Source: a virus
Lineage: Duplodnaviria; Caudoviricetes
Direction: 5' to 3' (one strand)
Length of the DNA: 64,000 nt
Virus record (IMG/VR): IMGVR_UViG_2844571421_000002
Coordinates: 1 to 64,000 of that record
Shown here: positions 1 to 64,000 of the stretch, piece by piece
How the letters are laid out: each line of letters starts with the position of its first letter
Position numbering within the stretch: the stretch's first letter is position 1
Notes under the pieces: model-generated
Database searches by the model: none
What the model saw: only the letters and a program-made list of their open reading frames with translations
What the model was told of the DNA's origin: nothing
Position numbers and translations under genes: made by a program

Positions 1-1635
1 TCATGTCTCGGTGTCTCCTGGGTGAGGGGTGGGTTGAGTCAGACGGACGATGACGTCGCGGTAGTGGGTGAGCTCGCGGATGAGCGGGTCGACCTGGCGC
101 AGGGTGACGGGAGTGGGCGTGCGTCTTTCGAGGTAGCGGCGCACGAAGCGGTAGGTGGGGACGCCCACCTCGAGAGCCACCTCGCAGGCGTCGTCCAGGG
201 CAGCGGCGCCGTGCTTCTTCACCAGGGACAGCACGCCCAGGATGCGGCGGGTGCCCACCTCTCCTTCTCGGCGGTGCACCTCGGCGCAAAGGGCGGCGAC
301 GCCGCGTCCGGCCCTGGCGGCGCGCTCGAGAAGTTGCACGGTGGTGCGCGGCGCGTGGGAAGGCCTGTCCTCCTCGCGTGTGCGGTGGTGGCCGCGAGGG
401 GCCCGGGTGTGCTCCCGGAGCAGTTGCCCCGTAGCGGGCAGCAGCAGGCGGACGTGGAGGCTGTCCCACTGCACGTGCAGCTTGCGGCCGATGTGTCCCG
501 GGGGCACCGAGTAGTACGCGCCGTCCACCTCGACGTGCCCGTCCAGGTGCACCACTCGCTCACCGTAGGCGTAGTAGCGGAAGGGCTCCACGGGCAGGGC
601 CAGCAGCCATGGGCGCTCCTCGCCGAACATGGCGGCCACCTGGCGCTTGGTGGTGCCGTGGATTCGGGTGTCCGCCCACTTCGCCTCCCACGCGTCGAGG
701 TAGACCTGGGCGGCCTCCAGCGACTCGAAGCGCAGGCCCTTCAGCGGCGTGCGCTGCGCGTGGCCCACCGCAGACTCCACCTTCCCCTTCCTGTCCGGGT
801 GGCGGACTCGGGCCGGCAGGGCCGTGGCCCCGTAGTGGGCCAGCACGTCCCGGAAGAGCGGATTGAGGGCCGGCTCGTAGACGTCGGGCGAAAGCACCCC
901 CTCACGCAGGTTGTCCAGCACCACCGTGCGCGTCACGCCTCCCAGCCGCCGGAAGGCCTCCTCGTGCAACTGCGCCCACGCGCGGCTGGAGGACTTCCAG
1001 CACAACAGCCGCACTGACTTGCGGCTGTAGCCCAGCGTCATGACGAACATGCGCGTGCGCCGGTATTTCCCCGTCTCCGGGTGGCGCACCATGGGCCCCT
1101 CCCCATAGTCCACCTGCGCTTCCTCGCCCGGCGTTGTGTGGATGACGGCCTTGGCCTCCGGGCCCTGGCTGTCGCGCAACGCCCGGACGAAGCGGCGCAC
1201 GCTAATGTAGCTGCCCGTGTAGCCCTGCGTGTCGACGAGCTCCTCGTAGATGGCGCGCCCGTTGCGGCCCACCTCCAGCCGCTGCCGCACCAGCTCGACG
1301 TAGGGCGCGACGATGCTCGCCGATACGTGCCGGACTCCGGCTCGGCTGCGCGGCATGGAGTCGGTGGTCCCCTCATTGGCCGGTTTTGCTCCGGCGGCCT
1401 CGGCCTCCGGCTCACTCGCCTCGGTGGTCCCCTCATTGGCCGGTTTTGACTTGCCCCACCGGCGCGGTGGACGGATGCCCACGCCCGCGGCCTTCAGGTA
1501 GCCGCTGGCCGTCTCACGGCGCACCCCCGTCGCATCCTCGATACGTCTCAGACTCCAACCCAACCGCCCCAGGGCGATGACCTGCTGCTTCTTCTCGTCG
1601 CTCAAGACGTTGCCCATCCCCCGGGCGGACTCCAC
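1..1635 (-). CDS. istA: IS21-family transposase IstA (start may be ATG at 1617)
   Basis: N-terminal HTH (SLRRIEDATGVRRETASGYL); PGEEAQVDYG, VLDNLREGV and RKGKVES DDE-region motifs; C-terminal VEVDGAYYSVP typical of IstA. Confidence 0.92.
   Translation of the reverse strand: MESARGMGNVLSDEKKQQVIALGRLGWSLRRIEDATGVRRETASGYLKAAGVGIRPPRRWGKSKPANEGTTEASEPEAEAAGAKPANEGTTDSMPRSRAGVRHVSASIVAPYVELVRQRLEVGRNGRAIYEELVDTQGYTGSYISVRRFVRALRDSQGPEAKAVIHTTPGEEAQVDYGEGPMVRHPETGKYRRTRMFVMTLGYSRKSVRLLCWKSSSRAWAQLHEEAFRRLGGVTRTVVLDNLREGVLSPDVYEPALNPLFRDVLAHYGATALPARVRHPDRKGKVESAVGHAQRTPLKGLRFESLEAAQVYLDAWEAKWADTRIHGTTKRQVAAMFGEERPWLLALPVEPFRYYAYGERVVHLDGHVEVDGAYYSVPPGHIGRKLHVQWDSLHVRLLLPATGQLLREHTRAPRGHHRTREEDRPSHAPRTTVQLLERAARAGRGVAALCAEVHRREGEVGTRRILGVLSLVKKHGAAALDDACEVALEVGVPTYRFVRRYLERRTPTPVTLRQVDPLIRELTHYRDVIVRLTQPTPHPGDTET
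1361..1448. repeat. Two exact 28-bp direct repeats inside istA, 60-bp period
   Basis: TCGGTGGTCCCCTCATTGGCCGGTTTTG at 1361-1388 and 1421-1448; encodes KPANEGTT twice and shares CATTGGCCGGTTTT with the IS end. Confidence 0.9.
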
Positions 1636-1721
1636 GTCCTACCCGGGCGTCAACGTCTCGGCCCTCCCCATTGGCCGGTTTTCAGGGGACCTTCATTGGC
1701 TGGTTTTGGGTGACCACTGAG

Positions 1722-1937
1722 GGCCTGCTGGCGTAACGATTCGTTCTCGGCGCGCAGCCGCGCAATCTCCGACGCGGTTCGAATGCAGCGGCTCTCCGAC
1801 ATCCAGCAGCCGCCCTCAACCTCGACGGCTGCCGTGCCGCCATCGGGGAAGAGCTGAGCGCGCTCGACGCTGACGACCTCCGAGCCCGACGCGGGAAGCG
1901 CGAGCAGCCCAACCAGCACGAGCGCGCCGAGCTTCAC
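1722..1937 (-). pseudogene. IS21-disrupted last gene of the lysis cassette (putative spanin-like protein); C-terminal membrane anchor lost
   Basis: Matches intact paralog 40496-40798 up to ESLRQQA, then reads into IS sequence. Confidence 0.85.
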
Positions 1938-2386
1938 TTGTTGCCCCGGGAGTCGAGCTGCTCAAGCACGGCAATCGCCGCAGCCTTCTCCGCGACCTGC
2001 CCAGCAGCAAGCGCTCCCGCCAGTTCGGCGCGGGCAATGGCGGCGCTCCCGAACAGAATCCGCTTGATGATGGTGAAGCCACCAGCGGCCGTCAGGGCGA
2101 CTTGCAGCGCCGTCAGCATCAGCGCCAGCGAGAACGGCGCCCCAGCAGCAAGCGCGTTCGCTACCGCTCCAGCGAGGGAGAGGCCAAGCACGAGGACCGC
2201 GCCGCCCCTGTCGGTATTGAAGAACGGGATGAACCCGCCACCGAATCTCCGCAGCAGGTAGACGAGCACCACCACCACCAGGGCGGCGAGCAGCGCGTAG
2301 TTCCGGCTCGTCACGGCGTCGAGAAGAAGGCGCGCGAACTCCTCGAACTGCTCGGGGTTCGGCCCGACTACACCAGCGTCAACCAT
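1934..2386 (-). CDS. Multi-pass membrane protein, putative holin
   Basis: 150 aa with three to four hydrophobic segments, adjacent to the endolysin; paralog at 40795-41247. Confidence 0.6.
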   Translation of the reverse strand: MVDAGVVGPNPEQFEEFARLLLDAVTSRNYALLAALVVVVLVYLLRRFGGGFIPFFNTDRGGAVLVLGLSLAGAVANALAAGAPFSLALMLTALQVALTAAGGFTIIKRILFGSAAIARAELAGALAAGQVAEKAAAIAVLEQLDSRGNK

Positions 2387-2398
2387 GTTGCCTCCGGG

Positions 2399-2932
2399 TT
2401 AGAAGCCCAGCCGCTCCAGTTCGGCCGCGAGCTTCGGGTTTGCTGCACGCCACTTCGGCGACAGGCGCTCGGCATCGAGGCGAGCCCACACGTCGGCGAG
2501 GGAACTCTGTTGGACCAGGGTGCGAAGCGGCGTGAGCTGAAGCGCACTCACGTAGCCCGGCCACTGCACATGGGGGGAGTCGCCGAACCTGCCGCCCCAC
2601 ACGAGGCCCGCCTTCGTCGCTTCTTCTCCCAGCACGCGGTAAGCCGACTCGCGCCAATCCGGCTGAACGCTAGGTCGCGGGCTCGCGTCACAGACGAAGT
2701 CGAAGGCGAGCCCGTAGTTGTGAGCGGACAAGCCTGCGGGCGATGCCTTTCCGCCCTTGCCCGACACGTACAGCCGACGTAGTTCCGCCTGCTCCGGCAG
2801 GTCACGGAAGCCGTGCGTCGCTACGTAGCGAACGCCCCGGGCCGCGCAATGCGCGACGACCTCCAGGGACACCGCGACGAACGGCAGGAAGACGCGGTCC
2901 AGGTCGACCCGTTCGAAGTTCGCATGGGTCAT
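2399..2932 (-). CDS. Endolysin, M15-family (L-Ala-D-Glu type) peptidase, 177 aa; true start ATG 2932
   Basis: SAHNYGLAFD and DSPHVQ zinc-peptidase motifs; TGATG overlap with the upstream gene's stop. Confidence 0.85.
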   Translation of the reverse strand: MTHANFERVDLDRVFLPFVAVSLEVVAHCAARGVRYVATHGFRDLPEQAELRRLYVSGKGGKASPAGLSAHNYGLAFDFVCDASPRPSVQPDWRESAYRVLGEEATKAGLVWGGRFGDSPHVQWPGYVSALQLTPLRTLVQQSSLADVWARLDAERLSPKWRAANPKLAAELERLGF

Positions 2933-3216
2933 CACGATCCCCGCCCGCCCGACTGGGACATGCGGAGAAGCTCCAGTTCGACGATTTGCTGAACCTGAGC
3001 CGGAAGCCCTCGGATGAACTCGTCGCGCCACCGACGCAGCGCGCCCAACTCCACGGCTACGGCATTAATGCGCTCGTCCTGCCGCGCAACCTTCTCAACG
3101 AGGGCTCGAATCTCCCCGACCAGGGACTTCGCGGCCCAGGTGAGGACGCCGACTCCCGCCGTTCCAAGCAGGGAGCCGACTACGAGTTGCACGGACTGAG
3201 TCTCTTCTGCGGTCAC
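2932..3216 (-). CDS. First lysis-cassette gene: small membrane protein (N-terminal TM plus coiled coil)
   Basis: 94 aa; hydrophobic LVVGSLLGTAGVGVLTWA then heptad-like segment; paralogs at 41790-42077 and 43428-43710. Confidence 0.7.
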   Translation of the reverse strand: MTAEETQSVQLVVGSLLGTAGVGVLTWAAKSLVGEIRALVEKVARQDERINAVAVELGALRRWRDEFIRGLPAQVQQIVELELLRMSQSGGRGS

Positions 3217-3245
3217 AGCGCCACCGGGGCGAAAGGGTGCTCCCG

Positions 3246-3276
3246 GTAAATGCGTGCGGATTTTGGAAGTGGCTCA
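3246..3276 (-). promoter_or_regulatory. Putative phage-sigma promoter for the lysis cassette
   Basis: Minus strand TGAGCC-ACTTCCAAAATC-CGCACGCATTTAC; one of 17 copies. Confidence 0.7.
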
Positions 3277-3692
3277 TGCATCTGCGTAGGACCATGGATG
3301 CGGAAGGCGCTCCAGACGCACTCACAATCCTTCCCCACAATGGCGTACCGGACACATCATCCTTCGGGCCGCCCGAATGCGTTAAGCCTAGCGAGCATGA
3401 AACCGACACGTCGGCCTCATGTGCCCCTCCTCCCTCCTGAGAATGGGAATGTCTGACAGCTCGACCACAGCCGACCGGAGGGCATGGGTGACGTCATGGG
3501 GCTTCCACTCAAATTCTCACACGCCAGAAGACACAAATAAAAACACCTACCCTATCCATCTCACCTGTTAAAAACACCACAAAGGAAAGCACCGAAGTCT
3601 CGATATGCCATTGCAGATGGAAAGCCCCCATCAACACATGTAGATATCAGCCTGTGCGGACTGGGCCGCACAAACACAGAGAGAGACTTCCT

Positions 3693-4298
3693 TTGAGAAA
3701 GCTGAAGACGGTGTCATTTATGATTGCCATGACTCTTGGGATCGCCGTGGTAGGCTTTCCCACCTGGGCGCTCGCGGAGGCTGACTGCGCGAAAACCCAG
3801 GATCAGATCCAGGCATGGATCGAAGAAAACGCAGGCAAGCTTCCGACCACATTGGAGGGAGTGAGCCGGCATCCAATGGCATACCGCAGGGCTATCCTTG
3901 ATTCCCTACATCCAGAACAGAAAGTCGCGCTCTGGGGGGAGCACATTCGTCAGTACATCGCAAGCCACCCGCAGTTGAGCGCGAAGCAGATCGCGGTTCT
4001 TGAAAAGGTTCTGACAACGCTCAGTCCTCAACTCTACACCATTGGCATCACCCCGGAGGTCCAGCGAGTGCAAGCTGCGGTCAAGGAAGCTTTCGCTCCA
4101 GAGGAGGCGCGTCTCATCGTGGCCACACTGGGCCCACCAGAGTCCCCCGGCGCCGAGGCTTCACTAGCTCCAATCTGTGAGTGCAGTCGAGCAGATGCGT
4201 GGTGCGGTGGATTCCGATGCAGGGCATACTCATGCACGAAGAAGACCTCTGGGTGCGGATGGTTTGGGCTTTCCAAGTGTGACGGCCTCTGTGGCTGA
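3693..4298 (+). CDS. Fulvocin C-related bacteriocin precursor (cargo); start probably TTG 3693 or ATG 3720
   Basis: Signal peptide (MRKLKTVSF...WALA), helical pro-region, C-terminal peptide with 8 Cys (CECSRADAWCGGFRCRAYSCTKKTSGCGWFGLSKCDGLC). AT-richer than its flanks and opposite in orientation to the phage arm. Confidence 0.7.
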   Translation: MRKLKTVSFMIAMTLGIAVVGFPTWALAEADCAKTQDQIQAWIEENAGKLPTTLEGVSRHPMAYRRAILDSLHPEQKVALWGEHIRQYIASHPQLSAKQIAVLEKVLTTLSPQLYTIGITPEVQRVQAAVKEAFAPEEARLIVATLGPPESPGAEASLAPICECSRADAWCGGFRCRAYSCTKKTSGCGWFGLSKCDGLCG

Positions 4299-4345
4299 GT
4301 AGGCTTTCTCGAATCCGCGAGCGTAACCCGAACTCCAGGATTGGC

Positions 4346-4376
4346 GGCTGTTTTTGGAATTAGCGAAAACACAGCC
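4346..4376. terminator. Hairpin between the convergent bacteriocin and tail-tip genes, possible terminator
   Basis: GGCTGTTTTT...AAAACACAGCC imperfect stem. Confidence 0.35.
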
Positions 4377-4407
4377 GAGGGCCTCGCATTCCAAAAGACG
4401 GCCATTC

Positions 4408-7400
4408 CTAGTCGCGGGGCTTGAGATTGTGCGCAAGTAGTCCCTGCACAACGTAGGTCCTCGCGAAGCGAACGGTGATCTTCATCACATCGCCAGCGGC
4501 CGAAGGTACCACGCGCGCAACTCGCCCCGGAGCGACTCCATCAACCGTCTCTCCGGGGCGCAGTTCGTCAGTGCGAGTCCAGCCGCGCTCAAACGTCCGC
4601 CAGCGATGGTCCGGCGTCACGACGAGCACACGCCCATCCATCATGGTGAGCGTGCAGCGCGCCGCCTGATGCCTGCTGACGTGCGTCACCTCGAAGATGC
4701 CGCCGTCTCTCTCGTGCTCGTGCATGGTGAGCACTCGCATCCCAGGTCGGAGCATTTCGGCAGGCACTTCCGAACCATCGGCGAGCAACACCGGCTCCCA
4801 CGGCGCGACGCAGGTTCCGTGCGAACCCCCACCACCTCCACCGCCGCCAGTTGGCGTTGATGCAGGCCCCGTCACGCTCCGCACCATGTTGACGTTGTAA
4901 CTGATCGGCGGGAAAAACCACCGCTCGGCGCTGTAGCCGCTCGCGTTGTGGAGCCGCACCTTCAGGTAAAGCAGCCTGTTCGCCATCGCGTCCCGCAGCC
5001 GGTTGAACCTGTCGCCATACATGAAGGTGAAGCCAGCGCTCGTCGCGTTACTGGCGTCGCCGTCCACCGCCCCGTTCTGATACTTGCGGTCAGCAAGTGG
5101 CACCGACGTCCCATAGAGCCACTGGGGCGCGTTGCTGTCGCTATACGCCCAATAGAACCCCACCTCCATGAAGCGCAGCGCATCCAGGTTGTCGCTCACC
5201 GCCTGCGGCTGAATGACGGCATGGTAGTGCGCCCAGGTGAAGTTCGCCGCGCCACCAGCCGCCCCAGCAATCGCGTAACCCTCAAGCACCTGGATGTTCA
5301 GCCGGTCGATGTTCGGAACGCCCTCGTTGTTGCCTCGGTAGTAGATGCGGCTTCCCGTATCGGCGAGGGCCTGCACGGAACGGAAGAAGGCATCGCTCAG
5401 GTAGTAGCGCCCCACCTGGACATTGTTTGAGGCGACCTTGAGCGTTGTTCCGAGGTTGTCGAGCTTCGCCCCGGCCGTGGGGATGCCGCTGCCGTCCTCG
5501 GCGTAGTTGGACGTCTTGAGGGTGTTCGCCGCGAGCAAATCGAAAGTGACCATCTTCCTCATGGAGACGGCATCGAAGTAGAGCCGCTTGCCCACGTCCG
5601 CCACCGCCACCTGGGTTTCCCAGAAGAGCTGAACCCCCGTACAACCGGCCGGGCACGTACCCTTCACGGTGACACGCCGGTACGTCGTCCCGAGCTGCCC
5701 CAGAAAGACGCCCGTATTCTGGCCCGCGTAGACGCCGCTTCCGTCCTCCCAAAGCAAATGAAGGGTTCCCATGCCCCCGACGGTGACGGACGACGCCTTG
5801 ACGTAGACCTCGGCGAAGAACTCGTCCCCAGGGGAGCACTTGAGCCGCCCGCCTGGAACCTCTGAGCCATACCCGCCCGTCCAACTCAGCCCCGGCCACG
5901 CCCCCGTGTTCGTCAGCTCCACCCGGCGCACCCAACGACCAACCCGGGCGTTCGTGGGGTCCTCGACAAGCCTGTCACCGTCGGGCGACTTCCCCAGCGC
6001 GCGAATGCCCGCTTCGTTGTAGCCGTTCGGAATGAGGTTGTCGGTAGGCGGGTACAGCAGGTGCTGGAAGCCGACCGCGGCATCGCTCAGCGACGCGCCC
6101 TCGAGCTGCTTCGGCGTGACGGCGAGCTGAGGCGACGCGGTCCCTCGATTGCCGAAGCGATCCCGAGGAACCACGCGCACGAAGTAGGTCGTCCCCGGCA
6201 TCAGGTCGGACACACCGAATGCCGTCGTGTCGAAAGTCCCGCGCAGGGTGGAGCTGCTCGGCGTGAAGCCGCTGGACGTCGAAACGTGCAGTTCGTACCC
6301 CGAAGCAACTGGGCCACTCGAAGCCGGGGTGAGGGACAGTGAGAAGCCGTTCACGACGGCCGTCACGTTGATGTCGAGCGGGACATGCGGCGGGGACGTG
6401 TGCGCGGGCTCGCCCAGGCCGGGACGCGTGTCCATCTCCAGCCACATGGAGATGCCGAAGGAGGGCTTCCCGCGCGTTGTAAGCGTGGTGCGCGCGTCCC
6501 CCTCCGACGAGAAGACGTGGCGAAACCCGGTGACTGCCAGGTTCTGCGCGTCCGAGTAGTGAACGCCGTTGGGGAGGAACCGGTAGACGTCGCCCAGCTC
6601 CACCGGCAGGAAGAAGTCGAGGTCGATTTCCTGGTCGGCGAGCGGCTCGCACAAGTCGGACAGGGCCGCTTCCGCCATTTTCCGCGCTTCAACCTCACGG
6701 TTGATGTTGCTCGAAGCGTCCTCGGCGATTTGCATGTAGCGCACGCCGTAGGCGTCCTGGCTCGCGACGTCCTCGACGACAACGCTCTTCGTCTTGGCGT
6801 GCCCGGTGACGTCCAAGTCCCCCGCATCCGAGAAGACGACCTCCACCTTGTTCCGGACGTCCGTCCTGCTCACCACGAGCTTCGCGACGTCGCGGTAGTC
6901 GTTCGGGCCGAAGGTCCACGCGAGCGGCGGATTTGTGCGGTTGGGCTCGGTGAACGTCAACGCGAACGTCCCGCTCGACTCGCGCCAGCGGTAGCGCGCC
7001 TCCCAGCCAATCTGCTGAGCCAGGTCGCGAACGGCATCGAGAACGCTCGCCTTCTTCTGCGCGTACTGACGGAGCCTCCACCCGGGGGACACTGGGGTAT
7101 GGAGCACCACGCCCGCCCCACCGTCCGTCAGGATGGCCTGCATCACGCCCTCGACGGCAACGCCCTGGACGTCGTCACCGTAGGCCCGCTCAGCCTCAAT
7201 GAACGTGTCCTGGAGTCGGCCGCCCAAGTCACGCCCACGGAAGACGAGCTGTTCGCCAGCGAAGTCGACTTCGTCGATGTCCCCATGAAACAGCGTGTGC
7301 CACTCGCTCCTGCTGGGCGACATGCCGATGGGCAAAACCGCAGCCTCGACGATGAACTCTCGCCCCGGCCGGATGAGTTGCCCGCTTGAGGCATTCAGTT

Positions 7401-7644
7401 TCGAGTCTGCCCGGAGCGGGGCCACGCTGAAGAGTTCAATCTGCCGCTTGAGCGTCACCGTCGCGGCGGAGACGGGCTGGTCAACGTCCTCATCCACCTC
7501 AACGGCGTCGAGAAAGTCTCGCCCTTCAAGCTGGCTCAGATTCCGCCACGTCCCCGCGTCGTCGAGCACCTTCACCCGAACATGGGAAGCGTGTCCGGCC
7601 GGGTTTGTGAGCACCGCCAGCCCCTGAGACGACATGCTACGCAT
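4408..7644 (-). CDS. Tail tip / hub protein with FN3-like and carbohydrate-binding-like regions and a C-terminal Hint domain
   Basis: 1078 aa, downstream of TMP and Dit. FN3-like PHVPLDINVTA...YELHVS...YFVRVVPRDRFGN; Gly-rich linker; Hint domain CVAPWEPV...TPDH...LAHN. Confidence 0.8.
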   Translation of the reverse strand: MRSMSSQGLAVLTNPAGHASHVRVKVLDDAGTWRNLSQLEGRDFLDAVEVDEDVDQPVSAATVTLKRQIELFSVAPLRADSKLNASSGQLIRPGREFIVEAAVLPIGMSPSRSEWHTLFHGDIDEVDFAGEQLVFRGRDLGGRLQDTFIEAERAYGDDVQGVAVEGVMQAILTDGGAGVVLHTPVSPGWRLRQYAQKKASVLDAVRDLAQQIGWEARYRWRESSGTFALTFTEPNRTNPPLAWTFGPNDYRDVAKLVVSRTDVRNKVEVVFSDAGDLDVTGHAKTKSVVVEDVASQDAYGVRYMQIAEDASSNINREVEARKMAEAALSDLCEPLADQEIDLDFFLPVELGDVYRFLPNGVHYSDAQNLAVTGFRHVFSSEGDARTTLTTRGKPSFGISMWLEMDTRPGLGEPAHTSPPHVPLDINVTAVVNGFSLSLTPASSGPVASGYELHVSTSSGFTPSSSTLRGTFDTTAFGVSDLMPGTTYFVRVVPRDRFGNRGTASPQLAVTPKQLEGASLSDAAVGFQHLLYPPTDNLIPNGYNEAGIRALGKSPDGDRLVEDPTNARVGRWVRRVELTNTGAWPGLSWTGGYGSEVPGGRLKCSPGDEFFAEVYVKASSVTVGGMGTLHLLWEDGSGVYAGQNTGVFLGQLGTTYRRVTVKGTCPAGCTGVQLFWETQVAVADVGKRLYFDAVSMRKMVTFDLLAANTLKTSNYAEDGSGIPTAGAKLDNLGTTLKVASNNVQVGRYYLSDAFFRSVQALADTGSRIYYRGNNEGVPNIDRLNIQVLEGYAIAGAAGGAANFTWAHYHAVIQPQAVSDNLDALRFMEVGFYWAYSDSNAPQWLYGTSVPLADRKYQNGAVDGDASNATSAGFTFMYGDRFNRLRDAMANRLLYLKVRLHNASGYSAERWFFPPISYNVNMVRSVTGPASTPTGGGGGGGGSHGTCVAPWEPVLLADGSEVPAEMLRPGMRVLTMHEHERDGGIFEVTHVSRHQAARCTLTMMDGRVLVVTPDHRWRTFERGWTRTDELRPGETVDGVAPGRVARVVPSAAGDVMKITVRFARTYVVQGLLAHNLKPRD

Positions 7645-7650
7645 TGAGTC

Positions 7651-8412
7651 TTAAACCTCTCGCAAGGTGAATTCGAGCCGCTCGCCGATGACGCGCGCCC
7701 CGTGGTGGATGAATTCGACGAACTCGCCGTCCCGCACTTCTCCAAGCACCTTCGTCTCACCGACGGAAAAGGCCCCGCCCGCCGTCAGGTGCGGCAACGC
7801 GCTCCACGCGCGAACCGAGTGCAACAAGGCCACTTCCGGAATCCACGAGTCCGGAGCCATGAACGGCAAGCCGACGACGTCGTCGAAGCGCCGCAGGTTG
7901 AGCGCCCCCGTCAAAGCAAGGGAACCGCCGGAGACACTCAGCCCGCCCGCGCTCGCCGCAGCCGCCCCCTGAATCCAGCGAGCCCCGTCGCTCCGGTTGA
8001 TGACCTGGAGCCAGCCGCCCCCTGTTGCGTCGAAGAGGTGGTGCAGCGTCGTCCAGCGGGGCCCGAGCTGCATCGCCCAGGTGCAAGACACGCCGAGGGG
8101 CAGTTCGAAGCCGCCATCAAAGCGGGCGCGCTGAAAGAGGCTCCCCGATGCATTCGATGGGGCAAGGCCCCGACTCGTGAAGGTGTCGCCGTCGAATGCG
8201 AGTGCGTGGCCGTCCCCGGCAATCAGCCCACGGAAGGCCAACGCCTCAACGGATGACAGAGGCCCCGTCTTGAACTCCCACTCTTGGCGCGTCGCACGGC
8301 GCCCAAGCCGGTAGACGCCGCTGAATGAGCGCGAGTCGACGCCGATGCTCACCTGCCTGCGCCGTCCCTCGACGACGGGCACGGTGATGCCATTCAAGCT
8401 CAGGAAGGGCAT
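7651..8412 (-). CDS. Distal tail (Dit-like) protein
   Basis: 253 aa between TMP and tail tip; conserved paralog at 48229-48990. Positional call. Confidence 0.55.
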   Translation of the reverse strand: MPFLSLNGITVPVVEGRRRQVSIGVDSRSFSGVYRLGRRATRQEWEFKTGPLSSVEALAFRGLIAGDGHALAFDGDTFTSRGLAPSNASGSLFQRARFDGGFELPLGVSCTWAMQLGPRWTTLHHLFDATGGGWLQVINRSDGARWIQGAAAASAGGLSVSGGSLALTGALNLRRFDDVVGLPFMAPDSWIPEVALLHSVRAWSALPHLTAGGAFSVGETKVLGEVRDGEFVEFIHHGARVIGERLEFTLREV

Positions 8413-8413
8413 C

Positions 8414-10792
8414 TCAATATCTCCCGTTCAGCCACTCGCCATTGCCGCGACGTCGGCCCGCTTCGCGCTTCATTTCGATATAAACTTGTCGTGCTGTCTC
8501 GGCGGGGTCATGCGCGGCCTGAATCACAATCTGCCCAACGCTGACGTTGCCGCCACTCACCGGGACAGCAGGGCTCGACGTGACGGGCGATGCACCATGC
8601 ACAGTTTGTGACTGCCCAGTAATCGGGTCCTGTGCGTTGAACCTCGCAAGCGCCACCTTGAAGCCGGAGGGAACGTTGCTGAGCGCCTCGGTTGCCTTCT
8701 TCGTGGCGTTGGCGTTCTCCCACTGAGCGACAGCGGCGGCTGAGTTCGCGGCGGCAGACTCGTAAGTCGTATCGCGCAGCGTGTTCAACGCCCCGTCGAC
8801 TTGGTCCATCGGAACTTTCATGCTGTCGAGTCCCCGCGCCATCTTCTCGAAGGCGCCACCGACAACCGGAATCTTGCTGAGCGCGCGGAAGACACCGGCA
8901 ATGAAACCGATGATGCCGTTCCACACCGTGCCTACGCCCCTCACGACGTAGAGGATTCCCATCGCCACGATGCGCACGACGGCGAAGAAAGCCTTCATGA
9001 TGGGGCCAGCAAGCAGCGCCAGCGGCTGAGTCAGCGCGACGAGAATCTGTCCCAACACGCTGATGAGCGGGGCGAGTCCCTGGAACAGCGTGCCGAGCAC
9101 CTCCAGCACCGGGGCAATCGCCTGGAGCGGCGCGAGCAGCATTTCGAGCACCGGCACAACTGCGTCGAGCAGCGGCGCCACCATGTTGAAGGCGGACGCG
9201 AGGAGCGGCAGCACGGGGGCCAGCACGCGGCCGATGGCATCGGCAACGAACTGGATGAAGCTCGCCGTCATCTGAATCAGCGTGGCGAACGTCGAGCTTT
9301 GCGCGAGCAGCTCGGCGACCACGGCGATGACGCCGCCCCACACGCCACCCACGAGCATCCCTTGCTCGAAGCGCTCGAACAGCTCGTAGAGCCCGCCCAG
9401 GGCCTGCGTGAAGCGGCTCGTAAGGGAGCGCTTCGCTTCGTCGACAGCGCGCGCCAGCGCGTCCGCGAGTTCCTTCGCCTTCTTCCGGGCGACCTGTTCG
9501 ATGACTGCCGCGACGTTGCCGACGCTCGTCAGGAACTCCTTCGCGTTGAAGTTCCCAATCTGGACGCGGCCCGCTTCGATTTCCGGCCCAGCGGATGGCG
9601 TGCGCAGCTTGCCCTTCGGCCCGCCGAGCATGTCGTCGAAGACGCCGCCGAACTTCTCACGGAGGAATGCCGCAGCGTCACCGCCGAGCAGCTTCACGCC
9701 ATCGAAGGCGTAGCCCGCGCCATAGGAGACGTCCGCCCAAACGGAATCGAAGCCGTCCTTCAGCTTGCCAAGCGCGCCGTCGGCGAAGCCCTTCAACCCG
9801 CCGAGCAGCGCGTCGCCGTTCAGGTCCTTCAACCCCTCAAGCGAGGCCGCGACGCCGTCGAGGTTGAGCGCGCGCGCCAGAGGCGCAGCCATGCGTGCCA
9901 GGTTGCGCACCACGAAGGCGAACGCTTCGAGCTGCCCGCGTGCCCACGTCCCGACAATGGCCCCAAGCCCCGTGAAGAGTTCCCGGAAGAAGGCCACGGC
10001 ACGACCAGCAACTTCGGTGACGCCCCGCCAAGCAGACACGAACGCATCGCGCATGCCGGTGCTCGCGTCGTTCCACGCCTTGTAAAGCGTGCCCGCCAGA
10101 AGCACTACGCCTGCAACGGCGAGCGCGACAGCCGCCAGAGGCGCAGCCACCACGAGGATTCGCGCGGCGGCATTGCGGAAGGCCACAGCAAAGCCCGCGT
10201 CGACCTGCTCAGCCCCCTTCGCGACTTTCTTCAGGTTGCCTTCAACAACGGGCGTCTCCCCACGGACGAAGCCGGAGAAGCGCACGACGGCCTTTCCCGC
10301 ACCGTCCAGCGCCGGGACGACAACCGTATTCACAATTTCGGCAGTGCTTTTGACGACGCCAGCGGCAGTCCCCAGCGCGCCACCCGCGAGCGCCGCCGCA
10401 GTCCCCCACACCAGCATTGTCCCAACGGACTGCTTCACCGACGGCTCTAGCCGTTGGAACCACCCGAGCGCATGTTCGAGGACTTCGGAGAGTCTCTCAA
10501 TGTGCGGAAGGATGGCTTCGCCGATTTCAGCGAAGACGTTGGTGAAGATGAGCTTGATTCTGTCGAGCCGCTCGGTGACGCCGCTATCGAATTCAGCCAC
10601 CGCGGCAAGCGCGCTATACAGGCCCACGCTGAACAGCGCGCCGATTCCACCAATCTTCTTCCCGAGCTTTTCGACTTTGTCGGCCGTCTGCGCAACGTCC
10701 GCGACAACGCGCCGCATGGACTTGGAGAACTCGCCGACGGCGGCCGTGACGACGACATACAAGTCGCCAACTTTCAAACCGCCGCCAGCCAT
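8414..10792 (-). CDS. Tape measure protein
   Basis: 792 aa, Ala/Gly/Leu-rich amphipathic repeats; N-terminal VGDLYVVVTA; follows the tail chaperone pair. Confidence 0.88.
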   Translation of the reverse strand: MAGGGLKVGDLYVVVTAAVGEFSKSMRRVVADVAQTADKVEKLGKKIGGIGALFSVGLYSALAAVAEFDSGVTERLDRIKLIFTNVFAEIGEAILPHIERLSEVLEHALGWFQRLEPSVKQSVGTMLVWGTAAALAGGALGTAAGVVKSTAEIVNTVVVPALDGAGKAVVRFSGFVRGETPVVEGNLKKVAKGAEQVDAGFAVAFRNAAARILVVAAPLAAVALAVAGVVLLAGTLYKAWNDASTGMRDAFVSAWRGVTEVAGRAVAFFRELFTGLGAIVGTWARGQLEAFAFVVRNLARMAAPLARALNLDGVAASLEGLKDLNGDALLGGLKGFADGALGKLKDGFDSVWADVSYGAGYAFDGVKLLGGDAAAFLREKFGGVFDDMLGGPKGKLRTPSAGPEIEAGRVQIGNFNAKEFLTSVGNVAAVIEQVARKKAKELADALARAVDEAKRSLTSRFTQALGGLYELFERFEQGMLVGGVWGGVIAVVAELLAQSSTFATLIQMTASFIQFVADAIGRVLAPVLPLLASAFNMVAPLLDAVVPVLEMLLAPLQAIAPVLEVLGTLFQGLAPLISVLGQILVALTQPLALLAGPIMKAFFAVVRIVAMGILYVVRGVGTVWNGIIGFIAGVFRALSKIPVVGGAFEKMARGLDSMKVPMDQVDGALNTLRDTTYESAAANSAAAVAQWENANATKKATEALSNVPSGFKVALARFNAQDPITGQSQTVHGASPVTSSPAVPVSGGNVSVGQIVIQAAHDPAETARQVYIEMKREAGRRRGNGEWLNGRY

Positions 10793-10798
10793 GACGAA

Positions 10799-11017
10799 TC
10801 ACCTCTTGCGCAAACGCCGAATGGATTGCTGGCCCGGCTGCGACGCGCCTGGAGCCGGTTGGTTGGAAGAGCGCCTTTCGAGTTCGTCAGCCTCTCTTCG
10901 CGCATAGGCGACGAGCCCGACGACATCCTCGTAAGGCATTGCACGAACAGCGTCGGGCGGCAGTTTCAGGAGAGAGGCAACCCCGTAGAGCAGGCTCGCT
11001 TCGGGGTCGCCGTCTAT
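10799..11017 (-). CDS. gpT-like C-terminal extension of the tail assembly chaperone, reached by -1 frameshift
   Basis: The -1 frame after G-GGA-AAA stays open for 72 codons (IDGDPEASLLYGVASLLKLPPDAVRAMPYE...RKR) to TGA at 10799. It has no start codon of its own and is missed by the ORF track. Confidence 0.78.
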   Translation of the reverse strand: MDGDPEASLLYGVASLLKLPPDAVRAMPYEDVVGLVAYARREADELERRSSNQPAPGASQPGQQSIRRLRKR

Positions 11018-11367
11018 TTTCCCCGCATCTTCTCTTCGCTGACGTTGAAGACGTCCGTCAGGTCCGTCGCGAGGTCTTCAAGCCACGACTCATCGAGCAG
11101 CTCGTCGATGTCGTTGACGGAGAACATCGGGCGGCCCGTCTCCGCGTCGTGCAGCACGCAGACGGCGATGCGCCCCAGCATCCGCGCTCCGGCCCTGTCT
11201 CCCGTAGGCTCGTTCTTCTCCGTCATCTCCCCAGCTTCGCGGGCCTGCTCAATCAGCCGCAGCCGGTCGCCCATCGTCGGCTTGATGATGTTCACCTTGA
11301 CGCCGTCCACCTCTACCGACTTCAGGACGCGGCGATTCTTCGCAAGCAGCTTGTGCTTGTTCGACAT
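11014..11367 (-). CDS. Tail assembly chaperone (gpG-like)
   Basis: 117 aa immediately upstream of TMP, ending in slippery GGGAAAA (11023-11017); protein identical to 51592-51945. Confidence 0.82.
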   Translation of the reverse strand: MSNKHKLLAKNRRVLKSVEVDGVKVNIIKPTMGDRLRLIEQAREAGEMTEKNEPTGDRAGARMLGRIAVCVLHDAETGRPMFSVNDIDELLDESWLEDLATDLTDVFNVSEEKMRGK

Positions 11368-11399
11368 GGGCTCTCCTTTGGGCGTGAAACGTGGGTGAC

Positions 11400-12062
11400 T
11401 CAGGGCGTGCCGTAGCCCCAGGCGAAAGCGGCACCGTCCTGCGACTGGAAGGCGAAGCCGAGGAACTTCACGGTGTGCTCGTACAGGGCCCCGGGCGTCA
11501 GCTTGTGAGACAGCTCAGGCACCTTCACCCACGCGCGGAAGACTTGGGCCCCGGACGCCTTGCCAACCTCGATGAGCAGCGGAGTCCCGTCGGCCAGCGC
11601 TTCAACCTCGCGCTCAGTGAGGGCCAGCCCCGTCAGCTCCCCCGAGAAGTCCCGGAGCGACACCGAACGCCGCTTGTAGGCGTCTCCCATGACTTGCAGC
11701 TCGACGACGTCGTTCGTCACCGTCAGGGAGATGGAGCGCACGAGGGCGAGCTGTTGGACGGGCAACGCGTAGCCGGAGACGCGCACGAGAGCCGACGGGC
11801 CCGGAGCGCTGGCAAGCTGGACGTCGCCGAAGAGCGGGTCGACGAAGGCTTCGGCAGGTGTCCAGGCGTCGACATCCCCGCTGGGGGAAACCTCAACGAG
11901 CACGGGCGCTCCCGGATTGAGTCGCCGAAGCTCGGGGTCCGCGATTCGGAATTCGGTCCCCGTGAAGTCGGGCGCGGGCATGGGCACGGCTTCGGCTTCG
12001 AGGAACTCGGCAGGCTCACCAGCGACAGACAGCGAGCCGACATGCGCAGCGATGGCGGCCAT
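11400..12062 (-). CDS. Tail-associated protein, possibly a second tube-like protein
   Basis: 220 aa between tube and chaperone; C-terminal half (NDVVELQVMGDAYKRRSVSLRDFSGELTG) parallels the tube protein motif (GDFVETNYLGGSGYKSRVQTLKDTSADLSG). Confidence 0.5.
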   Translation of the reverse strand: MAAIAAHVGSLSVAGEPAEFLEAEAVPMPAPDFTGTEFRIADPELRRLNPGAPVLVEVSPSGDVDAWTPAEAFVDPLFGDVQLASAPGPSALVRVSGYALPVQQLALVRSISLTVTNDVVELQVMGDAYKRRSVSLRDFSGELTGLALTEREVEALADGTPLLIEVGKASGAQVFRAWVKVPELSHKLTPGALYEHTVKFLGFAFQSQDGAAFAWGYGTP

Positions 12063-12487
12063 CAGACGGCCACCGGGGCGCCATTGCCCAAGAGCTTGCA
12101 GGTGAACTCCACGACACCACCCGGGGTCAGCTTCTCGTCGTAGCTGTTGACGACCATCGGGATGCGCTTGCCCTTGGAGCCTGCCGAGGCGCTGGGGTCG
12201 AAGACGAACATCACGTAGACGGTGCTCCCGTCGTCGCGCGCGTCACGCAGCACGGACTGCGGCGCGTCGCCCTCCATGAAGTGTCCCGACAGGTCCGCGC
12301 TGGTGTCCTTCAGCGTCTGGACGCGGGACTTGTAGCCCGAGCCGCCGAGGTAATTCGTCTCGACGAAGTCGCCCGTCTCGCTGAGCGACGCATCCGTCAG
12401 GCCGTCGACGCGGTCAGCGGCCTGCGTGGCACTCGTGTCTGAGCGCACCGAAACACTGTCGAGGTGAGCAGCAACAGGGGTGGACAT
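12062..12487 (-). CDS. Major tail (tube) protein
   Basis: 141 aa, beta-rich, ends in GGVVEFTCKLLGNGAP; expected position in the tail operon. Confidence 0.7.
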   Translation of the reverse strand: MSTPVAAHLDSVSVRSDTSATQAADRVDGLTDASLSETGDFVETNYLGGSGYKSRVQTLKDTSADLSGHFMEGDAPQSVLRDARDDGSTVYVMFVFDPSASAGSKGKRIPMVVNSYDEKLTPGGVVEFTCKLLGNGAPVAV

Positions 12488-12495
12488 GCGAATAC

Positions 12496-12912
12496 CTACC
12501 GGCCCGGGAAGAGCCGCGAGAGGGTTGAAAGAATCTGGGCCGCCACCAACTTGCGGAACTTCGCGCGCCCCCGACGGGCGGGCTTGCGCAGGAAGTGGAC
12601 CGGCGTGGCGAACCGTTGCTCGCCCCAGTGAAACCCTTCGTGAATGGCGCCCGCAGCGTCGTGGGCATACCCAGCCGTCGCGCTGACGCTCGCCTTCGCG
12701 TCGTTCAGCTCCGGGCCGTCGACAAACCCGGAAGTGCTCAGCGGCGGCTTGCCGTCTGTGTCCCGAGCGCCCACAGGCACCAGGGCGCGACTCGCCTGAA
12801 GCACCGTCGACGCGTGTTCGCGAGTCAAAGGCGCCAGGTCGGCGAGTACGGGCCGCTCCACCTTCCGCAGCTTGTCGAGCAGCCTGAAATCAAGAGCAAC
12901 TTTGAGTGGCAT
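12496..12912 (-). CDS. HK97 gp10-like neck/tail-completion protein
   Basis: LVPV...L..S...IHEG...HFLRKP pattern, basic C-terminus. Confidence 0.6.
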   Translation of the reverse strand: MPLKVALDFRLLDKLRKVERPVLADLAPLTREHASTVLQASRALVPVGARDTDGKPPLSTSGFVDGPELNDAKASVSATAGYAHDAAGAIHEGFHWGEQRFATPVHFLRKPARRGRAKFRKLVAAQILSTLSRLFPGR

Positions 12913-12920
12913 TGCCCCCG

Positions 12921-12951
12921 GTAAATGCGTGCGCTTTCTCGCCGTGGCTCA
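12921..12951 (-). promoter_or_regulatory. Putative phage-sigma promoter for the tail genes
   Basis: TGAGCC-ACGGCGAGAAAG-CGCACGCATTTAC, 8 nt before ATG 12912; the TGA is the stop codon of the upstream gene. Confidence 0.72.
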
Positions 12952-13368
12952 CGCGCCCAGGTCGATGAAGGAGGCATCCACGGTGAAGGTCCACCAATGC
13001 CGGTCGCTCCCGTCAGTGCCGACGTAGTTGGGGCTGCCTTCGTCCACCTCAATCAGCACGTAGCCCGCGGCATTCACGAGATGCAGCACGTCGAGGGCCG
13101 CGAGCGCGAGCGCCTGTCCCTCTCTGAAGCTCTCACGCGCCGAGCGCACGCGGACCTGACAGGTGACAGTCCGGTACGTCTTGCGTCCCCCGCCGATGTA
13201 GCTCTGCGGCGGCTCCCCTCCGGTTTGCAACACGAAGCACGCAACGTCCGGCACCGTGGCGTCGTCGTCTTCGAGCGTCGGGCCGAGAAACAGGTTGGCC
13301 CCGGCGCTCAGGTTGAGGCCCCCAGCGGCGAGAATCGTCGCGAGGTCGGCAGCAGTGTCGCGGGCCAT
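12949..13368 (-). CDS. Tail terminator / minor capsid-type completion protein; start ATG 13368
   Basis: 139 aa; TAATG overlap with the upstream gene; CQVRVRS and WWTFTV segments typical of tail-completion proteins. Confidence 0.6.
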   Translation of the reverse strand: MARDTAADLATILAAGGLNLSAGANLFLGPTLEDDDATVPDVACFVLQTGGEPPQSYIGGGRKTYRTVTCQVRVRSARESFREGQALALAALDVLHLVNAAGYVLIEVDEGSPNYVGTDGSDRHWWTFTVDASFIDLGA

Positions 13369-13691
13369 TAGAGCCAAACCTTCCGGTAGCGCAGGACGCC
13401 CGCCCCGTCGACGTGCTCGTCAACGGCGGCAGGGCGACGGGCGTGGTTGAAGTCGGTGATGTCGTCGCCCTTGAACCAAAGCCGGTGGCGCAGGGTGACG
13501 GGTGCTTCGGTGTAGACGACGAAGGAGGCGACGAACTCGGCGCCGTTGGCGTCGCGAATCAGCTTTCGACTCGGCTGGATGCGCGCGGGAGCTTCCTGGA
13601 TGGGGCCCAGCAGAGGAGTCCCCCACGCGTCGCGTCCGACGACTTCGGCGTAGCGGATGAGCTGCCGAAAGAGCGCGGCTGGCCCACTCAT
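13368..13691 (-). CDS. Head-closure / stopper protein; start ATG 13691
   Basis: 107 aa (MSGPAALFRQ...YRKVWL); TGATG overlap; paralog at 53945-54268. Confidence 0.6.
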   Translation of the reverse strand: MSGPAALFRQLIRYAEVVGRDAWGTPLLGPIQEAPARIQPSRKLIRDANGAEFVASFVVYTEAPVTLRHRLWFKGDDITDFNHARRPAAVDEHVDGAGVLRYRKVWL

Positions 13692-14347
13692 CAACTCGCC
13701 CTCCACAGGACGTGCGGCGCGACGAGCAGCTCGGCGCGGGGACTGGCAAGCCGCTGGCCCGCGCTTCGCTCCCGGTAGCTCACGGACCAATCCCCGAGAC
13801 TCTCGCTGGACACGTCGGCATCCCGCCCCCGGCCCCGGTACAGCGCGCAGGCTTCGAGGATGGCGGCCTCTTCGACTTCGGAGGGCAGGGTCACGGGCCC
13901 CTGAGACGCGTCGAGGGCCACTTGCCCCGGCGTCACGTAGCCTCCTGTGTACGTCACGGCCAGCGCATCGGGGCGCCCCTGCCGCATCTCCACTGTCAGG
14001 GTGACGAGTCCGCCGACGCGCGCCGTCACGGGCCACAATCCGGCAAGCCGGTAGAGGAGGCCCCCCGCCGCGAGGTCCCCGGCATGGGTATAGGCCGTGG
14101 CGTCGAGCAGCTCGCCCCCTTCCGTCACATGGAGGACTTCGACGAGCGGCGGGCGGCTCAGGAGGACGTAGGGGCGGCCGTAGCTGTCCGGGTACTCCGT
14201 CACCGTGGCCCGCTCGAAGGCCCGGCCGCACAGCCTCGCGATTGCACTGCTGGCGGCAGTGACGTAGCGCTCGACGTGCGAGTCGGAGGGCACGCCCAGG
14301 TCGGCGGCCACGGTGGCGGCAAGGCAGAGGTCAGTCGGGCGGGCCAT
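13691..14347 (-). CDS. Head-tail adaptor (gp6-like) protein
   Basis: 218 aa; VERYVTAASSAIARLCGR, LPSEVEEAAI and SESLGDWSVSY are typical adaptor segments. Confidence 0.7.
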   Translation of the reverse strand: MARPTDLCLAATVAADLGVPSDSHVERYVTAASSAIARLCGRAFERATVTEYPDSYGRPYVLLSRPPLVEVLHVTEGGELLDATAYTHAGDLAAGGLLYRLAGLWPVTARVGGLVTLTVEMRQGRPDALAVTYTGGYVTPGQVALDASQGPVTLPSEVEEAAILEACALYRGRGRDADVSSESLGDWSVSYRERSAGQRLASPRAELLVAPHVLWRAS

Positions 14348-14437
14348 GGAAGGGGCTCAGGACGGCGTAGGAACGACGAAGCCGGGGCCCCCAGGGGAAA
14401 GGGAGCCCCGGCCCGGGAAATGAGGCATGGCGCGGCG

Positions 14438-14851
14438 CTAGGTGGCGGGAATCTCGTCCGGCCCGCACAGGACAATCAGGCTGGAGGCGCCCAGGGTGGG
14501 AGACGTGCCCCCCGTGAGGGCCACCGTCTCGACGACTCGGAGGTAGCGCTGCGCCGTAGGGAGCCGGACGTTGACCCGGGCCACCGCGTTTGCCGTCGTC
14601 AGCGGCGCGATGGCGGCTTCGGACAGGTCCGTCCATCCGTTCTGGCCATCGGCGCTGTCCTGGAGCTTCGCAGCCAGCGACAGCGCTGTCGGGGCGCCCG
14701 TAGCTGCCCCCGTCGAGGCCGTCAGCACGCACGAGTCGAAGCTGAAGCGGTCGACAGCGGCACTGTTTCGCGTCCCCGCGCTCACTGCGGCGGGCACAGT
14801 CCCGGGGCGAATGCCGACGAGCACGCCCGCGTCGGTGGAATTGGCGTTCAT
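14438..14851 (-). CDS. Putative capsid decoration protein; start ATG 14851
   Basis: 137 aa, small and beta-rich, directly after the major capsid gene; paralog at 55014-55427. Confidence 0.55.
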   Translation of the reverse strand: MNANSTDAGVLVGIRPGTVPAAVSAGTRNSAAVDRFSFDSCVLTASTGAATGAPTALSLAAKLQDSADGQNGWTDLSEAAIAPLTTANAVARVNVRLPTAQRYLRVVETVALTGGTSPTLGASSLIVLCGPDEIPAT

Positions 14852-14862
14852 GGTGGGGCCTC

Positions 14863-15951
14863 TCAGGTGTAGGTGATGGAGCTGAACGCCTTCGGCTGGC
14901 GGACCTTGAAGTCGCCCTTCACGATGGCGCGAACCGTCGTCTCGTCGTACTCGGCGCGGACGTCGTGTTCCGACAGGATGAGGTCTTCGTCGATGCCGTA
15001 GATGAACTGTCGCCAGTCCGCCGAGAAGGTGATGCGCGACACCGGCACGCGGGTCGTCATCACGAAGGGGAAGCCGCGAATCGTCCCCCGGTCGAGCATC
15101 TCCTGGCGGAACACCCAGACGCCGGAATTCTGGAGCTGAAGGAGCGCCGTCGCCCGCGTCGGGTGAAGCACCCACGCCGCGTTGCCCATGCGCACATGCG
15201 CCGTCAGCGGCAGTTCGACGGCCTTGTCGATGTCGGCCAAGTAGGCCGCTGCCGTCGTCCCAGTGGAAGCGAAGGTGTGCGCGGCGTCGAGCTGAGCGAA
15301 GAGCCCCTTCGGCGCGGCGCCCGTACCGTCCCCGTTGAAGCCCGCGTCGTCCAGGCCATCGGCCACCGTCGCCCGGATGTCCTCGCCGACGCCCGCGTCA
15401 CCCACGCCCGGCGTGCGCAGCAAGTCGTTGCTGATGTCGGTCAGCACCATGCCCTTGTGCGCCTTGAGGACAATCTTCCCGTACTTCGGCGCGCTCTTCG
15501 GCACCGTCTCGCCCTCCCCTACCCACTTGAAGACGGACGTCCCGGTCTGCTTGCCCATGTGCAGCTCGCCCTTGAATGTCTGGGTGCGCACGCCCAGCTT
15601 GAGCATCGCCGCGTCGGGACGAAGGAACTCAATCACTTCGCCGCTCTGCTGGATGGGCACCAGCACACCGGCCGAGTCGAACTTGCTGAGCTGAACGGCC
15701 TTCTGGACGTCGGCGTTGCCGAAGCGCTTCGCGGCGTCGACCAGTTCGGCAGCTCCGGTGCGGCGGCCCGCCGCGATGACGCTCTTCGCGAAGGCACCGA
15801 AGTTCTCCGTGCTCGCGTAGACGCCAGTCCCGCGCGGCGCGTTGCCCGGCTCAGCCCGGCCCGGGGCGCTTCGAGCGGCGGCGTCCATCAGCTCTCGCGC
15901 GACCTCGGGGCCGAGCGCCTTCACCATCTGTGCGATTTGCTCGCGAGTCAT
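14863..15951 (-). CDS. Major capsid protein (HK97 fold)
   Basis: 362 aa; GVLVPIQQSGEVIEFLR, KWVGEGE, GFNGDGTGAAPKG and WVLHP segments typical of the HK97 family. Confidence 0.88.
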   Translation of the reverse strand: MTREQIAQMVKALGPEVARELMDAAARSAPGRAEPGNAPRGTGVYASTENFGAFAKSVIAAGRRTGAAELVDAAKRFGNADVQKAVQLSKFDSAGVLVPIQQSGEVIEFLRPDAAMLKLGVRTQTFKGELHMGKQTGTSVFKWVGEGETVPKSAPKYGKIVLKAHKGMVLTDISNDLLRTPGVGDAGVGEDIRATVADGLDDAGFNGDGTGAAPKGLFAQLDAAHTFASTGTTAAAYLADIDKAVELPLTAHVRMGNAAWVLHPTRATALLQLQNSGVWVFRQEMLDRGTIRGFPFVMTTRVPVSRITFSADWRQFIYGIDEDLILSEHDVRAEYDETTVRAIVKGDFKVRQPKAFSSITYT

Positions 15952-16781
15952 TCCTTCACTCCTCGGATGTAGCCCTTGAATGCCTCGACGAAGCTCTTCG
16001 CGGCGTCGGCGGCGTTGAAACCCTTCGTCTCGTCTTCGTCCTCGTCGGGCTCGCTCTTCTGCTCGTCCTCGACGTCTTCCTCACTCGTCGACTTCGATTC
16101 GTCCTCGACGTCTTCGTCGTCGGGCTCGCTCTTCTGCTCGTCCTCGACGTCTTCGTCGGTCGACTTCGCTTCGTCTTCGTCGGTCGACTTCGCTTCGGCC
16201 CGTGCGTCGAGCAGCTCGACAACGCGCGTCGCAATGCGTTCAACGAGGTCGTCGGGCGCTTCGTCCAGGGACTTCGAGCGCACGGCCCGCGAGTTTCCCG
16301 GAATCGTCACGACGGAGACTTCGAGCAGTTCCTGTGCGTCGCAGTCGTAGCCGCCGCGCTCGTTCTGCCGATACTGGCCAGGGAGCATGAGGTAACGGAC
16401 GGAAACGGCATTCAGGATGCCCTTTGAAACCTTGCGTTCGACCTTCTTCGCGAACTCGTCTTCGTCGTCGAATTCGATGTCCACCATCAGGGCGTCGCCC
16501 TCGACGTAGACGCGCCCCTTCCCAATGGGCAACTGCGGCTCAGCGCCCGTCATCGCGGCGCTCGCCCCGTCATCGTGGTTGTAGAGGACGACGCCGTTCG
16601 CGTTGTAGCCGTCCACCCGCCAGCCTTTGACGTTCAGCCGGTCCGAGTAGCGGTCGAAGTCGCCGTCACTCGCTTTGAACTTGAAGACGCGTCGTCCGCC
16701 AATGGACTCGACGGCGCTCAACGTCGCCGCGTCCTTTCGAACGGCGCTCAGCCGCAGGGAGCGTGTAATGGTTCCAGTCAT
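15948..16781 (-). CDS. HK97-family prohead maturation protease with acidic low-complexity tail
   Basis: DRYSDR, VLYNHD, AVSVRY and ELLEVSVVTIPGN motifs. Confidence 0.85.
   Translation of the reverse strand: MTGTITRSLRLSAVRKDAATLSAVESIGGRRVFKFKASDGDFDRYSDRLNVKGWRVDGYNANGVVLYNHDDGASAAMTGAEPQLPIGKGRVYVEGDALMVDIEFDDEDEFAKKVERKVSKGILNAVSVRYLMLPGQYRQNERGGYDCDAQELLEVSVVTIPGNSRAVRSKSLDEAPDDLVERIATRVVELLDARAEAKSTDEDEAKSTDEDVEDEQKSEPDDEDVEDESKSTSEEDVEDEQKSEPDEDEDETKGFNAADAAKSFVEAFKGYIRGVKE
16042..16197. repeat. Coding tandem repeats in the protease tail
   Basis: 38-nt repeat at 16042-16079 and 16117-16154; 24-nt repeat at 16150-16173 and 16174-16197. Confidence 0.8.
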
Positions 16782-16788
16782 GCCCCCG

Positions 16789-16819
16789 GTAAATGCGTGC
16801 GACTTCTGCGGATGGCTCA
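16789..16819 (-). promoter_or_regulatory. Putative phage-sigma promoter for protease and capsid
   Basis: TGAGCC-ATCCGCAGAAGT-CGCACGCATTTAC, 7 nt before ATG 16781; the TGA is the portal stop codon. Confidence 0.72.
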
Positions 16820-18175
16820 GCCGTCCTTCGTCGCCTCGGCATGCGCTTCCGCCGAGCTGCCCTCAACGGGCGTCGGCGTCTCTCCGGGCTCGTTGGGCTT
16901 CTGCCCCGGCAGCAGCTCCGCGAAGCCTTGCCGCTCCGGGTGAGGCTTGAACCCCGCTTCGACTCGCCACTCGTCGAAGGTGAAGGCGCTCGGGAGCGTC
17001 CCCATCACCCGCAGCCGGTGCTCACGGTCGGCAGGCACGGGAGAGTCGTAGGAGAGAAGCACGTCGTCTTCGAAGCGGGGCGCCAGGTGCTTTTGCATCG
17101 ACGCGAGGAAGACTTCGGCGCGCGGCTTCGTCGCCTGTTCGGCAAGGTGCTCGCGCGCTGCGTAGCTGGTCGCCTTGTTGCTGCTCGTCACGTCGCCCAC
17201 AATCTCCGGCGGCACCCGGTAGACCATCCGCACGAAGTCCATGAGGAAGCGGCGCAGGTCGACGAGCTGCATGTCGCGGAAGGGCGTGTCGAGCCGGGCA
17301 AACGTCGTCCGGCCGCTCGTAATCATCACCCGGCCTGCGTTGGCGGGGCCCCCGTACTCACGCGCAAGCGATTCCTTGAAGGCCCTCGCGGGCCCGGCCT
17401 GAGACTCGTTGAAGCCCTCAATCGCGATGACGGCGCCCGGAAGCATGTTGTTGAAGAAGGCGTTCTTTGTGAAGCGCGCCGCGTGCTCGTCGGTGTCGAC
17501 CTCGTCGCCCAGGGCGTATGCGATGCCGATACCGCGGCCGAGTGGGTCAGCCGGGTTCAGACGCTTCACGAAGATGACGCTCGCCGCAGGGAGGAGGAAC
17601 GTCCGTCCGCCAGCGGCCACCGTGTAAGTGCGCTCGGACTTCGGCTTGCTCAAATCTGGAAGCGCGAGGACGCAATCGGGCGGCACGGGCCACAGGCCCA
17701 CGGGCACGCCCGCCAGCTCTTCGACGACGGCGAAGAACTCGCCCGTCAGGTCGTAGTGCAGACAGAAGAGCTTCGCGAAGTCGCGGCCCGTCATGTAGTC
17801 GTTCGGGTCCGCCAGCAGCCGCAACAGGGGATGGTCGGGCAGCTCCACCGCGCCCCCCGTCTCGACGAGCGACTTCAACCGCTCCCGGCGAATGTCGCCA
17901 CAGGCCCGCCGCAGCGACACGTCGACGAGCGTCTTCCGCGTCGTGGGGTCCTGCCGCGTGAAGGCCCGCCACGTCACGTCCGCGAAGGCATCGCCCACCG
18001 TGTCGACGATAGTGCCGAGCCACGGCATCTCGGCGTAGGCCGCGAGCAGCGCGGGCACCTCCCGACGCGGCGGGGCCGACGCCCAACGGCTCAGCTCCAG
18101 CCCCGTTCCCTTGCGCTTGCCGCTACCGCGAAGCGCGGCGCGCATCCTGTCCAACATCCCCATGGAGAACCTCAC
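16817..18175 (-). CDS. Portal protein
   Basis: 452 aa after TerL; HPLLRLLADPNDYMTG, FFNNMLPGAVI and YRVPPEIVG are typical of HK97-type portals. Confidence 0.88.
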   Translation of the reverse strand: MRFSMGMLDRMRAALRGSGKRKGTGLELSRWASAPPRREVPALLAAYAEMPWLGTIVDTVGDAFADVTWRAFTRQDPTTRKTLVDVSLRRACGDIRRERLKSLVETGGAVELPDHPLLRLLADPNDYMTGRDFAKLFCLHYDLTGEFFAVVEELAGVPVGLWPVPPDCVLALPDLSKPKSERTYTVAAGGRTFLLPAASVIFVKRLNPADPLGRGIGIAYALGDEVDTDEHAARFTKNAFFNNMLPGAVIAIEGFNESQAGPARAFKESLAREYGGPANAGRVMITSGRTTFARLDTPFRDMQLVDLRRFLMDFVRMVYRVPPEIVGDVTSSNKATSYAAREHLAEQATKPRAEVFLASMQKHLAPRFEDDVLLSYDSPVPADREHRLRVMGTLPSAFTFDEWRVEAGFKPHPERQGFAELLPGQKPNEPGETPTPVEGSSAEAHAEATKDG

Positions 18176-19587
18176 ACCGCGAAGAACTGTTCGACGAAGA
18201 CCAGGTCATGCACGCCCCAGCAGAAGGCGTCGGCCCTGTCATCCCTTCGGCCGTTAATCCCCGTGAATTTGCTGAGCTGCGCTTCCAGCTTCGGGAAGGT
18301 GCCGACGAACTCGACGCGGCCCGCTTCGGCCAGGGCGGACACCGGCTCGGCACGCTTGCTCTTCGCGCTCGTCGCCCGCACGGGCTTCACGTTGACGCTC
18401 ACGCCCATTTCCCCGGCAACGGTGCTGATGAGCGTCTCCACCATCTCCCCGCCCGTGTTCACCTCGACGACGAGCGCGTCACAGGCCCATTCGAGATAGG
18501 CCCGAATGGCCGTCGTCGCCCACTCGCGGGGACTGGCCCGGCGCGACAGGTCGGCCAGGACCGAAACCCGCTTGAGCGGGACACCGTCGGCCCCGAAGAG
18601 CGCGCTCGACTTGCAGCCTTCGACGATGATGCCCGTTTCGTCCGAGCCAGTTTCGCTCGTTGGGCTTGGGTCCACGCTGACGATGCGCCTGTCGAGCTGC
18701 TGCGCGTACTCGTGCGGGTCGGCGTCGACACGGCCCCACTTCGCCGAGCCAAAGATGGCCCCAGGCACGTCGAAGAGCAGGCGGCCGAGAACCTCTTGCT
18801 GCCCCCAGCGGGTGTTCGCCAGCGCCCGCATGTTCGCCACGGCCGACGGTGCCAGGTTCGCCGCGTTGCTGAGTGAAGAGCCCGTGCGAAGCACCACGCC
18901 CGGCTTGAGTTCCTGCGTCTCCGCGTTCGCGAAGAGCAGTTCTTCAATCTTCTTCAGCGGGCGCGGCGTCCCCGTCAGAAGGAGCTGCGGCGGGTCCTCT
19001 CGCGAGCCGATGCGCAACACGAGCGGGAGCTGATCGACCGCGGCCATGTCGTGTTTCCAGCTCGCAGGCTCGTCGCCCCAGCCCCATCCTGCATTCGGGC
19101 CGCGCAGCCGGTCGGGCTTATCCGCCGAGTAGCAGATGGCATAGACGCCGTTGGGCCACGTCACCCGGCGCTTGCTGGGCTCGTACTTGGGGGTAAACCA
19201 GGGGGGCGACAGGGCGAGGATGCCGGACGCGCCGCGAATCATGGTGTCGCGCACGTCTGCCGCAGTCGGGCCGATGAGGGCTCCGACGCTCTTCGCCTGC
19301 CACGCCTTTTTGATGACCCAACGCGCGCCGCACCACGTCTTCCCGAAGCCGCGCCCGGCCATGACGAAGCACGTCGAGAACTTGTCCGGGGGCGACTGCT
19401 CGCGACGCGCCCAGAAGTCGAGGTCGTAAACGAGCAGCTCGACTTCCTTGTCGTCGAGCCCACCGAAGAGCTTCGCGAGCTGAGCGCGGGAACCGGCCGT
19501 TTGCACCATCCGGGATGCGGGGGACTCGTGCGGCGCGAGCCCCTCGGCGAACTTCCCCCATGCGCCCTTCGACAGAAGGCTACGCAT
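18172..19587 (-). CDS. terL: Terminase large subunit; start ATG 19587
   Basis: Walker A AGRGFGKT, Walker B WGWGDE, nuclease motifs VSVDPS and DDRADA. Confidence 0.92.
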   Translation of the reverse strand: MRSLLSKGAWGKFAEGLAPHESPASRMVQTAGSRAQLAKLFGGLDDKEVELLVYDLDFWARREQSPPDKFSTCFVMAGRGFGKTWCGARWVIKKAWQAKSVGALIGPTAADVRDTMIRGASGILALSPPWFTPKYEPSKRRVTWPNGVYAICYSADKPDRLRGPNAGWGWGDEPASWKHDMAAVDQLPLVLRIGSREDPPQLLLTGTPRPLKKIEELLFANAETQELKPGVVLRTGSSLSNAANLAPSAVANMRALANTRWGQQEVLGRLLFDVPGAIFGSAKWGRVDADPHEYAQQLDRRIVSVDPSPTSETGSDETGIIVEGCKSSALFGADGVPLKRVSVLADLSRRASPREWATTAIRAYLEWACDALVVEVNTGGEMVETLISTVAGEMGVSVNVKPVRATSAKSKRAEPVSALAEAGRVEFVGTFPKLEAQLSKFTGINGRRDDRADAFCWGVHDLVFVEQFFAV

Positions 19588-20056
19588 CGCTGGCCCCCTT
19601 GTCCTCGAGTTGCTCGGACGGCGCCGCTTCGGCAGGCGGGGACGCTGGCGGCTCGTCCGGGAGGAACTTCCCCAGCCGGTCAATCAGTAGCTCGCGCAGC
19701 GCGGCAGTGTCGGCGGCCTGGTCCTCGGGGCTCTTCGCCTCGACGTTGTCGCGTCGGCCGTACAGCTCCGGGAAGCGGCGGCTCAAGAGCCACTGGACGT
19801 GCTTCGGGTTCGTCGTCGCGGCGGCCTGGAGAGTCTCTGTCGCCCCCTGCATGAACTCCGCTTCAGCCCGGTTCACCGCGACGAAGAACTCGCGGTAGAG
19901 CCCGCGCGCCTCGCTCGCGCCCCGGTGAAACCAACGGGAAACGGTCTGCTCGTCGACGCCTACGAGGCCCGCAGCCGCTCGACGGAAGAGGCCCGAGCGC
20001 AAGTGCTCGCAGATCTGCTGTTGAAGCTCAGGAGTGAGTTTGGTTGGTCGCGCCAC
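19580..20056 (-). CDS. terS: Terminase small subunit (HTH)
   Basis: MARPTKLTPELQQQICEHLRSG...AAGLVGVDEQTVSRW HTH; overlaps the terL start. Confidence 0.8.
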   Translation of the reverse strand: MARPTKLTPELQQQICEHLRSGLFRRAAAGLVGVDEQTVSRWFHRGASEARGLYREFFVAVNRAEAEFMQGATETLQAAATTNPKHVQWLLSRRFPELYGRRDNVEAKSPEDQAADTAALRELLIDRLGKFLPDEPPASPPAEAAPSEQLEDKGASDA

Positions 20057-20061
20057 ACCCG

Positions 20062-20092
20062 GTAAATGCGTGCGGTTTCGCGAAGTTTTTCA
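20062..20092 (-). promoter_or_regulatory. Putative phage-sigma promoter for terminase (divergent upstream hexamer)
   Basis: TGAAAA-ACTTCGCGAAAC-CGCACGCATTTAC, 5 nt before GTG 20056. Confidence 0.62.
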
Positions 20093-20169
20093 GGGGAGCG
20101 CTCAACAAAACGCATCGACCCACGGTTTTTCTCAGAATTTTTCGAAAGTGGGGGCGCTCCGAGCAAGCC
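20062..20169. other. Conserved non-coding block upstream of terS, candidate cos/pac packaging site
   Basis: Near-identical at 61220-61327 while flanking cargo differs; A/T tracts, palindromes TTCGCGAA and TTTCGAAA, inverted repeat GGAGCGC/GCGCTCC. Confidence 0.45.
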
Positions 20170-20265
20170 TAGAATCCACCGCAGAAAGAAAATCCAGGCC
20201 GGGGGGCCACCACCGATAAACCGCTCAGATGGTAAGCCCGGCTCCTCTCGGAGTAGACTTCGACA

Positions 20266-20655
20266 ATGACCAAGTGGGCGAAGTGGAAACAGCGAGCACA
20301 AGAACTCAAGCGCGAAACGGTGGTGCTCGTCATTGCCATGCGGCGCCCAGACGTGCCATGGCATGCGAAGTTGCTGGCCGCGCTGGTGGTGGCTTATGCG
20401 TTCAGCCCCATCGACCTCATCCCGGACTTCATCCCCGTCTTGGGCTATCTGGATGATTTGGTCCTGCTCCCGCTGGGCATTCTCCTCGTGCGAAGGCTCA
20501 TCCCGCCGGCCGTCCTAGAGGAGTGCCGGGCGCAGGTTCAACGCGAGGAGGGCCGGAAGAAAACAAGCTGGGCGGCAGCCATTGTCATTATCCTGTTGTG
20601 GGTTTCACTGGGCATGTTCCTCGTCCGCTGGTGGCTGCACCGCCATCACGCATAG
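20266..20655 (+). CDS. YkvA / DUF1232-family membrane protein (cargo)
   Basis: AYAFSPIDLIPDFIPVLGYLDDL signature. Confidence 0.88.
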   Translation: MTKWAKWKQRAQELKRETVVLVIAMRRPDVPWHAKLLAALVVAYAFSPIDLIPDFIPVLGYLDDLVLLPLGILLVRRLIPPAVLEECRAQVQREEGRKKTSWAAAIVIILLWVSLGMFLVRWWLHRHHA

Positions 20656-20782
20656 ATAGGGGCCACCACTCATAATCTGCCAGACGGTCGACTCAGTCCC
20701 TCTCTGAGTGGGGACAATGGGCAGGCTGCTCGCTCTCCCATTTTCAAAGGGGAGCGGCAATCAGTTTCAGGATTCAACGTGA

Positions 20783-21079
20783 TCACTTGGCAATGATGCG
20801 TGCGTCACATGCCTGCACATCTGCACACCACGCCCGCCAGCGTCGCTGCCATGCCCCATCATCAGTGAGCCGCTCGTCGACCGTTAGCTCGCCGTGCCCA
20901 CGTAATAGGCGCAGGCCGCACAGGTCACACGGCATCGCGTACAGGTTCCGCCGTCGCGTCGCCTCCACGTCCGCGCATGCCATGTGACGAGCGCCAGTCG
21001 CGCGCTCGTAGGTGATGACCTCCCCTCGATCGATAGCGAGTGAGCACACGGCACAGGGGGAGCATCGCGAAGCCAGCAT
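20783..21079 (-). CDS. Small Cys-rich (zinc-binding) phage protein; start probably ATG 21079 or GTG 21088
   Basis: CAVC...HMAC and CDLC...WC...C; directly downstream of the sigma gene; homolog near 62940-63245. Confidence 0.65.
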   Translation of the reverse strand: MLASRCSPCAVCSLAIDRGEVITYERATGARHMACADVEATRRRNLYAMPCDLCGLRLLRGHGELTVDERLTDDGAWQRRWRAWCADVQACDARIIAK

Positions 21080-21089
21080 GACGGGCACG

Positions 21090-21896
21090 CTACTGGTCCT
21101 GTCTGACGAGCACCTCGCGCAGCTCAGCCAGCGCACGCGCGAGCATCCGGTCGACGCGACTCTTCGGCGCGCCCCATGCTTCCGCCACGGAGCGCACCGA
21201 CTGCGCCGGGCGGTTGAGACCGAAGACGCGTGAAACAAGCTCCCGCTGCTCAGTGGCCAGCCGTCGCACGGCGTCGAACACGAGGGCTCGTCGCTCAGCC
21301 GCCAGCAACTTTGCCTCTGGCGTCTCTTCGTCGGCGTCCAGGCACGACATCTCGCGGAGTGCGGATTCCAACTCGTCGACCCATGAGGCATCGGCCGAAG
21401 CACCGTCCGAAAAATGAGACGGTATGTCCATGCGGTGGACTCGGACGACGTTGCGTTCGTTGCTACGGATTGAACGCACGGTGCGACGCTTGTGCCCGCC
21501 GTCGCTCAGGTGAACGTCGGTGCCGTGCAAGCGCGCGTACTGTTCGCAAGCAGCCCGCGCCCGGAAGTAGGCAACCTGGCCGAACGACTGGCGCCCCCTC
21601 GTGGCGTCGTACTTGGACACCGCGCGAAGCACCGCCATGGCGGCAACTTGCGCGAGGTCATCAGGCGACAGCGAGCCCGCGATGGGCAAGAGGGCCCCGA
21701 CGATGCACCGGATGAGGGGTCTCATGGAGTCGATCAACTCAGCGGACAACCGTCGCTCCAGCACTGCGTTGCCGCCCGCGCGGGCCGACAGGATGCGGGA
21801 CACGAGTTCGGATTGCCGGGCCGCCCGAAGGCCATACTCACCGTGTGAAACATGCTTTTTCGCACTACCCTTGCGACAAATGGCTGCGTGAGACAT
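21090..21896 (-). CDS. Phage-encoded sigma-70-family RNA polymerase sigma factor (start uncertain: ATG 21896 or 21920)
   Basis: Region 2-like DDLAQVAAMAVLRAVSKYDATRGRQSFGQVAYFRAR; region 4 HTH LATEQRELVSRVFGLNRPAQSVRSVAEAWGAPKSRVDRMLARALAEL. Confidence 0.85.
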   Translation of the reverse strand: MSHAAICRKGSAKKHVSHGEYGLRAARQSELVSRILSARAGGNAVLERRLSAELIDSMRPLIRCIVGALLPIAGSLSPDDLAQVAAMAVLRAVSKYDATRGRQSFGQVAYFRARAACEQYARLHGTDVHLSDGGHKRRTVRSIRSNERNVVRVHRMDIPSHFSDGASADASWVDELESALREMSCLDADEETPEAKLLAAERRALVFDAVRRLATEQRELVSRVFGLNRPAQSVRSVAEAWGAPKSRVDRMLARALAELREVLVRQDQ

Positions 21897-22025
21897 CGCC
21901 CCGACAGGAGCATGCCGCATGCCGACAACGCTCGATTCACAGACAGTCTCAGACACGGTGATTGAACGCCTCGCCCGGAATGGGCCACACGAAGCTGGCC
22001 CTGCGGCACCACTGCCGCTCCCCCG

Positions 22026-22056
22026 GTAAATGCGTGTGGAATCCGTCAGCGGCTCA
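22026..22056 (-). promoter_or_regulatory. Putative phage-sigma promoter (sigma gene, proximal)
   Basis: TGAGCC-GCTGACGGATTC-CACACGCATTTAC, followed by hairpin GCGGCA-GTGG-TGCCGC (22003-22018). Confidence 0.68.
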
Positions 22057-22100
22057 CGCACGCTCGAAAGTGGCGGAGAAGGCGAGTCGGCATGCCCCGA

Positions 22101-22131
22101 GTAGATGCGTGCGACTTCCGTGAACGGCGCA
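22101..22131 (-). promoter_or_regulatory. Putative phage-sigma promoter (sigma gene, distal)
   Basis: TGCGCC-GTTCACGGAAGT-CGCACGCATCTAC. Confidence 0.6.
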
Positions 22132-22294
22132 GGCATCAACGCCCCGTCATCAATCAAGCTCTCTTCCTATCCTCTCTCCTTCTTCTCTTTAGAAAAGATG
22201 GAGTAGTAGAAAGGAGGATAGGTAATAGAGAAGGCTAAGGATTTGGGGAACGCGCATTGGTGCCGCATGACGCCGGACGCCCTGACGCGACGCC

Positions 22295-22487
22295 TGAGCC
22301 ATTCGCGAAATCCGCACTCATTTACCAGCGGCGGCGCGCACCACCTGCCGCATCCGCCCGGCTGACGATTCCGTGGGCCATTCGGAAAATCCGCACCCAT
22401 TTACAGGGTGCCATGCACGTACCCCACACGCCTCCCGCCTCCATCGCACGCCTCACTGAGCCACTCGCAGAATCCGCACCCATTTAC
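22295..22487 (+). promoter_or_regulatory. Three tandem copies of the putative phage-sigma promoter upstream of primase
   Basis: Copies at 22295-22325, 22374-22404 and 22457-22487 (79 and 83 nt apart); the last lies 6 nt before ATG 22494. Confidence 0.72.
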
Positions 22488-22493
22488 CCAGGC

Positions 22494-24812
22494 ATGAGCC
22501 ACACGCCCGACACCACGCGCCTGCGCGTCCTTCGGCTGAAGGTCGCCTTCTACGCGTCCGCCCAGGACAACATCCCCCAGGCCGCTGAGCTGTCGTGGCC
22601 CGAACTGTCAGCGAAACTCGTCTCACACCGTCGGAGTCAGTGCCCGACGTCGCCCTGTCCGCGAGGCTGCCCCGGCAAGAATGGCCCCGCATGGAGCCCT
22701 GTGGACATCGTCGAGCGACGCCGCTCGGAGAACGTGCGCGCTGTCACGGTGGCGGTGTTCGACCTGGACCACCTCAACGCGCAACAGCTCTCGTTCCTCG
22801 ACGCCGTCGAGCGCAACGGACTGGCCTATGCCCTCCACTCGACGCACAGCAACCGCCCGCCCGACGACTACTGCCTGCGGCTCGCCATGCCGCTGTCTCG
22901 GGCCGTCCTGCCCCGGGAATGGGCTTCGGTGCGCGAGGCGGCCATCCGCATGCTCAACTTTCCGGCCGACCCGGCAACGAAGGACTTGGCGCGCATCTAC
23001 TACCTGCCCGACGCGCCCACGGGTGCGGAGCCCTACGCGGCCAGTGGAGACGGAGCGCCCCTCGACGTCGACGCGCTGCTCGCCATGTCCCGGGCTGGAC
23101 TCCCCACGATGGCGCCCCTGGTGCCGTCCGCGAAGCCCGAGGAACCAGCCGACCTGTACGGGCTGCGGGCCCTACTGCGGCGCATCCGCAAACCCGAGCA
23201 CCTCGCCATCGTCCGCCGAGCCCTTGCCGGTGAGTCCCTGGCCCCCGTCGGCGAGCAGGACACGACACTGAACACGCTCATGTCGTGCGCCGCCTTCGTC
23301 CTGCCGCTGTCCACGCCCGAGGCCGTCGTCATTGAGCTGTTCCGCGCGTCCTTCGCTGCAACGGACTGGCAGGACGGGACGGAGCACCTGTGCGAGCAGG
23401 CCCTCTTGAAGCTGCGGCGTCACCGGGAGCGCCGGAAGGCTCGTGACGCGGGGCGGCTCGCCGACAACACGGCCATCTGGGAAGCCCTGGGCAGTCGCCC
23501 TCCTGATCCCGCGTCGAGCGACGGGCCGGGATTCGAGGAGGACGCTCCCGACCCCGATGCGTGGATGAAGGAACTCTTCCTCGACATCACGAAGGACACC
23601 CGACGGCAGATTCGAAACTGTGAAGCGAACGTCGCCATCGTCCTCGGCAAGTCGCCCGAGTGGCGCGGCGTCTTCCGCTTCAACGAGGTCACGAAGAAGT
23701 TGGAGGTGGAGGGCGGCCCGCTCGGCCCCAACGTGGACATTGAGACGCTCGACGTCCTGGTGGCCAACTGGATTCAGCTCAGCAAGTACGGGCGGCTCGG
23801 GCTGATGCCGAAGGCGCACATCGTCGCGCAGCAGCTCCTCGCCGTCGCGAAGCGCAACAGCTATGACCCGGTCGCCGACTACCTCGCGGGACTCGTCTGG
23901 GATGGAACGCCACGGCTCGACGGGATGCTCGCGACGTACTTCAGCGCCCAGGGGGATGCTCGATACCTCCGGGCCGTCGGCGCGAAGTTCGCCATCTCGG
24001 CGGTTGCGCGTGCCTTGCGCCCCGGGTGCAAGGTCGACACGGTGATGATTCTGGAGGGGCCGCAGGGCCTGCGAAAGTCGACGGCGTTCAGCATCCTGGG
24101 AGGCCGGTACTTCAGCGACGCGCCCATCGACGTCACCAGCAGGGACAGCGCCATGCTCGCCTCTCAGTTCTGGTTCATCGAACTGGCGGAACTGAGCACG
24201 TTTCGCAAGAGCGAGGACCAGGCGCTCAAGGCGTTCATCACCCGGACGGAGGACACCTACCGGCCGCCCTACGGACGCTCCAACGTGCAGGCCCCGCGAC
24301 GCTGCGTCTTCGTCGGCACAACCAACGATGACGACTACCTGCGCGACCCCACGGGACAGAGGCGCTTCTGGCCGGTGAAGTGCAGCCGCATCGACACCGA
24401 CGCCCTCAAGCGCGACCGCGACCAAATCTGGGCCGAAGCCGTCGTGCGCTTCCACCAGGGTGAGGACTGGTGGCTGAGCAACGAGGAAGCGGCCGGAGCC
24501 GAGCAGCAGGCCGCGCTTCGGATGGAGAACGTGGGGGACAGCCGCAAGGAGGTCATCCTGCGGTGGATTCTGGAGATGCCACCCGAAAAGCGACCCTCGG
24601 ACGTGACGCTTCTCCATGTAGGCATCGAAGCTTTCGCGCTCCACCAAGCGCAGGTTGACCACCGGATCTCACGGGAAATCGGCGCGGCCTTGAAGTCGCT
24701 GGGCTTCACCCGGGGCCAGCGCCGAATGGGAGACGGGAAGCGCCCGCTCGTCTACTACGTCCCGGACGAACTAAAGAACGCGCCCATGGAGAAGCGCGGC
24801 GAGCGACAGTAA
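22494..24812 (+). CDS. Primase-helicase (prim-pol-like N-terminus plus VirE/VapE-type ATPase); start ATG 22494, alternative in-frame ATG 22413
   Basis: AVFDLD, HSTHSN and RIYYLP primase-type motifs; LEGPQGLRKST Walker A, IELAELS, FVGTTN and RRFWPV typical of virulence-associated E family. Confidence 0.88.
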   Translation: MSHTPDTTRLRVLRLKVAFYASAQDNIPQAAELSWPELSAKLVSHRRSQCPTSPCPRGCPGKNGPAWSPVDIVERRRSENVRAVTVAVFDLDHLNAQQLSFLDAVERNGLAYALHSTHSNRPPDDYCLRLAMPLSRAVLPREWASVREAAIRMLNFPADPATKDLARIYYLPDAPTGAEPYAASGDGAPLDVDALLAMSRAGLPTMAPLVPSAKPEEPADLYGLRALLRRIRKPEHLAIVRRALAGESLAPVGEQDTTLNTLMSCAAFVLPLSTPEAVVIELFRASFAATDWQDGTEHLCEQALLKLRRHRERRKARDAGRLADNTAIWEALGSRPPDPASSDGPGFEEDAPDPDAWMKELFLDITKDTRRQIRNCEANVAIVLGKSPEWRGVFRFNEVTKKLEVEGGPLGPNVDIETLDVLVANWIQLSKYGRLGLMPKAHIVAQQLLAVAKRNSYDPVADYLAGLVWDGTPRLDGMLATYFSAQGDARYLRAVGAKFAISAVARALRPGCKVDTVMILEGPQGLRKSTAFSILGGRYFSDAPIDVTSRDSAMLASQFWFIELAELSTFRKSEDQALKAFITRTEDTYRPPYGRSNVQAPRRCVFVGTTNDDDYLRDPTGQRRFWPVKCSRIDTDALKRDRDQIWAEAVVRFHQGEDWWLSNEEAAGAEQQAALRMENVGDSRKEVILRWILEMPPEKRPSDVTLLHVGIEAFALHQAQVDHRISREIGAALKSLGFTRGQRRMGDGKRPLVYYVPDELKNAPMEKRGERQ

Positions 24813-24881
24813 GGAAAGAGACCCAAACACGGCCCAATCCCCTCTACGCTGAAGCTCTGCTTAAATTGACCGTGGATGCGA

Positions 24882-25709
24882 TCAGTCGTCACCGTCTTGC
24901 ATATCAGCACCTTGAGACTGCTCGCTTCCAGCATCAACAAGACCATTGTATGCAGCCAAGAGATTCTTCTTTCCTAGATAATACTCAAGCATCGCTTCCG
25001 TCACTTGCTCGTCGGGATTCCCCACCTTGGCGCGCAGATGAGTTCGCAGGCAAAACGCCTTCTCCTTTGGATGCAAAGTCATGAGCCCTACGCCAAATCG
25101 TCCACATTCTGACAGCATCCGCTCGGCCCAACGCTCGAACCTGCCAGGATCCCATGGCAACCCATGCGCCCACTCCAAGATCAACCATGAGCGGTGAAAC
25201 ACAGCACTATGGGCAGCGGCCTCAAACACACCCTTAATACTCCAGTCATGCCATGGCTTGACCTCATAACTGCTCACCTGAACAGCCTTCTGCCTAAGGA
25301 GGGGACGCCGAATTATCGAAATCTGCATAAGATCAGGATTGGTCCATTGGCCGCGGCGCATTCTAAGCATGCTTGTATCAACAAACAGCGTCTCATGCGT
25401 CCCACTACGCGCCTCCAAGGCTGTCTTTACAATAGGGTAAAGGCTCTTTTCCTCCCCCAACCCTTCATAGCTGTCAGAATCATCGTAGCCATCGAGGTAG
25501 GTCTGAATCCCTAGCTCGGTGAGGGCAACTCGGCCTCCCTGGCCTTTTCCTAGTGCAATCAGCCTTTCCCCTCTAAGCGCCTCCAATGTCGCCTCAAACG
25601 TTTCCTCGGTAATGCCCGTGATATCTCCCCGCAACTGAGGGCGCGACACCCACACCGCCGCAACGTAGAGCCGGGAAAGAATGCGCTTCCTAGTATCTCT
25701 GCCACTCAT
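24882..25709 (-). CDS. Winged-helix plus PD-(D/E)XK nuclease, HrgA/COG2958-like (cargo, candidate restriction-type defence)
   Basis: EKSLYP, WTNPDL, SSYEVK, FEAAAHS and CGRFGVGL motif order; AT-richer; opposite to the early operon. Confidence 0.6.
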   Translation of the reverse strand: MSGRDTRKRILSRLYVAAVWVSRPQLRGDITGITEETFEATLEALRGERLIALGKGQGGRVALTELGIQTYLDGYDDSDSYEGLGEEKSLYPIVKTALEARSGTHETLFVDTSMLRMRRGQWTNPDLMQISIIRRPLLRQKAVQVSSYEVKPWHDWSIKGVFEAAAHSAVFHRSWLILEWAHGLPWDPGRFERWAERMLSECGRFGVGLMTLHPKEKAFCLRTHLRAKVGNPDEQVTEAMLEYYLGKKNLLAAYNGLVDAGSEQSQGADMQDGDD

Positions 25710-25844
25710 GGCTATCCTTTCGAAATAGAGTCCGCTCTTTGCACGAACAGTTCCCGGATTGAAGGCACCTGCCCTGGGAGTGTTCCAGCCCTACCTATAC
25801 TAGGCGCGCCAATGAATGGCTGCCCAGGAATTCATAGCGTCTAG

Positions 25845-25875
25845 CGCGCCACTCCTGAAATCCGCACCCATTTAG
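25845..25875 (+). promoter_or_regulatory. Putative phage-sigma promoter for exonuclease-helicase
   Basis: CGCGCC-ACTCCTGAAATC-CGCACCCATTTAG, 5 nt before GTG 25881. Confidence 0.65.
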
Positions 25876-25880
25876 AGAGG

Positions 25881-27206
25881 GTGACTCCCTCTCTCGACGC
25901 CCCCACGAACAGCCCCTCGGTCATCGCCGGGGTCATCCAGCGGCTGAGCGTTTCCCAGCTCAAGCGCCACAAGCTGTGCCCGCGCGCATGGTTCTTTCAG
26001 AAGGTCATGCGCGTCCCCGAGCCCAGCACGGGAGCGCAGCAGGTCGGCACCGAAGGACACGCCCAGCTAGAGCATTTCCTAGTGACGGGTGAAGACGTCC
26101 TGGGCACGTTCGCGAGGGCAGGCGCCCATCTTCTGCCCACGCCCGGTCCCGACCTGCTTATCGAGCAGCCCTTGAACGGTGAACCGTCGCTGATGGCTGG
26201 CGGCATCCCCTTCACCGGATTCATCGACCTCGTAGACGCTCGACGGCTCGCCTCTGACGGCGTCCTTCGCATCACCGACCACAAGTTCACCAGCAACGTC
26301 GCGACGAATGCCGCGAGCGCCGAACAGCTCACCGACGCCGACACCGAACCGGGCTTGCAGATGGTCGGCTATGGCGCGTGGGCGCTCAGCCAGGTTGAGC
26401 GATTCCCGGGGCTGCGCACGCTGGAGCTTGAACACCTCTACTACCAGACTCGGGGACAACGCCTTGCCGCGTCCGTCGTCGCAACGGTGCCCGCCGAGCA
26501 CGTCGAGCGCGAGTGGCAGACAAAGGTCGAGCCCCAGGTCGAAGCGATGAAGGAGCACGCGCAAGCCGCCCGCGCTTCCGACGTGCCCGCGAACTACGGC
26601 CCCGCCTGCGGCAAGTACGGCGGATGTCCGTTCATGGCGAAGTGCCTCACAGGAGAGAACAAGACGATGTCCCTGCGCGACAAGCTGCTCAACAAGGCTT
26701 CCGAGTCCGCCCCCCTTACCGTTGCCGCGGTCGAGCGCAACGCCACGGAGCTGCCCGCCGTTCTTCCCCCAGACGCGCCCGCACCTACGCCCGTGCAGAC
26801 GGCCCCAGAGGTCGCCCAGGCCACTGAGCAGCCCGCGCCGAAGCGTCGCGGTCGCCCTCGCAAGGTGGCCGAGTCCGAGCAGCCCAAGGGCGAAATGCGC
26901 GTGCTCTTCGTCGACTGCATCCCGACGACCTTCGACGGACCGACGCCCGAGTCGCTTACGAGCTACGTCGACACCATGCATCGCAAGGTGGCCGAAGCGG
27001 GCGGCGTCGACGACGTGCGCTTCGCGGGCTCCGACTCGGCGCTCGGGTTCGGCAAGTGGCGCGGGGCGCTGGCCATGGCGGCGCGCGCCGAGCTGCCCGC
27101 CCCCGGCAGCTACGTCGCGCTCGGGGTCGCCCAGTCGGAGCTGATGCAGGTCATCGTCGAGGCGCTCGAACCGGCGTTCGACGTGGTCGTTCGTGGCGTC
27201 CACTAA
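25881..27206 (+). CDS. Phage PD-(D/E)XK (RecB/Cas4-like) exonuclease
   Basis: LSVSQL...CPRAW, GTEGH, GFIDLVD, ITDHKF, QMVGY, C-terminal CGKYGGCPFMAKC. Confidence 0.82.
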   Translation: MTPSLDAPTNSPSVIAGVIQRLSVSQLKRHKLCPRAWFFQKVMRVPEPSTGAQQVGTEGHAQLEHFLVTGEDVLGTFARAGAHLLPTPGPDLLIEQPLNGEPSLMAGGIPFTGFIDLVDARRLASDGVLRITDHKFTSNVATNAASAEQLTDADTEPGLQMVGYGAWALSQVERFPGLRTLELEHLYYQTRGQRLAASVVATVPAEHVEREWQTKVEPQVEAMKEHAQAARASDVPANYGPACGKYGGCPFMAKCLTGENKTMSLRDKLLNKASESAPLTVAAVERNATELPAVLPPDAPAPTPVQTAPEVAQATEQPAPKRRGRPRKVAESEQPKGEMRVLFVDCIPTTFDGPTPESLTSYVDTMHRKVAEAGGVDDVRFAGSDSALGFGKWRGALAMAARAELPAPGSYVALGVAQSELMQVIVEALEPAFDVVVRGVH

Positions 27207-27261
27207 TCGCTCGTCATCTGCCCCGTCGGCTTCGGCTGGCGGGGCTCCAGCACTCCCAAAC

Positions 27262-29109
27262 ATGAAACTTCTTCACCGGATTCACCCGGGCGCGGCGACC
27301 TTCGCTGAGCGCCCCGCCACCGCTGCGCCGACAGCTCTCGCGAAGCTCGCTGGCGACCGCTCGACTATCGCGAAGGGACAGCCCGTGGGCTGGTCGCCAG
27401 ACCTCGCACGGGTGCTCAGCCTTCCGCGCCGCGACCTCGCGAGCACATACGGCGATGCCGACTTCGTCGCGCTGGAAGCCGCGCTGCGCGCCCCTGCCGA
27501 CACGCGTTGCACTTGCGGGACGCTCGGGAAGCGGTGCCCGTCCTCGTTGCTCCCTATCCAGCGCCTCGCCCTCTTGGAAGCCGCGCGCGTGGGTGGATTG
27601 CTCGCTCCCATCGGCACCGGCCATGGAAAGGAGCTGACCTCCTTCCTCACCCCCATGGTGATGCCCGGCTGTCGCGTGGCAGTCCTCTTCATCCCCGCTA
27701 ACCTGCTGCCGCAATTCGAGACTGAATGGGATTACTACGGCGCGCACTGGCGCCTGCCCAACCTCGCAGGGGGCCGCTGGTTTCGCGCGGGGCTGCCGGT
27801 GCTCCACGTCGTCACCTACAACAAGCTCTCCAGTCAAGAAGCCACGGGCCTCCTAGAGCGCATCCGCCCGGACCTGGTAATCCTCAACGAGGCCCACAAC
27901 CTCAAGGACCCGAAATCCGCGCGCACAGGGCGATTCCTACGTTACCTCGAGAAGCACCCACGGACGCGCCTCGTAGCACTCTCCGGAACCTTCGCCTCGA
28001 AGAGCATCAAGGATTACGCGCACCTTTCGCGGCTGGCGCTCGGTGAGGGCTCGCCCCTGCCTCTGGCCCACCACGTCGTGGAGGAATGGGGGACAGCCCT
28101 AGACCCGGGCAGGGTGGTGGCCCCTCCTGGCGTGTTGGAGCGGCTGTGCGAGCCAGGGGAGCACGTACGCGAGGGCTACCAGCGCCGTCGCAACGCGACG
28201 CACGGTGTGGTGGCCACGAAAGAGAGCGCACTGGATAAGCCCCTCATCATCCGTCCGCGCTATCCGGGCCCGGTGCCCGCGCAGCTCCTCGCCCTCATCA
28301 AACTGGCTCACGCGGGGGAGCGCCCGGACGGGGAGCAGTTTCAAGAGCAGCTCCAGTCCGTGGCCTGCGCCCGCCAGTTGTCCTCCGGCTTTTACCATCG
28401 CTGGCGCTACCCGCGAGGCGAACCTCCGGAGTTGATCGAGAAGTGGTTCGCGCAGCGAAAGGCATGGAACAAGGAAGTCTGGGAGGAACTGAAGGGCAAG
28501 CGTCGTGAGCACCTGGATTCGCCAGGGCTGCTCACTAAGGCGGCCATCCGCGCGCATATGTCACCACCCTACGAGGGCGCTAAGCCCGTCTGGCACGCGG
28601 CGACGTGGCCGGAGTGGGCGGAAATTCATGCCGCCGTGCAGCCCGAACCCCAGGCCGTTTGGGTGTCGGACTTTCTCGTGAAGGACGCGGCGGAATGGGC
28701 TCGCTCGCGGGTGGGCATCGTCTGGGTTGAATATCCGGAGCTAGGTGAACGCATCGCGAAGGCGGCGGGTGTGTCGTTCTACGGAGGAGGAAAAGCAGCG
28801 TCCGAGGCCATCCTCAGTGAGACAGGAACGCGCTCCGTGGTGGCGAGCATTAAGGCACACGCCACGGGGAAGAACCTTCAGCAGTTCTTTCGAAGCCTCG
28901 TGGTGACACCGCCCTCGGATGGCGCCACCTGGGAGCAATTGCTCGCGCGCACGCATCGCCCAGGCCAACAAGCCCCGTGCGTCGAGGTGGACGTGTGCCT
29001 ACACACTCAGGACTACGTGACCGCCTTCGCCACGGCCCAGGAGCGGGCGCGGTTCATCCAACAGACCGACGGACAGCACCAGAAGCTACTGCTCGCACAC
29101 CCACAGTAG
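27262..29109 (+). CDS. Superfamily 2 helicase; start probably ATG 27262
   Basis: GTGHGKE Walker A-like, VILNEAH Walker B variant, LSGT motif III, ATGKNLQ motif V, QLLARTHRPGQ motif VI. Confidence 0.8.
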   Translation: MKLLHRIHPGAATFAERPATAAPTALAKLAGDRSTIAKGQPVGWSPDLARVLSLPRRDLASTYGDADFVALEAALRAPADTRCTCGTLGKRCPSSLLPIQRLALLEAARVGGLLAPIGTGHGKELTSFLTPMVMPGCRVAVLFIPANLLPQFETEWDYYGAHWRLPNLAGGRWFRAGLPVLHVVTYNKLSSQEATGLLERIRPDLVILNEAHNLKDPKSARTGRFLRYLEKHPRTRLVALSGTFASKSIKDYAHLSRLALGEGSPLPLAHHVVEEWGTALDPGRVVAPPGVLERLCEPGEHVREGYQRRRNATHGVVATKESALDKPLIIRPRYPGPVPAQLLALIKLAHAGERPDGEQFQEQLQSVACARQLSSGFYHRWRYPRGEPPELIEKWFAQRKAWNKEVWEELKGKRREHLDSPGLLTKAAIRAHMSPPYEGAKPVWHAATWPEWAEIHAAVQPEPQAVWVSDFLVKDAAEWARSRVGIVWVEYPELGERIAKAAGVSFYGGGKAASEAILSETGTRSVVASIKAHATGKNLQQFFRSLVVTPPSDGATWEQLLARTHRPGQQAPCVEVDVCLHTQDYVTAFATAQERARFIQQTDGQHQKLLLAHPQ

Positions 29110-29181
29110 GGCAAAATTTGTCGATGGAGAGCCCCCAAGCTAGGATTACAAAATTCACCTTTTCTTCAATTTTCCATCCCC

Positions 29182-30948
29182 ATGGCCAATACTGTCCGCT
29201 TCCAGGTCGACCCCCGCCTTGCAACCCTTCTAGGGGAGAACTACCGCTCAACTGAGCAAGCTCTCAAAGAGCTTATCGACAATGCATGGGATGCGGACGC
29301 CGAAGTTGTCCGCGTAACGATGCCAGATGAAGCAATCACTGCGGGGCCGATCGTCGTCGCGGACGATGGACTTGGGATGACCCATCGCGAAGTAGGTAGC
29401 GAGTATCTACTGGTGGCACAGGATCGCCGGAGCCAACGTGGAAACGAATCTCCGCGATTTGGGCGCAAAGTCAAAGGTCGAAAAGGGATCGGTAAATTTG
29501 CAGGCTTGATGGTGGCAGACACAATGGTCGTCGAAACAAGGTCACGGGGAGACTACACCCGCCTTGAGATCCAGAAGGGCGACCTAAATACCAAGCGGCA
29601 TCTCGAAAAGGTCGAACTCCCTTCGACGACAAAAACCTGCAATGCCACCGAACATGGCACCAAGGTCACCTTAACCAACCTAAACCAGAGACTCTCTGCC
29701 CCATCCACCGAAAAACTACGCCAATTGCTGGCAGCAGAATACGCACGCGCTCCCGGATTTAAAATCTTCATCAATGACACTCCTGTCAACATCACATCCA
29801 TCCCCGGAAAGCCTTTCGAGAGAACGTTCAACACTCCGGACATCGGCACCATCGCCCTAAACCTACGCATCGCAAGTGGAGACAAGCCAACAAAGATTAA
29901 AAACCCAGGGATCTCTATCCGAGTAGGAGGGAAAATCGTCGGACGCCCCACGTTTTGCGGACTAGATTCCGACCCCACGATTCCACGCAAACTGCTCAAC
30001 AGGGTCTTTGGTGAAGTCGAAGCTGATGGGCTCCTCGGCGACACAACCCCAGACTTTGGCGACTTCTTCGAGAATAGCCGAGCATATGCGCAGGTACAGA
30101 ACATCATTCAGGGGGCACTAAAGGAGCGACTCCAGAAGGAGTTCGCTCGCGAAATCAATCTCCTAAAGGCAAGGAACGCCAAAGAGATTAAAAAGGCTCT
30201 GGAACGTCTTCCGGAGCATCGGAAGAAAGCGGCACACGAAGCAATCGAGCGGATTCTTACAAAGTTCTTCGGAGAGTCGGAGGAACGAATTACCTCCATC
30301 ATCTCCGTAGCATTGGAAGCACTCGAACGCGATGAATACTGGGTGGTCTTGAACTCCATCCAAAAAGCCAAGCTGGGCGATGTCGCTGGCTTTGCCGATG
30401 CACTGGTTGACTTTGGCATAACGGACATGGCCTTCATGGCTCAACAAGCTCGAGGGCGTCTTGCCGTACTGCGGGAACTAACTGAGTTGATGCTAGATTC
30501 TGCAACCGAAGAAAAGCAGATGCATGTCATCATCGAAAAGAACCTCTGGATCCTAGGGCCGACCTATGCGCTCTACGCATCCAACAAAACCCTATCAAGT
30601 ATTCTTGAATCATTTATTGACCGCGCAGCCCTAACAGACAGGTGGAACAAAAGACCGGACCTCCTCATCTGCAACACCATCGACGAAAAGCACTTGCTGA
30701 TTGAGCTCAAGCGCCCCTCACACTCGCTAACGCGTGACGACCAAAGTCAGGCAGAAAAATACCGAGACACACTCATTGCTCATTTCACGCCCCTTGAGAT
30801 ACTTGTCATAGGAGGAAAAACATCACCCCAAATGAACACAAACTACATGCCGACCGATCTCAAGGTCGCCTCGTACGCCCAAGTCGTCGCCCGCGCGGAA
30901 GCTCAACTCAAGTGGCTCGTCACGCAAATCACAGATGACAAAGGTTAA
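29182..30948 (+). CDS. GHKL (MORC/HSP90-like) ATPase fused to a PD-(D/E)XK nuclease (cargo, candidate defence)
   Basis: ELIDNAWDA, DDGLGM, GRKGIGKFA and GTKVTL GHKL motifs; C-terminal EKNLWILG, RPDLL, LIELKRP, QAEKY; AT-richer than flanks. Confidence 0.8.
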   Translation: MANTVRFQVDPRLATLLGENYRSTEQALKELIDNAWDADAEVVRVTMPDEAITAGPIVVADDGLGMTHREVGSEYLLVAQDRRSQRGNESPRFGRKVKGRKGIGKFAGLMVADTMVVETRSRGDYTRLEIQKGDLNTKRHLEKVELPSTTKTCNATEHGTKVTLTNLNQRLSAPSTEKLRQLLAAEYARAPGFKIFINDTPVNITSIPGKPFERTFNTPDIGTIALNLRIASGDKPTKIKNPGISIRVGGKIVGRPTFCGLDSDPTIPRKLLNRVFGEVEADGLLGDTTPDFGDFFENSRAYAQVQNIIQGALKERLQKEFAREINLLKARNAKEIKKALERLPEHRKKAAHEAIERILTKFFGESEERITSIISVALEALERDEYWVVLNSIQKAKLGDVAGFADALVDFGITDMAFMAQQARGRLAVLRELTELMLDSATEEKQMHVIIEKNLWILGPTYALYASNKTLSSILESFIDRAALTDRWNKRPDLLICNTIDEKHLLIELKRPSHSLTRDDQSQAEKYRDTLIAHFTPLEILVIGGKTSPQMNTNYMPTDLKVASYAQVVARAEAQLKWLVTQITDDKG

Positions 30949-31010
30949 AATCCCGGGCGCACGGAGTCTGGGTTAGATGGCCATTCGCTGGGGCAGGCTT
31001 TTCGCGACTA

Positions 31011-31030
31011 CGCCTCGCCTCGCCTCGCCT
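31011..31030. repeat. Microsatellite (CGCCT)4
   Basis: CGCCTCGCCTCGCCTCGCCT between the cargo gene and the promoter at 31061. Confidence 0.8.
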
Positions 31031-31060
31031 CCTACGACTACCTACCTGGGCGCGTGCTAT

Positions 31061-31091
31061 CGAACCACTCCCAAAATCCGCACGCATTTAC
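31061..31091 (+). promoter_or_regulatory. Putative phage-sigma promoter for SSB-like gene and DNA polymerase
   Basis: CGAACC-ACTCCCAAAATC-CGCACGCATTTAC, followed by hairpin GTCAGCG-N8-CGCTGAC (31097-31118). Confidence 0.65.
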
Positions 31092-31146
31092 GTGGGGTCA
31101 GCGCACTTCGCCGCTGACGTAACCCAAGTCGAAGGGCCCACGTAAC

Positions 31147-31677
31147 ATGAACAACGCACTGACGAAGATTGCCACCGCGCAGGCTGCGGCTGGCGGACGC
31201 TACCCGCGCTTCGGTCGCTACCTGCTCGAAGTCGAGGTCATCCGCACAAAGGAGGGCTTCAAGGGCGACTCGGCCATCGCCGAGCTGAAGGTTCGCGAGT
31301 CTGAGCCCCTCGCGGGTGACGAGACTCCGAGCCGACCGGGCGAGACGGTCGACTACGTCGAGAACCTGAGCGACCAGAAGAAGGGCGGCGGCGGACGCTT
31401 CAAGTCCTTCCTGATGACGCTCGTGGGGGCCGACGAGTACGAGTTCGCCAACCCGGCCGCCCTGAAGAAGTTCTTCGACGAGCGGCAGGCGGGCACCCAC
31501 CTCCTGATTCGCTGCGAGGTCTTCCCGAAGCAGCTCCCTGCGAAGGAGGGCCACGCCGGGAAGGTCATCAGCGGCTATCGCTGGTCGCACGTCGAGCTGA
31601 ACGACGAGCAGCTCTCCCAGGCTGAGCACGCGCGCAAGGCGAGCAAGCTCCCCGCGCTCACCGACGCCCTCGCCTGA
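31147..31677 (+). CDS. Phage replication protein, possibly ssDNA-binding
   Basis: 176 aa, beta-rich, between helicase and DNA polymerase. The function is positional inference only. Confidence 0.45.
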   Translation: MNNALTKIATAQAAAGGRYPRFGRYLLEVEVIRTKEGFKGDSAIAELKVRESEPLAGDETPSRPGETVDYVENLSDQKKGGGGRFKSFLMTLVGADEYEFANPAALKKFFDERQAGTHLLIRCEVFPKQLPAKEGHAGKVISGYRWSHVELNDEQLSQAEHARKASKLPALTDALA

Positions 31678-31760
31678 TACCGGGCGGCGACTGACGGCGC
31701 GCTTCCGTCGGCGGCTGGCCCACGTCACGGGCCGCCTTCCCATTCCCAAAGGCAGCCTTC

Positions 31761-33770
31761 ATGAATGTCTGGTCCTTCGACACGGAAACGTGGCTGATTC
31801 AGCCCGGCTTGCTCGCGCCCCCTCTCGTGTGCGGCAGCATCGCGGCGGCAGCTCCAGGCAGTGAACGACTGCTCGACAAGGCTCAAGCCCGGCAGTTCTT
31901 TCGCGAGGCCATCACCTCACCTGACACGGACCTTGTCGGCGCAAACCTCGCCTACGACCTGGGCGTCATGGCGGCGGATGACCCGAGCCTCGTGGCGCTC
32001 ATCTTCGCGGCGCTCGAAGCCGGCCGCCTGCATTGCGTCCAGGTCCGCGAAGCCCTCATCGACATTGCCCGGGGCCTGTACGGAGTGGACCCGTCGACAG
32101 GCCGGAAGCTCGACGATGACGAAGGCGCCCGCTACCCGCTCGCGCTTCTCGTGCAGCGCCATCTCGGGCTCGACATCAGCGAGGACAAGAAGAACCCGAA
32201 GGCATGGCGCCTGCGCTACGCGGAACTCGACGGCGTGCCTGTCGAGCGCTGGCCCCAGGATGCGGCCGACTACCCGAAGCGCGACGCTCGCTACACGCTC
32301 GACGTCTTCTACCGGCAGGAAGCCGTAGCCCGGGAGACACCCAACGGCGGCAACCTGCATGCCGAAGCCGAGCAGATGCGCGCCGCCTTCGCGCTCCACC
32401 TTGCGTCCATCTGGGGACTCCGAACGAACGGTGACTCGGTCGCCGTGCTGCGGGAGCGGGTGGAACGGGAGTGGGGAGAGAACCGCGCCAAGTTCCAGGC
32501 GGCGGGCATCTACCGTGAGGATGGCACCAAAGACTCGAAGCGCCTCGCGGCGCTCGTGACTGCCGCCTACGACGGACAGCCGCCCATCACCGCGCCCAGC
32601 GACCGATTTCCGGACGGCCAGGTCGCGACCGACCGTGACACGCTGCTCGGTTCGGGTGACGCGCTCCTCGAGGACTTGGGCAAGAGCGGGCGCGTCGACA
32701 AGTACAAGTCGACCTACCTGGACGTCGTGGAAGCGGGCACCTCGCTCCCCATCAATCCGCGATTCAACGTGCTCGTCAGCACCACGCGCGTGTCGAGCGA
32801 CTACCAGCAGCTCCCGCAGAAGGGCGGCATCCGTGAGGTCCACGAGGCGCGGCCCGGCTTCGTCTACTGCTCGGTCGACTACGGCGGGCTTGAGCTTCGC
32901 ACCATGGCTCAGCGGGCCATCTGGGAACTCGGCTTCTCGAAGATGGCCGAAGCGCTGAACAGTGGACTCGACGTCCACACCCTTGCCGCGGCTGAATTCC
33001 TCGGGGCGAGCTACGACGAGCTGCTTCCGAAGGTGAAGGCGAAAGAGCCCCTCGCGGTCGCCTTCCGCCAGCTCGCGAAGATTCTCAACTTCGGCAAGGG
33101 CGGCGGGATGACGGGCGGCTCGCTCGTCTACAACGCACGCGCGAAGGACCGGGTTTCCTTCTGCCTGCTGGCGAAGCGCGCAGACGTCTGCGGCATCGAG
33201 CGCGTCGTCATCACCGTGCAGCGCCAGCCGAAGATGGTCTGCCGGGCCTGCGTCGAAGTCGCCAAGGAACTGGACACGAAGTGGCTCAATGCGTGGCCCG
33301 AGCAGCGCGAGCTACAGCACCGGGCGAAGTCACGCACCTACGGGCGCGGGTTTGCCGACGTGATGATTCCGGGGGCCAACATCCTGCGCGGTGGGTGCGG
33401 CTACACTCAGATTCTCAACACCCCATTCCAGGGGCTCGGCGCTGTCGGGTGCAAGCTCGCCATGTGGCGCGTCAGCCGCGAGATGTACGTCGACCGCCGC
33501 TCGCCGCTCTACGGCTCGCGACTCGTCCTCATGGTGCATGACGAGCTGATTAGCGAGCTACTCGCCGATGACGCCCAGCGGATGCACGACGCCGCCGAGC
33601 GCAAGGCGTACCTGATGCGCGAGGCGATGAAGGAGACGACTCCCGACCTGGCACCGGCAATCGAAGCCGAGCCCGCGCTGTCTCGCATCATGTCGAAGGA
33701 CGTCGCCACCGTGCGCGATAGCTCCGAGCGGCTGCTCGTCTGGGAGCCACCAACAAAGCGCGCTGCCTGA
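31761..33770 (+). CDS. Family A DNA polymerase with 3'-5' exonuclease
   Basis: Exo motifs DTET, NLAYD, YPKRD; Pol motif A DYGGLELR, motif B RQLAKILNFG, motif C VHDE. Confidence 0.92.
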   Translation: MNVWSFDTETWLIQPGLLAPPLVCGSIAAAAPGSERLLDKAQARQFFREAITSPDTDLVGANLAYDLGVMAADDPSLVALIFAALEAGRLHCVQVREALIDIARGLYGVDPSTGRKLDDDEGARYPLALLVQRHLGLDISEDKKNPKAWRLRYAELDGVPVERWPQDAADYPKRDARYTLDVFYRQEAVARETPNGGNLHAEAEQMRAAFALHLASIWGLRTNGDSVAVLRERVEREWGENRAKFQAAGIYREDGTKDSKRLAALVTAAYDGQPPITAPSDRFPDGQVATDRDTLLGSGDALLEDLGKSGRVDKYKSTYLDVVEAGTSLPINPRFNVLVSTTRVSSDYQQLPQKGGIREVHEARPGFVYCSVDYGGLELRTMAQRAIWELGFSKMAEALNSGLDVHTLAAAEFLGASYDELLPKVKAKEPLAVAFRQLAKILNFGKGGGMTGGSLVYNARAKDRVSFCLLAKRADVCGIERVVITVQRQPKMVCRACVEVAKELDTKWLNAWPEQRELQHRAKSRTYGRGFADVMIPGANILRGGCGYTQILNTPFQGLGAVGCKLAMWRVSREMYVDRRSPLYGSRLVLMVHDELISELLADDAQRMHDAAERKAYLMREAMKETTPDLAPAIEAEPALSRIMSKDVATVRDSSERLLVWEPPTKRAA

Positions 33771-33798
33771 ACCACGGCCGAAATCCGCACCCATTTAG
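33768..33798 (+). promoter_or_regulatory. Putative phage-sigma promoter for the resolvase-xis-int operon
   Basis: TGAACC-ACGGCCGAAATC-CGCACCCATTTAG; the TGA is the polymerase stop codon; overlapped by palindrome TTAGGGAG-N8-CTCCCTAA (33795-33818). Confidence 0.66.
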
Positions 33799-33830
33799 GG
33801 AGCACACGCACTCCCTAACAGGTGCAACGC

Positions 33831-34004
33831 ATGGCCAAGACAACCGACGCGCTCGAACAGCTCCCGCCCGCCCTCTGCCCGTATCTCGACGCGGACCTCG
33901 ACGACGCAGTCACCTTCGATGTCGCCGACTTCGACGAGCTGCGGCTGATGTCCGCGATTGAAGGTGAAGCGGCCTCCCCTCTCCTCATGCTTGCGGCCCG
34001 CTGA
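33831..34004 (+). CDS. Small acidic hypothetical protein (57 aa)
   Basis: MAKTTDALEQ...; TGATG-coupled to the next gene. Confidence 0.6.
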   Translation: MAKTTDALEQLPPALCPYLDADLDDAVTFDVADFDELRLMSAIEGEAASPLLMLAAR

Positions 34005-34564
34005 TGCTGACGACTCGAAATCTACTCGTGGCGCTCGACCCCGGGCTTCGCGAGTGCGGCGTCGCAATCTTCGACCTGGACTCGGGCGAGCTGCTCGCGG
34101 CGGGCATGCCCACGAATCCCGAGCGGAAGGCCCGTGGGCTTGCGGCATGGTCGCGCATGGCGGGAGGGGTCGCCGCGTTCGCTTCGTCGTTCCTGGAGCC
34201 TCTCAGGGCCGCTGGCGTGGCTGTTTCCGTCACCGTCGCGAGCGAGTGCCCCCAGGTCTACACGGCCGGGAAGAGCAAGGGCGACCCGAACGACCTGATT
34301 GAACTCGCGGGAGTCGTCGGCCGGGTTGCCGGTGAGCTTCGCGCGACGGGTGAGCGCAGCTTCCTGCCCCGCGAGTGGAAGGGAACGCTCGACGGTGACG
34401 TCATGGTCGAGCGCATCAAAGCGCGCCTCGGTGAGCGACCGCACGAATACCGGCGGGTGCAGCTCCCGCGTGCCCAGGACAAGCACCACAACGTTTGGGA
34501 TGCCGTCGGCATCGGCCTTCACGTCGTCGGCCGACTCGCGCCCCGGAAAGTCTTCCCGAGGTAG
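34004..34564 (+). CDS. RuvC-like Holliday junction resolvase
   Basis: LVALDPG, ASECPQ, PREWKG and HNVWDAVGIG acidic catalytic motifs. Confidence 0.8.
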   Translation: MLTTRNLLVALDPGLRECGVAIFDLDSGELLAAGMPTNPERKARGLAAWSRMAGGVAAFASSFLEPLRAAGVAVSVTVASECPQVYTAGKSKGDPNDLIELAGVVGRVAGELRATGERSFLPREWKGTLDGDVMVERIKARLGERPHEYRRVQLPRAQDKHHNVWDAVGIGLHVVGRLAPRKVFPR

Positions 34565-34566
34565 CC

Positions 34567-34782
34567 ATGCCTGATAGCAATGAAGGCACTCCCGAGTTCC
34601 TGACGGTCGATGAGGCCGCAGCACTTCTGCGCGTGAACCGAAAGACACTCTACGAGTCGATTCGGCTGGGTCAGGTGCCGGGAGTCGTTCGCATCGGGAA
34701 AGCGCTGCGAATCCGGCATGCCGCGCTGGTAGAGTCCCCCTCCGGGAAGGGCCGCGATTCTGCGCTTTGGAGTCGACGATGA
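34567..34782 (+). CDS. xis: Excisionase-like HTH protein; start ATG 34567
   Basis: FLTVDEAAALLRVNRKTLYESIRLGQVPGVVRIGKALRI (HTH_17-type), directly upstream of the integrase. Confidence 0.78.
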   Translation: MPDSNEGTPEFLTVDEAAALLRVNRKTLYESIRLGQVPGVVRIGKALRIRHAALVESPSGKGRDSALWSRR

Positions 34783-35999
34783 GCGCCAGGTTGCGGAAGT
34801 GGACGACGAAGGAAGGAAAGTCTGAGGAGGCGTGGCAAGTGGACTTCGTGTTTCAGCATGCGGACGGACGGAAACAGCGAGTCGTGAAGTTCTCGCCCGT
34901 CCAGACCCGTCGGGGTGCTGAGCAATACGAACGCGAGCTGCGCAGCGCCTTGCTCAACGGGACTTTCGGAAAGGAGCAGTGCGGCGAGGAAAGCCCCATC
35001 ACGCTTGCGGACTTCACTCCGCGGCTCCTCACCTACAGCGAGAACAACAACAAGCACTCAAGCGTCGACAGCAAACGACAGATTCTCAGAGACCATATCC
35101 TCCCCTTCTTCGGGAAGGTGGCGCTCGCGAACATCGGCTTGGCCGAAATCGAAGACTTCAAGGCGCACATGCGCAAGAAGAAGTCGGCAGCTCACAAGCG
35201 GAAGGACTCCGCGTCAAAGCGAGCCATCCGGAAGCGGCAGCGTAGCGAACCCAAGCCCCTGAGTCTGAAGACCATCAACAACGTGCTGACTGTGCTTCAC
35301 AAGCTCCTGACGCTCGCAGAAGAGCATGGGGTCATCCGGCAGGCGCCGCGCGTAAAGCCCTTCGGGAAGCTACCGAAGCCTCCCTTCGACTTCCTGAGCT
35401 TTGAGGAAGCGGATCAGCTTCTCGCCGTCGCTGAGCCCGAATGGCGCACGTTGCTGCGCGTCGCCATCAAGACGGGGCTTCGGCAGGGGGAGCTGATCGG
35501 GCTCCAGTGGCACGACCTGACCCTGACGCGGGGCCTGCTTCACGTTCGCAGGACCATTTGGCGCGGGATAGAGGGTTTGCCGAAGGGTGGGCGTGAACGG
35601 ACGGTCGACTTGCCCGCCTCCGTGGTTGATGCGCTCAACGGCCACCGGCACCGTCGGGGGCGGTTCGTCTTCTGTCAGGAGGACGGGCAGCCACTCACCA
35701 AGGGCAAGATGGCGGCACCGCTGGGTCGCGCCCTCCGGGCGGCGGGCATCACCCGCGAAGTGGGGCAAATCGGCTGGCACGATCTGCGCCATACCTACGG
35801 CAGCCATCTCGCGATGAGGGGTGTCCCGCTGAAGGTGATTCAGGAGCTGATGGGGCACGCGACCATCGAGATGACGAATCGCTACGCCCACCTGAGCCCC
35901 GACACTCGGAGAGAGGCAGTCGCCGTTTTGGACCGGCCTCTCGCTCTGCCGTGCGACATACGTGCAACATGGAAGGAGGCCGCTCCTAACTGCACGTAA
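34779..35999 (+). CDS. int: Tyrosine recombinase (phage integrase); start probably ATG 34779
   Basis: TGLRQGEL (R), PKGG (K), HDLRH (HxxR), MGH (H), RYAH (Y). Confidence 0.95.
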   Translation: MSARLRKWTTKEGKSEEAWQVDFVFQHADGRKQRVVKFSPVQTRRGAEQYERELRSALLNGTFGKEQCGEESPITLADFTPRLLTYSENNNKHSSVDSKRQILRDHILPFFGKVALANIGLAEIEDFKAHMRKKKSAAHKRKDSASKRAIRKRQRSEPKPLSLKTINNVLTVLHKLLTLAEEHGVIRQAPRVKPFGKLPKPPFDFLSFEEADQLLAVAEPEWRTLLRVAIKTGLRQGELIGLQWHDLTLTRGLLHVRRTIWRGIEGLPKGGRERTVDLPASVVDALNGHRHRRGRFVFCQEDGQPLTKGKMAAPLGRALRAAGITREVGQIGWHDLRHTYGSHLAMRGVPLKVIQELMGHATIEMTNRYAHLSPDTRREAVAVLDRPLALPCDIRATWKEAAPNCT

Positions 36000-36015
36000 T
36001 CATTGAACAATTCAA
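35951..36015. other. Prophage 1 att-proximal sequence with candidate integrase arm sites
   Basis: Direct repeats GTGCGACAT/GTGCAACAT (35951-35970), inverted copy TGCACGT (35991-35997), hairpin ATTGAA-CAA-TTCAAT abutting the tRNA 3' end. Confidence 0.5.
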
Positions 36016-36101
36016 TGCACGAGCCGGGGATCGAACCCGGACGGCCCTTACGGGCCAGCGGATTTTAAGTCCGCTGCGTCTGCCAGTTCCGCCACTCGTG
36101 C
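36016..36101 (-). tRNA. trnL: tRNA-Leu (anticodon TAA), CCA not encoded
   Basis: GCACGAG acceptor stem, TGGCGGAACTGGCAGACGC D arm, GCGGA-CTTAAAA-TCCGC anticodon arm, long variable arm, GGTTCGATCCC T arm. Confidence 0.96.
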
Positions 36102-36143
36102 CCAGTGATTTCAGGTGCTTACTGGCCCCCCTTGACCCTCTTC

Positions 36144-36191
36144 AGTAGGGAAATAGTAGGAACGAAAGCAGCTTCCTACGATGTCCCTACT
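36144..36191. repeat. 19-bp imperfect inverted repeat built from tandem (A/C)GTAGG units, 5' of the tRNA
   Basis: AGTAGGGAAATAGTAGGAA (36144-36162) versus reverse complement of 36173-36191 AGTAGGGACATCGTAGGAA, 17/19 match. Confidence 0.75.
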
Positions 36192-36312
36192 CGCCCCGCC
36201 GCGACAAAGGGGGCACTTCACTCCCAGTGACAACACCAGACCAGCCGGAGGATCCTGGACCGGCTCCGCGCCACCAGCAAGCCGAAAGCACCTGGGAGGG
36301 GAGGTCCTATGA

Positions 36313-37467
36313 CTAGGCCGTCGTCACGTCATCCGGCTTGCGCTTGCCGCGACCACGAGACGGCATGAGCACCATCGAATCCAGCGCCTCTTCTGCCTGA
36401 GCAGCCCGCGCCTTCAACTCGGTTGCGGCGTCGGACTTCGTGAAGGTGCCGCCAAGCCAGGCGCTCAGGTCGGCCGCCAGCTCCCCCGCCGACTGGTAAC
36501 GCTCACGAGGGGCAACCCGAAGTAGCCGGCTCAGCGTCACGCGTAGCCCCTGGGGAAGCCCCTCGGTCATCGCATCTACGTCCGCGGCCTTCAGGGTCGC
36601 CGCACGCCAAATCGCGTCGGACACCAACGGCGGCGCCCCAGTGAGCGTGGCCCGCTTGATTGCCCGAGAGACCCGCCGACGCTTCTTCGTGGACAACGAG
36701 CCCATGACTTCGGGCGTGATGTCGTCGGGGCAAAAGAGCAGGTTCTTCCCCGTCGCCAGTTCGAGCAGCACGACGCCCAGAGTGAAGAGGTCGGAGCGCG
36801 CATCGACGCTCCCCCCTAGAAGCATCTCCGGTGACGAGTAGAAGTGGTCTCCCAACGGGCCGCGCGCGGATGAAGCGACTCGCCCCGGCAAGTCGGACAA
36901 CGCGAGACCGAAGTCGGCGAGCTGAACCGTCCCATCCCAATTGACGAAGATGTGCTCAACGTCGACCGCCCGATGAACGATGTTGAGTGACCGTCCCTGC
37001 GCGTCCTTCGCGGCGTGCGCGTGCTCAAGGGCCGCTGCGACCTGGACACCGACATAGAGCACGAAGAGCGGCGAGAACCATCGCTGACTCTCACCGACGA
37101 GCGTCAGCAGCTCATTCAGGGAGTGGCCGTCCGGGTGCTCCGTGCTGACGTACCAATAGCCCTCGACCTTGTGCAGTCCATGAACCTTGAGGATGGCCGG
37201 GTGCTTGAGGAACGTCGCAAGGCGAACCTGCTCGTCGAGCTTCGCACGCGCACGCATGACCCGGTCGCCTTCCGTTTCCGATGGCGCCGGAACCGCCTTG
37301 AGCAGCACCTTCCCACGCGGCGCGCCGGACGTGGCCCGCAGCCGCGCTACGAACAAGGACATCCCATGGTGAGTCGGCCCCAAGTCCTCGCGGTACTCGT
37401 AGCCGACCCCGCCCGCCGAGAAGAGGATCGCCCCCCGTGGGATCTTGAACTCGATTGCCTTCGACAT
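36313..37467 (-). CDS. Ser/Thr kinase-like protein with degenerate catalytic loop (pseudokinase); start ATG 37467
   Basis: RBS GAGGAG; retains VLLK, DFG, YSSPE and DLFTLG, but HRD is HRA (HRAVDVEH) and there is no GxGxxG loop. Confidence 0.82.
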   Translation of the reverse strand: MSKAIEFKIPRGAILFSAGGVGYEYREDLGPTHHGMSLFVARLRATSGAPRGKVLLKAVPAPSETEGDRVMRARAKLDEQVRLATFLKHPAILKVHGLHKVEGYWYVSTEHPDGHSLNELLTLVGESQRWFSPLFVLYVGVQVAAALEHAHAAKDAQGRSLNIVHRAVDVEHIFVNWDGTVQLADFGLALSDLPGRVASSARGPLGDHFYSSPEMLLGGSVDARSDLFTLGVVLLELATGKNLLFCPDDITPEVMGSLSTKKRRRVSRAIKRATLTGAPPLVSDAIWRAATLKAADVDAMTEGLPQGLRVTLSRLLRVAPRERYQSAGELAADLSAWLGGTFTKSDAATELKARAAQAEEALDSMVLMPSRGRGKRKPDDVTTA

Positions 37468-37618
37468 GCCGTTGCTCCTCGTGTGCGAACTCGCAACCAA
37501 CGCGACGAGGAAAACGCTACCTGCGGCATCTGTTCGAGAGAACGCCTTCACAGGTCATGGGGTCGAAATGGCGTGTTCGCCCCGAAATCGTCCCCCTACC
37601 TATTACGTACCCCAGCGC

Positions 37619-39412
37619 TCAGGGCCAGCGATCCACGACGTAGCCGCCCCCTGAGTTGAACGCCTTCACTCGACCGTCACTGTATCCTTCAGAGTGGGCC
37701 TCGACGACGAAGCACACGGGGCGCTCATCCTGCCCCGGTAACCTCACTCGGTCGTAGCGGATGACCAGCGCGGGTCCGTCCGAGCGGCCCATTCGGTCAG
37801 ATAGGTAATATGCCTTGCCGTAGAAGTGCGTCCCGGGCGGCGCGAACGCATTCTGGACCGAACGAACTCCCTTCGGAACCACCCCCACCACGTCTGCACC
37901 AGCAGTGAACCAAACAACGTCTTCCGGACCATGACGGGCATTGAGGGTGAGGCTGAACGATTGATTTACCTTCCAGCGGAGATCCTCCCGCATCGACTCT
38001 TCCGCACCAGCCGGGCAAGTGAACGCCTCGGGCCGAATTTGGGCACTGGGGCAACCCGCCGCGAGAGCCGCAACGAGCGTCATCGTCGCGCAGTCGGCAG
38101 CTGCGGCAGCTTTCGTCCTCCCGCGTGACTGGCGTCCTTGGGGTGGGACCTCGGGTGACGGAGTCGTCTTCACGGTTGAACCTTCCTTCGGAGCGGCAGT
38201 TACAGGCCCCGTCAGCAGCACAGGCGGGGGGCTAGGAGGTGACATAGCAGGGGCAGACGACGTGAGCGGCGCCGAATAAGGAGGGCTCGGCGGGCGCGGC
38301 GCACCAGCGATGGTCTGCGACCCGGTCTCCGTGGGTTCCCCTCGGGCGAGCAAGAAGCCCCCGACTGCTACTAGCGAGATGAGAGTAGCCACTCCCGCCA
38401 TGAGGCCCCTTCCAGTCCGCACAGGGCCACGCTCAAGGGCATCTGGCGAGTTCGGCACCTCTACGGCAGGGCGCACCGGCTCAGGTGCTTCCGGCTTCCG
38501 TTGCTCGGACGGCGGATGCACCGGGCATAGGAATTCCGCACTCGAATAGGCCAGGAGTTCGCCCAGCTCACGACGTAGAGCCTCTGAGTCGACGGGGCGC
38601 TTGGCCGGGTCACGCGACAGGATGCAATCAACGAGGTCGTTCAGCGCTTCTGGAACACGCACGTTCAACGCACGAGCAGGAGGCGGCTTCATGACGGTGC
38701 TGTTGAGCGTAACTCGCGCTTGAACCTCCGTCGGTCGGGGGTCAGTCAGCAACTCATAGAGCATTGCCCCGACGGCGAAAATCTCGTCCGCAACCTGGAA
38801 GGCGTACTTCGCTCGCTGTTCGGCCTTGTGCTCCCGGAGCCATGTGAACTGTTCCGGCGCACGAAAGCGGTCAGTTCCCGGCGGCAAGCCCCAATCCGTC
38901 AGCTCTTCAGCCAACGAGTAGCTCGCACAGCTAAAGTCGATAACGACCGGCTCTCCATCGCTCTTCCGAATTAGAACGTTGGACAGCTTCAAATCCCGAT
39001 GCAGGACGCCACGGCCGTGCATGTACGAAAGCGCGGCGGAAACCTTATCGAAGACCTGCAAGACCTCTTGAACCGTGGGGTGTTTACGCTCTGCCCATTC
39101 GGCAAGGGTCCACCCCTCTACGTACTCGAGCGCAAGGTAGACATTCCCCTGTTCGGAGTATCCATACCCACGGTGCTTGACGATGTTCGGATGGTCCAGG
39201 AGGAGGAGTGCCGAAAGCTCCCGAAGCGTCCGCGCGTGAGTCTGCTTGTCGTCCCCACTCGAATCCCGGTGACGCGCCAATTTGAGCGCGCATCTGCGAC
39301 CGTGCTTCTCGACGAGGTAGACGACGGCAAACCCTCCGTTTCCAAGCTCCCGAACAACACTCCATCCGTCGATGGTCGTACCAGGGGGCGGAAACAACGG
39401 AATGACGTTCAT
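37619..39412 (-). CDS. Receptor-type Ser/Thr protein kinase (kinase, TM, Pro-rich stalk, extracytoplasmic beta domain)
   Basis: GNGGFAVV, ALK, HRDLKLSN, DFS, RAPE, DEIFAVG; TM GLMAGVATLISLVAVGGFLLA. Confidence 0.9.
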   Translation of the reverse strand: MNVIPLFPPPGTTIDGWSVVRELGNGGFAVVYLVEKHGRRCALKLARHRDSSGDDKQTHARTLRELSALLLLDHPNIVKHRGYGYSEQGNVYLALEYVEGWTLAEWAERKHPTVQEVLQVFDKVSAALSYMHGRGVLHRDLKLSNVLIRKSDGEPVVIDFSCASYSLAEELTDWGLPPGTDRFRAPEQFTWLREHKAEQRAKYAFQVADEIFAVGAMLYELLTDPRPTEVQARVTLNSTVMKPPPARALNVRVPEALNDLVDCILSRDPAKRPVDSEALRRELGELLAYSSAEFLCPVHPPSEQRKPEAPEPVRPAVEVPNSPDALERGPVRTGRGLMAGVATLISLVAVGGFLLARGEPTETGSQTIAGAPRPPSPPYSAPLTSSAPAMSPPSPPPVLLTGPVTAAPKEGSTVKTTPSPEVPPQGRQSRGRTKAAAAADCATMTLVAALAAGCPSAQIRPEAFTCPAGAEESMREDLRWKVNQSFSLTLNARHGPEDVVWFTAGADVVGVVPKGVRSVQNAFAPPGTHFYGKAYYLSDRMGRSDGPALVIRYDRVRLPGQDERPVCFVVEAHSEGYSDGRVKAFNSGGGYVVDRWP

Positions 39413-40272
39413 GGAGTTCCCCCGGAAGCAGCCTTTGGCAACCTCACATTGGGAATCGTGAGAGTGCGACCGTCCCCCACCACCTCCAGAGTAAAGACAG
39501 GGCTTGCACTCAACTTTGCTGTCTCGGCAACCACGAGAATTCGGCCGTATCCGCCTGAAGGCATTGCGCCCGAATCAACTGTTACGATGCGCGCCTTTAG
39601 CGGCAGTCCGACGCGTCCAGTCAGCGTGGCTACTCGCGGCACCCAAGGTGGTTGCCCGAGGTTGTTCCGTATCTCCGCATCCACAAGAACCCACCCCTGT
39701 CCGCGATAGGCCACCGCGGACACTACAGCGAAGCCTTGTGCCGCATCTCCACGTCCCTTGATGAGCGTTGCCGTTACGCCCTCCTTGTCGACATACCCCA
39801 GCATCACGAAGTCTTCAGGTCTGGGCATTCGCGGTTCGTCAACCGGGCATCCCTCGGCTGTCATCTCGGGGCGCTGAACATTGATCTGAATGTCCACTTC
39901 AGCCGGGTCCGTCACCAGCGAGAAGGCAGCTCGCGTGGGTGCCCTGCCATCCGCGAAGAAGACCCCAACTTCGTAGCGCTCACCTTCGGCAAGGTCTGCC
40001 ACTGGCTGAACGATGACCGACCGTTCTCCGGCGTCTAGAACGCGAATCCGCGACTCGTCGAAGGTAAGGGTCTTCCGGTTGATGGGAGCGGGGAACAGGA
40101 AGAGCGTCGGCGTGTCGCGCGCCACTCGGACGACAGGATGTGGATCGGTAGGGCTGTTTGCAACGGACACCGCTCGGTCCCGCTTCGCTCGTTCCGCTTG
40201 TTCCGCCATGGCTGGCGTCGCAGCCCCCCACGCGAGAACTAGTGCAAGGGCCAATCTGACCGGTTGGATCAA
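39409..40272 (-). CDS. DUF2381 / TIGR02268-type exported protein
   Basis: Signal peptide (…ATPAMA-EQ); VVRVARDTPTLFLFPAPI, VGVFFADGRAP, DVQINV-like segment, AYRGQGWVLVDAEIRN; stop/start overlap with the kinase, the usual myxobacterial arrangement. Confidence 0.8.
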   Translation of the reverse strand: MIQPVRLALALVLAWGAATPAMAEQAERAKRDRAVSVANSPTDPHPVVRVARDTPTLFLFPAPINRKTLTFDESRIRVLDAGERSVIVQPVADLAEGERYEVGVFFADGRAPTRAAFSLVTDPAEVDIQINVQRPEMTAEGCPVDEPRMPRPEDFVMLGYVDKEGVTATLIKGRGDAAQGFAVVSAVAYRGQGWVLVDAEIRNNLGQPPWVPRVATLTGRVGLPLKARIVTVDSGAMPSGGYGRILVVAETAKLSASPVFTLEVVGDGRTLTIPNVRLPKAASGGTP

Positions 40273-40495
40273 GGGCGCATGACCTCCCAGAGCAGGAAGC
40301 TACCATCGCGGATACTGGCGCAGTGGGCCTATTTCCTACAGGTCAGCACGCCCCGTGTGGTGAGCGGTCACCCTTGCCCCACTCTTGGCTTGTTGGTCCC
40401 GCCTAGGTATGAAGGCAGCCGGGCGGCTGTGGTGAGTACGTAGTTCACGGCGTCGCGAGGTCCCTGACCGACCGCGCCGCTTCCGCAGCCGCCCA

Positions 40496-40798
40496 CTATC
40501 GGTTCGCAAGCTTCGCAACGGCGAACCCGGCCCCAAGCCCAGCAAGCAGGGCCACGACGGCGACCGTGAAGGACACGTCCCCGGCCTGCTGGCGTAACGA
40601 CTCGTTCTCGGCGCGCAGCCGCGCAATCTCCGAAGCGGTTCGAATGCAGCGGCTTTCCGACAGCCAGCAGCCGCCCTCCACCTCTACGGCTGCCGTGCCT
40701 CCATCGGGGAAGAGCTGCGCGCGCTCGACGCTGATGACCTCCGAGCCCGACGCGGGAAGCGCGAGCAGCACAGCCAGCACGAGCGCGCCGAGCTTCAC
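40496..40798 (-). CDS. Last lysis-cassette gene, putative spanin-like protein (signal peptide, coiled coil, C-terminal TM)
   Basis: 100 aa; intact copy of the IS-broken gene at 1722-1937. Confidence 0.55.
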   Translation of the reverse strand: MKLGALVLAVLLALPASGSEVISVERAQLFPDGGTAAVEVEGGCWLSESRCIRTASEIARLRAENESLRQQAGDVSFTVAVVALLAGLGAGFAVAKLANR

Positions 40799-41247
40799 TT
40801 GTCGCCCCGGGTGTCGAGCTGTTCCAGCACAGCAATCGCTGCGGCCTTCTCCGCGACCTGCCCAGCGGCAATCGCGCCCGCCAGCTCGGCGCGGGCAATG
40901 GCGGCGCTCCCGAACAGAATCCGCTTGAAGATGGTGAAGCCACCAGCGGCCGTCAGGGCGACTTGCAGCGCGGTCAGCATCAGGGCCAACGAGAACGGAG
41001 CCCCCGCAGCGAGCGCGTTCGCTACCGCTCCGGCGAGGGAGACGCCAAGCACGAGAACGGCGCCGCCCCTGTCGGTATTGAAGAACGGGACGAACCCGCC
41101 ACCGAACCTCCGCAGCAGGTAGACGAGCACCACCACCACCAGGGCGGCGAGTAGCGCGTAGTTCCTACTCGTCACGGCATCGAGAAGAAGGCGCGCGAAC
41201 TCCTCGAACTGCTCGGGGTTCGGCCCGACTGCACCAGCGTCAACCAT
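40795..41247 (-). CDS. Multi-pass membrane protein, putative holin
   Basis: Paralog of 1934-2386. Confidence 0.6.
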   Translation of the reverse strand: MVDAGAVGPNPEQFEEFARLLLDAVTSRNYALLAALVVVVLVYLLRRFGGGFVPFFNTDRGGAVLVLGVSLAGAVANALAAGAPFSLALMLTALQVALTAAGGFTIFKRILFGSAAIARAELAGAIAAGQVAEKAAAIAVLEQLDTRGDK

Positions 41248-41259
41248 GTTGCCTCCGGG

Positions 41260-41793
41260 TTAGAAGCCCAGCCGCTCCAGTTCGGCCGCGAGCTTCGGGT
41301 TTGCTGCACGCCACTTCGGCGACAGGCGCTCGGCATCGAGGCGAGCCCACACGTCGGCGAGGGAACTCTGTTGGACCAGGGTGCGAAGCGGCGTGAGCTG
41401 AAGCGCGCTCACGTAGCCCGGCCACTGCACATGGGGGGAGTCGCCGAACCTGCCGCCCCAGACGAGCCCCGCCTTCGTGGATTCCTCACCCAGCACGCGG
41501 TAAGCCGACTCGCGCCAATCCGGCTGCACGCCAGGTCGCGGGCTCGCGTCACAAACGAAGTCGAAGGCGAGGCCGTAGTTGTGCGCGGACAAGCCTGCGG
41601 ATGATGCCTTGCCGCCCATGCCCGCGAGGAAAGAGCGCCGCAGCTCAACCTGCTCTTCGAGGCTACGGAAGCCGTAGGTCGCGACATAGCTCGCGCCACG
41701 GGCATCGCAACGCGCCACGACCTGAAGGGCGACCGACACGAGCGGCAGGTAGACGCGGTCAAGGTCGACCCGCTTGAAGTTGGCTCGGGTCAC
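41260..41793 (-). CDS. Endolysin, M15-family peptidase; start GTG 41793
   Basis: SAHNYGLAFD and DSPHVQ motifs; same length as 2399-2932; GTGA overlap. Confidence 0.85.
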   Translation of the reverse strand: MTRANFKRVDLDRVYLPLVSVALQVVARCDARGASYVATYGFRSLEEQVELRRSFLAGMGGKASSAGLSAHNYGLAFDFVCDASPRPGVQPDWRESAYRVLGEESTKAGLVWGGRFGDSPHVQWPGYVSALQLTPLRTLVQQSSLADVWARLDAERLSPKWRAANPKLAAELERLGF

Positions 41794-42077
41794 CGGGAAT
41801 CCCCCGACGCGGCCTGGGCCCTGCGAAGAAGCTCCAACTCCACCGTCTGCCGGACCTGAACAGGAAGACCGACGGCAAACTCGTCGCGCCACCGCCGCAA
41901 GGCACCCAACTCCACCGCGAGGGCGTTGATGCGCTCGTCCTGGCGGGCGACCTTCTCGACGAGCGAGCGGATCTCCCCCACAAGGGACTTCGCGGCCCAG
42001 GTGAGGACACCGACTCCCGCCGTTCCGAGCAGGGAGCCGACTACGAGCTGAATGGACTGGGTCTCTTCTGCGGTCAC
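41790..42077 (-). CDS. First lysis-cassette gene (TM plus coiled coil)
   Basis: Paralog of 2932-3216. Confidence 0.7.
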   Translation of the reverse strand: MTAEETQSIQLVVGSLLGTAGVGVLTWAAKSLVGEIRSLVEKVARQDERINALAVELGALRRWRDEFAVGLPVQVRQTVELELLRRAQAASGDSR

Positions 42078-42106
42078 GGCATCACCGGGGATTAGGAGTG
42101 CCCCAG

Positions 42107-42137
42107 GTAAATGCGTGCGACTTCAGAGCGTGGCCCA
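42107..42137 (-). promoter_or_regulatory. Putative phage-sigma promoter for the lysis cassette
   Basis: TGGGCC-ACGCTCTGAAGT-CGCACGCATTTAC. Confidence 0.68.
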
Positions 42138-42275
42138 TCGCGCCACAGGTGCGAAGCTCCGCGCCCAGTAACGGAGTCCTGCCCTACTCAACCCACACGA
42201 CCTGTGATTAGCTTCCGAGAATAGCAAGGACGCCCCTTCGGCAAGCCCCTGATGCCGCCAATACCCGGAAATCCC

Positions 42276-43256
42276 ATGCCTTCAACATCCGCGATTCTAG
42301 AACTCCAAGAACTGGCGCGCTCCCAAACGAGTGTGACGGATCTGCTTCGGCACGCAAAGGCCGTCGCCTCAAAGCTTGGGCTCGACGAATTCGAGGAATG
42401 GATTCGACATGAGATGAATGGCTATCCAGACGCCATCAAAGTCCCTGAATACCGAACAATATCTTCCAAGTTAATGTCCACAGATCTTATCCAAGGAAGA
42501 ATCCCCATCGCACTCAAGGATGATTCCCACCTAGTCGAATATTTCTCAAGAACTTCTCTTGCACACCCCATCAGCCAAATCCTCCATATACTACAAACAA
42601 CTACCGGCCCGACATTCGAAAGCGAACTTAGTCCAAAAGAACAGGCAAAACTCCCCGAGGAAGTATCCCATAGGCTTCCACTCGTTCGGCGCTACTCCAC
42701 CTCAAGCCTTGCATCAATCCCTGACGCCGTTCGAGACAACGTGCTCGACTGGGCGCTAAGGCTTGAGAAGCAGGGTGTCGCCGGAGAGGGGATGATATTT
42801 ACACAGAAGGATCGTCAAATCGCCCAAATGGTTACCATCAACAACTTTGGCTCACTCATTCAAGGCGATCACGCCAATCTCGCCACGGCAAATAACTCAC
42901 CGGGAGCAGCAGTGTCGGCAGCATCAGGCGACGCACGGACTCATCAGCGGCTTTTCAAGTCAATCGAAGCAGTCAAGAACAGCGATTCCCAGCTAGGCGA
43001 AGCACTCACACAACTCGCAAATGCCATCTCCAGCAGCAAGACACTCGCCTCCGAAAAGAAGACCGAAGCCACCGAGCAACTAGCATTTGTAGCCGAGCAA
43101 TGCGCTCTCCCGGCGGAGCAGCGCCAACCCAAAACTATCCACAGGCACATTCTTTGGCTATTGCGAGAGACATTGGGCCTTGGCGCTGACGTATTGCAGG
43201 TGTGGACTACCTTCGGCCCGATGCTCTGTGCGGCACTCAGTGTGTCACTCTCCTGA
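42276..43256 (+). CDS. AbiTii-domain protein, copy 1 (candidate abortive infection); start probably ATG 42276
   Basis: ILELQELA...VTDLLRHAKAVASKLGLDEFEEWIRHEMNGY is the AbiTii N-terminal pattern; AT-richer; opposite to the phage arm. Confidence 0.78.
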   Translation: MPSTSAILELQELARSQTSVTDLLRHAKAVASKLGLDEFEEWIRHEMNGYPDAIKVPEYRTISSKLMSTDLIQGRIPIALKDDSHLVEYFSRTSLAHPISQILHILQTTTGPTFESELSPKEQAKLPEEVSHRLPLVRRYSTSSLASIPDAVRDNVLDWALRLEKQGVAGEGMIFTQKDRQIAQMVTINNFGSLIQGDHANLATANNSPGAAVSAASGDARTHQRLFKSIEAVKNSDSQLGEALTQLANAISSSKTLASEKKTEATEQLAFVAEQCALPAEQRQPKTIHRHILWLLRETLGLGADVLQVWTTFGPMLCAALSVSLS

Positions 43257-43344
43257 CAACTCGCATAGAACGCTCGACACTGTGGCCTTGGCCCCAAAAC
43301 AGCAAACGCAATATACTGATAGGATAGTCCCCGTGACGGCCTAC

Positions 43345-43710
43345 AAAGCGACCGACACGAGCGGCAGGTAGACAGAGGCAGATAGACGCGGTCAATGTCG
43401 ACCCGCTTGAAGTTGGAGAGAGCCATCGGGAATCCCCCGCCCCTGCCTGGGTCATGCGGAGCAGCTCCAGTTCGTCGGCCTGCCGGACCTGAATGGGAAG
43501 GCCGACGGCGAACTCGTCGCGCCAACGCAGCAAGGCGCCCAACTCCACTGCGAGAGCGTTGATGCGCGCGTACTGACGGGCGACCTTCTCGACCAGGGAG
43601 CGAATCTCACCGACCAGGGGCTTCGCGGCCCAGGTGAGGACACCGACGCTCGCCGATCCAAGCAGGGAGCCGACTACGAACAGCACGGACTGGGTCTCTT
43701 CTACGGTCAC
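43345..43710 (-). pseudogene. Degenerate duplicate of the lysis-cassette 5' end (first gene with lost stop, plus endolysin 5' fragment)
   Basis: GDSR-stop in 41790-42077 reads GDSR-W here. It is followed by MALSNFKRVDIDRVYLP, a short internal duplication (GGCAGGTAGAC/GGCAGATAGAC) and then a break. Confidence 0.8.
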
Positions 43711-43738
43711 AGCGCCACCGGGTCAAAGGGTGCCCCCG

Positions 43739-43769
43739 GTAAATGCGTGCGACTTCTGGAAATGACCCG
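43739..43769 (-). promoter_or_regulatory. Duplicate putative phage-sigma promoter in front of the lysis remnant
   Basis: CGGGTC-ATTTCCAGAAGT-CGCACGCATTTAC. Confidence 0.58.
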
Positions 43770-43885
43770 CGCGGTCGGCCACTCACAACAAGGGCCTTTC
43801 CCCTCCGCCCTGCTCATGATTATATATCAAATCAGAAAAACAGAAACCACACAGCCAACCTCGACAATCCCGCAAGGAGCATCTC

Positions 43886-44869
43886 ATGCCGCCGAAATCA
43901 GCAATTCTTGAACTCCAGGAACTCGCCCGCTCAGAAAAGACCAGCATAACAGAGCTACTGCGACACGCCAAAACCGTAGCATCCAAACTCGACCTCGACG
44001 AATTTGAAGCATGGATCAAGTACGAGATGAACGGCTATCCCAATGGAAATAGCGTTCCTGCATATCGGATTATCCCATCGAAATTGATGGCCAAGAATCC
44101 AGTCCGCGGAAACATCCCTGTCGATCTCGACGAAGTCCCCGATTTGGCGAAATATTTCGCTACAACTCCCTTACCCCAGCCCATTAGTCAAATTCTCCAT
44201 ATCGTCCAGACGAACAAGAACTCGACGCTTGAGGCACCACTTCTCACAGAGGAAATGACAGGCTTACTAAATGGCCTAACCATCAGATACCCGCTTATTC
44301 GGTGCTTCTCCAGATCCAACTTCGCCTCCGTACTTGATGCAGTCAGAGACACCGTCCTTGATTGGGCCCTTAAGCTTGAAAAGAAAGGAGTAACAGGAAA
44401 AGGCATGGCCTTCACACAACAAGACCGCCAAACCGCTCAAGTATTGACAATTAACAACTTTGGCTCTCTCATCCAAGGCGACCACGCCAACCTAGCCACC
44501 GCTCATAATTCGCCTGGAGCGGCTGTCTCCGCATCGTCTGGGATGGCCAAAACCCACCAACGCTTGAATAAGTCGATCGAAACTGCAGAAGCTCGCGACG
44601 TCCGACTCGGCGAGGCGCTACGGCAATTGGCAACTGCAGTCACATCAAGCCAATCGCTTGAGTCTGGTCAAAAGCAAGAGGCGACCGAGCAACTCACATT
44701 CATAGCCGAACAGTGTGCGCTCCCGCCAGAGCAGCGCCAGCCGCTGACCATTCAGAAGGGAATCCTCGGGAATCTACGAGAGACACTCGGTCTCGGAGCG
44801 GATGTGCTGCAAGTCTGGACCACATTCAGTCCAGTCATCTACGCCGCCCTAATCAACACATTATCCTAA
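43886..44869 (+). CDS. AbiTii-domain protein, copy 2
   Basis: Colinear with copy 1 (ILELQELARS...LLRHAK.VASKL...EMNGY; INNFGSLIQGDHANLATA; LRETLGLGADVLQVWTTF) but clearly diverged. Confidence 0.78.
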   Translation: MPPKSAILELQELARSEKTSITELLRHAKTVASKLDLDEFEAWIKYEMNGYPNGNSVPAYRIIPSKLMAKNPVRGNIPVDLDEVPDLAKYFATTPLPQPISQILHIVQTNKNSTLEAPLLTEEMTGLLNGLTIRYPLIRCFSRSNFASVLDAVRDTVLDWALKLEKKGVTGKGMAFTQQDRQTAQVLTINNFGSLIQGDHANLATAHNSPGAAVSASSGMAKTHQRLNKSIETAEARDVRLGEALRQLATAVTSSQSLESGQKQEATEQLTFIAEQCALPPEQRQPLTIQKGILGNLRETLGLGADVLQVWTTFSPVIYAALINTLS

Positions 44870-44985
44870 AGCGCCATCACACACACATGCAGATGCGGGA
44901 CATAAATATCTTGCGTCGCACTTCATTCAACCCCCACTTGTCGACTGGACATAGCCACGCCGTTATCCAAAACCCAACCGCCAGA

Positions 44986-47900
44986 TCATTCGCGAGGCTT
45001 TAGGTTATGCGCCAGTAGCCCTTGCACAACGTAGGTCCTGGCGAAGCGAACGGAGATCTTCATCACGTCGCCAGCGACCGCAGGTGCCACGCTCGCCACA
45101 CGCCCCGGAGCGACACCGTCGATTGTCTCTCCGGAACGAAGATTGTCGGTGCGCGTCCAGCCACGCTCGAACGTCCGCCAGCGATGCTCCGGCGTCACGA
45201 CGAGCACACGCCCATCCGTCATGGTGAGCATGCAACGCGCTGCCTGATGCCTGCTGACGTGCGTCACCTCGAAGATGCCGCCATCTCTCTCGTGCTCGTG
45301 CATGGTGAGCACCTTCATCCCGGGACGAAGCATTTCGGCGGGCACTTCGGAACCATCGGCGAGCAACACCGGCTCCCACGGCGCGACACAGGTTCCGTGC
45401 GAGCCACCGCCACCGCCACCGCCACCAGTTGGCGTTGATGCGGGCCCCGTCGAACTGCGGACCATGTTGACGTTGTAGCTGCTCGGCGGGAAGAACCATC
45501 GCTCGGCGCTGTAGCCGCTCGCGTTATGGAGCCGCACCTTCAGGTAAAGCAGCTTGTTCGTCATCGTGTCCCGCAGCCGGTTGAACCTGTCGCCATACAT
45601 GAAGGTAAAGCCCGCGCTCGTCGCGTTGCTGGCATCGCCGTCGACCGCGCCGTTCTGATACTTGCGGTCAGCCAGCGGCACCGACGTCCCATAGAGCCAC
45701 TGGGGCGCGTTGCTGTCGCTATACGCCCAGTAGAACCCCACCTCCATGAAGCGCAGCGCATCGAGGTTGTCGCTCACCGACTGGGGCTGGATGACGGCAT
45801 GGTAGTGAGCCCAGGTGAAGTTCGCCGCGCCACCAGCAGCCCCGGCAATGGCGTACCCCTCAAGCACCTGGACGTTCAGCCGGTCGATGTTCGGAACGCC
45901 CTCGTTGTTGCCTCGGTAGTAGATGCGGCTTCCCGTGTCGGCGAGGGCCTGGACCGAACGGAAGAAGCCGTCGCTCAGGTAGTAGCGCCCCACCTGGACG
46001 TTGTTAGAGGCCACCTTGAGCGTCGTTCCGACGTTGTCGAGCTTCGCCCCGGCCGTGGGGATGCCGCTGCCGTCTTCGGCGTAGTTGGACGTCTTGAGGG
46101 TGTTCGCCGCGAGCAAGTCGAAGGTGACCATCTTCCGCATGGAGACGGCATCGAAGTAGAGCCGCTTCCCCACGTCGGCCGCCGCCACCTGGGTTTCCCA
46201 GAAGAGCTGAACCCCCGTGCAACCGGCCGGGCATGTACCCTTCACGGTGACACGCCGGTACGACGTTCCGAGCTGCCCCAAAAAGACGCCCGTATTCTGG
46301 CCCGCGTAGGCGCCGCTTCCGTCCTCCCACAGCAAATGAAGGGTTCCCATGCCCCCGACGGTGACGGACGACGCCTTGACGTAGACCTCGGCGAAGAAAT
46401 CGTCCCCAGGGGAGCACTTGAGCCGCCCGCCTGGAACCTCCGAGCCGTACCCGCCCGTCCAGCTCAGCCCCGGCCACGCCCCCGTGTTCATCAGCTCCAC
46501 CCGGCGCACCCAGCGGCCCACCCGGGCATTGACAGGGTCCTCAACGAGCCTGTCACCGTCGGGCGACTTCCCCACGGCGCGAATGCCCGCTTCGTTGTAG
46601 CCGTTCGGAATGAGGTTGTCGGTGGGCGGGTACAGCAGATGCTGGAAGCCGACCGCGGCATCGCTCAGCGACGCGCCCTCAAGCTGCTTCGGCGTGACGG
46701 CGAGCTGAGGCGACGCGTCCCCCCGGTTGCCGAAGCGGTCTCGAGGAACGACACGGACGAAGTAGGTCGTCCCCGGCATCAGGTCGGACACTCCGAATGC
46801 CGTTGTGTCGAACGTCCCGCGCAGGGTGGAGCTGCTCGGCGTGAAGCCGCTGGACGTCGAAACGTGCAGCTCGTACCCCGAAGCAACTGGGCCACTCGAA
46901 GCCGGGGTGAGGGACAGTGAGAAGCCATTCACGACGGCCGTCACGTTGATGTTCAGCGGGACATGCGGTGGGGACGTGTGCGCGGGCTCGCCCAGGCCGG
47001 GACGCGTGTCCATCTCCAGCCACATGGACACGCCGAAGGAGGGCTTCCCGCGCGTTGTAAGCGTGGTGCGTGCGTCTCCCTCTGAGGCGAAGACGTGGCG
47101 AAACCCGGTGACTGCCAGGTTCTGCGCTTCCGAGTAATGAACGCCGTTGGGGAGGAACCGGTAGAGGTCGCCCAGCTCCAACGGCAGGAAGAAGTCGAGG
47201 TCGATTTCCTGGTCGGCGAGCGGCTCGCACAAGTCGGACAAAGCCGCTTCCGCCATCCTCCGCGCTTCAACGTCGCGGTTGATGTTGCTCGAAGCGTCCT
47301 CGGCGATTTGCATGTAGCGAACGCCGTAGGCGGCCTGACTCGCGGCGTCTTCGACGACGACGCTCTTCGTTTTCGACTGCCCCGTGACGTCCAAGTCACT
47401 CGTGTCCGAATAGACGACCTCCACCTTGTTCCGAACGTCTGTCCTGCTCACCACGAGCTTCGCGACGTCGCGGTAGTCGTTCGGGCCGTAGGTCCACGCG
47501 AGCGGCGGATTTGTGCGGTTGGGCTCGGTGAACGTCAACGCGAATGTCCCGCTCGACTCGCGCCAGCGATAGCGCGCCTCCCAGCCAATCTGCTGAGCCA
47601 GGTCGCGAACGGCGTCGAGGACGCTCGCCTTTTTCTGCGCGTACTGACGGAGCCTCCACCCTGGGGACACCGGGGTATGGAGCGCCACGCCCGTCCCGTT
47701 GTCCGTCAGGATGGCCTGCATCACCGCTTCGACGGCAACGCCCTGGACGTCGTTCCCGTATGCCCGCTCAACCTCAATGAACGTGTCTTGGAGTCGGCCG
47801 CCCAAGTCACGCCCACGAAAGACGAGCTGCTCACCCGCGAAGTCGACTTCGTCGATGTCCCCATGAAACAGCGTGTGCCACTCGCTCTCGCTGGGCGACA

Positions 47901-48222
47901 TGCCAATGGGCGAAACCGCAGCCTCGACGACAAACTCTCTTCCCGGCCGGATGAGCTGCCCGTTTGCGGCATTCAGCTTCGAGTCGGCCCGGAGCGGGGC
48001 CACGCTGAAGAGTTCGATTTGCAGCTTGAGCGTCACCGTCGCGGCCGAAACGGGCTGGTCAACGTCCTCGTCCACCTCGACGGCGTCGAGAAAGTCGCGG
48101 CCCTCAAGCTGGCTCAGATTCCGCCACGTCCCCGCGTCGTCGAGCACCTTCACCCGAACATGGGAAGCGTGTCCGGCCGGGCTCGTGAGCGCCGCCAATC
48201 CCTGAGACGACATGCTGCGCAT
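44986..48222 (-). CDS. Tail tip / hub protein with C-terminal Hint domain
   Basis: 1078-aa paralog of 4408-7644; Hint domain CVAPWEPV...TPEH...LAHN-LKPRE. Confidence 0.8.
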   Translation of the reverse strand: MRSMSSQGLAALTSPAGHASHVRVKVLDDAGTWRNLSQLEGRDFLDAVEVDEDVDQPVSAATVTLKLQIELFSVAPLRADSKLNAANGQLIRPGREFVVEAAVSPIGMSPSESEWHTLFHGDIDEVDFAGEQLVFRGRDLGGRLQDTFIEVERAYGNDVQGVAVEAVMQAILTDNGTGVALHTPVSPGWRLRQYAQKKASVLDAVRDLAQQIGWEARYRWRESSGTFALTFTEPNRTNPPLAWTYGPNDYRDVAKLVVSRTDVRNKVEVVYSDTSDLDVTGQSKTKSVVVEDAASQAAYGVRYMQIAEDASSNINRDVEARRMAEAALSDLCEPLADQEIDLDFFLPLELGDLYRFLPNGVHYSEAQNLAVTGFRHVFASEGDARTTLTTRGKPSFGVSMWLEMDTRPGLGEPAHTSPPHVPLNINVTAVVNGFSLSLTPASSGPVASGYELHVSTSSGFTPSSSTLRGTFDTTAFGVSDLMPGTTYFVRVVPRDRFGNRGDASPQLAVTPKQLEGASLSDAAVGFQHLLYPPTDNLIPNGYNEAGIRAVGKSPDGDRLVEDPVNARVGRWVRRVELMNTGAWPGLSWTGGYGSEVPGGRLKCSPGDDFFAEVYVKASSVTVGGMGTLHLLWEDGSGAYAGQNTGVFLGQLGTSYRRVTVKGTCPAGCTGVQLFWETQVAAADVGKRLYFDAVSMRKMVTFDLLAANTLKTSNYAEDGSGIPTAGAKLDNVGTTLKVASNNVQVGRYYLSDGFFRSVQALADTGSRIYYRGNNEGVPNIDRLNVQVLEGYAIAGAAGGAANFTWAHYHAVIQPQSVSDNLDALRFMEVGFYWAYSDSNAPQWLYGTSVPLADRKYQNGAVDGDASNATSAGFTFMYGDRFNRLRDTMTNKLLYLKVRLHNASGYSAERWFFPPSSYNVNMVRSSTGPASTPTGGGGGGGGSHGTCVAPWEPVLLADGSEVPAEMLRPGMKVLTMHEHERDGGIFEVTHVSRHQAARCMLTMTDGRVLVVTPEHRWRTFERGWTRTDNLRSGETIDGVAPGRVASVAPAVAGDVMKISVRFARTYVVQGLLAHNLKPRE

Positions 48223-48228
48223 GGTTTC

Positions 48229-48990
48229 CTAAACCTCTCGCAAGGTGAATTCGAGCCGCTCGCCGATGACGCGCGCCCCTTCGTGGATGAATTCGACGAA
48301 CTCGCCGTCCCGCACTTCGCCAAGCACCTTCGTCTCGCCGACGCGGAAGGCCCCGCCCGCAGTCAGGTACGGCAACGCGCTCCAGGCGCGAGCCGAGTGC
48401 CACAAGGCCACTTCCGGAACCCACGCGTCCGGCGCCATGAAAGGCAGCCCGACGACGTCGTCGAAGCGCCGCAGGTTGAGCGCCCCGGTCAAAGACAGTG
48501 AGCCACTGGAGACGCTCAGCCCGCCCGCGCTCGCCGCAGCCGTCCCCTGAATCCAGCGCGCCCCATCGCTCCGGTTGATGACCTGGAGCCAGACGCCTCC
48601 CGTGGCATCGAAGAGATGGTGCAGCGTCGTCCAGCGGGGCCCGAGCTGCATCGCCCAGGAGCAAGACACGCCCAGGGGTAGTTCGAAGCCGCCACCGAAG
48701 CGCGCGCCTTGAAAGAGGCTCCCTGTCGCAATCGATGGGGCAAGCCCCCGACTCGTGAAGGTGTCGCCGTCGAACGCGAGTGCATGGCCGTCCCCGGCAA
48801 TCAGCCCACGGAAGGCCAACGCCTCGACGGACGACAGAGGCCCCGTCTTGAACTCCCACTCTTGGCGCGTCGCGCGGCGCCCAAGCCGGTAGACGCCGCT
48901 GAATGAGCGCGAGTCGACGCCGATGCTCACCTGCCTACGCCGTCCCTCGACAACGGGCACGGTGATGCCATTCAAGCTCAGGAAGGGCAT
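48229..48990 (-). CDS. Distal tail (Dit-like) protein; start ATG 48990
   Basis: Paralog of 7651-8412. Confidence 0.55.
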   Translation of the reverse strand: MPFLSLNGITVPVVEGRRRQVSIGVDSRSFSGVYRLGRRATRQEWEFKTGPLSSVEALAFRGLIAGDGHALAFDGDTFTSRGLAPSIATGSLFQGARFGGGFELPLGVSCSWAMQLGPRWTTLHHLFDATGGVWLQVINRSDGARWIQGTAAASAGGLSVSSGSLSLTGALNLRRFDDVVGLPFMAPDAWVPEVALWHSARAWSALPYLTAGGAFRVGETKVLGEVRDGEFVEFIHEGARVIGERLEFTLREV

Positions 48991-48991
48991 T

Positions 48992-51370
48992 TCAATACCT
49001 CCCATTCAGCCACTCGCCATTGCCGCGACGTCGGCCCGCTTCGCGCTTCATTTCGATATAAACTTGTCGTGCTGTCTCGGCGGGGTCATGCGCGGCCTGA
49101 ATCACAATCTGCCCAACGCTGACGTTGCCGCCACTCACCGGGACAGCAGGGCTCGACGTGACGGGTGATGCACCATGCGGCCTCTGCGGCTGGCCAGAAA
49201 CCGGGTCCTGTGCGTTGAACCTCGCGAGCGCCACCTTGAAGCCGGAGGGAACGTTGCTGAGCGCCTCGGTTGCCTTCTTCGTGGCGTTGGCGTTCTCCCA
49301 CTGAGCGACAGCGGCGGCTGAGTTCGCGGCGGCTGACTCGTAAGTCGTATCTCGCAGCGTGTTCAACGCCCCGTCGACCTGGTCCATGGGGACTTTCATG
49401 CTGTCGAGGCCCCGCGCCATCTTCTCGAAGACGCCACCGACAACCGGAATCTTGCTGAGCGCGCGGAAGACACCGGCAATGAAACCGATGATGCCGTTCC
49501 ACACCGTGCCTACGCCCTTCACGACGTAGAGGATGCCCATCGCCACGATGCGCACGACGGCGAAGAACGCCTTCATGATGGGGCCCGCGAGCAGCGCCAG
49601 CGGCTGAGTCAGCGCGACGAGAATCTGACCCAACACGCTGATGAGCGGGGCGAGTCCCTGGAAGAGCGTGCCAAGCACCTCCAGCACCGGGGCAATCGCC
49701 TGGAGCGGCGCGAGCAGCATTTCGAGCACCGGCACGATGGCGTCGAGCAGCGGCGCCACCATGTTGAAGGCGGACGCGAGGAGCGGCAGCACCGGGGCCA
49801 GCACGCGGCCGATGGCATCGGCAACGAACTGGATGAAGCTCGCCGTCATCTGAATCAACGTGGCGAACGTCGAGCTTTGCGCGAGCAGCTCGGCGACCAC
49901 GGCGATGACGCCGCCCCACACGCCCCCCACGAGCATCCCCTGCTCGAAGCGCTCGAACAGCTCGTAGAGCCCGCCCAGGGCCTGCGTGAATCGGCTCGTG
50001 AGGGAGCGCTTCGCTTCGTCGACAGCGCGAGCCAGCGCGTCCGCGAGTTCCTTCGCCTTCTTCCGGGCGACCTGTTCGATGACGGCAGCGACGTTGCCGA
50101 CGCTCGTCAGGAACTCCTTCGCGTTGAAGTTCCCAATCTGGACGCGGCCCGCTTCGATTTCCGGCCCGGCGGACGGCGTGCGCAGCTTGCCCTTCGGCCC
50201 GCCGAGCATGTCGTCGAAGACGCCGCCGAACTTCTCACGGAGGAATGCCGCAGCGTCACCGCCGAGCAGCTTCACGCCATCGAAGGCGTAGCCCGCGCCA
50301 TAGGAGACGTCCGCCCAAACAGAAGCGAAGCCGTCCTTCAACTCGCCGAGTGCGCCGTCGGCGAAGCCCTTCAGCCCGCCGAGCAGCGTGTCGCCGTTCA
50401 GGTCCTTCAACCCCTCAAGCGAGGCCGCGACGCCGTCGAGGTTGAGCGCGCGGGCCATAGGCGCCGCCATGCGTGCCAGGTTGCGCACCACGAAGGCGAA
50501 CGCTTCGAGCTGCCCGCGTGCCCACGTCCCGACAATGGCCCCAAGCCCCGTGAAGAGTTCCCGGAAGAAGGCCACCGCGCGACCAGCAACTTCGGTGACG
50601 CCTCTCCAGGCCGACACGAACGCATCGCGCATCCCGAAGCTCGCGTCGTTCCACGCCTTGTAAAGCGTGCCCGCGAGCATCACTACGCCTGCAACGGCGA
50701 GCGCGACAGCCGCCAGAGGCGCAGCCACCACGAGGATTCGCGCGGCGGCATTGCGGAAGGCGGCAGCAAAGCCCGCGTCGACCTGCTCAGCCCCCTTCGC
50801 CACTTTCTTCAGGTTGCCTTCAACAACGGGCGTCTCTCCACGGACGAAGCCGGAGAAGCGCACGACGGCCTTTCCCGCACCGTCCAGCGCAGGGACGACA
50901 ACCGTATTCACAATTTCGGCAGTGCTCTTAACGACGCCAGCGGCAGTCCCCAGCGCGCCACCCGCGAGCGCCGCCGCAGTCCCCCACACCAGCATTGTCC
51001 CGACGGACTGCTTCACCGACGGCTCAAGCCGCTGGAACCACCCGAGCGCATGTTCGAGGACTTCGGAGAGTCTCTCAATGTGCGGAAGGATGGCTTCGCC
51101 GATTTCAGCGAAGACGTTGGTGAAGATGAGCTTGATTCTGTCGAGCCGCTCGGTGACGCCGCTGTCAAATTCAGCCACCGCGGCAAGCGCGCGATACAGA
51201 CCCACGCTGAACAGCGCGCCGATTCCGCCAATCTTCTTCCCGAGCTTCTCGACTTTGTCGGCCGTCTGCGCAACGTCCGCGACAACGCGTCGCATGGACT
51301 TGGAGAACTCGCCGACGGCGGCCGTGACGACGACATACAAGTCGCCAACTTTCAAACCGCCGCCAGCCAT
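48992..51370 (-). CDS. Tape measure protein
   Basis: 792-aa paralog of 8414-10792. Confidence 0.88.
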   Translation of the reverse strand: MAGGGLKVGDLYVVVTAAVGEFSKSMRRVVADVAQTADKVEKLGKKIGGIGALFSVGLYRALAAVAEFDSGVTERLDRIKLIFTNVFAEIGEAILPHIERLSEVLEHALGWFQRLEPSVKQSVGTMLVWGTAAALAGGALGTAAGVVKSTAEIVNTVVVPALDGAGKAVVRFSGFVRGETPVVEGNLKKVAKGAEQVDAGFAAAFRNAAARILVVAAPLAAVALAVAGVVMLAGTLYKAWNDASFGMRDAFVSAWRGVTEVAGRAVAFFRELFTGLGAIVGTWARGQLEAFAFVVRNLARMAAPMARALNLDGVAASLEGLKDLNGDTLLGGLKGFADGALGELKDGFASVWADVSYGAGYAFDGVKLLGGDAAAFLREKFGGVFDDMLGGPKGKLRTPSAGPEIEAGRVQIGNFNAKEFLTSVGNVAAVIEQVARKKAKELADALARAVDEAKRSLTSRFTQALGGLYELFERFEQGMLVGGVWGGVIAVVAELLAQSSTFATLIQMTASFIQFVADAIGRVLAPVLPLLASAFNMVAPLLDAIVPVLEMLLAPLQAIAPVLEVLGTLFQGLAPLISVLGQILVALTQPLALLAGPIMKAFFAVVRIVAMGILYVVKGVGTVWNGIIGFIAGVFRALSKIPVVGGVFEKMARGLDSMKVPMDQVDGALNTLRDTTYESAAANSAAAVAQWENANATKKATEALSNVPSGFKVALARFNAQDPVSGQPQRPHGASPVTSSPAVPVSGGNVSVGQIVIQAAHDPAETARQVYIEMKREAGRRRGNGEWLNGRY

Positions 51371-51376
51371 GACGAA

Positions 51377-51595
51377 TCACCTCTTGCGCAAACGCCGAAT
51401 GGATTGCTGGCCCGGCTGCGACACGCCTGGGGCCTGTTGATTGGAAGAGCGCCTTTCGAGTTCGTCAGCCTCTCTTCGCGCATAGGCGACGAGCCCGACG
51501 ACATCCTCATAAGGCATTTCACGGACTGCGTCGGGCGGCAGTTTCAGGAGAGAGGCAACCCCGTAGAGCAGGCTCGCTTCGGGGTCGCTGTCTAT
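51377..51595 (-). CDS. gpT-like frameshift extension of the tail chaperone
   Basis: Slippery GGGAAAA at 51601-51595; the -1 frame is open to TGA 51377, same length as in prophage 1. Confidence 0.78.
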   Translation of the reverse strand: MDSDPEASLLYGVASLLKLPPDAVREMPYEDVVGLVAYARREADELERRSSNQQAPGVSQPGQQSIRRLRKR

Positions 51596-51945
51596 TTTCC
51601 CCGCATCTTCTCTTCGCTGACGTTGAAGACATCCGTCAGGTCCGTCGCGAGGTCTTCAAGCCACGACTCATCGAGCAGCTCGTCGATGTCGTTGACGGAG
51701 AACATCGGGCGGCCCGTCTCCGCATCGTGAAGCACGCAGACGGCGATGCGCCCCAGCATCCGCGCTCCGGCCCTGTCTCCCGTCGGCTCGTTCTTCTCCG
51801 TCATCTCCCCGGCCTCGCGGGCCTGCTCAATCAGCCGCAGCCGGTCGCCCATCGTCGGCTTGATGATGTTCACCTTGACGCCGTCCACCTCCACCGACTT
51901 CAGGACGCGACGATTCTTCGCAAGCAGCTTGTGCTTGTTCGACAT
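51592..51945 (-). CDS. Tail assembly chaperone (gpG-like)
   Basis: Protein identical to 11014-11367. Confidence 0.82.
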   Translation of the reverse strand: MSNKHKLLAKNRRVLKSVEVDGVKVNIIKPTMGDRLRLIEQAREAGEMTEKNEPTGDRAGARMLGRIAVCVLHDAETGRPMFSVNDIDELLDESWLEDLATDLTDVFNVSEEKMRGK

Positions 51946-51976
51946 GGACTCTCCTTCAGGTGTGAAACGAGACTGC

Positions 51977-52639
51977 TCAGGGCGAGCCGTAGCCCCAGGC
52001 GAAAACGGCGCCGTCCTCGGACTGGAAGGCGAAGCCGAGGAACTTCATGGTGTGCTCGTACAGGGCCCCGGGCGTCAGCTTGTGAGACAGCTCAGGCACC
52101 TTGACCCACGCGCGGAAGACTTGAGCCCCGGATGCCTTGCCAACTTCGATGAGCAGCGGAGTCCCTTCGGCCAGTGCTTCAACCTCGAGCTCAGTAAGGG
52201 CCAGCCCCGTCAGCTCCCCCGAAAAGTCCCGGAGCGACACCGAACGCCGCTTGTAGGCGTCCCCCATGACTTGCAGCTCGACGACGTCGTTCGTCACCGT
52301 GAGGGAGATGGAGCGCACCAGGGCGAGCGGATGGACGGGCAACGCGTAGCCCGAGACGCGCACGAGGGCCGACGGGCCGGGAGCGCTGGCGAGTTGGACG
52401 TCGCCGAAGAGCGGGTCGACGTAGGCGTCGACAGGTGTCCAGGCGTCGGCATCCCCACTGGGGGAGACCTCGACGAACACGGGAGCGCCCGGATTGAGGC
52501 GGCGAAGCTCGGGGTCCGCGATTCGAAACTCGGTCCCCGTGAAGTCGGGCGCGGGCATGGGCACGGCTTCGGATTCGAGGAACTCGGCAGGCTCACCCGC
52601 AATAGACAGCGAGCCGACATGCGCAGCGATGGCGGCCAT
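51977..52639 (-). CDS. Tail-associated protein, possibly a second tube-like protein
   Basis: Paralog of 11400-12062. Confidence 0.5.
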   Translation of the reverse strand: MAAIAAHVGSLSIAGEPAEFLESEAVPMPAPDFTGTEFRIADPELRRLNPGAPVFVEVSPSGDADAWTPVDAYVDPLFGDVQLASAPGPSALVRVSGYALPVHPLALVRSISLTVTNDVVELQVMGDAYKRRSVSLRDFSGELTGLALTELEVEALAEGTPLLIEVGKASGAQVFRAWVKVPELSHKLTPGALYEHTMKFLGFAFQSEDGAVFAWGYGSP

Positions 52640-53064
52640 CAGACGGCCACCGGGGCGCCGTTGCCCAAGAGCTTGCAGGTGAACTCCACGACACCACCCG
52701 GGGTCAGCTTCTCGTCGTAGCTGTTGACGACCATCGGGATGCGCTTGCCCCTGGAGCCGGCCGATGCGTTGGGGTCGAAGATGAACGTCACGTAGACGGT
52801 GCTCCCGTCGTCGCGCGCGTCACGCAGCACGGACTGCGGCGCGTCGCCCTCCATGAAGTGTCCCGACAGGTCGGCGCTCGTGTCCTTCAGCGTCTGGACG
52901 CGGGACTTGTAGCCCGAGCCGCCGAGGTAATTCGTCTCGACGAAGTCGCCCGTCTCGCTAAGCGACGCGTCCGTCAGGCCATCGACGCGGTCAGCGGACT
53001 GGGAGGCATTCGCGTCCGAGCGCACGGAAACACTGTCGAGGTGAGCAGCAACAGGGGTGGACAT
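52639..53064 (-). CDS. Major tail (tube) protein
   Basis: Paralog of 12062-12487. Confidence 0.7.
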   Translation of the reverse strand: MSTPVAAHLDSVSVRSDANASQSADRVDGLTDASLSETGDFVETNYLGGSGYKSRVQTLKDTSADLSGHFMEGDAPQSVLRDARDDGSTVYVTFIFDPNASAGSRGKRIPMVVNSYDEKLTPGGVVEFTCKLLGNGAPVAV

Positions 53065-53072
53065 GTGAATAC

Positions 53073-53489
53073 CTACCGGCTCGGGAAGAGCCGCGAAAGC
53101 GTGGCAAGAATTTGGGCGGCAACCGTCTTGCGGAACTTCGCGCGCCCCCGACGGGCGGGCTTGCGCAGGAAGTGGACCGGCGTGGCGAAACGTTGCTCGC
53201 CCCAGTGAAACCCTTCGTGAATGGGGCCCGCAGCGTCGTGGGCATACCCAGCCGTTGCGCTGACGCTCGCCTTCGCGTCGTTCAGCTCCGGGCCGTCGAC
53301 AAACCCGGACGTGCTCAGCGGCGGCTTGCCGTCCGTGTCCCGCGCGCCCACAGGCACCAGGGCGCGACTCGCCTGAAGCACCGTCGACGCGTGTTCGCGA
53401 GTCAAAGGCGCCAGGTCGGCGAGTACGGGCCGCTCCACCTTCCGCAGCTTGTCGAGCAGCCTGAAATCAAGAGCAACTTTGAGTGGCAT
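53073..53489 (-). CDS. HK97 gp10-like neck protein
   Basis: Paralog of 12496-12912. Confidence 0.6.
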   Translation of the reverse strand: MPLKVALDFRLLDKLRKVERPVLADLAPLTREHASTVLQASRALVPVGARDTDGKPPLSTSGFVDGPELNDAKASVSATAGYAHDAAGPIHEGFHWGEQRFATPVHFLRKPARRGRAKFRKTVAAQILATLSRLFPSR

Positions 53490-53497
53490 TGCCCCCG

Positions 53498-53528
53498 GTA
53501 AATGCGTGCGCTTTCTCGCCGTGGCTCA
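53498..53528 (-). promoter_or_regulatory. Putative phage-sigma promoter for the tail genes
   Basis: Identical to 12921-12951. Confidence 0.72.
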
Positions 53529-53945
53529 CGCGCCCATGTCGATGAAGGAGGAATCGACGGTGAAGGTCCACCAATGCCGGTCGCTCCCGTCAGTGCCGAC
53601 GTAGTTGGGGCTGCCTTCATCCACCTCAATCAGCACGTAGCCCGCGGCATTCACGAGATGCAGCACGTCGAGGGCCGCGAGCGCGAGCGCCTGTCCCTCT
53701 CGGAAGCTCTCACGCGCCGAGCGCACGCGGACCTGACAGGTGACAGTCCGGTACGTCTTGCGGCCCCCGCCGATGTAGCTCTGCGGCGGCTCCCCTCCGG
53801 TTTGCAACACGAAGCACGCAACGTCCGGGACGGTGGCGTCGTCGTCTTCGAGCGTCGGGCCGAGAAACAGGTTGTCACCGGCGCTCAGGTTGAGGCCCCC
53901 AGCGGCGAGAATCGTCGCGAGGTCGGCAGCAGTGTCGCGGGCCAT
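53526..53945 (-). CDS. Tail terminator / completion protein
   Basis: Paralog of 12949-13368. Confidence 0.6.
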   Translation of the reverse strand: MARDTAADLATILAAGGLNLSAGDNLFLGPTLEDDDATVPDVACFVLQTGGEPPQSYIGGGRKTYRTVTCQVRVRSARESFREGQALALAALDVLHLVNAAGYVLIEVDEGSPNYVGTDGSDRHWWTFTVDSSFIDMGA

Positions 53946-54268
53946 TAGAGCCAAACCTTCCGGTAGCGCAGGACGCCCGCCCCGTCGACGTGCTCGTCAA
54001 GGGCGGCAGGGCGACGCGCGTGGTTGAAGTCGGTGATGTCGTCGCCCTTGAACCAAAGCCGGTGACGCAGGGTGACGGGTGCTTCGGTGTAGACGACGAA
54101 GGACGCGACGAACTCGGCGCCGTTGGCATCGCGAATCAGCTTTCGACTCGGCTGGATGCGCGCGGGAGCTTCATGAATGGGACCCAGCAGAGGAGTCCCC
54201 CACGCGTCGCGTCCGACGACTTCGGCGTAGCTCACTCGCTGGCGGAAGAGAGAAGCGGGCCCGCTCAT
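53945..54268 (-). CDS. Head-closure / stopper protein
   Basis: Paralog of 13368-13691. Confidence 0.6.
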   Translation of the reverse strand: MSGPASLFRQRVSYAEVVGRDAWGTPLLGPIHEAPARIQPSRKLIRDANGAEFVASFVVYTEAPVTLRHRLWFKGDDITDFNHARRPAALDEHVDGAGVLRYRKVWL

Positions 54269-54924
54269 CAACTGGCCCTCCACAGGATGTGAGGCGCGAC
54301 GAGCAGCTCGGCGCGGGGGCTCGCAAGCCGCTGGCCCGCGCTTCGCTCCCGGTAGCTCACTGACCAATCCCCGAGACTCTCGCTGGATACGTCCGAGTCA
54401 CGCCCCCGGCCCCGGTAGAGCGCGCAGGCTTCGAGGATGGCGGCGTCTTCGACCTCGGCGGGCAGGGTAACGGGCCCCTGGGACGCATCGAGGGCCACTT
54501 GCCCCGGCGTCACGTAGCCGCCCGTGTACGTCACGGCCAACGCATCGGGGCGCCCCTGCCGCATTTCGACTGTCAGGGTGACGAGCCCGCCGACGCGCGC
54601 CGTTACCGGCCAGAGGCCAGCGAGGCGGTAGAGAAGGCCCCCCGCCGCGAGGTCTCCGGCAAGGGTGTAGCTCGCCGCGTCGAGCAGCTCGCCCCCTTCC
54701 GCCACGCTGAGGACTTCGACGAGCGGCGGGCGGCTCAGGAGGACGTAGGGGCGGCCGTAGCTGTCCGGGTACTCCGTCACCGTGGCCCGCTCGAAGGCCC
54801 GGCCGCACAGCCTCGCGATTGCACTGCTGGCGGAAGTGACGCAGCGCTCGACGTGCGAGTCGGAGGGCACGCCCAGGTCGGCGGCCACGGTAGCGGCAAG
54901 GCAGAGGTCAGTCGGGCGGGCCAT
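54268..54924 (-). CDS. Head-tail adaptor (gp6-like)
   Basis: Paralog of 13691-14347. Confidence 0.7.
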   Translation of the reverse strand: MARPTDLCLAATVAADLGVPSDSHVERCVTSASSAIARLCGRAFERATVTEYPDSYGRPYVLLSRPPLVEVLSVAEGGELLDAASYTLAGDLAAGGLLYRLAGLWPVTARVGGLVTLTVEMRQGRPDALAVTYTGGYVTPGQVALDASQGPVTLPAEVEDAAILEACALYRGRGRDSDVSSESLGDWSVSYRERSAGQRLASPRAELLVAPHILWRAS

Positions 54925-55013
54925 GGAAGGGGCTCAGGACGGCGTAGGAACGACGAAGCCGGGGCCCCCAGGGGAAAGGAGCCCCGGCCCGGGAAATGCG
55001 GCGTGGCGCGGCG

Positions 55014-55427
55014 CTAGGTGGCGGGAATCTCGTCCGGCCCGCACAGGACAACCAGGCTGGACGCGCCGAGCGTGGGGGACGTACCGCCCGTGAGGGCCAC
55101 CGTCTCAACGACGCGAAGGTAGCGCTGCGCGGTGGGGAGCCGGACGTTGACCCGGGCCACCGCGTTGGGGGCCGTGAGGGGGACGACTGCGGCATCGGGC
55201 AGGTCCGTCCAGCCATTCTGGCCATCGGCGCTCTCCTGGAGCTTCGCGGCCAGCGACAGCGCCGTCGGGGCGCCCGTAGCTGCCCCCGTCGAGGCCGTCA
55301 GCACGCACGAGTCGAAGCCGAGGCGGTCGACGGCGGCGCTGTTCCGCGTCCCCGCACTCACAGCGGCGGGCACAGTCCCGGGGCGGATGCCGACGAGCAC
55401 GCCCGCGTCGGTGGAATTGGCGTTCAT
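55014..55427 (-). CDS. Putative capsid decoration protein; start ATG 55427
   Basis: Paralog of 14438-14851, same length. Confidence 0.55.
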   Translation of the reverse strand: MNANSTDAGVLVGIRPGTVPAAVSAGTRNSAAVDRLGFDSCVLTASTGAATGAPTALSLAAKLQESADGQNGWTDLPDAAVVPLTAPNAVARVNVRLPTAQRYLRVVETVALTGGTSPTLGASSLVVLCGPDEIPAT

Positions 55428-55508
55428 GGTGAGGCCCTTCGTTTGGTAAAGAGGAAGCGAAAAACACACCAACCTTCGTGTCTGACAAAACTCATCTCGC
55501 CGACGCGC

Positions 55509-55528
55509 CGTTAGCTCACGCGTTAGGT
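55509..55528 (+). other. 3' half (L'-spacer-R') of an integron attC-like site
   Basis: CGTTAGC-TCACGC-GTTAGGT fits L' plus a 6-nt spacer plus GTTRRRY; no matching RYYYAAC/L'' half is found upstream. Confidence 0.5.
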
Positions 55529-55648
55529 TCGCGATCCTTAGAAGGAGCCAGTGTTGAACGCCCGCTCCGTCGACACCTGCTCGGAGTGGGCAGTTCTGCC
55601 AGGAAGAGATAAGCTGGAAAGCTGAACATCCAGCCTTATTGAGGGCAC

Positions 55649-56008
55649 ATGCCGAATCGGCAACTGAGTACCGATGAGTTGGCGCTCGCCAACAAACTTC
55701 TCGACGAAGTGCGTTCCGAACTCAACCGGCTCGCAGGCGGAGATACGGATTTGCTCTTTGCCTTTCGGAGAAAGATCGCCAAGGAACTCACCTACGACGA
55801 AAGGGACAAGCCAGGCCCACGGCGCGCCCTGAAGGCAAGGATGCGGGCATTGCAGAACAACATTTGCCCCCTCTGCAAAGGAGAACTCCCCGAAAGCTAC
55901 TGCGTGCTGGATCGCTTCAACGCTCCGGACGGATACGTTGAAGCGAATGTCCGGCTGATCTGCGAGCCCTGCGACCGTCGCGTTCAAAAAGAGCGACGCT
56001 TCAAATAG
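55649..56008 (+). CDS. HNH-like zinc-binding nuclease-fold protein (cargo)
   Basis: CPLC...LDRF...GY...NVRLICEPCD; RBS-like GAGG 4 nt before ATG; the usual His of DH is Arg here. Confidence 0.68.
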   Translation: MPNRQLSTDELALANKLLDEVRSELNRLAGGDTDLLFAFRRKIAKELTYDERDKPGPRRALKARMRALQNNICPLCKGELPESYCVLDRFNAPDGYVEANVRLICEPCDRRVQKERRFK

Positions 56009-56041
56009 TGGCAGTGGAATTGGCGTTCATGGTGGGGCCTC

Positions 56042-57130
56042 TCAGGTGTAGGTGATGGAGCTGAACGCCTTCGGCTGGCGGACCTTGAAGTCGCCCTTCA
56101 CGATGGCGCGAACCGTCGTCTCGTCGTACTCCGCCCGCGTGTCGTGCTCGGACAGAATCAAGTCCTCGTCGATTCCGTAGATGAACTGGCGCCAGTCCGC
56201 CGAGAAGGTGATGCGCGACACCGGCACGCGGGTCGTCATCACGAAGGGGAAGCCGCGAATCGTGCCCCTATCCAGCATCTCCTGACGGAACACCCAGACG
56301 CCGGAATTCTGGAGCTGAAGCAGCGCCGTCGCCCGCGTCGGGTGAAGCACCCACGCCGCGTTGCCCATGCGCACATGCGCCGTCAGTGGCAGCTCGACAG
56401 CCTTGTCGATGTCGGCCAGATACGCCGCTGACGTCGTCCCAGTGGAAGCGAAGGTGTGCGCGGCGTCGAGCTGAGCGAAGAGCCCCTTCGGCGCGGCGCC
56501 CGTCCCGTCTCCGTTGAAGCCCGCGTCGTCCAGGCCATCGGCGACCGTCGCCCGGATGTCCTCGCCGACGCCCGCGTCACCCACGCCCGGCGTGCGCAGC
56601 AAGTCGTTGCTGATGTCGGTCAGCACCATGCCCTTGTGGGCCTTGAGGACAATCTTCCCGTACTTCGGCGCGCTCTTCGGCACCGTCTCGCCTTCGCCGA
56701 CCCACTTGAAGACGGACGTCCCGGTTTGCTTGCCCATGTGCAGCTCGCCCTTGAACGTCTGGGTGCGCACGCCCAGCTTGAGCATCGCCGCGTCGGGCCG
56801 GAGGAACTCAATCACTTCGCCGCTCTGCTGGATGGGCACCAGCACACCGGCCGAGTCGAACTTGCTGAGCTGAACGGCCTTCTGGACGTCGGCGTTGCCG
56901 AAGCGCTTCGAGGCGTCGACCAGTTCGGCGGCTCCGGTGCGGCGTCCGGCCGCGATGACGCTCTTCGCGAAGCCGCCGAAGTTCTCAGCGCTCGCGTAGA
57001 CGCCAGTCCCGCGCGGCGCGTTGCCCGGCTCAGCCCGGCCCGGGGCACTTCGAGCGGCGGCGTCCACCAACTCTCGCGCGACCTCGGGGCCGAGCGCCTT
57101 CACCATCTGTGCGATTTGCTCGCGAGTCAT
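56042..57130 (-). CDS. Major capsid protein (HK97 fold)
   Basis: Near-identical to 14863-15951. Confidence 0.88.
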   Translation of the reverse strand: MTREQIAQMVKALGPEVARELVDAAARSAPGRAEPGNAPRGTGVYASAENFGGFAKSVIAAGRRTGAAELVDASKRFGNADVQKAVQLSKFDSAGVLVPIQQSGEVIEFLRPDAAMLKLGVRTQTFKGELHMGKQTGTSVFKWVGEGETVPKSAPKYGKIVLKAHKGMVLTDISNDLLRTPGVGDAGVGEDIRATVADGLDDAGFNGDGTGAAPKGLFAQLDAAHTFASTGTTSAAYLADIDKAVELPLTAHVRMGNAAWVLHPTRATALLQLQNSGVWVFRQEMLDRGTIRGFPFVMTTRVPVSRITFSADWRQFIYGIDEDLILSEHDTRAEYDETTVRAIVKGDFKVRQPKAFSSITYT

Positions 57131-57939
57131 TCTTTCACTCCTCGGATGTAGCCCTTGAATGCCTCGACGAAGCTCTTCGCGGCGTCGGTGGCGTTGAAAC
57201 CCTTCGTCTCTTCCTCTTCCTCGTCACCTTCCGACGGCTCGGCAGGCGGCGGCTCTTCCTCGTCGGGCTCGCTCTTGCGCTCGTCCTCGACGTCTTCTTC
57301 GTCCGCCGACTTCTCTTCGGGCTCGGCTTCCTCTTCGTCCGTCGACTTCGCTTCGGCCCGTGCGTCGAGCAGTTCGACAACGCGCGTTGCAATGCGTTCA
57401 ACGAGGTCGTCGGGCGCTTCGTCCAAGGACTTCGAGCGCACGGCCCGCGAGTTGCCCGGAATCGTTACGACGGAGACTTCGAGCAGTTCCTGTGCGTCGC
57501 AGTCGTAACCGCCGCGCTCGTTCTGCCGGTACTGGCCAGGGAGCATGAGGTAACGGACGGAGACGGCATTCAGGATGCCCTTCGAAACCTTGCGTTCGAC
57601 CTTCTTCGCGAACTCGTCTTCGTCGTCGAACTCGACGTCCACCATCAGGGCATCGCCTTCGACGTAGACGCGCCCCTTCCCGATAGGCAACTGAGGTTCA
57701 GCCCCAGTCAACGAGGCGCTCGCCCCGTCGTCGTGGTTGTAGAGGACGACGCCATTCGCGTTGTAGCCGTCCACCCGCCAGCCTTTGACGTTCAGCCGGT
57801 CCGAGTAGCGGTCGAAGTCGCCGTCACTCGCTTTGAACTTGAAGACGCGCCGTCCGCCAATGGACTCGACGGCGCTCAACGTCGCCGCGTCCTTTCGAAC
57901 GGCGCTCAGCCGCAGGGAGCGTGTAATGGGTCCAGTCAT
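57127..57939 (-). CDS. HK97-family prohead protease
   Basis: Paralog of 15948-16781 with a different acidic tail. Confidence 0.85.
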   Translation of the reverse strand: MTGPITRSLRLSAVRKDAATLSAVESIGGRRVFKFKASDGDFDRYSDRLNVKGWRVDGYNANGVVLYNHDDGASASLTGAEPQLPIGKGRVYVEGDALMVDVEFDDEDEFAKKVERKVSKGILNAVSVRYLMLPGQYRQNERGGYDCDAQELLEVSVVTIPGNSRAVRSKSLDEAPDDLVERIATRVVELLDARAEAKSTDEEEAEPEEKSADEEDVEDERKSEPDEEEPPPAEPSEGDEEEEETKGFNATDAAKSFVEAFKGYIRGVKE

Positions 57940-57946
57940 GCACCCG

Positions 57947-57977
57947 GTAAATGCGTGCGACTTCTGCGGATGGCTCA
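57947..57977 (-). promoter_or_regulatory. Putative phage-sigma promoter for protease and capsid
   Basis: Identical to 16789-16819. Confidence 0.72.
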
Positions 57978-59333
57978 GCCGTCCTTCGTCGCCTCGGCAT
58001 GCGCTTCCGCCGAGCTGCCTTCAATGGGCGTCGGCGTCTCGCCGGGCTCGTTGGGCTTCTGGCCCGGCAACAGCTCCGCGAAGCCTTGCCGCTCCGGGTG
58101 AGGCTTGAAGCCCGCTTCGACTCGCCACTCGTCGAAGGTGAAGGCGCTCGGGAGCGTGCCCATCACCCGCAGCCGGTGCTCACGGTCGGCAGGCACGGGA
58201 GAGTCGTAGGAGAGAAGCACGTCGTCTTCGAAGCGGGGTGCCAGGTGCTTTTGCATCGACGCGAGGAAGACTTCGGCGCGCGGCTTCGTCGCCTGTTCGG
58301 CCAGGTGCTCACGCGCCGCGTAGCTGGTCGCCTTGTTGCTGCTCGTCACGTCGCCCACAATCTCCGGGGGCACCCGGTACACCATCCGCACGAAGTCCAT
58401 GAGGAAGCGGCGGAGGTCGACGAGCTGCATGTCGCGGAAGGGCGTATCCAGCCGGGCAAACGTCGTGCGCCCGCTCGTAATCATCACCCGGCCTGCGTTG
58501 GCGGGGCCCCCGTACTCTCGCGCGAGCGACTCTTTGAAGGCCCTGGCAGGCCCGGCCTGCGCCTCGTTGAAGCCCTCAATCGCGATGACGGCCCCCGGGA
58601 GCATGTTGTTGAAGAAGGCATTCTTCGTGAAGCGCGCCGCGTGCTCGTCGGTGTCGACCTCGTCGCCCAGGGCATAGGCGATGCCGATACCGCGGCCAAG
58701 CGGGTCAGCCGGGTTCAGGCGCTTCACGTAGATGACGCTCGCCGCAGGGAGGAGGAATGTCCGCCCGCCAGCGGCCACGGTGTACGTCCGTTCCGACTTC
58801 GGCTTGCTCAGGTCCGGTAGCGCGAGGACGCAATCGGGCGGCACGGGCCACAGGCCCACCGGGACGCCTGCCAGCTCTTCGACGACGGCGAAGAACTCGC
58901 CCGTCAGGTCGTAGTGAAGACAGAAGAGCTTCGCGAAGTCCCGGCCCGTCATGTAGTCGTTCGGGTCCGCAAGCAGCCGTAACAGGGGATGGTCGGGCAG
59001 TTCCACCGCGCCCCCCGTCTCGACGAGCGACTTCAGCCTCTCACGGCGCACGTCGCCACAGGCCCGCCGCAGCGACACGTCGACAAGCGTCTTCCGCGTC
59101 GCGGGGTCCTGCCGCGTGAAGGCCCGCCACGTCACGTCCGCGAAGGCATCGCCCACCGTATCGACGATGGTCCCCAGCCACGGCATCTCGGCGTAGGCCG
59201 CGAGCAGCGCGGGCACCTCCCGACGCGGCGGGGCCGAAGCCCAACGGCTCAGCTCCAGCCCCGTTCCCTTGCGCTTGCTGCCCCCGCGAAACGCGGCGCG
59301 CATCCTGTCCAGCATCCCCATGGAGAACCTCAC
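57975..59333 (-). CDS. Portal protein
   Basis: Paralog of 16817-18175. Confidence 0.88.
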   Translation of the reverse strand: MRFSMGMLDRMRAAFRGGSKRKGTGLELSRWASAPPRREVPALLAAYAEMPWLGTIVDTVGDAFADVTWRAFTRQDPATRKTLVDVSLRRACGDVRRERLKSLVETGGAVELPDHPLLRLLADPNDYMTGRDFAKLFCLHYDLTGEFFAVVEELAGVPVGLWPVPPDCVLALPDLSKPKSERTYTVAAGGRTFLLPAASVIYVKRLNPADPLGRGIGIAYALGDEVDTDEHAARFTKNAFFNNMLPGAVIAIEGFNEAQAGPARAFKESLAREYGGPANAGRVMITSGRTTFARLDTPFRDMQLVDLRRFLMDFVRMVYRVPPEIVGDVTSSNKATSYAAREHLAEQATKPRAEVFLASMQKHLAPRFEDDVLLSYDSPVPADREHRLRVMGTLPSAFTFDEWRVEAGFKPHPERQGFAELLPGQKPNEPGETPTPIEGSSAEAHAEATKDG

Positions 59334-60745
59334 ACCGCGAAGAACTGTTCGACGAAGACCAAGTCATGAACGCCCCAGCAGAAGGCGTCGGCCCGGTCAT
59401 CTCTGCGCCCGTTGATGCCGGTGAACTTGCTGAGCTGTGCTTCCAGCTTCGGGAAGGTGCCGACGAACTCGACGCGGCCCGCTTCGGCCAGGGCGGACAC
59501 AGGCTCCGCGCGCTTGCTCTTCGCGCTCGTCGCCCGCACGGGCTTCACATTGACGCTGACGCCCATTTCGCTCGCGACGGTACTGATGAGCGTCTCCACC
59601 ATCTCCCCGCCCGTGTTCACCTCGACAACGAGCGCGTCACACCCCCATTCGAGATAGGCCCGGATGGCTGTCGTCGCCCACTCGCGAGGACTGGCCCGGC
59701 GCGACAGGTCGGCCAACACCGAAACGCGCTTGAGCGGAACACCATCGGCCCCGAAGAGCACGCTCGACTTGCACCCCTGCACGATGATGCCCGTTTCGTC
59801 CGAGCCGGTTTCGCTCGTAGGGCTCGGGTCCACACTGACGATGCGCCTGTCGAGCTGCTGCGCGTACTCGTGCGGGTCGACCTCCACGCGGCCCCACTTC
59901 GCCGAGCCGAAGATGGCCCCGGGCACGTCGAAGAGCAGGCGGCCGAGAACCTCTTGCTGTCCCCAGCGGGTGTTCGCCAGCGCCCGCATGTTGGCCACGG
60001 CCGACGGCGCCAGGTTCGCGGAGTTGCTCAGCGAAGAGCCTGTGCGAAGCACCACGCCCGGCTTGAGTTCCTGCGTCTCCGCGTTCGCGAAGAGCAGCTC
60101 TTCAATCTTCTTCAGCGGGCGCGGCGTCCCGGTGAGGAGAAGCTGCGGCGGGTCCTCTCGCGAGCCGATGCGCAACACCAGCGGCAGTTGGTCAACCGCG
60201 GCCATGTCGTGTTTCCACGAAGCGGGCTCGTCGCCCCAGCCCCATCCGGCATTCGGGCCGCGCAGCCGGTCGGGCTTATCCGCCGAGTAGCAGATGGCAT
60301 AGACGCCGTTGGGCCACGTCACCCGGCGCTTGCTGGGCTCGTACTTGGGCGTGAACCACGGAGGCGACAGGGCGAGGATGCCGGACGCGCCGCGAATCAT
60401 GGTGTCGCGCACGTCCGCCGCCGTCGGGCCGATGAGGGCCCCGACACTCTTCGCCTGCCACGCCTTTTTGATGACCCAGCGCGCCCCGCACCACGTCTTC
60501 CCGAAGCCGCGCCCAGCCATGACGAAACAGGTCGAGAACTTGTCCGGGGGCGACTGCTCGCGACGGGCCCAGAAGTCGAGGTCGTAGACGAGCAGCTCAA
60601 CTTCCTTGTCGTCGAGCCCGCCGAAGAGCTTCGCGAGCTGAGCGCGGGAGCCGGCCGTTTGCACCATCCGCGATGCGGGCGACTCGTGCGGCGCGAGCCC
60701 TTCGGCGAACTTCCCCCATGCGCCCTTCGACAGAAGGCTACGCAT
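59330..60745 (-). CDS. terL: Terminase large subunit; start ATG 60745
   Basis: Same motifs as 18172-19587. Confidence 0.92.
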   Translation of the reverse strand: MRSLLSKGAWGKFAEGLAPHESPASRMVQTAGSRAQLAKLFGGLDDKEVELLVYDLDFWARREQSPPDKFSTCFVMAGRGFGKTWCGARWVIKKAWQAKSVGALIGPTAADVRDTMIRGASGILALSPPWFTPKYEPSKRRVTWPNGVYAICYSADKPDRLRGPNAGWGWGDEPASWKHDMAAVDQLPLVLRIGSREDPPQLLLTGTPRPLKKIEELLFANAETQELKPGVVLRTGSSLSNSANLAPSAVANMRALANTRWGQQEVLGRLLFDVPGAIFGSAKWGRVEVDPHEYAQQLDRRIVSVDPSPTSETGSDETGIIVQGCKSSVLFGADGVPLKRVSVLADLSRRASPREWATTAIRAYLEWGCDALVVEVNTGGEMVETLISTVASEMGVSVNVKPVRATSAKSKRAEPVSALAEAGRVEFVGTFPKLEAQLSKFTGINGRRDDRADAFCWGVHDLVFVEQFFAV

Positions 60746-61214
60746 CGCTGGCCCCCTTGTCCTCGAGCTGCTCGGACGGCGCCGCTTCGGCAGGCGGGGA
60801 CGCTGGCGGCTCGTCCGGGAGGAACTTCCCCAGCCGGTCAATCAGTAGCTCGCGCAGCGCGGCAGTGTCGGCGGCCTGGTCCTCGGGGCTCTTCGCCTCG
60901 ACGTTGTCGCGTCGCCCGTACAGTTCCGGGAAGCGGCGGCTCAAGAGCCACTGGACGTGCTTGGGGTTCGTCGTCGACGCGGCCTGGAGTGTCTCCGTTG
61001 CCCCCTGCATGAACTCCGCTTCGGCTCGGTTCACCGCGACGAAGAACTCGCGGTAGAGCCCGCGCGCCTCGCTCGCGCCCCGGTGGAACCAACGAGAAAC
61101 GGTCTGCTCGTCGACGCCCACGAGGCCCGCCGCCGCTCGACGGAAGAGGCCCGAGCGCAAGTGCTCGCAGATTTGCTGTTGAAGCTCAGGTGTGAGTTTG
61201 GTCGGTCGCGCCAC
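60738..61214 (-). CDS. terS: Terminase small subunit
   Basis: Near-identical to 19580-20056. Confidence 0.8.
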   Translation of the reverse strand: MARPTKLTPELQQQICEHLRSGLFRRAAAGLVGVDEQTVSRWFHRGASEARGLYREFFVAVNRAEAEFMQGATETLQAASTTNPKHVQWLLSRRFPELYGRRDNVEAKSPEDQAADTAALRELLIDRLGKFLPDEPPASPPAEAAPSEQLEDKGASDA

Positions 61215-61219
61215 ACCCG

Positions 61220-61250
61220 GTAAATGCGTGCGGTTTCGCGAAGTTTTTCG
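61220..61250 (-). promoter_or_regulatory. Putative phage-sigma promoter for terminase
   Basis: CGAAAA-ACTTCGCGAAAC-CGCACGCATTTAC, 5 nt before GTG 61214; lies in the conserved block 61220-61327. Confidence 0.6.
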
Positions 61251-61505
61251 GGGGAGCGCTCAACAAAACGCATCGACCCCACGTTTTTTCTCAGAATTTT
61301 TCGAAAGTGGGGGCGCTCCGAGCAAGCCGGAATTCCGCCAGTGAAAGGAAATCCACGCCGGGGGGCGGACAACAAAGCCCAGATATGCACATCTGCCCAG
61401 ATCTACCTACGTCTGCCGACACAGCCCCTCGCAGCAACCCGCAAAGCTAGACGCCCGCTCTTTAACCTTACGTAAAAGCGTCCCAGCGGATACTCTTGAT
61501 CTCCT

Positions 61506-61850
61506 ATGAAGCTAACTACCGTGTTCTTTACCGGGCTCGCCGCCTACGTCGGGGCTCGCGCCCTTTTCAGCGAGCCTCGCAAGGCGAAGCGACGCCGCTC
61601 GCTCGCTGTGCCCGGGGTTTATCAGTTGGTAGGCCAGAACAATTGCGTTCGGTACGGACAAGCCGAGGACATCGAGCAGCGCGCCCGTGTCTCAGCCCGT
61701 AGTAACGAAGCGTGTCTGGGACCTGCCCCTGAGATCAGGATCGTGCGGCGCGAGCCCAACAGAGCGAGGCGACTCAGACTTGAAAAACGCCTCATCCAGC
61801 GCCACCGAGAGAGAGCCCCCGAGCAAGTATGCAACCGGGTCGACTGGTAG
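61506..61850 (+). CDS. Small GIY-YIG-like protein with N-terminal hydrophobic anchor (cargo)
   Basis: PGVYQL...YGQAEDIEQR...LEKRLI...CN follows the GIY-YIG order; N-terminus TVFFTGLAAYVGARALF is followed by basic RKAKRRR. Confidence 0.55.
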   Translation: MKLTTVFFTGLAAYVGARALFSEPRKAKRRRSLAVPGVYQLVGQNNCVRYGQAEDIEQRARVSARSNEACLGPAPEIRIVRREPNRARRLRLEKRLIQRHRERAPEQVCNRVDW

Positions 61851-61877
61851 AGATCGAGTTTCAGATACGCCTGGACC

Positions 61878-62822
61878 GTGATTATGCCAACTGATCCCGA
61901 ATGGGCTCCCTTCAAGGTAGGCAGACCCAGTACACGCCCGAATTGGGACGAGCCTGACTGCTTACCACTGCAACACGTTAGTCATGTGGCTCATCTCGCC
62001 TCGGGTTGGCGAATCGTGGAAAATCGATGCCTGCATGCTCATCTCGTGAGCGACAAGAGTCGACTGAATAGCAAGCGCATTCAAGTGGTCTGGCTTTCTC
62101 CCAATCATTGGAATGATGGCTTTCGCTATGGAAATATCCGGTTCGACTTTGACTTGACTTCACTGCTGAAAAACAAACGCTTCTATTGGGTAGAGTCAGT
62201 TGCCTACGGGGTGCCGGCTTGCCGCATTCTGATCACAGATCAGAATCGCGACGGCGAGCTTACGCCTTACGATCCATCAAAGCGCCAAGGCCCCTGGTGG
62301 CATGACCAGTCGAGCGACCAACACTACTATAACGGCAAGTACTGCCTAGAGTTCATGTTGGAAGACGAGTTGCCAATTTCGTCATGCACCTCGGTCTCGT
62401 TCGTACAACATCATAAGTATCAATGCTGCATCTCGCCCTCTTCATGCCCTGACCGTGGCCAGGGTGCTCAAGACAGTTCAGCGCGATTCCTTGCAGGAGT
62501 GGCGGGACGACTCTTACCTACCAAAGCGGATCTCTTGTTGCCCCAGTTTGATCTCCCGTTTGAGCGTTTCACTATTAGGGGCGCATGGACCTTAATGAAA
62601 GATGCAGTGAGCGACTGCGCACCTCTTTCAGGTCCACTTGATGTGGTCGATGATACAGCGGTGGCAGTCGCCCGAGCGGCATTGCGCGCAATCGGCGATC
62701 GCAGCACGCCAGAAGCGCATCGCTTGATTCGGCTATTTCACTCTAAAGAGCGTGCTTTGGATGCAATGCAGCTTGTGCTGCTAAGGGCATTCAAGTCGAT
62801 GGACGAGAAAGACTTTTCTTAA
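61878..62822 (+). CDS. Hypothetical cargo protein (314 aa), possible ADP-ribosyltransferase-like fold
   Basis: Long AT-richer ORF; VSHVAH...IVENRCL, VVWLSPN and LEFMLE recall the H...S...E layout of ART folds. The ORF is solid; the fold is weak inference. Confidence 0.5.
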   Translation: MIMPTDPEWAPFKVGRPSTRPNWDEPDCLPLQHVSHVAHLASGWRIVENRCLHAHLVSDKSRLNSKRIQVVWLSPNHWNDGFRYGNIRFDFDLTSLLKNKRFYWVESVAYGVPACRILITDQNRDGELTPYDPSKRQGPWWHDQSSDQHYYNGKYCLEFMLEDELPISSCTSVSFVQHHKYQCCISPSSCPDRGQGAQDSSARFLAGVAGRLLPTKADLLLPQFDLPFERFTIRGAWTLMKDAVSDCAPLSGPLDVVDDTAVAVARAALRAIGDRSTPEAHRLIRLFHSKERALDAMQLVLLRAFKSMDEKDFS

Positions 62823-62939
62823 CCACTCGTGCCTTCGATGACTGTCCGTTTCGTATAAGGCCCCCACGAATGTTCCTGAGAAAGAGAGAGCGGCGGCTAC
62901 GGTTCGACGAAGGCTCCTGGAGAGACAGTGAACGTAATT

Positions 62940-63245
62940 CTATCCACGGGACGTGATTCGGACGTCACATGCTTGCACGTCGACGCAGCGAGCCCGCCAG
63001 CTTCGACGCCACGATCCGCCGTCCGTTAGACGCTCGTCGACTGCCAGCTCGCCTTGCCCTCGTAGTAGGCGCACGCCGCAAAGGTCGCACGGCATCGGGT
63101 ACAGGTTGCGCCGCCAAGCTGCCTCGCGTTCTAAGCAGGCCAAGTGCCGAGCCCCGACGGTGCGCTCGTAGGTGGTGACCTTGCCCGGCTCAATGGGAAG
63201 GGAGCACGCGGCACACGGTACGCGCCTCTTAGCGGTCAGGGTGGG
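62940..63245 (-). CDS. Cys-rich small protein, homolog of 20783-21079; no ATG/GTG start found
   Basis: The frame reads LPTLTAKRRVPCAACSLPIEPGKVTTYERTVGARHLAC...CDLC...C from just after the sigma stop codon. Confidence 0.5.
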   Translation of the reverse strand, partial: PTLTAKRRVPCAACSLPIEPGKVTTYERTVGARHLACLEREAAWRRNLYPMPCDLCGVRLLRGQGELAVDERLTDGGSWRRSWRARCVDVQACDVRITSRG

Positions 63246-63249
63246 CAGC

Positions 63250-64000
63250 TCAGCTCCCCCGCTCGCCCAGCATCAGGCGCAGGTCGGCTAGAGCACGCGC
63301 GAGCATCCGGTCGACGCGACTCTTCGGCGCGCCCCATGCTTCCGCCACGGAGCGCACCGACTGCGCCGGGCGGTTGAGGCCGAACACGCGGGACACCAGC
63401 TCTCGTTGCTCGGGAGACAACTGCCGCACGGCCTTGAACACGAGGGCTCGACGCTCAGCCGCCAGCAGCTCCGCCTCGGGAGTGTCCCCGTCGGGCTCCA
63501 GGCACGACATCTCGCGGAGTGCGGATTCCAACTCGTCGACCCACGAGTCATCGGCGGAAGCACCGTCCGAGAAATGAGACGGTATGTCCATGCGGTGGAC
63601 TCGGACGACGTTGCGTTCGTTGCTGTGGATTGAACGCACGGTGCGACGCTTGTGCGCGCCGTCGCTCAGGTGAACGTCGGTGCCGTGCAAGCGCGCGTAC
63701 TGCTCGCAGGCAGCCCGCGCCCGGAAGTAGGCAACCTGACCGAACGAATGGCGCCCCCTCGTGGCGTCGTACTTGGACACCGCGCGAAGCACCGCCATGG
63801 AGGCAACTTGTGCGAGGTCATCAGGCGACAACGAGCCCGCGATGGGCAAGAGGGCCCCGACGATGCGGCGGATGATGGGCCTCATGGAGATGAGCAACTC
63901 AGCGGACAGTCGTCGCTCCAGCACGGCGTTGCCGCTCGCGCGGGCCGACAGGATGCGGGGCACGAGTTCGGATTGCCGAGCCGCCTGAAGGCCATACTCA
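63250..64000 (-). CDS. Phage sigma factor of prophage 2 (5' end beyond the window)
   Basis: Highly similar to 21090-21896 in regions 2 and 4; the frame is open to position 64000. Confidence 0.85.
   Translation of the reverse strand, partial: EYGLQAARQSELVPRILSARASGNAVLERRLSAELLISMRPIIRRIVGALLPIAGSLSPDDLAQVASMAVLRAVSKYDATRGRHSFGQVAYFRARAACEQYARLHGTDVHLSDGAHKRRTVRSIHSNERNVVRVHRMDIPSHFSDGASADDSWVDELESALREMSCLEPDGDTPEAELLAAERRALVFKAVRQLSPEQRELVSRVFGLNRPAQSVRSVAEAWGAPKSRVDRMLARALADLRLMLGERGS

What the first reader, a model, noticed from the sequence alone, without database searches (positions are those of the whole stretch)
3246..61250. A phage-encoded sigma factor with its probable 17-site promoter regulon readable in the sequence
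Seen: a 31-bp bipartite motif, YGRGCC-N12-CRCACBCATYTAS, always with a 12-nt spacer, occurs at 3246, 12921, 16789, 20062, 22026, 22101 (minus), at 22295, 22374, 22457, 25845, 31061, 33768 (plus), and at 42107, 43739, 53498, 57947, 61220 (minus). Eight copies have exact TGAGCC; the terS and 43739 copies deviate in the hexamer. Every copy points into a downstream phage gene, on both the replication and structural arms, and none points into a cargo gene. Both prophages encode a sigma-70-family protein. Inference: one phage sigma drives the whole lytic programme, including its own gene and xis-int, and the near-identical sigmas could cross-activate the two prophages. I do not recognise this consensus as a described promoter class.
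Basis: partly seen in the sequence, partly recalled or inferred. Interest (0 to 1): 0.9.

Follow-up and report, generated by a model that had tools for sequence, protein, structure and literature searches.

The report
Phage sigma factor and its promoters
Two tandem Myxococcus prophages carry a highly conserved, strictly oriented 31-36 bp signal in front of every phage operon; it is most likely a private promoter read by the sigma factor each prophage encodes, so this is a new example of a known way for phages to control their genes.

Summary
All 17 copies are at the stated places, against 0.08 expected by chance. The full 77-kb provirus record has 25 copies, all scoring at least 39 bits, with nothing between 12 and 39 bits.

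Every copy lies in a non-coding gap and points at the next phage gene.

It is kept at the same gene junctions in Myxococcus, Corallococcus and Stigmatella prophages. A distant metagenomic phage, whose sigma is only 31% identical, keeps GCCAC-N16-CATTTA.

In 61 Myxococcaceae genomes the motif occurs only in phage-derived DNA, apart from one orphan copy.

The protein is a genuine two-domain sigma-70-family factor. The phage has no single-subunit RNA polymerase, no recognisable repressor and no sigma-70-consensus promoter. The motif has no conserved RNA fold.

At about two thirds of sites the start codon begins 6-9 nt after CATTTA, where transcription would be expected to start, so many mRNAs may be leaderless.

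Best reading (about 0.6): these are promoters for RNA polymerase carrying the phage sigma. The link between sigma and motif rests on association and elimination, not on a direct test. Overlapping notes from this scan exist on the same genome only.

The parts
3246..3276 (-). Motif copy before the lysis cassette of prophage 1 (holin-like gene 2932-3216, M15 endolysin 2399-3031). The start codon is 30 nt downstream, and a hairpin starts right after CATTTA.
12921..12951 (-). Motif copy filling the 36-nt gap between the tail terminator gene (its TGA stop is the first 3 nt of the motif) and the 138-aa tail gene 12496-12912. The ATG begins 9 nt after CATTTA.
16789..16819 (-). Motif copy filling the gap between portal (its stop is the TGA of the motif) and prohead protease 15948-16781. 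The ATG begins 8 nt after CATTTA.
20062..20092 (-). Motif copy before terS 19580-20056. The GTG begins 6 nt after CATTTA. The upstream hexamer is TGAAAA; this deviation is conserved in all relatives.
22026..22056 (-). Proximal motif copy before the sigma gene. A leader of about 120 nt with two strong hairpins follows.
22101..22131 (-). Distal motif copy before the sigma gene (CATCTA variant).
22295..22325 (+). First of three tandem motif copies before the primase-helicase gene.
22374..22404 (+). Second tandem copy. An in-frame ATG (22413) begins 9 nt after CATTTA.
22457..22487 (+). Third tandem copy. An in-frame ATG (22494) of the VapE-type primase-helicase begins 7 nt after CATTTA.
25845..25875 (+). 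Motif copy after an opposite-strand cargo gene and before the PD-(D/E)XK nuclease 25881-27206 and helicase 27193-29109. The GTG begins 6 nt after CATTTA.
31061..31091 (+). Motif copy after the HATPase/Shedu-like cargo gene and before the 176-aa ORF 31147-31677 and DNA polymerase A 31761-33770. A structured 56-nt leader follows.
33768..33798 (+). Motif copy whose TGA is the PolA stop codon. It points at the 60-aa ORF, the 186-aa ORF and the tyrosine integrase 34767-35999.
42107..42137 (-). Motif copy before the lysis cassette of prophage 2 (holin-like gene 41790-42077, endolysin 41260-41892).
43739..43769 (-). Motif copy before a second copy of the holin-like gene (43237-43710), between two AbiTii cargo genes.
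53498..53528 (-). Prophage 2 copy before the 138-aa tail gene 53073-53489.
57947..57977 (-). Prophage 2 copy before the prohead protease 57127-57939.
61220..61250 (-). Prophage 2 copy before terS 60738-61214 (upstream hexamer CGAAAA).
21090..21896 (-). Sigma-70-family gene of prophage 1 (268 aa, P0001): sigma-2 and sigma-4 domains joined by a disordered linker of about 65 aa, with no sigma-3 domain.
63250..64000 (-). Sigma gene of prophage 2, near-identical to P0001 by eye. It runs past the window end to about 64056 of the record.
20783..21079 (-). 98-aa Cys/His-rich (zinc-ribbon-like) ORF directly after the sigma gene. It is conserved in about two thirds of relatives. Its role is unknown, and it is not required for the motif to be present.

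Best explanation
The motif is a phage-private promoter. Host core RNA polymerase carrying the prophage-encoded sigma-70-family factor (268 aa, sigma-2 plus sigma-4) would bind GCCAC as the -35 element and CATTTA, 16 nt downstream, as the -10 element. The conserved AA-N2-CGCAC block lies between them and a G-rich discriminator lies after them. Transcription would start about 6-9 nt after CATTTA.

One such promoter, or a tandem array, stands before each phage transcription unit on both arms. One also stands after each cargo slot, so a single factor would switch on replication, packaging, head, tail, lysis and the integrase block.

Two copies precede the sigma gene itself, which would give positive feedback. 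At about two thirds of sites the start codon lies at the predicted start point, so those mRNAs would be leaderless or have leaders of 1-3 nt.

Shown here: the motif, its geometry, orientation, placement, conservation and phage-only distribution; and that the protein is a sigma factor. Inferred: that it is a promoter, that this sigma reads it, where transcription starts, and autoregulation.
For: (1) The motif is far from chance: 17 of 17 sites confirmed, against 0.08 and 1.7 expected. There are 25 sites in 77 kb, all at least 39 bits, with a clean gap below.

(2) The layout is promoter-like. There are two blocks with fixed spacing, an AT-rich hexamer with A at its second position in DNA of 63-69% G+C, and all 25 copies are co-oriented with the next gene and non-coding apart from a shared stop codon.

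(3) The start codon begins 6-9 nt after CATTTA at 102 of 158 non-identical sites in 18 loci. For terS this start is supported by a family alignment that begins at residue 1. The G-run keeps its distance from the motif, not from the start codon, so it is not a Shine-Dalgarno site.

(4) The other sites have leaders of 16-146 nt, which an element acting only on translation would not have.

(5) Copies follow opposite-strand or low-GC cargo genes (25845, 31061, 3246), as expected for restarting transcription.

(6) The protein is a sigma factor. It scores 54.5 bits on TIGR02937 (cut-off 42.9). The nearest solved chains are FliA and RpoS. The AlphaFold model shows sigma-2 and sigma-4, and all listed Foldseek hits (E at most 2.6e-4) are sigma factors.

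(7) Sigma and motif travel together in prophages of Myxococcus, Corallococcus and Stigmatella. They also occur together in a distant phage with the same gene order, whose sigma is 31% identical.

(8) The motif is phage-only. In three whole Myxococcus genomes, exact matches occur only on prophage contigs, and 2-mismatch matches equal the control. In 61 Myxococcaceae genomes it occurs in 6, with 0 control matches, and is tied to prophage DNA except for one orphan copy.

(9) No other reader is visible. There is no sigma-70-consensus promoter in prophage 1 and no single-subunit RNA polymerase. No repressor-type family appeared among the ORFs scanned. The motif has no conserved RNA structure.
Against: There is no direct evidence of transcription starts or of sigma dependence.

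Co-occurrence of sigma and motif is largely co-inheritance within one phage lineage, because no relative lacking the sigma but otherwise intact was found.

The core CGCACNCATTTA is unchanged between phages whose sigmas are only 31% identical. The differences include the predicted DNA-reading helices (KSRVDRMLARAL versus RTSTDGILARAV; AYFRARAACEQYAR versus AQPLVRRAMRDFAL). A more conserved reader therefore cannot be excluded.

The strong conservation of the 'spacer' block (AA-N2-CGCAC) is unusual for a sigma without a sigma-3 domain.

At several sites a hairpin begins at the first or second base after CATTTA. That would fit a start point closer to the motif than 6-9 nt, although the enrichment over controls is modest.

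GUG-initiated leaderless translation has not been documented in Myxococcus, as far as I could find.
Confidence: 0.62

Rival explanations
1. The motif is an oriented operator, analogous to the 'stoperators' of mycobacteriophage L5. A phage (or host) DNA-binding protein would sit on each copy and block initiation or elongation in the lysogen.
For: The sites are asymmetric, lie in short intergenic gaps, are all oriented with transcription, are numerous across the genome, and cluster in the divergent control region. This matches the published description of stoperators, which I recall from memory. The invariance of the core despite sigma divergence would fit a different, better conserved binder.
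Against: No repressor-like gene was found among the ORFs scanned, and the opposite-strand genes differ between the two sibling prophages, so they look like cargo. The element is a 31-36 bp bipartite signal with -35/-10 geometry, not a 13-bp site. Its fixed register with start codons has no role in a roadblock model. Under this model the phage operons would have no recognisable promoter at all.
Confidence: 0.12
2. The motif is a promoter, but it is read by a host holoenzyme (housekeeping or alternative sigma), perhaps helped by a phage activator. The phage sigma would then have another, narrower role.
For: The motif is constant across phages with very different sigmas. The C-rich CATTT part resembles the sigma-32 -10 consensus CCCCATNT. 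From my own knowledge, untested here, Myxococcus has several RpoH-like and many ECF sigmas.
Against: No copy occurs at host genes. Exact matches in three Myxococcus genomes of 9-12 Mb, and in 61 family genomes, are confined to phage-derived DNA, and looser matches equal the reversed-pattern control. A host sigma would be expected to have at least its own promoter or regulon. CATTTA has A where the housekeeping consensus TATAAT has its conserved final T.
Confidence: 0.1
3. The motif acts in RNA as a start-associated element, like the SAS/ESAS repeats of cluster K mycobacteriophages. It would promote translation initiation or mark a processing site on polycistronic transcripts.
For: The start codon begins 6-9 nt after the motif at about two thirds of sites, and the motif fills whole intercistronic gaps inside operons. 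A properly spaced Shine-Dalgarno sequence is missing at these starts.
Against: One third of sites lie 16-146 nt before the start codon. RNAalifold finds no conserved pairing in the motif: 0 pairs across 20 diverse copies. A 25-nt-distant second block with fixed spacing, and tandem arrays in a divergent control region, are features of DNA recognition. The zinc-ribbon protein beside the sigma, the only candidate RNA binder noticed, is absent from relatives that keep the motif.
Confidence: 0.07
4. The copies are polar replication or packaging signals, for example loading or priming sites for the phage primase-helicase. They would be oriented with fork movement away from the central control region.
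For: Orientation switches at the divergent region next to the primase-helicase gene, where an AT-richer polypyrimidine/polypurine inverted repeat could be an origin.
Against: The sites are tied to gene starts with single-nucleotide regularity and avoid coding sequence. Priming or translocase-guiding signals do not behave this way. The spacing between sites follows operon structure and cargo slots.
Confidence: 0.03

Closest known systems
Phage-encoded sigma factors with private promoters (T4 gp55 late promoters, SPO1 gp28 and gp33/34, phiEco32 gp36); recalled from memory
   Same: A phage sigma-70-family protein redirects host core polymerase to a phage-only consensus that is repeated before phage operons. 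The consensus is much more uniform than host promoters.
   Different: Those are virulent phages that use host-type early promoters and a temporal cascade. Here a temperate prophage appears to use one consensus for early, late, lysis and integrase units and for the sigma gene itself. The signal is 31-36 bp with a conserved middle block, and start codons sit at the predicted start point.
ECF (group 4) sigma factors and their autoregulated promoters
   Same: Two-domain sigma-2/sigma-4 architecture. The protein hits the TIGR02937 model above cut-off. The promoter is bipartite with a 16-nt gap between GCCAC and CATTTA. Copies lie upstream of the sigma's own gene.
   Different: There is no AAC/CGT-type consensus. 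The linker is very long (about 65 aa) with an invariant DVHLSDGxHKxRT segment. No membrane anti-sigma is present, and the factor is phage-borne. Assignment to an ECF group was not tested.
E. coli sigma-32 -10 element CCCCATNT (PMC6687850)
   Same: A C-rich stretch followed by CAT-T: CACNCATTTA versus CCCCATNT. Sigma-32 is the top Foldseek hit of the model, by a negligible margin.
   Different: No RpoH family model is among the best NCBIfam hits. The -35 element is GCCAC, not TTGAAA. This is a resemblance only.
Stoperators of mycobacteriophage L5 and SAS/ESAS repeats of cluster K mycobacteriophages; recalled from memory
   Same: Many asymmetric copies in short intergenic gaps, oriented with transcription (stoperators). 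Close register with start codons (SAS).
   Different: Those are 13-bp elements bound by a known repressor, or elements containing the ribosome binding site. This one is bipartite with promoter geometry, has no repressor gene, and one third of copies are far from any start codon.
T7-type single-subunit RNA polymerase promoters
   Same: A long, nearly invariant contiguous block (AAYCCGCACNCATTTA) followed by G-rich initial sequence, repeated in intergenic gaps without terminators.
   Different: No single-subunit polymerase gene is present. All large ORFs are assigned to primase-helicase, helicase, PolA, tape measure or tail.

Membership tests
Sigma-70 family sigma factor (the protein) | Sigma-2 domain (regions 2.1-2.4) | tested here: met
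   TIGR02937 scores 54.5 bits against a cut-off of 42.9, covering residues 53-262. Pfam Sigma70_r2 scores 20.7, below its cut-off of 24, in P0001, but 27.3, above it, in the G005 orthologue. The helical bundle 18-124 is modelled at pLDDT above 85.
Sigma-70 family sigma factor (the protein) | Sigma-4 domain with helix-turn-helix | tested here: met
   Residues 190-267 are modelled with high confidence. They align to region 4 of FliA and RpoS chains. All listed Foldseek hits (E at most 2.6e-4) are sigma factors. Pfam r4 alone is below its cut-off (16.3 against 24.1).
Sigma-70 family sigma factor (the protein) | Binds core RNA polymerase and directs initiation | not testable with these tools
Sigma-dependent bipartite promoter (the motif) | Two conserved elements at -35/-10-like spacing, the downstream one AT-rich | tested here: met
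   GCCAC-N16-CATTTA (TGAGCC-N18-CATTTA), with invariant spacing in 25 of 25 copies and in the relatives. One satellite-like element has the spacing one nucleotide longer.
Sigma-dependent bipartite promoter (the motif) | Lies upstream of, and is co-oriented with, transcription units | tested here: met
   25 of 25 copies are co-oriented and in non-coding gaps.
Sigma-dependent bipartite promoter (the motif) | Primary transcript 5' ends a few nt downstream; activity depends on the sigma | not testable with these tools
   The published M. xanthus Cappable-seq paper gives start sites only for selected genes.
Sigma-dependent bipartite promoter (the motif) | Co-variation of promoter and sigma recognition residues | tested here: inconclusive
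   The motif core is identical across sigmas of 31-95% identity, so no informative variation exists.
L5-type stoperator | Cognate repressor gene in the prophage | tested here: not met
   No repressor-type family appeared among the ORFs scanned with Pfam and PHROGs. Small unannotated proteins cannot be excluded.
L5-type stoperator | Short (about 13 bp) single-block asymmetric site | tested here: not met
   The information content is spread over 36 columns in three blocks.
Cluster K start-associated sequence | Always a few nt upstream of a start codon and includes the ribosome binding site | tested here: not met
   56 of 158 sites have the start codon outside the 6-9 nt window. The G-run is anchored to the motif, not to the start codon.
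T7-type single-subunit polymerase promoter | Phage encodes a single-subunit RNA polymerase | tested here: not met
   None found. The N-terminal 540 aa of the VapE protein match primase/helicase PHROGs, and the other large ORFs are assigned.
Sigma-54 promoter | GG and GC dinucleotides 10 nt apart (TGGCAC-N5-TTGC) | tested here: not met
   The sequence shows no TTGC-type -12 element at the required distance from TGRGCC.

The most novel reading that the evidence does not exclude
This would be a temperate phage lineage with no CI/Cro-type switch. A single self-activating sigma factor would be the master regulator of the whole genome, firing 10-12 near-identical promoters that place the start codon at +1, giving leaderless AUG/GUG mRNAs.

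Sibling prophages in tandem, and small integrative satellites that carry the same promoter and a sigma-4-only relative, would be wired into the same factor. Induction of one element would then trigger all of them.
Probability: 0.3. Interest if true: 0.75.

Novelty: new variant of a known kind. Interest (0 to 1): 0.58.

Why it matters
If the reading holds, the complete cis-regulatory map of a widespread family of Myxococcus, Corallococcus and Stigmatella prophages can be read from sequence alone. Only one trans-acting factor would need testing.

It would give a temperate-phage example in which one sigma drives early, late, lysis and integration genes and its own synthesis. That raises the question of what keeps the loop off in the lysogen.

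It predicts a set of leaderless mRNAs in a delta-proteobacterial host, which can be tested directly.

It would also provide an orthogonal sigma/promoter pair for gene expression in myxobacteria.

The tandem arrangement recalls the polyploid Mx alpha prophage of M. xanthus (PMC6070905). I did not test whether this element is Mx alpha.

Tried and rejected
- **Close relatives among deposited phages:** megablast of the first 25 kb against phage records found nothing.
- **Co-variation between sigma and motif:** I looked for distant sigma homologues and for motif-bearing contigs found independently of the sigma. The family is tight, and the one distant member keeps the same core, so no co-variation test was possible.
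- **Relatives lacking the sigma:** a terL-based search returned only the same lineage, with terL 90-97% identical.
- **RNA-structure explanation:** RNAalifold found no pairs in the motif, and there is no Rfam family in the window other than the tRNA.
- **Hairpins after CATTTA as a marker of the 5' end:** the first paired base is at position 0-2 in 70% of sites, against 55% for random windows. This is too weak to place the start point.
- **Published transcription-start data:** the M. xanthus Cappable-seq paper's tables cover only c-di-GMP genes.
- **Sigma-54, T7-type and sigma-32 membership:** considered and rejected (see Membership tests).
- **The orphan copy in genome G039:** it lies beside an IS21 element. 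Its neighbouring ORFs match neither the phage nor the satellite-like element, and it remains unexplained.

Full report
**What the window is.** The window is the first 64 kb of a 77,005-bp IMG/VR provirus record. It holds two sibling siphovirus-like prophages in tandem, at about 63-69% G+C.

Prophage 1 runs from about 1.9 kb to an integrase (34767-35999) that abuts a tRNA-Leu gene at 36016-36101. Its left arm, on the minus strand, reads terS, terL, portal, prohead protease, capsid, head-tail adaptor, tail terminator, tube, tape measure, tail proteins and a lysis cassette. Its right arm, on the plus strand, reads a VapE-type primase-helicase, a PD-(D/E)XK nuclease, a helicase, a 176-aa ORF, DNA polymerase A, two small ORFs and the integrase.

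Opposite-strand or low-GC genes sit in between and look like cargo: a DUF1232 protein, a 275-aa ORF, an HATPase/Shedu-like protein and, in prophage 2, two AbiTii genes. Ser/Thr kinases and a DUF2381 protein lie between the prophages. DUF2381, the kinases and the relatives found later place the host in Myxococcus.

**The observation.** The 31-bp pattern matches 15 times at up to 2 mismatches, against 0.08 expected. The 12-bp core matches exactly 17 times, against 1.7 expected.

A weight matrix built from the sites finds 25 copies in the whole record. Every copy scores at least 39 bits and nothing scores between 12 and 39.

The consensus is longer than reported. It reads TGAGCCAC, four variable bases, RAAYC, CGCAC, N, CATTTA, and then usually C and a G-run at positions 3-6 after CATTTA.

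Every copy lies in a non-coding gap and points at the next phage gene. At 12951, 16819 and 33768 the TGA of the motif is the stop codon of the upstream gene, so the motif fills the whole 35-36-nt gap. The 43739 copy points at a second full copy of the holin-like gene.

Across 18 loci and 158 non-identical sites, the first start codon of a long, high-GC3 ORF begins 6, 7, 8 or 9 nt after the last A of CATTTA at 102 sites.

The distance is typical of each gene:
- terS: 6 nt, GTG.
- Nuclease: 6 nt, GTG.
- Protease: 8 nt, ATG.
- 138-aa tail gene: 9 nt, ATG.
- Primase-helicase: 7 and 9 nt.

The terS start is supported by a family alignment that begins at residue 1. The G-run keeps its position relative to the motif while its distance to the start codon varies from 0 to 3 nt, so it belongs to the motif and is not a usable Shine-Dalgarno site.

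If CATTTA is a -10 element, the canonical start point is the seventh base after it. These genes would then be read from leaderless mRNAs or from mRNAs with 1-3-nt leaders. This step is inference.

The remaining site classes (lysis, the 176-aa ORF with PolA, the integrase block, sigma) have leaders of 16-146 nt, often with a hairpin that begins right after CATTTA. The excess of such hairpins over random windows is modest, 70% against 55%, so I do not use it to place the start point.

**The sigma factor.** GC3 profiling and the sequence place the gene at 21093-21896(-), 268 aa.
- It passes the NCBIfam sigma-70 superfamily model: 54.5 bits against a cut-off of 42.9.
- It matches PHROG sigma families.
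- It aligns over both domains to FliA and RpoS chains.
- An AlphaFold model built on 16 homologues shows a confident sigma-2 bundle (18-124) and sigma-4 (190-267). A linker of about 65 residues, modelled as disordered, joins them, and there is no sigma-3 domain.
- Foldseek returns only sigma factors among the listed matches.

Prophage 2 has a near-identical copy; I judged this by eye and did not compute the identity. The family is confined to Myxococcaceae-type prophages. Region 2, the invariant DVHLSDGxHKxRT segment after it, and region 4 are its most conserved parts.

**Relatives.** Twenty loci whose sigmas are 61-95% identical keep the motif at the same junctions. So do a Corallococcus prophage (60%) and a Stigmatella prophage (55%).

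A pattern scan of viral contigs that did not use the sigma found further multi-copy contigs. Those that are reasonably complete carry a sigma.

One of them is a metagenomic phage with the same gene order but a sigma only 31% identical. It has six copies reading GCCAC-N5-RAAACCGCACACATTTA, again 5-9 nt before start codons. The conserved upstream element is therefore GCCAC, 16 nt before CATTTA.

The downstream block does not change at all, although the predicted DNA-reading helices of the two sigmas differ. This blocks any co-variation test and is the main caveat on the assignment.

**Distribution in hosts.** In three whole Myxococcus genomes (9-12.4 Mb), exact matches occur only on prophage contigs, and 2-mismatch matches are as frequent as the reversed-pattern control.

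In 61 genomes of the family, a 26-nt pattern occurs in 6 genomes and the control in none. The matches break down as follows:
- The genomes with a full sigma gene.
- A fragmented assembly with sigma fragments next to the sites.
- A contig-end prophage piece, and a right-arm prophage remnant that has lost the sigma.
- One orphan copy beside an IS21 element.

No host gene carries the motif. This argues against a host sigma regulon.

**Elimination of other readers.**
- No sigma-70-consensus promoter is found anywhere in prophage 1, against 1.4-2.2 expected by chance.
- No single-subunit polymerase exists. The unassigned N-terminal half of the VapE protein is a primase.
- No repressor-type family turned up among the ORFs scanned.
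- The motif has no conserved RNA pairing and matches no Rfam family.
- The zinc-ribbon ORF that follows the sigma is absent from several relatives that keep the motif.

**How it most likely works.** Core polymerase carrying the phage sigma would recognise GCCAC and CATTTA. The conserved middle block is perhaps read by the invariant basic segment after sigma-2; this is inference. Transcription would start 6-9 nt downstream.

Stacked copies, three before the primase-helicase gene and two before the sigma gene, form a divergent control region around an AT-richer polypyrimidine/polypurine inverted repeat. Copies inside the late operon and after cargo slots would re-start transcription.

The sigma would feed back on its own gene. 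The two sibling sigmas would act on each other's promoters, because the sites are equivalent.

What silences the loop in the lysogen is unknown. Candidates are the structured sigma leader, the zinc-ribbon protein, or a factor acting at the inverted repeat.

I put this reading at about 0.6. The rivals are an oriented operator (0.12), a host-read promoter (0.10), an RNA-level start-associated element (0.07) and a replication signal (0.03).

**Comparison with what is known.** Phage sigma factors with private promoters are textbook biology, from my own knowledge: T4 gp55, SPO1 gp28 and gp33/34, phiEco32 gp36. The kind is therefore known.

Several things differ here. The phage is temperate. One consensus appears to serve all units, including the sigma and integrase genes. 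The signal is unusually long and uniform. Start codons sit at the predicted start point.

The C-rich CATTT part resembles the sigma-32 -10 consensus CCCCATNT (PMC6687850), but the protein is not an RpoH family member by the models tested.

I found no paper describing this prophage regulon or motif.

Other first-stage notes of this scan on the same genome describe the same motif and control region. They agree with what I measured but are not independent evidence.

Noticed in passing
L034:7500-8332 and L035 (metagenome contigs): A small integrative element carries an integrase, an HTH_17 protein, a DUF5906 primase and two unknown ORFs. It has one copy of the motif, with a 13-nt rather than 12-nt spacer, in front of its operon. 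Divergently it encodes a 178-aa relative of the sigma that lacks region 2, plus the zinc-ribbon ORF. It looks like a satellite wired to the helper phage's sigma.
   Followed up: partly
window 20783-21079(-) and 62943-63239(-): A 98-aa ORF directly after each sigma gene has invariant CxxC, HxxC and CxxC motifs (zinc-ribbon-like). It is 61-74% identical in about two thirds of relatives and absent from the others. It matches no Pfam family and no solved structure. It could be a partner or regulator of the sigma.
   Followed up: partly
window 22157-22260: An AT-richer polypyrimidine tract is followed by its polypurine inverted repeat, exactly between the two divergent motif arrays. The same kind of repeat, with a different sequence, is present in all relatives and is multiplied in L010. 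It could be an origin or the site of the missing lysogeny control.
   Followed up: partly
window 20062-20092, 61220-61250 and the terS sites of all relatives: The terS copy of the motif always has GAAAAA in place of GAGCCA in the Myxococcus, Corallococcus and Stigmatella phages. This conserved weak upstream element might delay or condition late-operon firing.
   Followed up: no
window 22374-22496: Two in-frame ATGs of the primase-helicase ORF (22413 and 22494) each sit right after a motif copy, in this phage and in its relatives. The result may be two isoforms that differ by 27 residues, with the longer one encoded partly by the third motif copy.
   Followed up: partly
window 25875-25900 and the homologous nuclease sites in relatives: A hairpin starts at the first base after CATTTA (GGGAGG-GTGAC-(G)CCTCCC), with the GTG start codon in its loop. 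Both arms change between relatives while the pairing seems to be kept, but I did not test this for compensatory change.
   Followed up: partly
window 42252-44869: In prophage 2 the unit of promoter plus holin-like gene is duplicated, and each copy has an AbiTii abortive-infection gene beside it on the opposite strand (42252-43256 between the two units, 43886-44869 beyond the second). This looks like a cargo insertion that copied its target.
   Followed up: partly
window 4408-7644(-) and 44986-48222(-): The 1078-aa tail protein has a fibronectin type III domain and a weak C-terminal Hint-domain match (Pfam Vint, E=0.005).
   Followed up: no
window 36313-40272(-): A cargo block lies between the prophages, beside the tRNA-Leu gene. 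It holds two Ser/Thr kinase-like genes and a DUF2381 protein.
   Followed up: no
G039:C1:4801856 (L186:10053): An orphan copy of the motif (21.8 bits) lies next to an IS21 IstB gene, in a Myxococcaceae genome with no sigma homologue and no phage genes within 10 kb. It is unexplained.
   Followed up: partly
window 1-1635(-): A Mu-type transposase (rve core plus Mu transposase C-terminal domain) lies at the left edge, outside prophage 1.
   Followed up: no

Follow-up and report, generated by a model that had tools for sequence, protein, structure and literature searches.

A cassette of three co-directional genes in a Myxococcus xanthus prophage encodes what appear to be the two outer-shell proteins of a type IV secretion machine (T4SS), VirB9 and VirB10, surviving without the machine, with the VirB10-like protein fused to a Ser/Thr kinase. 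This arrangement looks like an envelope-spanning sensor, and a literature search found no publication describing it. The window analysed here is the stretch of 64,000 nucleotides of the IMG/VR record IMGVR_UViG_2844571421_000002 (Caudoviricetes), in which the cassette occupies positions 36313-40272 on the - strand. The genes code for an exported DUF2381 protein (39409-40272, 287 aa), a 597-aa membrane Ser/Thr kinase (37619-39412) and a pseudokinase (36313-37551, 412 aa). The preliminary description of these genes and their sequence motifs was confirmed in full. Its interpretation, that a VirB9-like and a VirB10-like protein form an envelope-spanning ring fused to a kinase that could sense outer-membrane breach, phage or neighbor contact, is partly supported: the assignment by motif resemblance was largely right, but the ring remains an inference, and none of the present analyses links the module to phage sensing, defense or the lysis-lysogeny switch.

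Organization of the cassette

The first two genes overlap in ATGA, the start of the kinase overlapping the stop of DUF2381. Pfam and NCBIfam assign DUF2381/TIGR02268 to the first protein (E 6e-58 and 6e-79, respectively), Pkinase to residues 18-280 of the second (E 2e-36), and a partial Pkinase match to the third (E 3e-17). The motifs VRVARDTPTLFLFPAPI and YRGQGWVLVDAEIRN are present in DUF2381, and LVAALAAGC, PPGTHFYG, LVIRYDRVRLPG and PVC are found in the tail of the kinase. The arrangement is not due to chance, as DUF2381 is directly followed by this kinase in 43 of 45 Myxococcaceae loci, the other two being fragments, and the pseudokinase follows in 30 of the 37 loci with enough downstream sequence. 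Purifying selection is evident for all four folded parts (DUF2381, kinase domain, barrel and pseudokinase), with dN/dS values of 0.06-0.3, whereas the proline-rich stalk reaches 0.31-0.65.

The 597-aa protein is a bitopic kinase with the layout of VirB10. Its Hanks-type kinase domain (38573-39361, -) retains K44, E65, HRDLK..N (138-145), D159 and APE, which are nearly invariant in the family alignment, although D159 is found as DFS instead of DFG. The domain is followed by a single predicted transmembrane helix at residues about 337-357 (38342-38404, -; hydropathy maximum 2.29 at residue 337), a stalk with 23% proline at residues 358-440 (38093-38341, -), a hydrophobic stretch ending in Cys454, and a β domain. 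The third protein is a cytoplasmic pseudokinase of 384-412 aa, depending on the start. Its catalytic loop reads HRAVDVEH and its Gly-loop is degenerate, while K85 and DFG are kept. This is a conserved property, as the loop reads HRA.D..H instead of HRD.K..N in 32 of 35 homologues, which keep the VAIK lysine and DFG.

The kinase ORF harbors a putative second start. A conserved internal ribosome-binding site, GAAGGAAGG (38181-38189), is followed by a 7-nt spacer and an in-frame GTG (38171-38173, Val414), together spanning 38171-38189 (-), predicted to initiate a nested 184-aa prolipoprotein. The 35 kinase ORFs examined (33 distinct motif sequences) keep RAG-GAA-GGW-TCM-NCC-[G/T]TG. GAA is used 35/35 times against a background of 31%, all 12 Leu codons are TTG against 11%, and all 23 Val codons are GTG against 39%. 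The start is followed by a lipoprotein-type signal peptide (38051-38170, -) with a basic n-region, a hydrophobic h-region and the lipobox-like AAGC containing Cys454 (38051-38053); L, A, A, L, G and C are invariant in the alignment. Stand-alone homologues start with textbook lipoprotein signal peptides, and together these features suggest that the barrel is also made alone as a lipoprotein.

The cassette is the terminal cargo of one unit of a tandem prophage. A tRNA-Leu(TAA) found by ARAGORN (36016-36101, -) lies directly after it at the junction between the two units, and homology to a related locus (L007) ends exactly at the 3' end of this tRNA. The tyrosine integrase of the neighboring unit is at 34767-35999 (+; Pfam Phage_integrase, E 7e-32), and lysis genes lie just upstream of the cassette (40795-41892, -), consisting of an M15 endolysin (41260-41892) and ORF150 (40795-41247), based on Pfam and PHROGs. 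The module is not phage-specific, however, but belongs to a paralogous family with 13-22 DUF2381 matches in each of three complete Myxococcaceae genomes, of which some members are lipoprotein-only and some sit next to real T4SS operons.

Predicted relationships to VirB10 and VirB9

The evidence for the VirB10 link is strong. The C-terminal domain of the kinase (residues about 466-597; 37622-38017, -) was modeled with AF2 (pLDDT 86.5, pTM 0.80) as a β-barrel without a predicted antenna helix pair. Structural similarity to T4SS core proteins, the absence of which had been named beforehand as a refutation, was found: the top Foldseek hits are all VirB10 homologues, albeit with weak E-values (4e-3 to 0.4) and TM-scores of 0.35-0.44. 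In an exhaustive VIA search, the top 7 of 48,161 PDB chains are VirB10 homologues (Z 5.0-7.3, rmsd 3.2-4.0 over 98-107 residues), with the next unrelated hit at Z 3.6, although a Z of 7 is within the range seen for chance best hits. The nearest clusters outside the family in ESM Atlas are TrbI (TM 0.52). This protein itself does not match Pfam TrbI or CagX, but sequence profiles provide a bridge. The Pfam TrbI model hits kinases in other Myxococcota; of five tested, one reaches 36.0 bits against a cut-off of 35, and the other four fall just below it (E 2e-7 to 2e-5), with Pfam TraM matches listed for four of the five. Three of the five have a full-length Pfam DUF2381 gene directly upstream, and the other two have only a weak N-terminal DUF2381 match or a weak CagX match. 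Comparison by hhalign of the barrel profile with these domains gives a probability of 95.4% (E 1.8e-8), and of these domains with canonical TrbI 92.9% (E 3.8e-7).

The VirB9 link rests on the fold only. DUF2381 has a signal peptide, by inspection, at about residues 1-23 and two β-sandwich domains at about 29-133 (39874-40188) and 167-277 (39442-39774). For its AF2 model (pLDDT 82), the top 6 Foldseek hits are DotH, TraK, VirB9 and TrwF (E 1e-8 to 6e-7), and the top 2 VIA hits are TraK and VirB9 (Z 10.6 across both domains). β-sandwich folds are common, and many unrelated chains score Z 8-9.7. Sequence-level support is weak: profile comparison of DUF2381 with canonical VirB9 is not significant (hhalign E 0.03), and only weak Pfam hits to DotH_IcmK, CagX and DUF4138 appear among 27 diverse family members. 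Nevertheless, DUF2381 sits next to the VirB10-like gene, as virB9 sits next to virB10.

DUF2381 and the barrel appear to be partners. All 13 Corallococcus coralloides loci pair them, including 4 loci in which the barrel is a stand-alone lipoprotein. The partial Mantel correlation between DUF2381 and the barrel, given the kinase domain, is 0.69 (p 0.0005), while that between the barrel and the kinase domain, given DUF2381, is −0.05, although these statistics are not free of shared ancestry and linkage. A natural swap exists, as in comparison with the related locus L113, the kinase domain and pseudokinase are 95% identical, but DUF2381 is 69% and the barrel 81% identical. The origin of the pair is indicated by three genomes of related Myxococcota (loci L100-L102), in which it heads a complete VirB operon. 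In contrast, no VirB4 was found in the provirus or in the three complete Myxococcaceae genomes, which supports the earlier claim that the ATPase is missing; pilin and relaxase, also claimed to be absent, were outside this search.

A proposed signaling module derived from a secretion system

The cassette is best explained as a VirB9-VirB10 outer-membrane-core pair that has lost its secretion machine and become the extracytoplasmic part of a Ser/Thr kinase signaling module, a reading to which a probability of about 0.6 is assigned. The analyses are taken to establish the export and VirB9 fold of DUF2381, the VirB10 layout of the kinase with a diverged TrbI domain as its barrel, the adjacency, purifying selection and co-variation of the pair, its occurrence with a recognizable TrbI domain in related Myxococcota, and the lack of a T4SS, judged by VirB4, in the Myxococcaceae version. 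The remainder is inference. In this view, the barrel would have lost the antenna that forms the outer-membrane pore in VirB10 and gained a lipid anchor, and would be made in two forms, one tethered to the kinase through the stalk and one alone as an outer-membrane lipoprotein. DUF2381 and the barrels would assemble at the outer membrane, and changes in this assembly or in envelope geometry would be passed down the stalk to switch the cytoplasmic kinase, which then would act together with, or on, the pseudokinase. The topology of the full-length protein is uncertain, as the internal signal peptide would face the wrong way if the stalk is periplasmic; the tethered form may thus behave differently from this model, or the barrel may act mainly as a separate lipoprotein. 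Expression in lysogens is implied by array data for strain DK1622 (PMC3986340).

A less likely possibility is that the module serves social or cell-state signaling of the host, with the lipidated barrel and DUF2381 reporting outer-membrane state or cell-cell contact, possibly including outer-membrane exchange of lipoproteins, and feeding into phase variation or development, while prophages merely spread copies. The pseudokinase MXAN_1234, the DK1622 orthologue, and its paralogues MXAN_2177, 3183 and 4841 are 35-46-fold lower in tan variants and in asgB mutants, and 12-24-fold lower in xre228 mutants (PMC3986340). Transposon insertions in two such clusters are over-represented in spores (bioRxiv 10.64898/2026.08.28.747804). 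The family is restricted to social myxobacteria and is massively expanded, and SitA-like lipoprotein toxin and immunity pairs are frequent neighbors. The expression data are correlative, however, the exchange of the lipoprotein between cells is conjectural, and many copies sit in mobile elements, which fits selfish or conflict functions at least as well.

The phage or superinfection sensor of the preliminary description, in which detection of adsorption or envelope breach would trigger abortive infection, exclusion or prophage induction through the pseudokinase, is somewhat more doubtful. Consistent with this idea, the cassette sits in the cargo slot between the lysis genes and the att/tRNA junction, beside two AbiTii genes, and related copies lie beside polymorphic toxin-immunity pairs, integrases, serine recombinases and phage tail or lysis genes. 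The periplasmic parts diverge faster than the kinase domain and are swapped between otherwise near-identical cassettes. Kinase-only defense systems exist, and the kinase domain matches the PADLOC models PD-T4-6 and mad6, but this is generic kinase similarity, and DUF2381 matches no defense model. Further arguing against this reading are the 13-22 DUF2381 matches per genome, some without a kinase and some next to T4SS operons, selection that is purifying rather than positive in all folded parts, and the only published data, which tie the genes to yellow/tan phase variation and sporulation fitness.

It is unlikely that the fusion is incidental, with the barrel working only as a free lipoprotein together with DUF2381, for example as an outer-membrane structural or exclusion factor, and the kinase and pseudokinase forming an independent cytoplasmic pair. 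The conserved internal start and lipoprotein signal, the occurrence of DUF2381 plus a stand-alone lipoprotein without any kinase, and the awkward orientation of the signal peptide would support this. However, the ORF linking kinase, TM, stalk and barrel is kept intact in the 35 Myxococcaceae kinase ORFs and in the distant kinase-TrbI fusions, which have no such internal motif, and the TM-plus-stalk layout matches VirB10 itself. Least likely is convergent or generic β-fold similarity of an ordinary periplasmic sensor domain and an unrelated Ig-like protein, which the modest barrel scores and the non-significant VirB9 profile comparison would allow, but against which stand the independent hits of two neighboring genes to the two partners of one complex, the first rank of all seven VirB10 representatives, the profile bridge, the matching domain and gene order, and the relatives inside a VirB operon.

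Comparison with known systems

The cassette corresponds to the paralogous DK1622 clusters MXAN_1232-1234, 2177, 3183 and 4841 (Dziewanowska et al. 2014, PMC3986340). MXAN_1232 is 78% identical to this DUF2381, and in a close relative of DK1622 the cassette likewise ends a prophage of the same type. That paper treats the clusters only as phase-variation-regulated kinase genes, without a structural or T4SS assignment and without noting the prophage context or the nested gene.

With the VirB10/TrbI family (TraF of pKM101, TrwE of R388, TraB of F, CagY, DotG and ComB10; PF03743), the kinase shares the order of cytoplasmic N-terminus, TM helix, proline-rich periplasmic stalk and C-terminal barrel, the P-x-G-T...G and R-[YF]-x-R-[LV]-x-L-P core motif, and a neighboring VirB9-like gene. 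It differs in that the N-terminus is a full Hanks kinase domain, the barrel is about 60 residues shorter, and no helix pair is predicted where VirB10 has its antenna, near the C-terminus of TraF. A lipoprotein signal and conserved internal start precede the barrel, and no VirB4, VirB8 or VirB11 lies nearby or elsewhere in the genomes tested. Like VirB9, TraK, DotH and TrwF (CagX, PF03524; T4BSS_DotH_IcmK, PF12293), which are its best fold matches in the PDB, DUF2381 is an exported protein of about 260 mature residues with two β-sandwich domains in the same order, adjacent to the VirB10-like gene and, in this window, translationally coupled to it. It lacks significant sequence or profile similarity to these proteins, no VirB7 partner gene was noticed, and it belongs to its own Pfam family, found only in Myxococcota in the searches performed here. 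Receptor-type Hanks kinases with extracytoplasmic sensor domains, such as PknB with PASTA repeats, and kinase-pseudokinase pairs similarly combine a cytoplasmic catalytic domain and an outside sensor module with a catalytically degenerate partner encoded beside it. Here, the putative sensor is instead a secretion-system barrel that appears to pair with a separately exported protein and probably reaches the outer membrane, accompanied by a predicted nested second product.

The cassette and its place in a tandem prophage

The 77-kb IMG/VR provirus record to which the window belongs lies in a 9.26-Mb Myxococcus xanthus chromosome (CP017170.1). Three genes are found on the - strand of the window, encoding a DUF2381/TIGR02268 protein of 287 aa (39409-40272), a Ser/Thr kinase of 597 aa (37619-39412) and a kinase-like protein of 412 aa (36313-37551), the first two of which overlap in ATGA. 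The kinase consists of a catalytic domain, one hydrophobic helix at about residues 337-357, a stalk with 23% proline at 358-440, a basic-then-hydrophobic stretch ending in an invariant Cys454, and a beta-rich domain at 466-597 that has no Pfam match. The preliminary description had reported this operon and a set of sequence motifs within it, and that observation holds, as all of the motifs are present.

The window holds two tandem, related prophage units of about 41 kb. Positions 4412-20207 match 44990-61366 and the lysis genes at 1722-3258 match 40583-42119 at about 94% identity, or 85-94% nucleotide identity when the match between 20794-21840 and 62954-64000 is included. This arrangement recalls the polyploid Mx-alpha prophage of M. 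xanthus, and explains why an integrase and a tRNA lie in the middle of the record. The gene order in a unit is integrase, excisionase-like HTH, replication genes, structural genes, cargo, lysis genes, cassette and tRNA-Leu(TAA), and the cassette is therefore the last cargo of one unit, at the inter-unit junction. In the left unit, the slot after the lysis genes, where the right unit has the kinase cassette, holds a Mu/rve-type DDE transposase gene (1-1635, - strand) that is cut by the window edge. Two diverged AbiTii genes (42252-43256 and 43886-44869, + strand) lie between the tail-fibre gene and the lysis genes, whereas the related prophage in locus L003 has different genes at that position (193- and 220-aa ORFs with no Pfam match). 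Homology to L003 stops at the pseudokinase stop codon, where host genes begin, and homology to the prophage in locus L007 stops at the tRNA 3' end. The tRNA-Leu(TAA) follows the cassette in two different prophages (36016-36101 in the window, 10170-10256 in L007), but a search for a second copy of its 3' end as an att repeat found none in the record. A promoter and terminator scan was uninformative.

Elsewhere the family often lies near integrases, large serine recombinases, IS66, phage tail and lysis genes, SUKH immunity genes, and especially lipoprotein AHH-nuclease toxins with Imm11 immunity genes (SitA/SitI-like). The latter recur right next to the cassette, at L003 7905-9809 and L111 16062-17949, and also in loci L006, L007, L029, L038 and L055. 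HHpred hits of SitA2 to T4SS core-complex entries have been reported in a 2025 paper (PMC12390754). No DUF2381 was found in GenBank phages, a search of IMG/VR returned one other provirus, and a BFVD fold search gave nothing clear. In three complete Myxococcaceae genomes, DUF2381 gives 13-22 matches per genome. In Corallococcus coralloides, all 13 copies have a barrel gene next to them; nine are kinase fusions, in either gene order, and in four loci (L052, L054, L055 and L056) DUF2381 is followed by one or two small stand-alone barrel genes with textbook lipoprotein signal peptides and no kinase. Two records titled Comamonas sp. KCTC 72670 / JC664 (L018 and L050) carry typical Corallococcus-like cassettes; the organism label looks wrong, or the assembly is of a myxobacterium.

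Predicted folds and sequence links to VirB10 and VirB9

An AF2 model of the C-terminal domain of the kinase, built with 36 homologues, is confident (pLDDT 86.5, pTM 0.80). Foldseek against the PDB ranks only VirB10 homologues at the top (X. citri VirB10, CagY, TraF, TrwE, DotG and ComB10), although the E-values are weak (4e-3 to 0.1). An independent exhaustive VIA search of 48,161 chains puts seven VirB10-family chains first (Z 5.0-7.3, rmsd 3.2-4.0 over 98-107 of about 125 residues), with the next unrelated chain at Z 3.6. In ESM Atlas, the nearest clusters outside the family are TrbI proteins (TM 0.52). The DUF2381 model has a pLDDT of 82 and two beta-sandwich domains. Its six best Foldseek matches are DotH, TraK (twice), VirB9 and TrwF (E 1e-8 to 6e-7), and its two best VIA matches are TraK and VirB9, both at Z 10.6 and both spanning the two domains (residues 30-280). 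Many unrelated single-domain sandwiches reach Z 8-9.7, so the fold alone is less specific here. Two adjacent genes therefore independently match the two partner proteins of one complex, in the virB9-virB10 gene order.

The sequence link to VirB10 is only transitive. No match to Pfam TrbI (PF03743) or CagX was found for these proteins or anywhere in the record, even at E 10, and PDB sequence searches with the barrel and with DUF2381 profiles returned nothing significant, DotH appearing only at E 0.55. A TrbI search of 201 Myxococcota genomes found, besides canonical TrbI genes, weaker hits inside large ORFs that are kinases. A Pfam scan of five of these shows Pkinase plus TrbI; they score 25-36 bits on TrbI, one of them at 36.0 bits against a cut-off of 35 and the other four at E 2e-7 to 2e-5, and Pfam TraM matches were listed for four of the five. 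Three of the five have a full-length DUF2381 gene directly upstream (two by Pfam, E 1e-52 and 5e-49, and one by an HMM derived from the family alignment, E 4e-13), while in one case the upstream ORF gives only a weak N-terminal DUF2381 match (E 7e-6) and in another a weak CagX match (E 0.014). At L094 7084-10306, L096 6981-10277 and L098 3796-7666, other Myxococcota carry DUF2381 next to kinases of 747-780 aa whose C-terminal domain matches Pfam TrbI and TraM directly and has a longer tail that may still contain the antenna, the helix pair of VirB10 that forms the outer-membrane channel.

Profile comparisons link these groups. A diverse barrel profile of 137 sequences aligns to the TrbI domains of these kinases at an HH probability of 95.4% (E 1.8e-8) over 85-102 columns, centred on the P-x-G-T...G / R-[FY]-x-R-[LV]-x-L-P motifs that the preliminary description had picked out, and those domains align to canonical TrbI at 92.9% (E 3.8e-7). 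Direct hhalign of the barrel against three canonical TrbI sequences was not significant (E 0.026-0.5), although it aligns the same motif, and an iterated barrel HMM did not reach the kinase-TrbI fusions directly. The barrel is taken to be a diverged TrbI domain. For DUF2381, hhalign against 19 canonical VirB9 sequences is not significant (E 0.03, probability 1.6%), and only scattered weak Pfam hits occur among 27 diverse members (DotH_IcmK 0.0046, CagX 0.014, DUF4138 0.09). VirB9 homology therefore rests on fold, gene order and partnership.

A probable nested gene and the evolution of the cassette

Inside the poorly conserved stalk, 35 kinase ORFs (33 distinct motif sequences) keep the nucleotide string RAG-GAA-GGW-TCM-NCC followed by GTG or TTG. 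At this motif, Glu is encoded by GAA in 35 of 35 cases against a background of 31% in the same ORFs, Gly by GGT or GGA in 33 of 34 against 34%, Leu by TTG in 12 of 12 against 11%, and Val by GTG in 23 of 23 against 39%. In the window this corresponds to GAAGGAAGG at 38181-38189, a 7-nt spacer, and GTG at 38171-38173, followed by a basic n-region, an h-region and the lipobox-like AAGC, with Cys454 at 38051-38053. The sequences are related, so the counts are not independent events, but the Val-to-Leu change always keeping a start-competent codon is telling. This fits a conserved internal start that would give a 184-aa prolipoprotein and a 144-aa mature protein, in agreement with the stand-alone lipoprotein homologues.

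All four folded parts (DUF2381, kinase domain, barrel and pseudokinase) are under purifying selection (dN/dS 0.06-0.3), whereas the Pro-rich stalk reaches 0.31-0.65. Between this prophage and its relative L003, the synonymous divergence of the cassette (0.65-0.90) is three to four times that of the flanking tail and lysis genes (0.08-0.28), and the cassette alleles are therefore older than the phage backbones and have been exchanged. Against provirus L113, the kinase domain and pseudokinase are 95% identical while DUF2381 is 69% and the barrel 81% identical; the barrel is separated from DUF2381 on the DNA by the kinase domain. Over 32 cassettes, the partial Mantel r(DUF2381, barrel | kinase domain) is 0.69 (p 0.0005), whereas r(barrel, kinase domain | DUF2381) is -0.05. 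This fits co-evolving binding partners, although it is not proof, because shared ancestry and linkage contribute.

Interpretation and comparison with known systems

MXAN_1232 is 78% identical to this DUF2381, so the cassette equals the DK1622 clusters MXAN_1232-1234 and their paralogues. Dziewanowska et al. 2014 (PMC3986340) found the pseudokinase genes to be 35-46-fold lower in tan phase variants and in asgB mutants, and 12-24-fold lower in xre228 mutants, and a 2026 preprint notes that insertions in two such clusters are enriched in spores. Literature searches combining VirB10 or TrbI with kinase, Pkinase or Myxococcus found nothing relevant.

The preliminary description suggested that the operon may be a VirB9-like plus VirB10-like core, fused to a kinase and repurposed as a phage sensor across the envelope, an interpretation that is supported only in part. 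The analysis supports homology and architecture well, whereas it is a reasoned inference, with indirect support from strict adjacency and co-variation, that the pair binds and forms an outer-membrane-anchored assembly coupled to the kinase, and the activity of the kinase is likewise inferred from its residues. The signal could be phage, neighbour contact, envelope state or T4SS state, and the specific idea of a phage sensor is considered unlikely. About as unlikely, though not excluded, is a wider version, in which a prophage-spread, envelope-spanning receptor is built from the VirB9/VirB10 shell of a secretion machine. In this view, a lipid-anchored barrel and a kinase-tethered barrel, made from one gene, would assemble with DUF2381 at the outer membrane and report phage attack, incoming outer-membrane cargo or neighbour contact to a kinase-pseudokinase pair that would control exclusion, prophage induction or social cell state, with the swappable periplasmic pair setting the specificity. 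A spanin-like role for the inner-membrane-anchored protein plus nested lipoprotein was rejected, as the family is mostly chromosomal and multi-copy, occurs next to T4SS operons and carries a conserved kinase.

If the main reading is correct, the cassette would be a clear case of secretion-system core parts being re-used as a signalling device; VirB10 is already thought to pass conformational signals across the envelope, and here it appears hard-wired to a kinase. It gives a structural hypothesis for DUF2381 and for a large, unexplained share of the myxobacterial kinome, and supplies a probable example of an in-frame nested gene that yields both a tethered and a free form of the same domain. 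It also places one of the four phase-variation-regulated DK1622 kinase clusters, MXAN_1232-1234, at the end of a prophage.

Compared with known families, the first protein scores above the curated cut-offs for DUF2381 (PF09544, 196.8 bits against 29.2) and TIGR02268 (265.5 bits against 76). The kinase has the residues of an active Hanks-type Ser/Thr kinase (Gly-loop, VAIK Lys, alphaC Glu, HRD..K..N, DFG Asp and APE), nearly invariant in 37 homologues, except that DFG reads DFS. The third protein is a conserved pseudokinase in which the catalytic Asp and Asn are replaced, with HRA.D..H in 32 of 35 homologues and a degenerate Gly-loop. With respect to kinase-based anti-phage defence (PD-T4-6, Stk2, mad6), the PADLOC hits cover only the kinase domain (E 2e-46), and DUF2381 has none. 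Like VirB9, CagX and DotH, DUF2381 is predicted to be exported, its signal peptide being judged by inspection, and to have two beta-sandwich domains of the VirB9 fold, but it lacks significant profile similarity to these families.

The kinase shares with VirB10/TrbI an N-terminal cytoplasmic part, a single TM helix and a Pro-rich region, as judged by hydropathy and composition, and a C-terminal beta-barrel domain that, in the AF2 model, superposes on solved VirB10 C-terminal domains. Only two short helices are seen in that model (residues 35-42 and 83-88 of the domain), the domain is about 60 residues shorter than VirB10 C-terminal domains, and the HH alignment stops before the roughly 70-residue tail present in the kinase-TrbI fusions; from this, which rests on a predicted model only, it is inferred that the antenna may be lost, in which case no outer-membrane pore would be expected. 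VirB10 is encoded within a T4SS operon with VirB4, VirB8, VirB11 and others, but no VirB4 family match was found in the provirus or in the three complete Myxococcaceae genomes. In contrast, in three other Myxococcota genomes a DUF2381-like gene plus a kinase-TrbI fusion (L100 15980-18839, L101 14312-17182 and L102 1145-3991) sit directly upstream of, and head, a complete VirB-type operon comprising SLT, VirB4, a VirB5-like protein, VirB6, VirB8, VirB9, TrbI and VirB11. These distant relatives may represent the ancestral state and offer a tractable route to what such a module senses, and their arrangement suggests an origin by duplication inside a T4SS locus.
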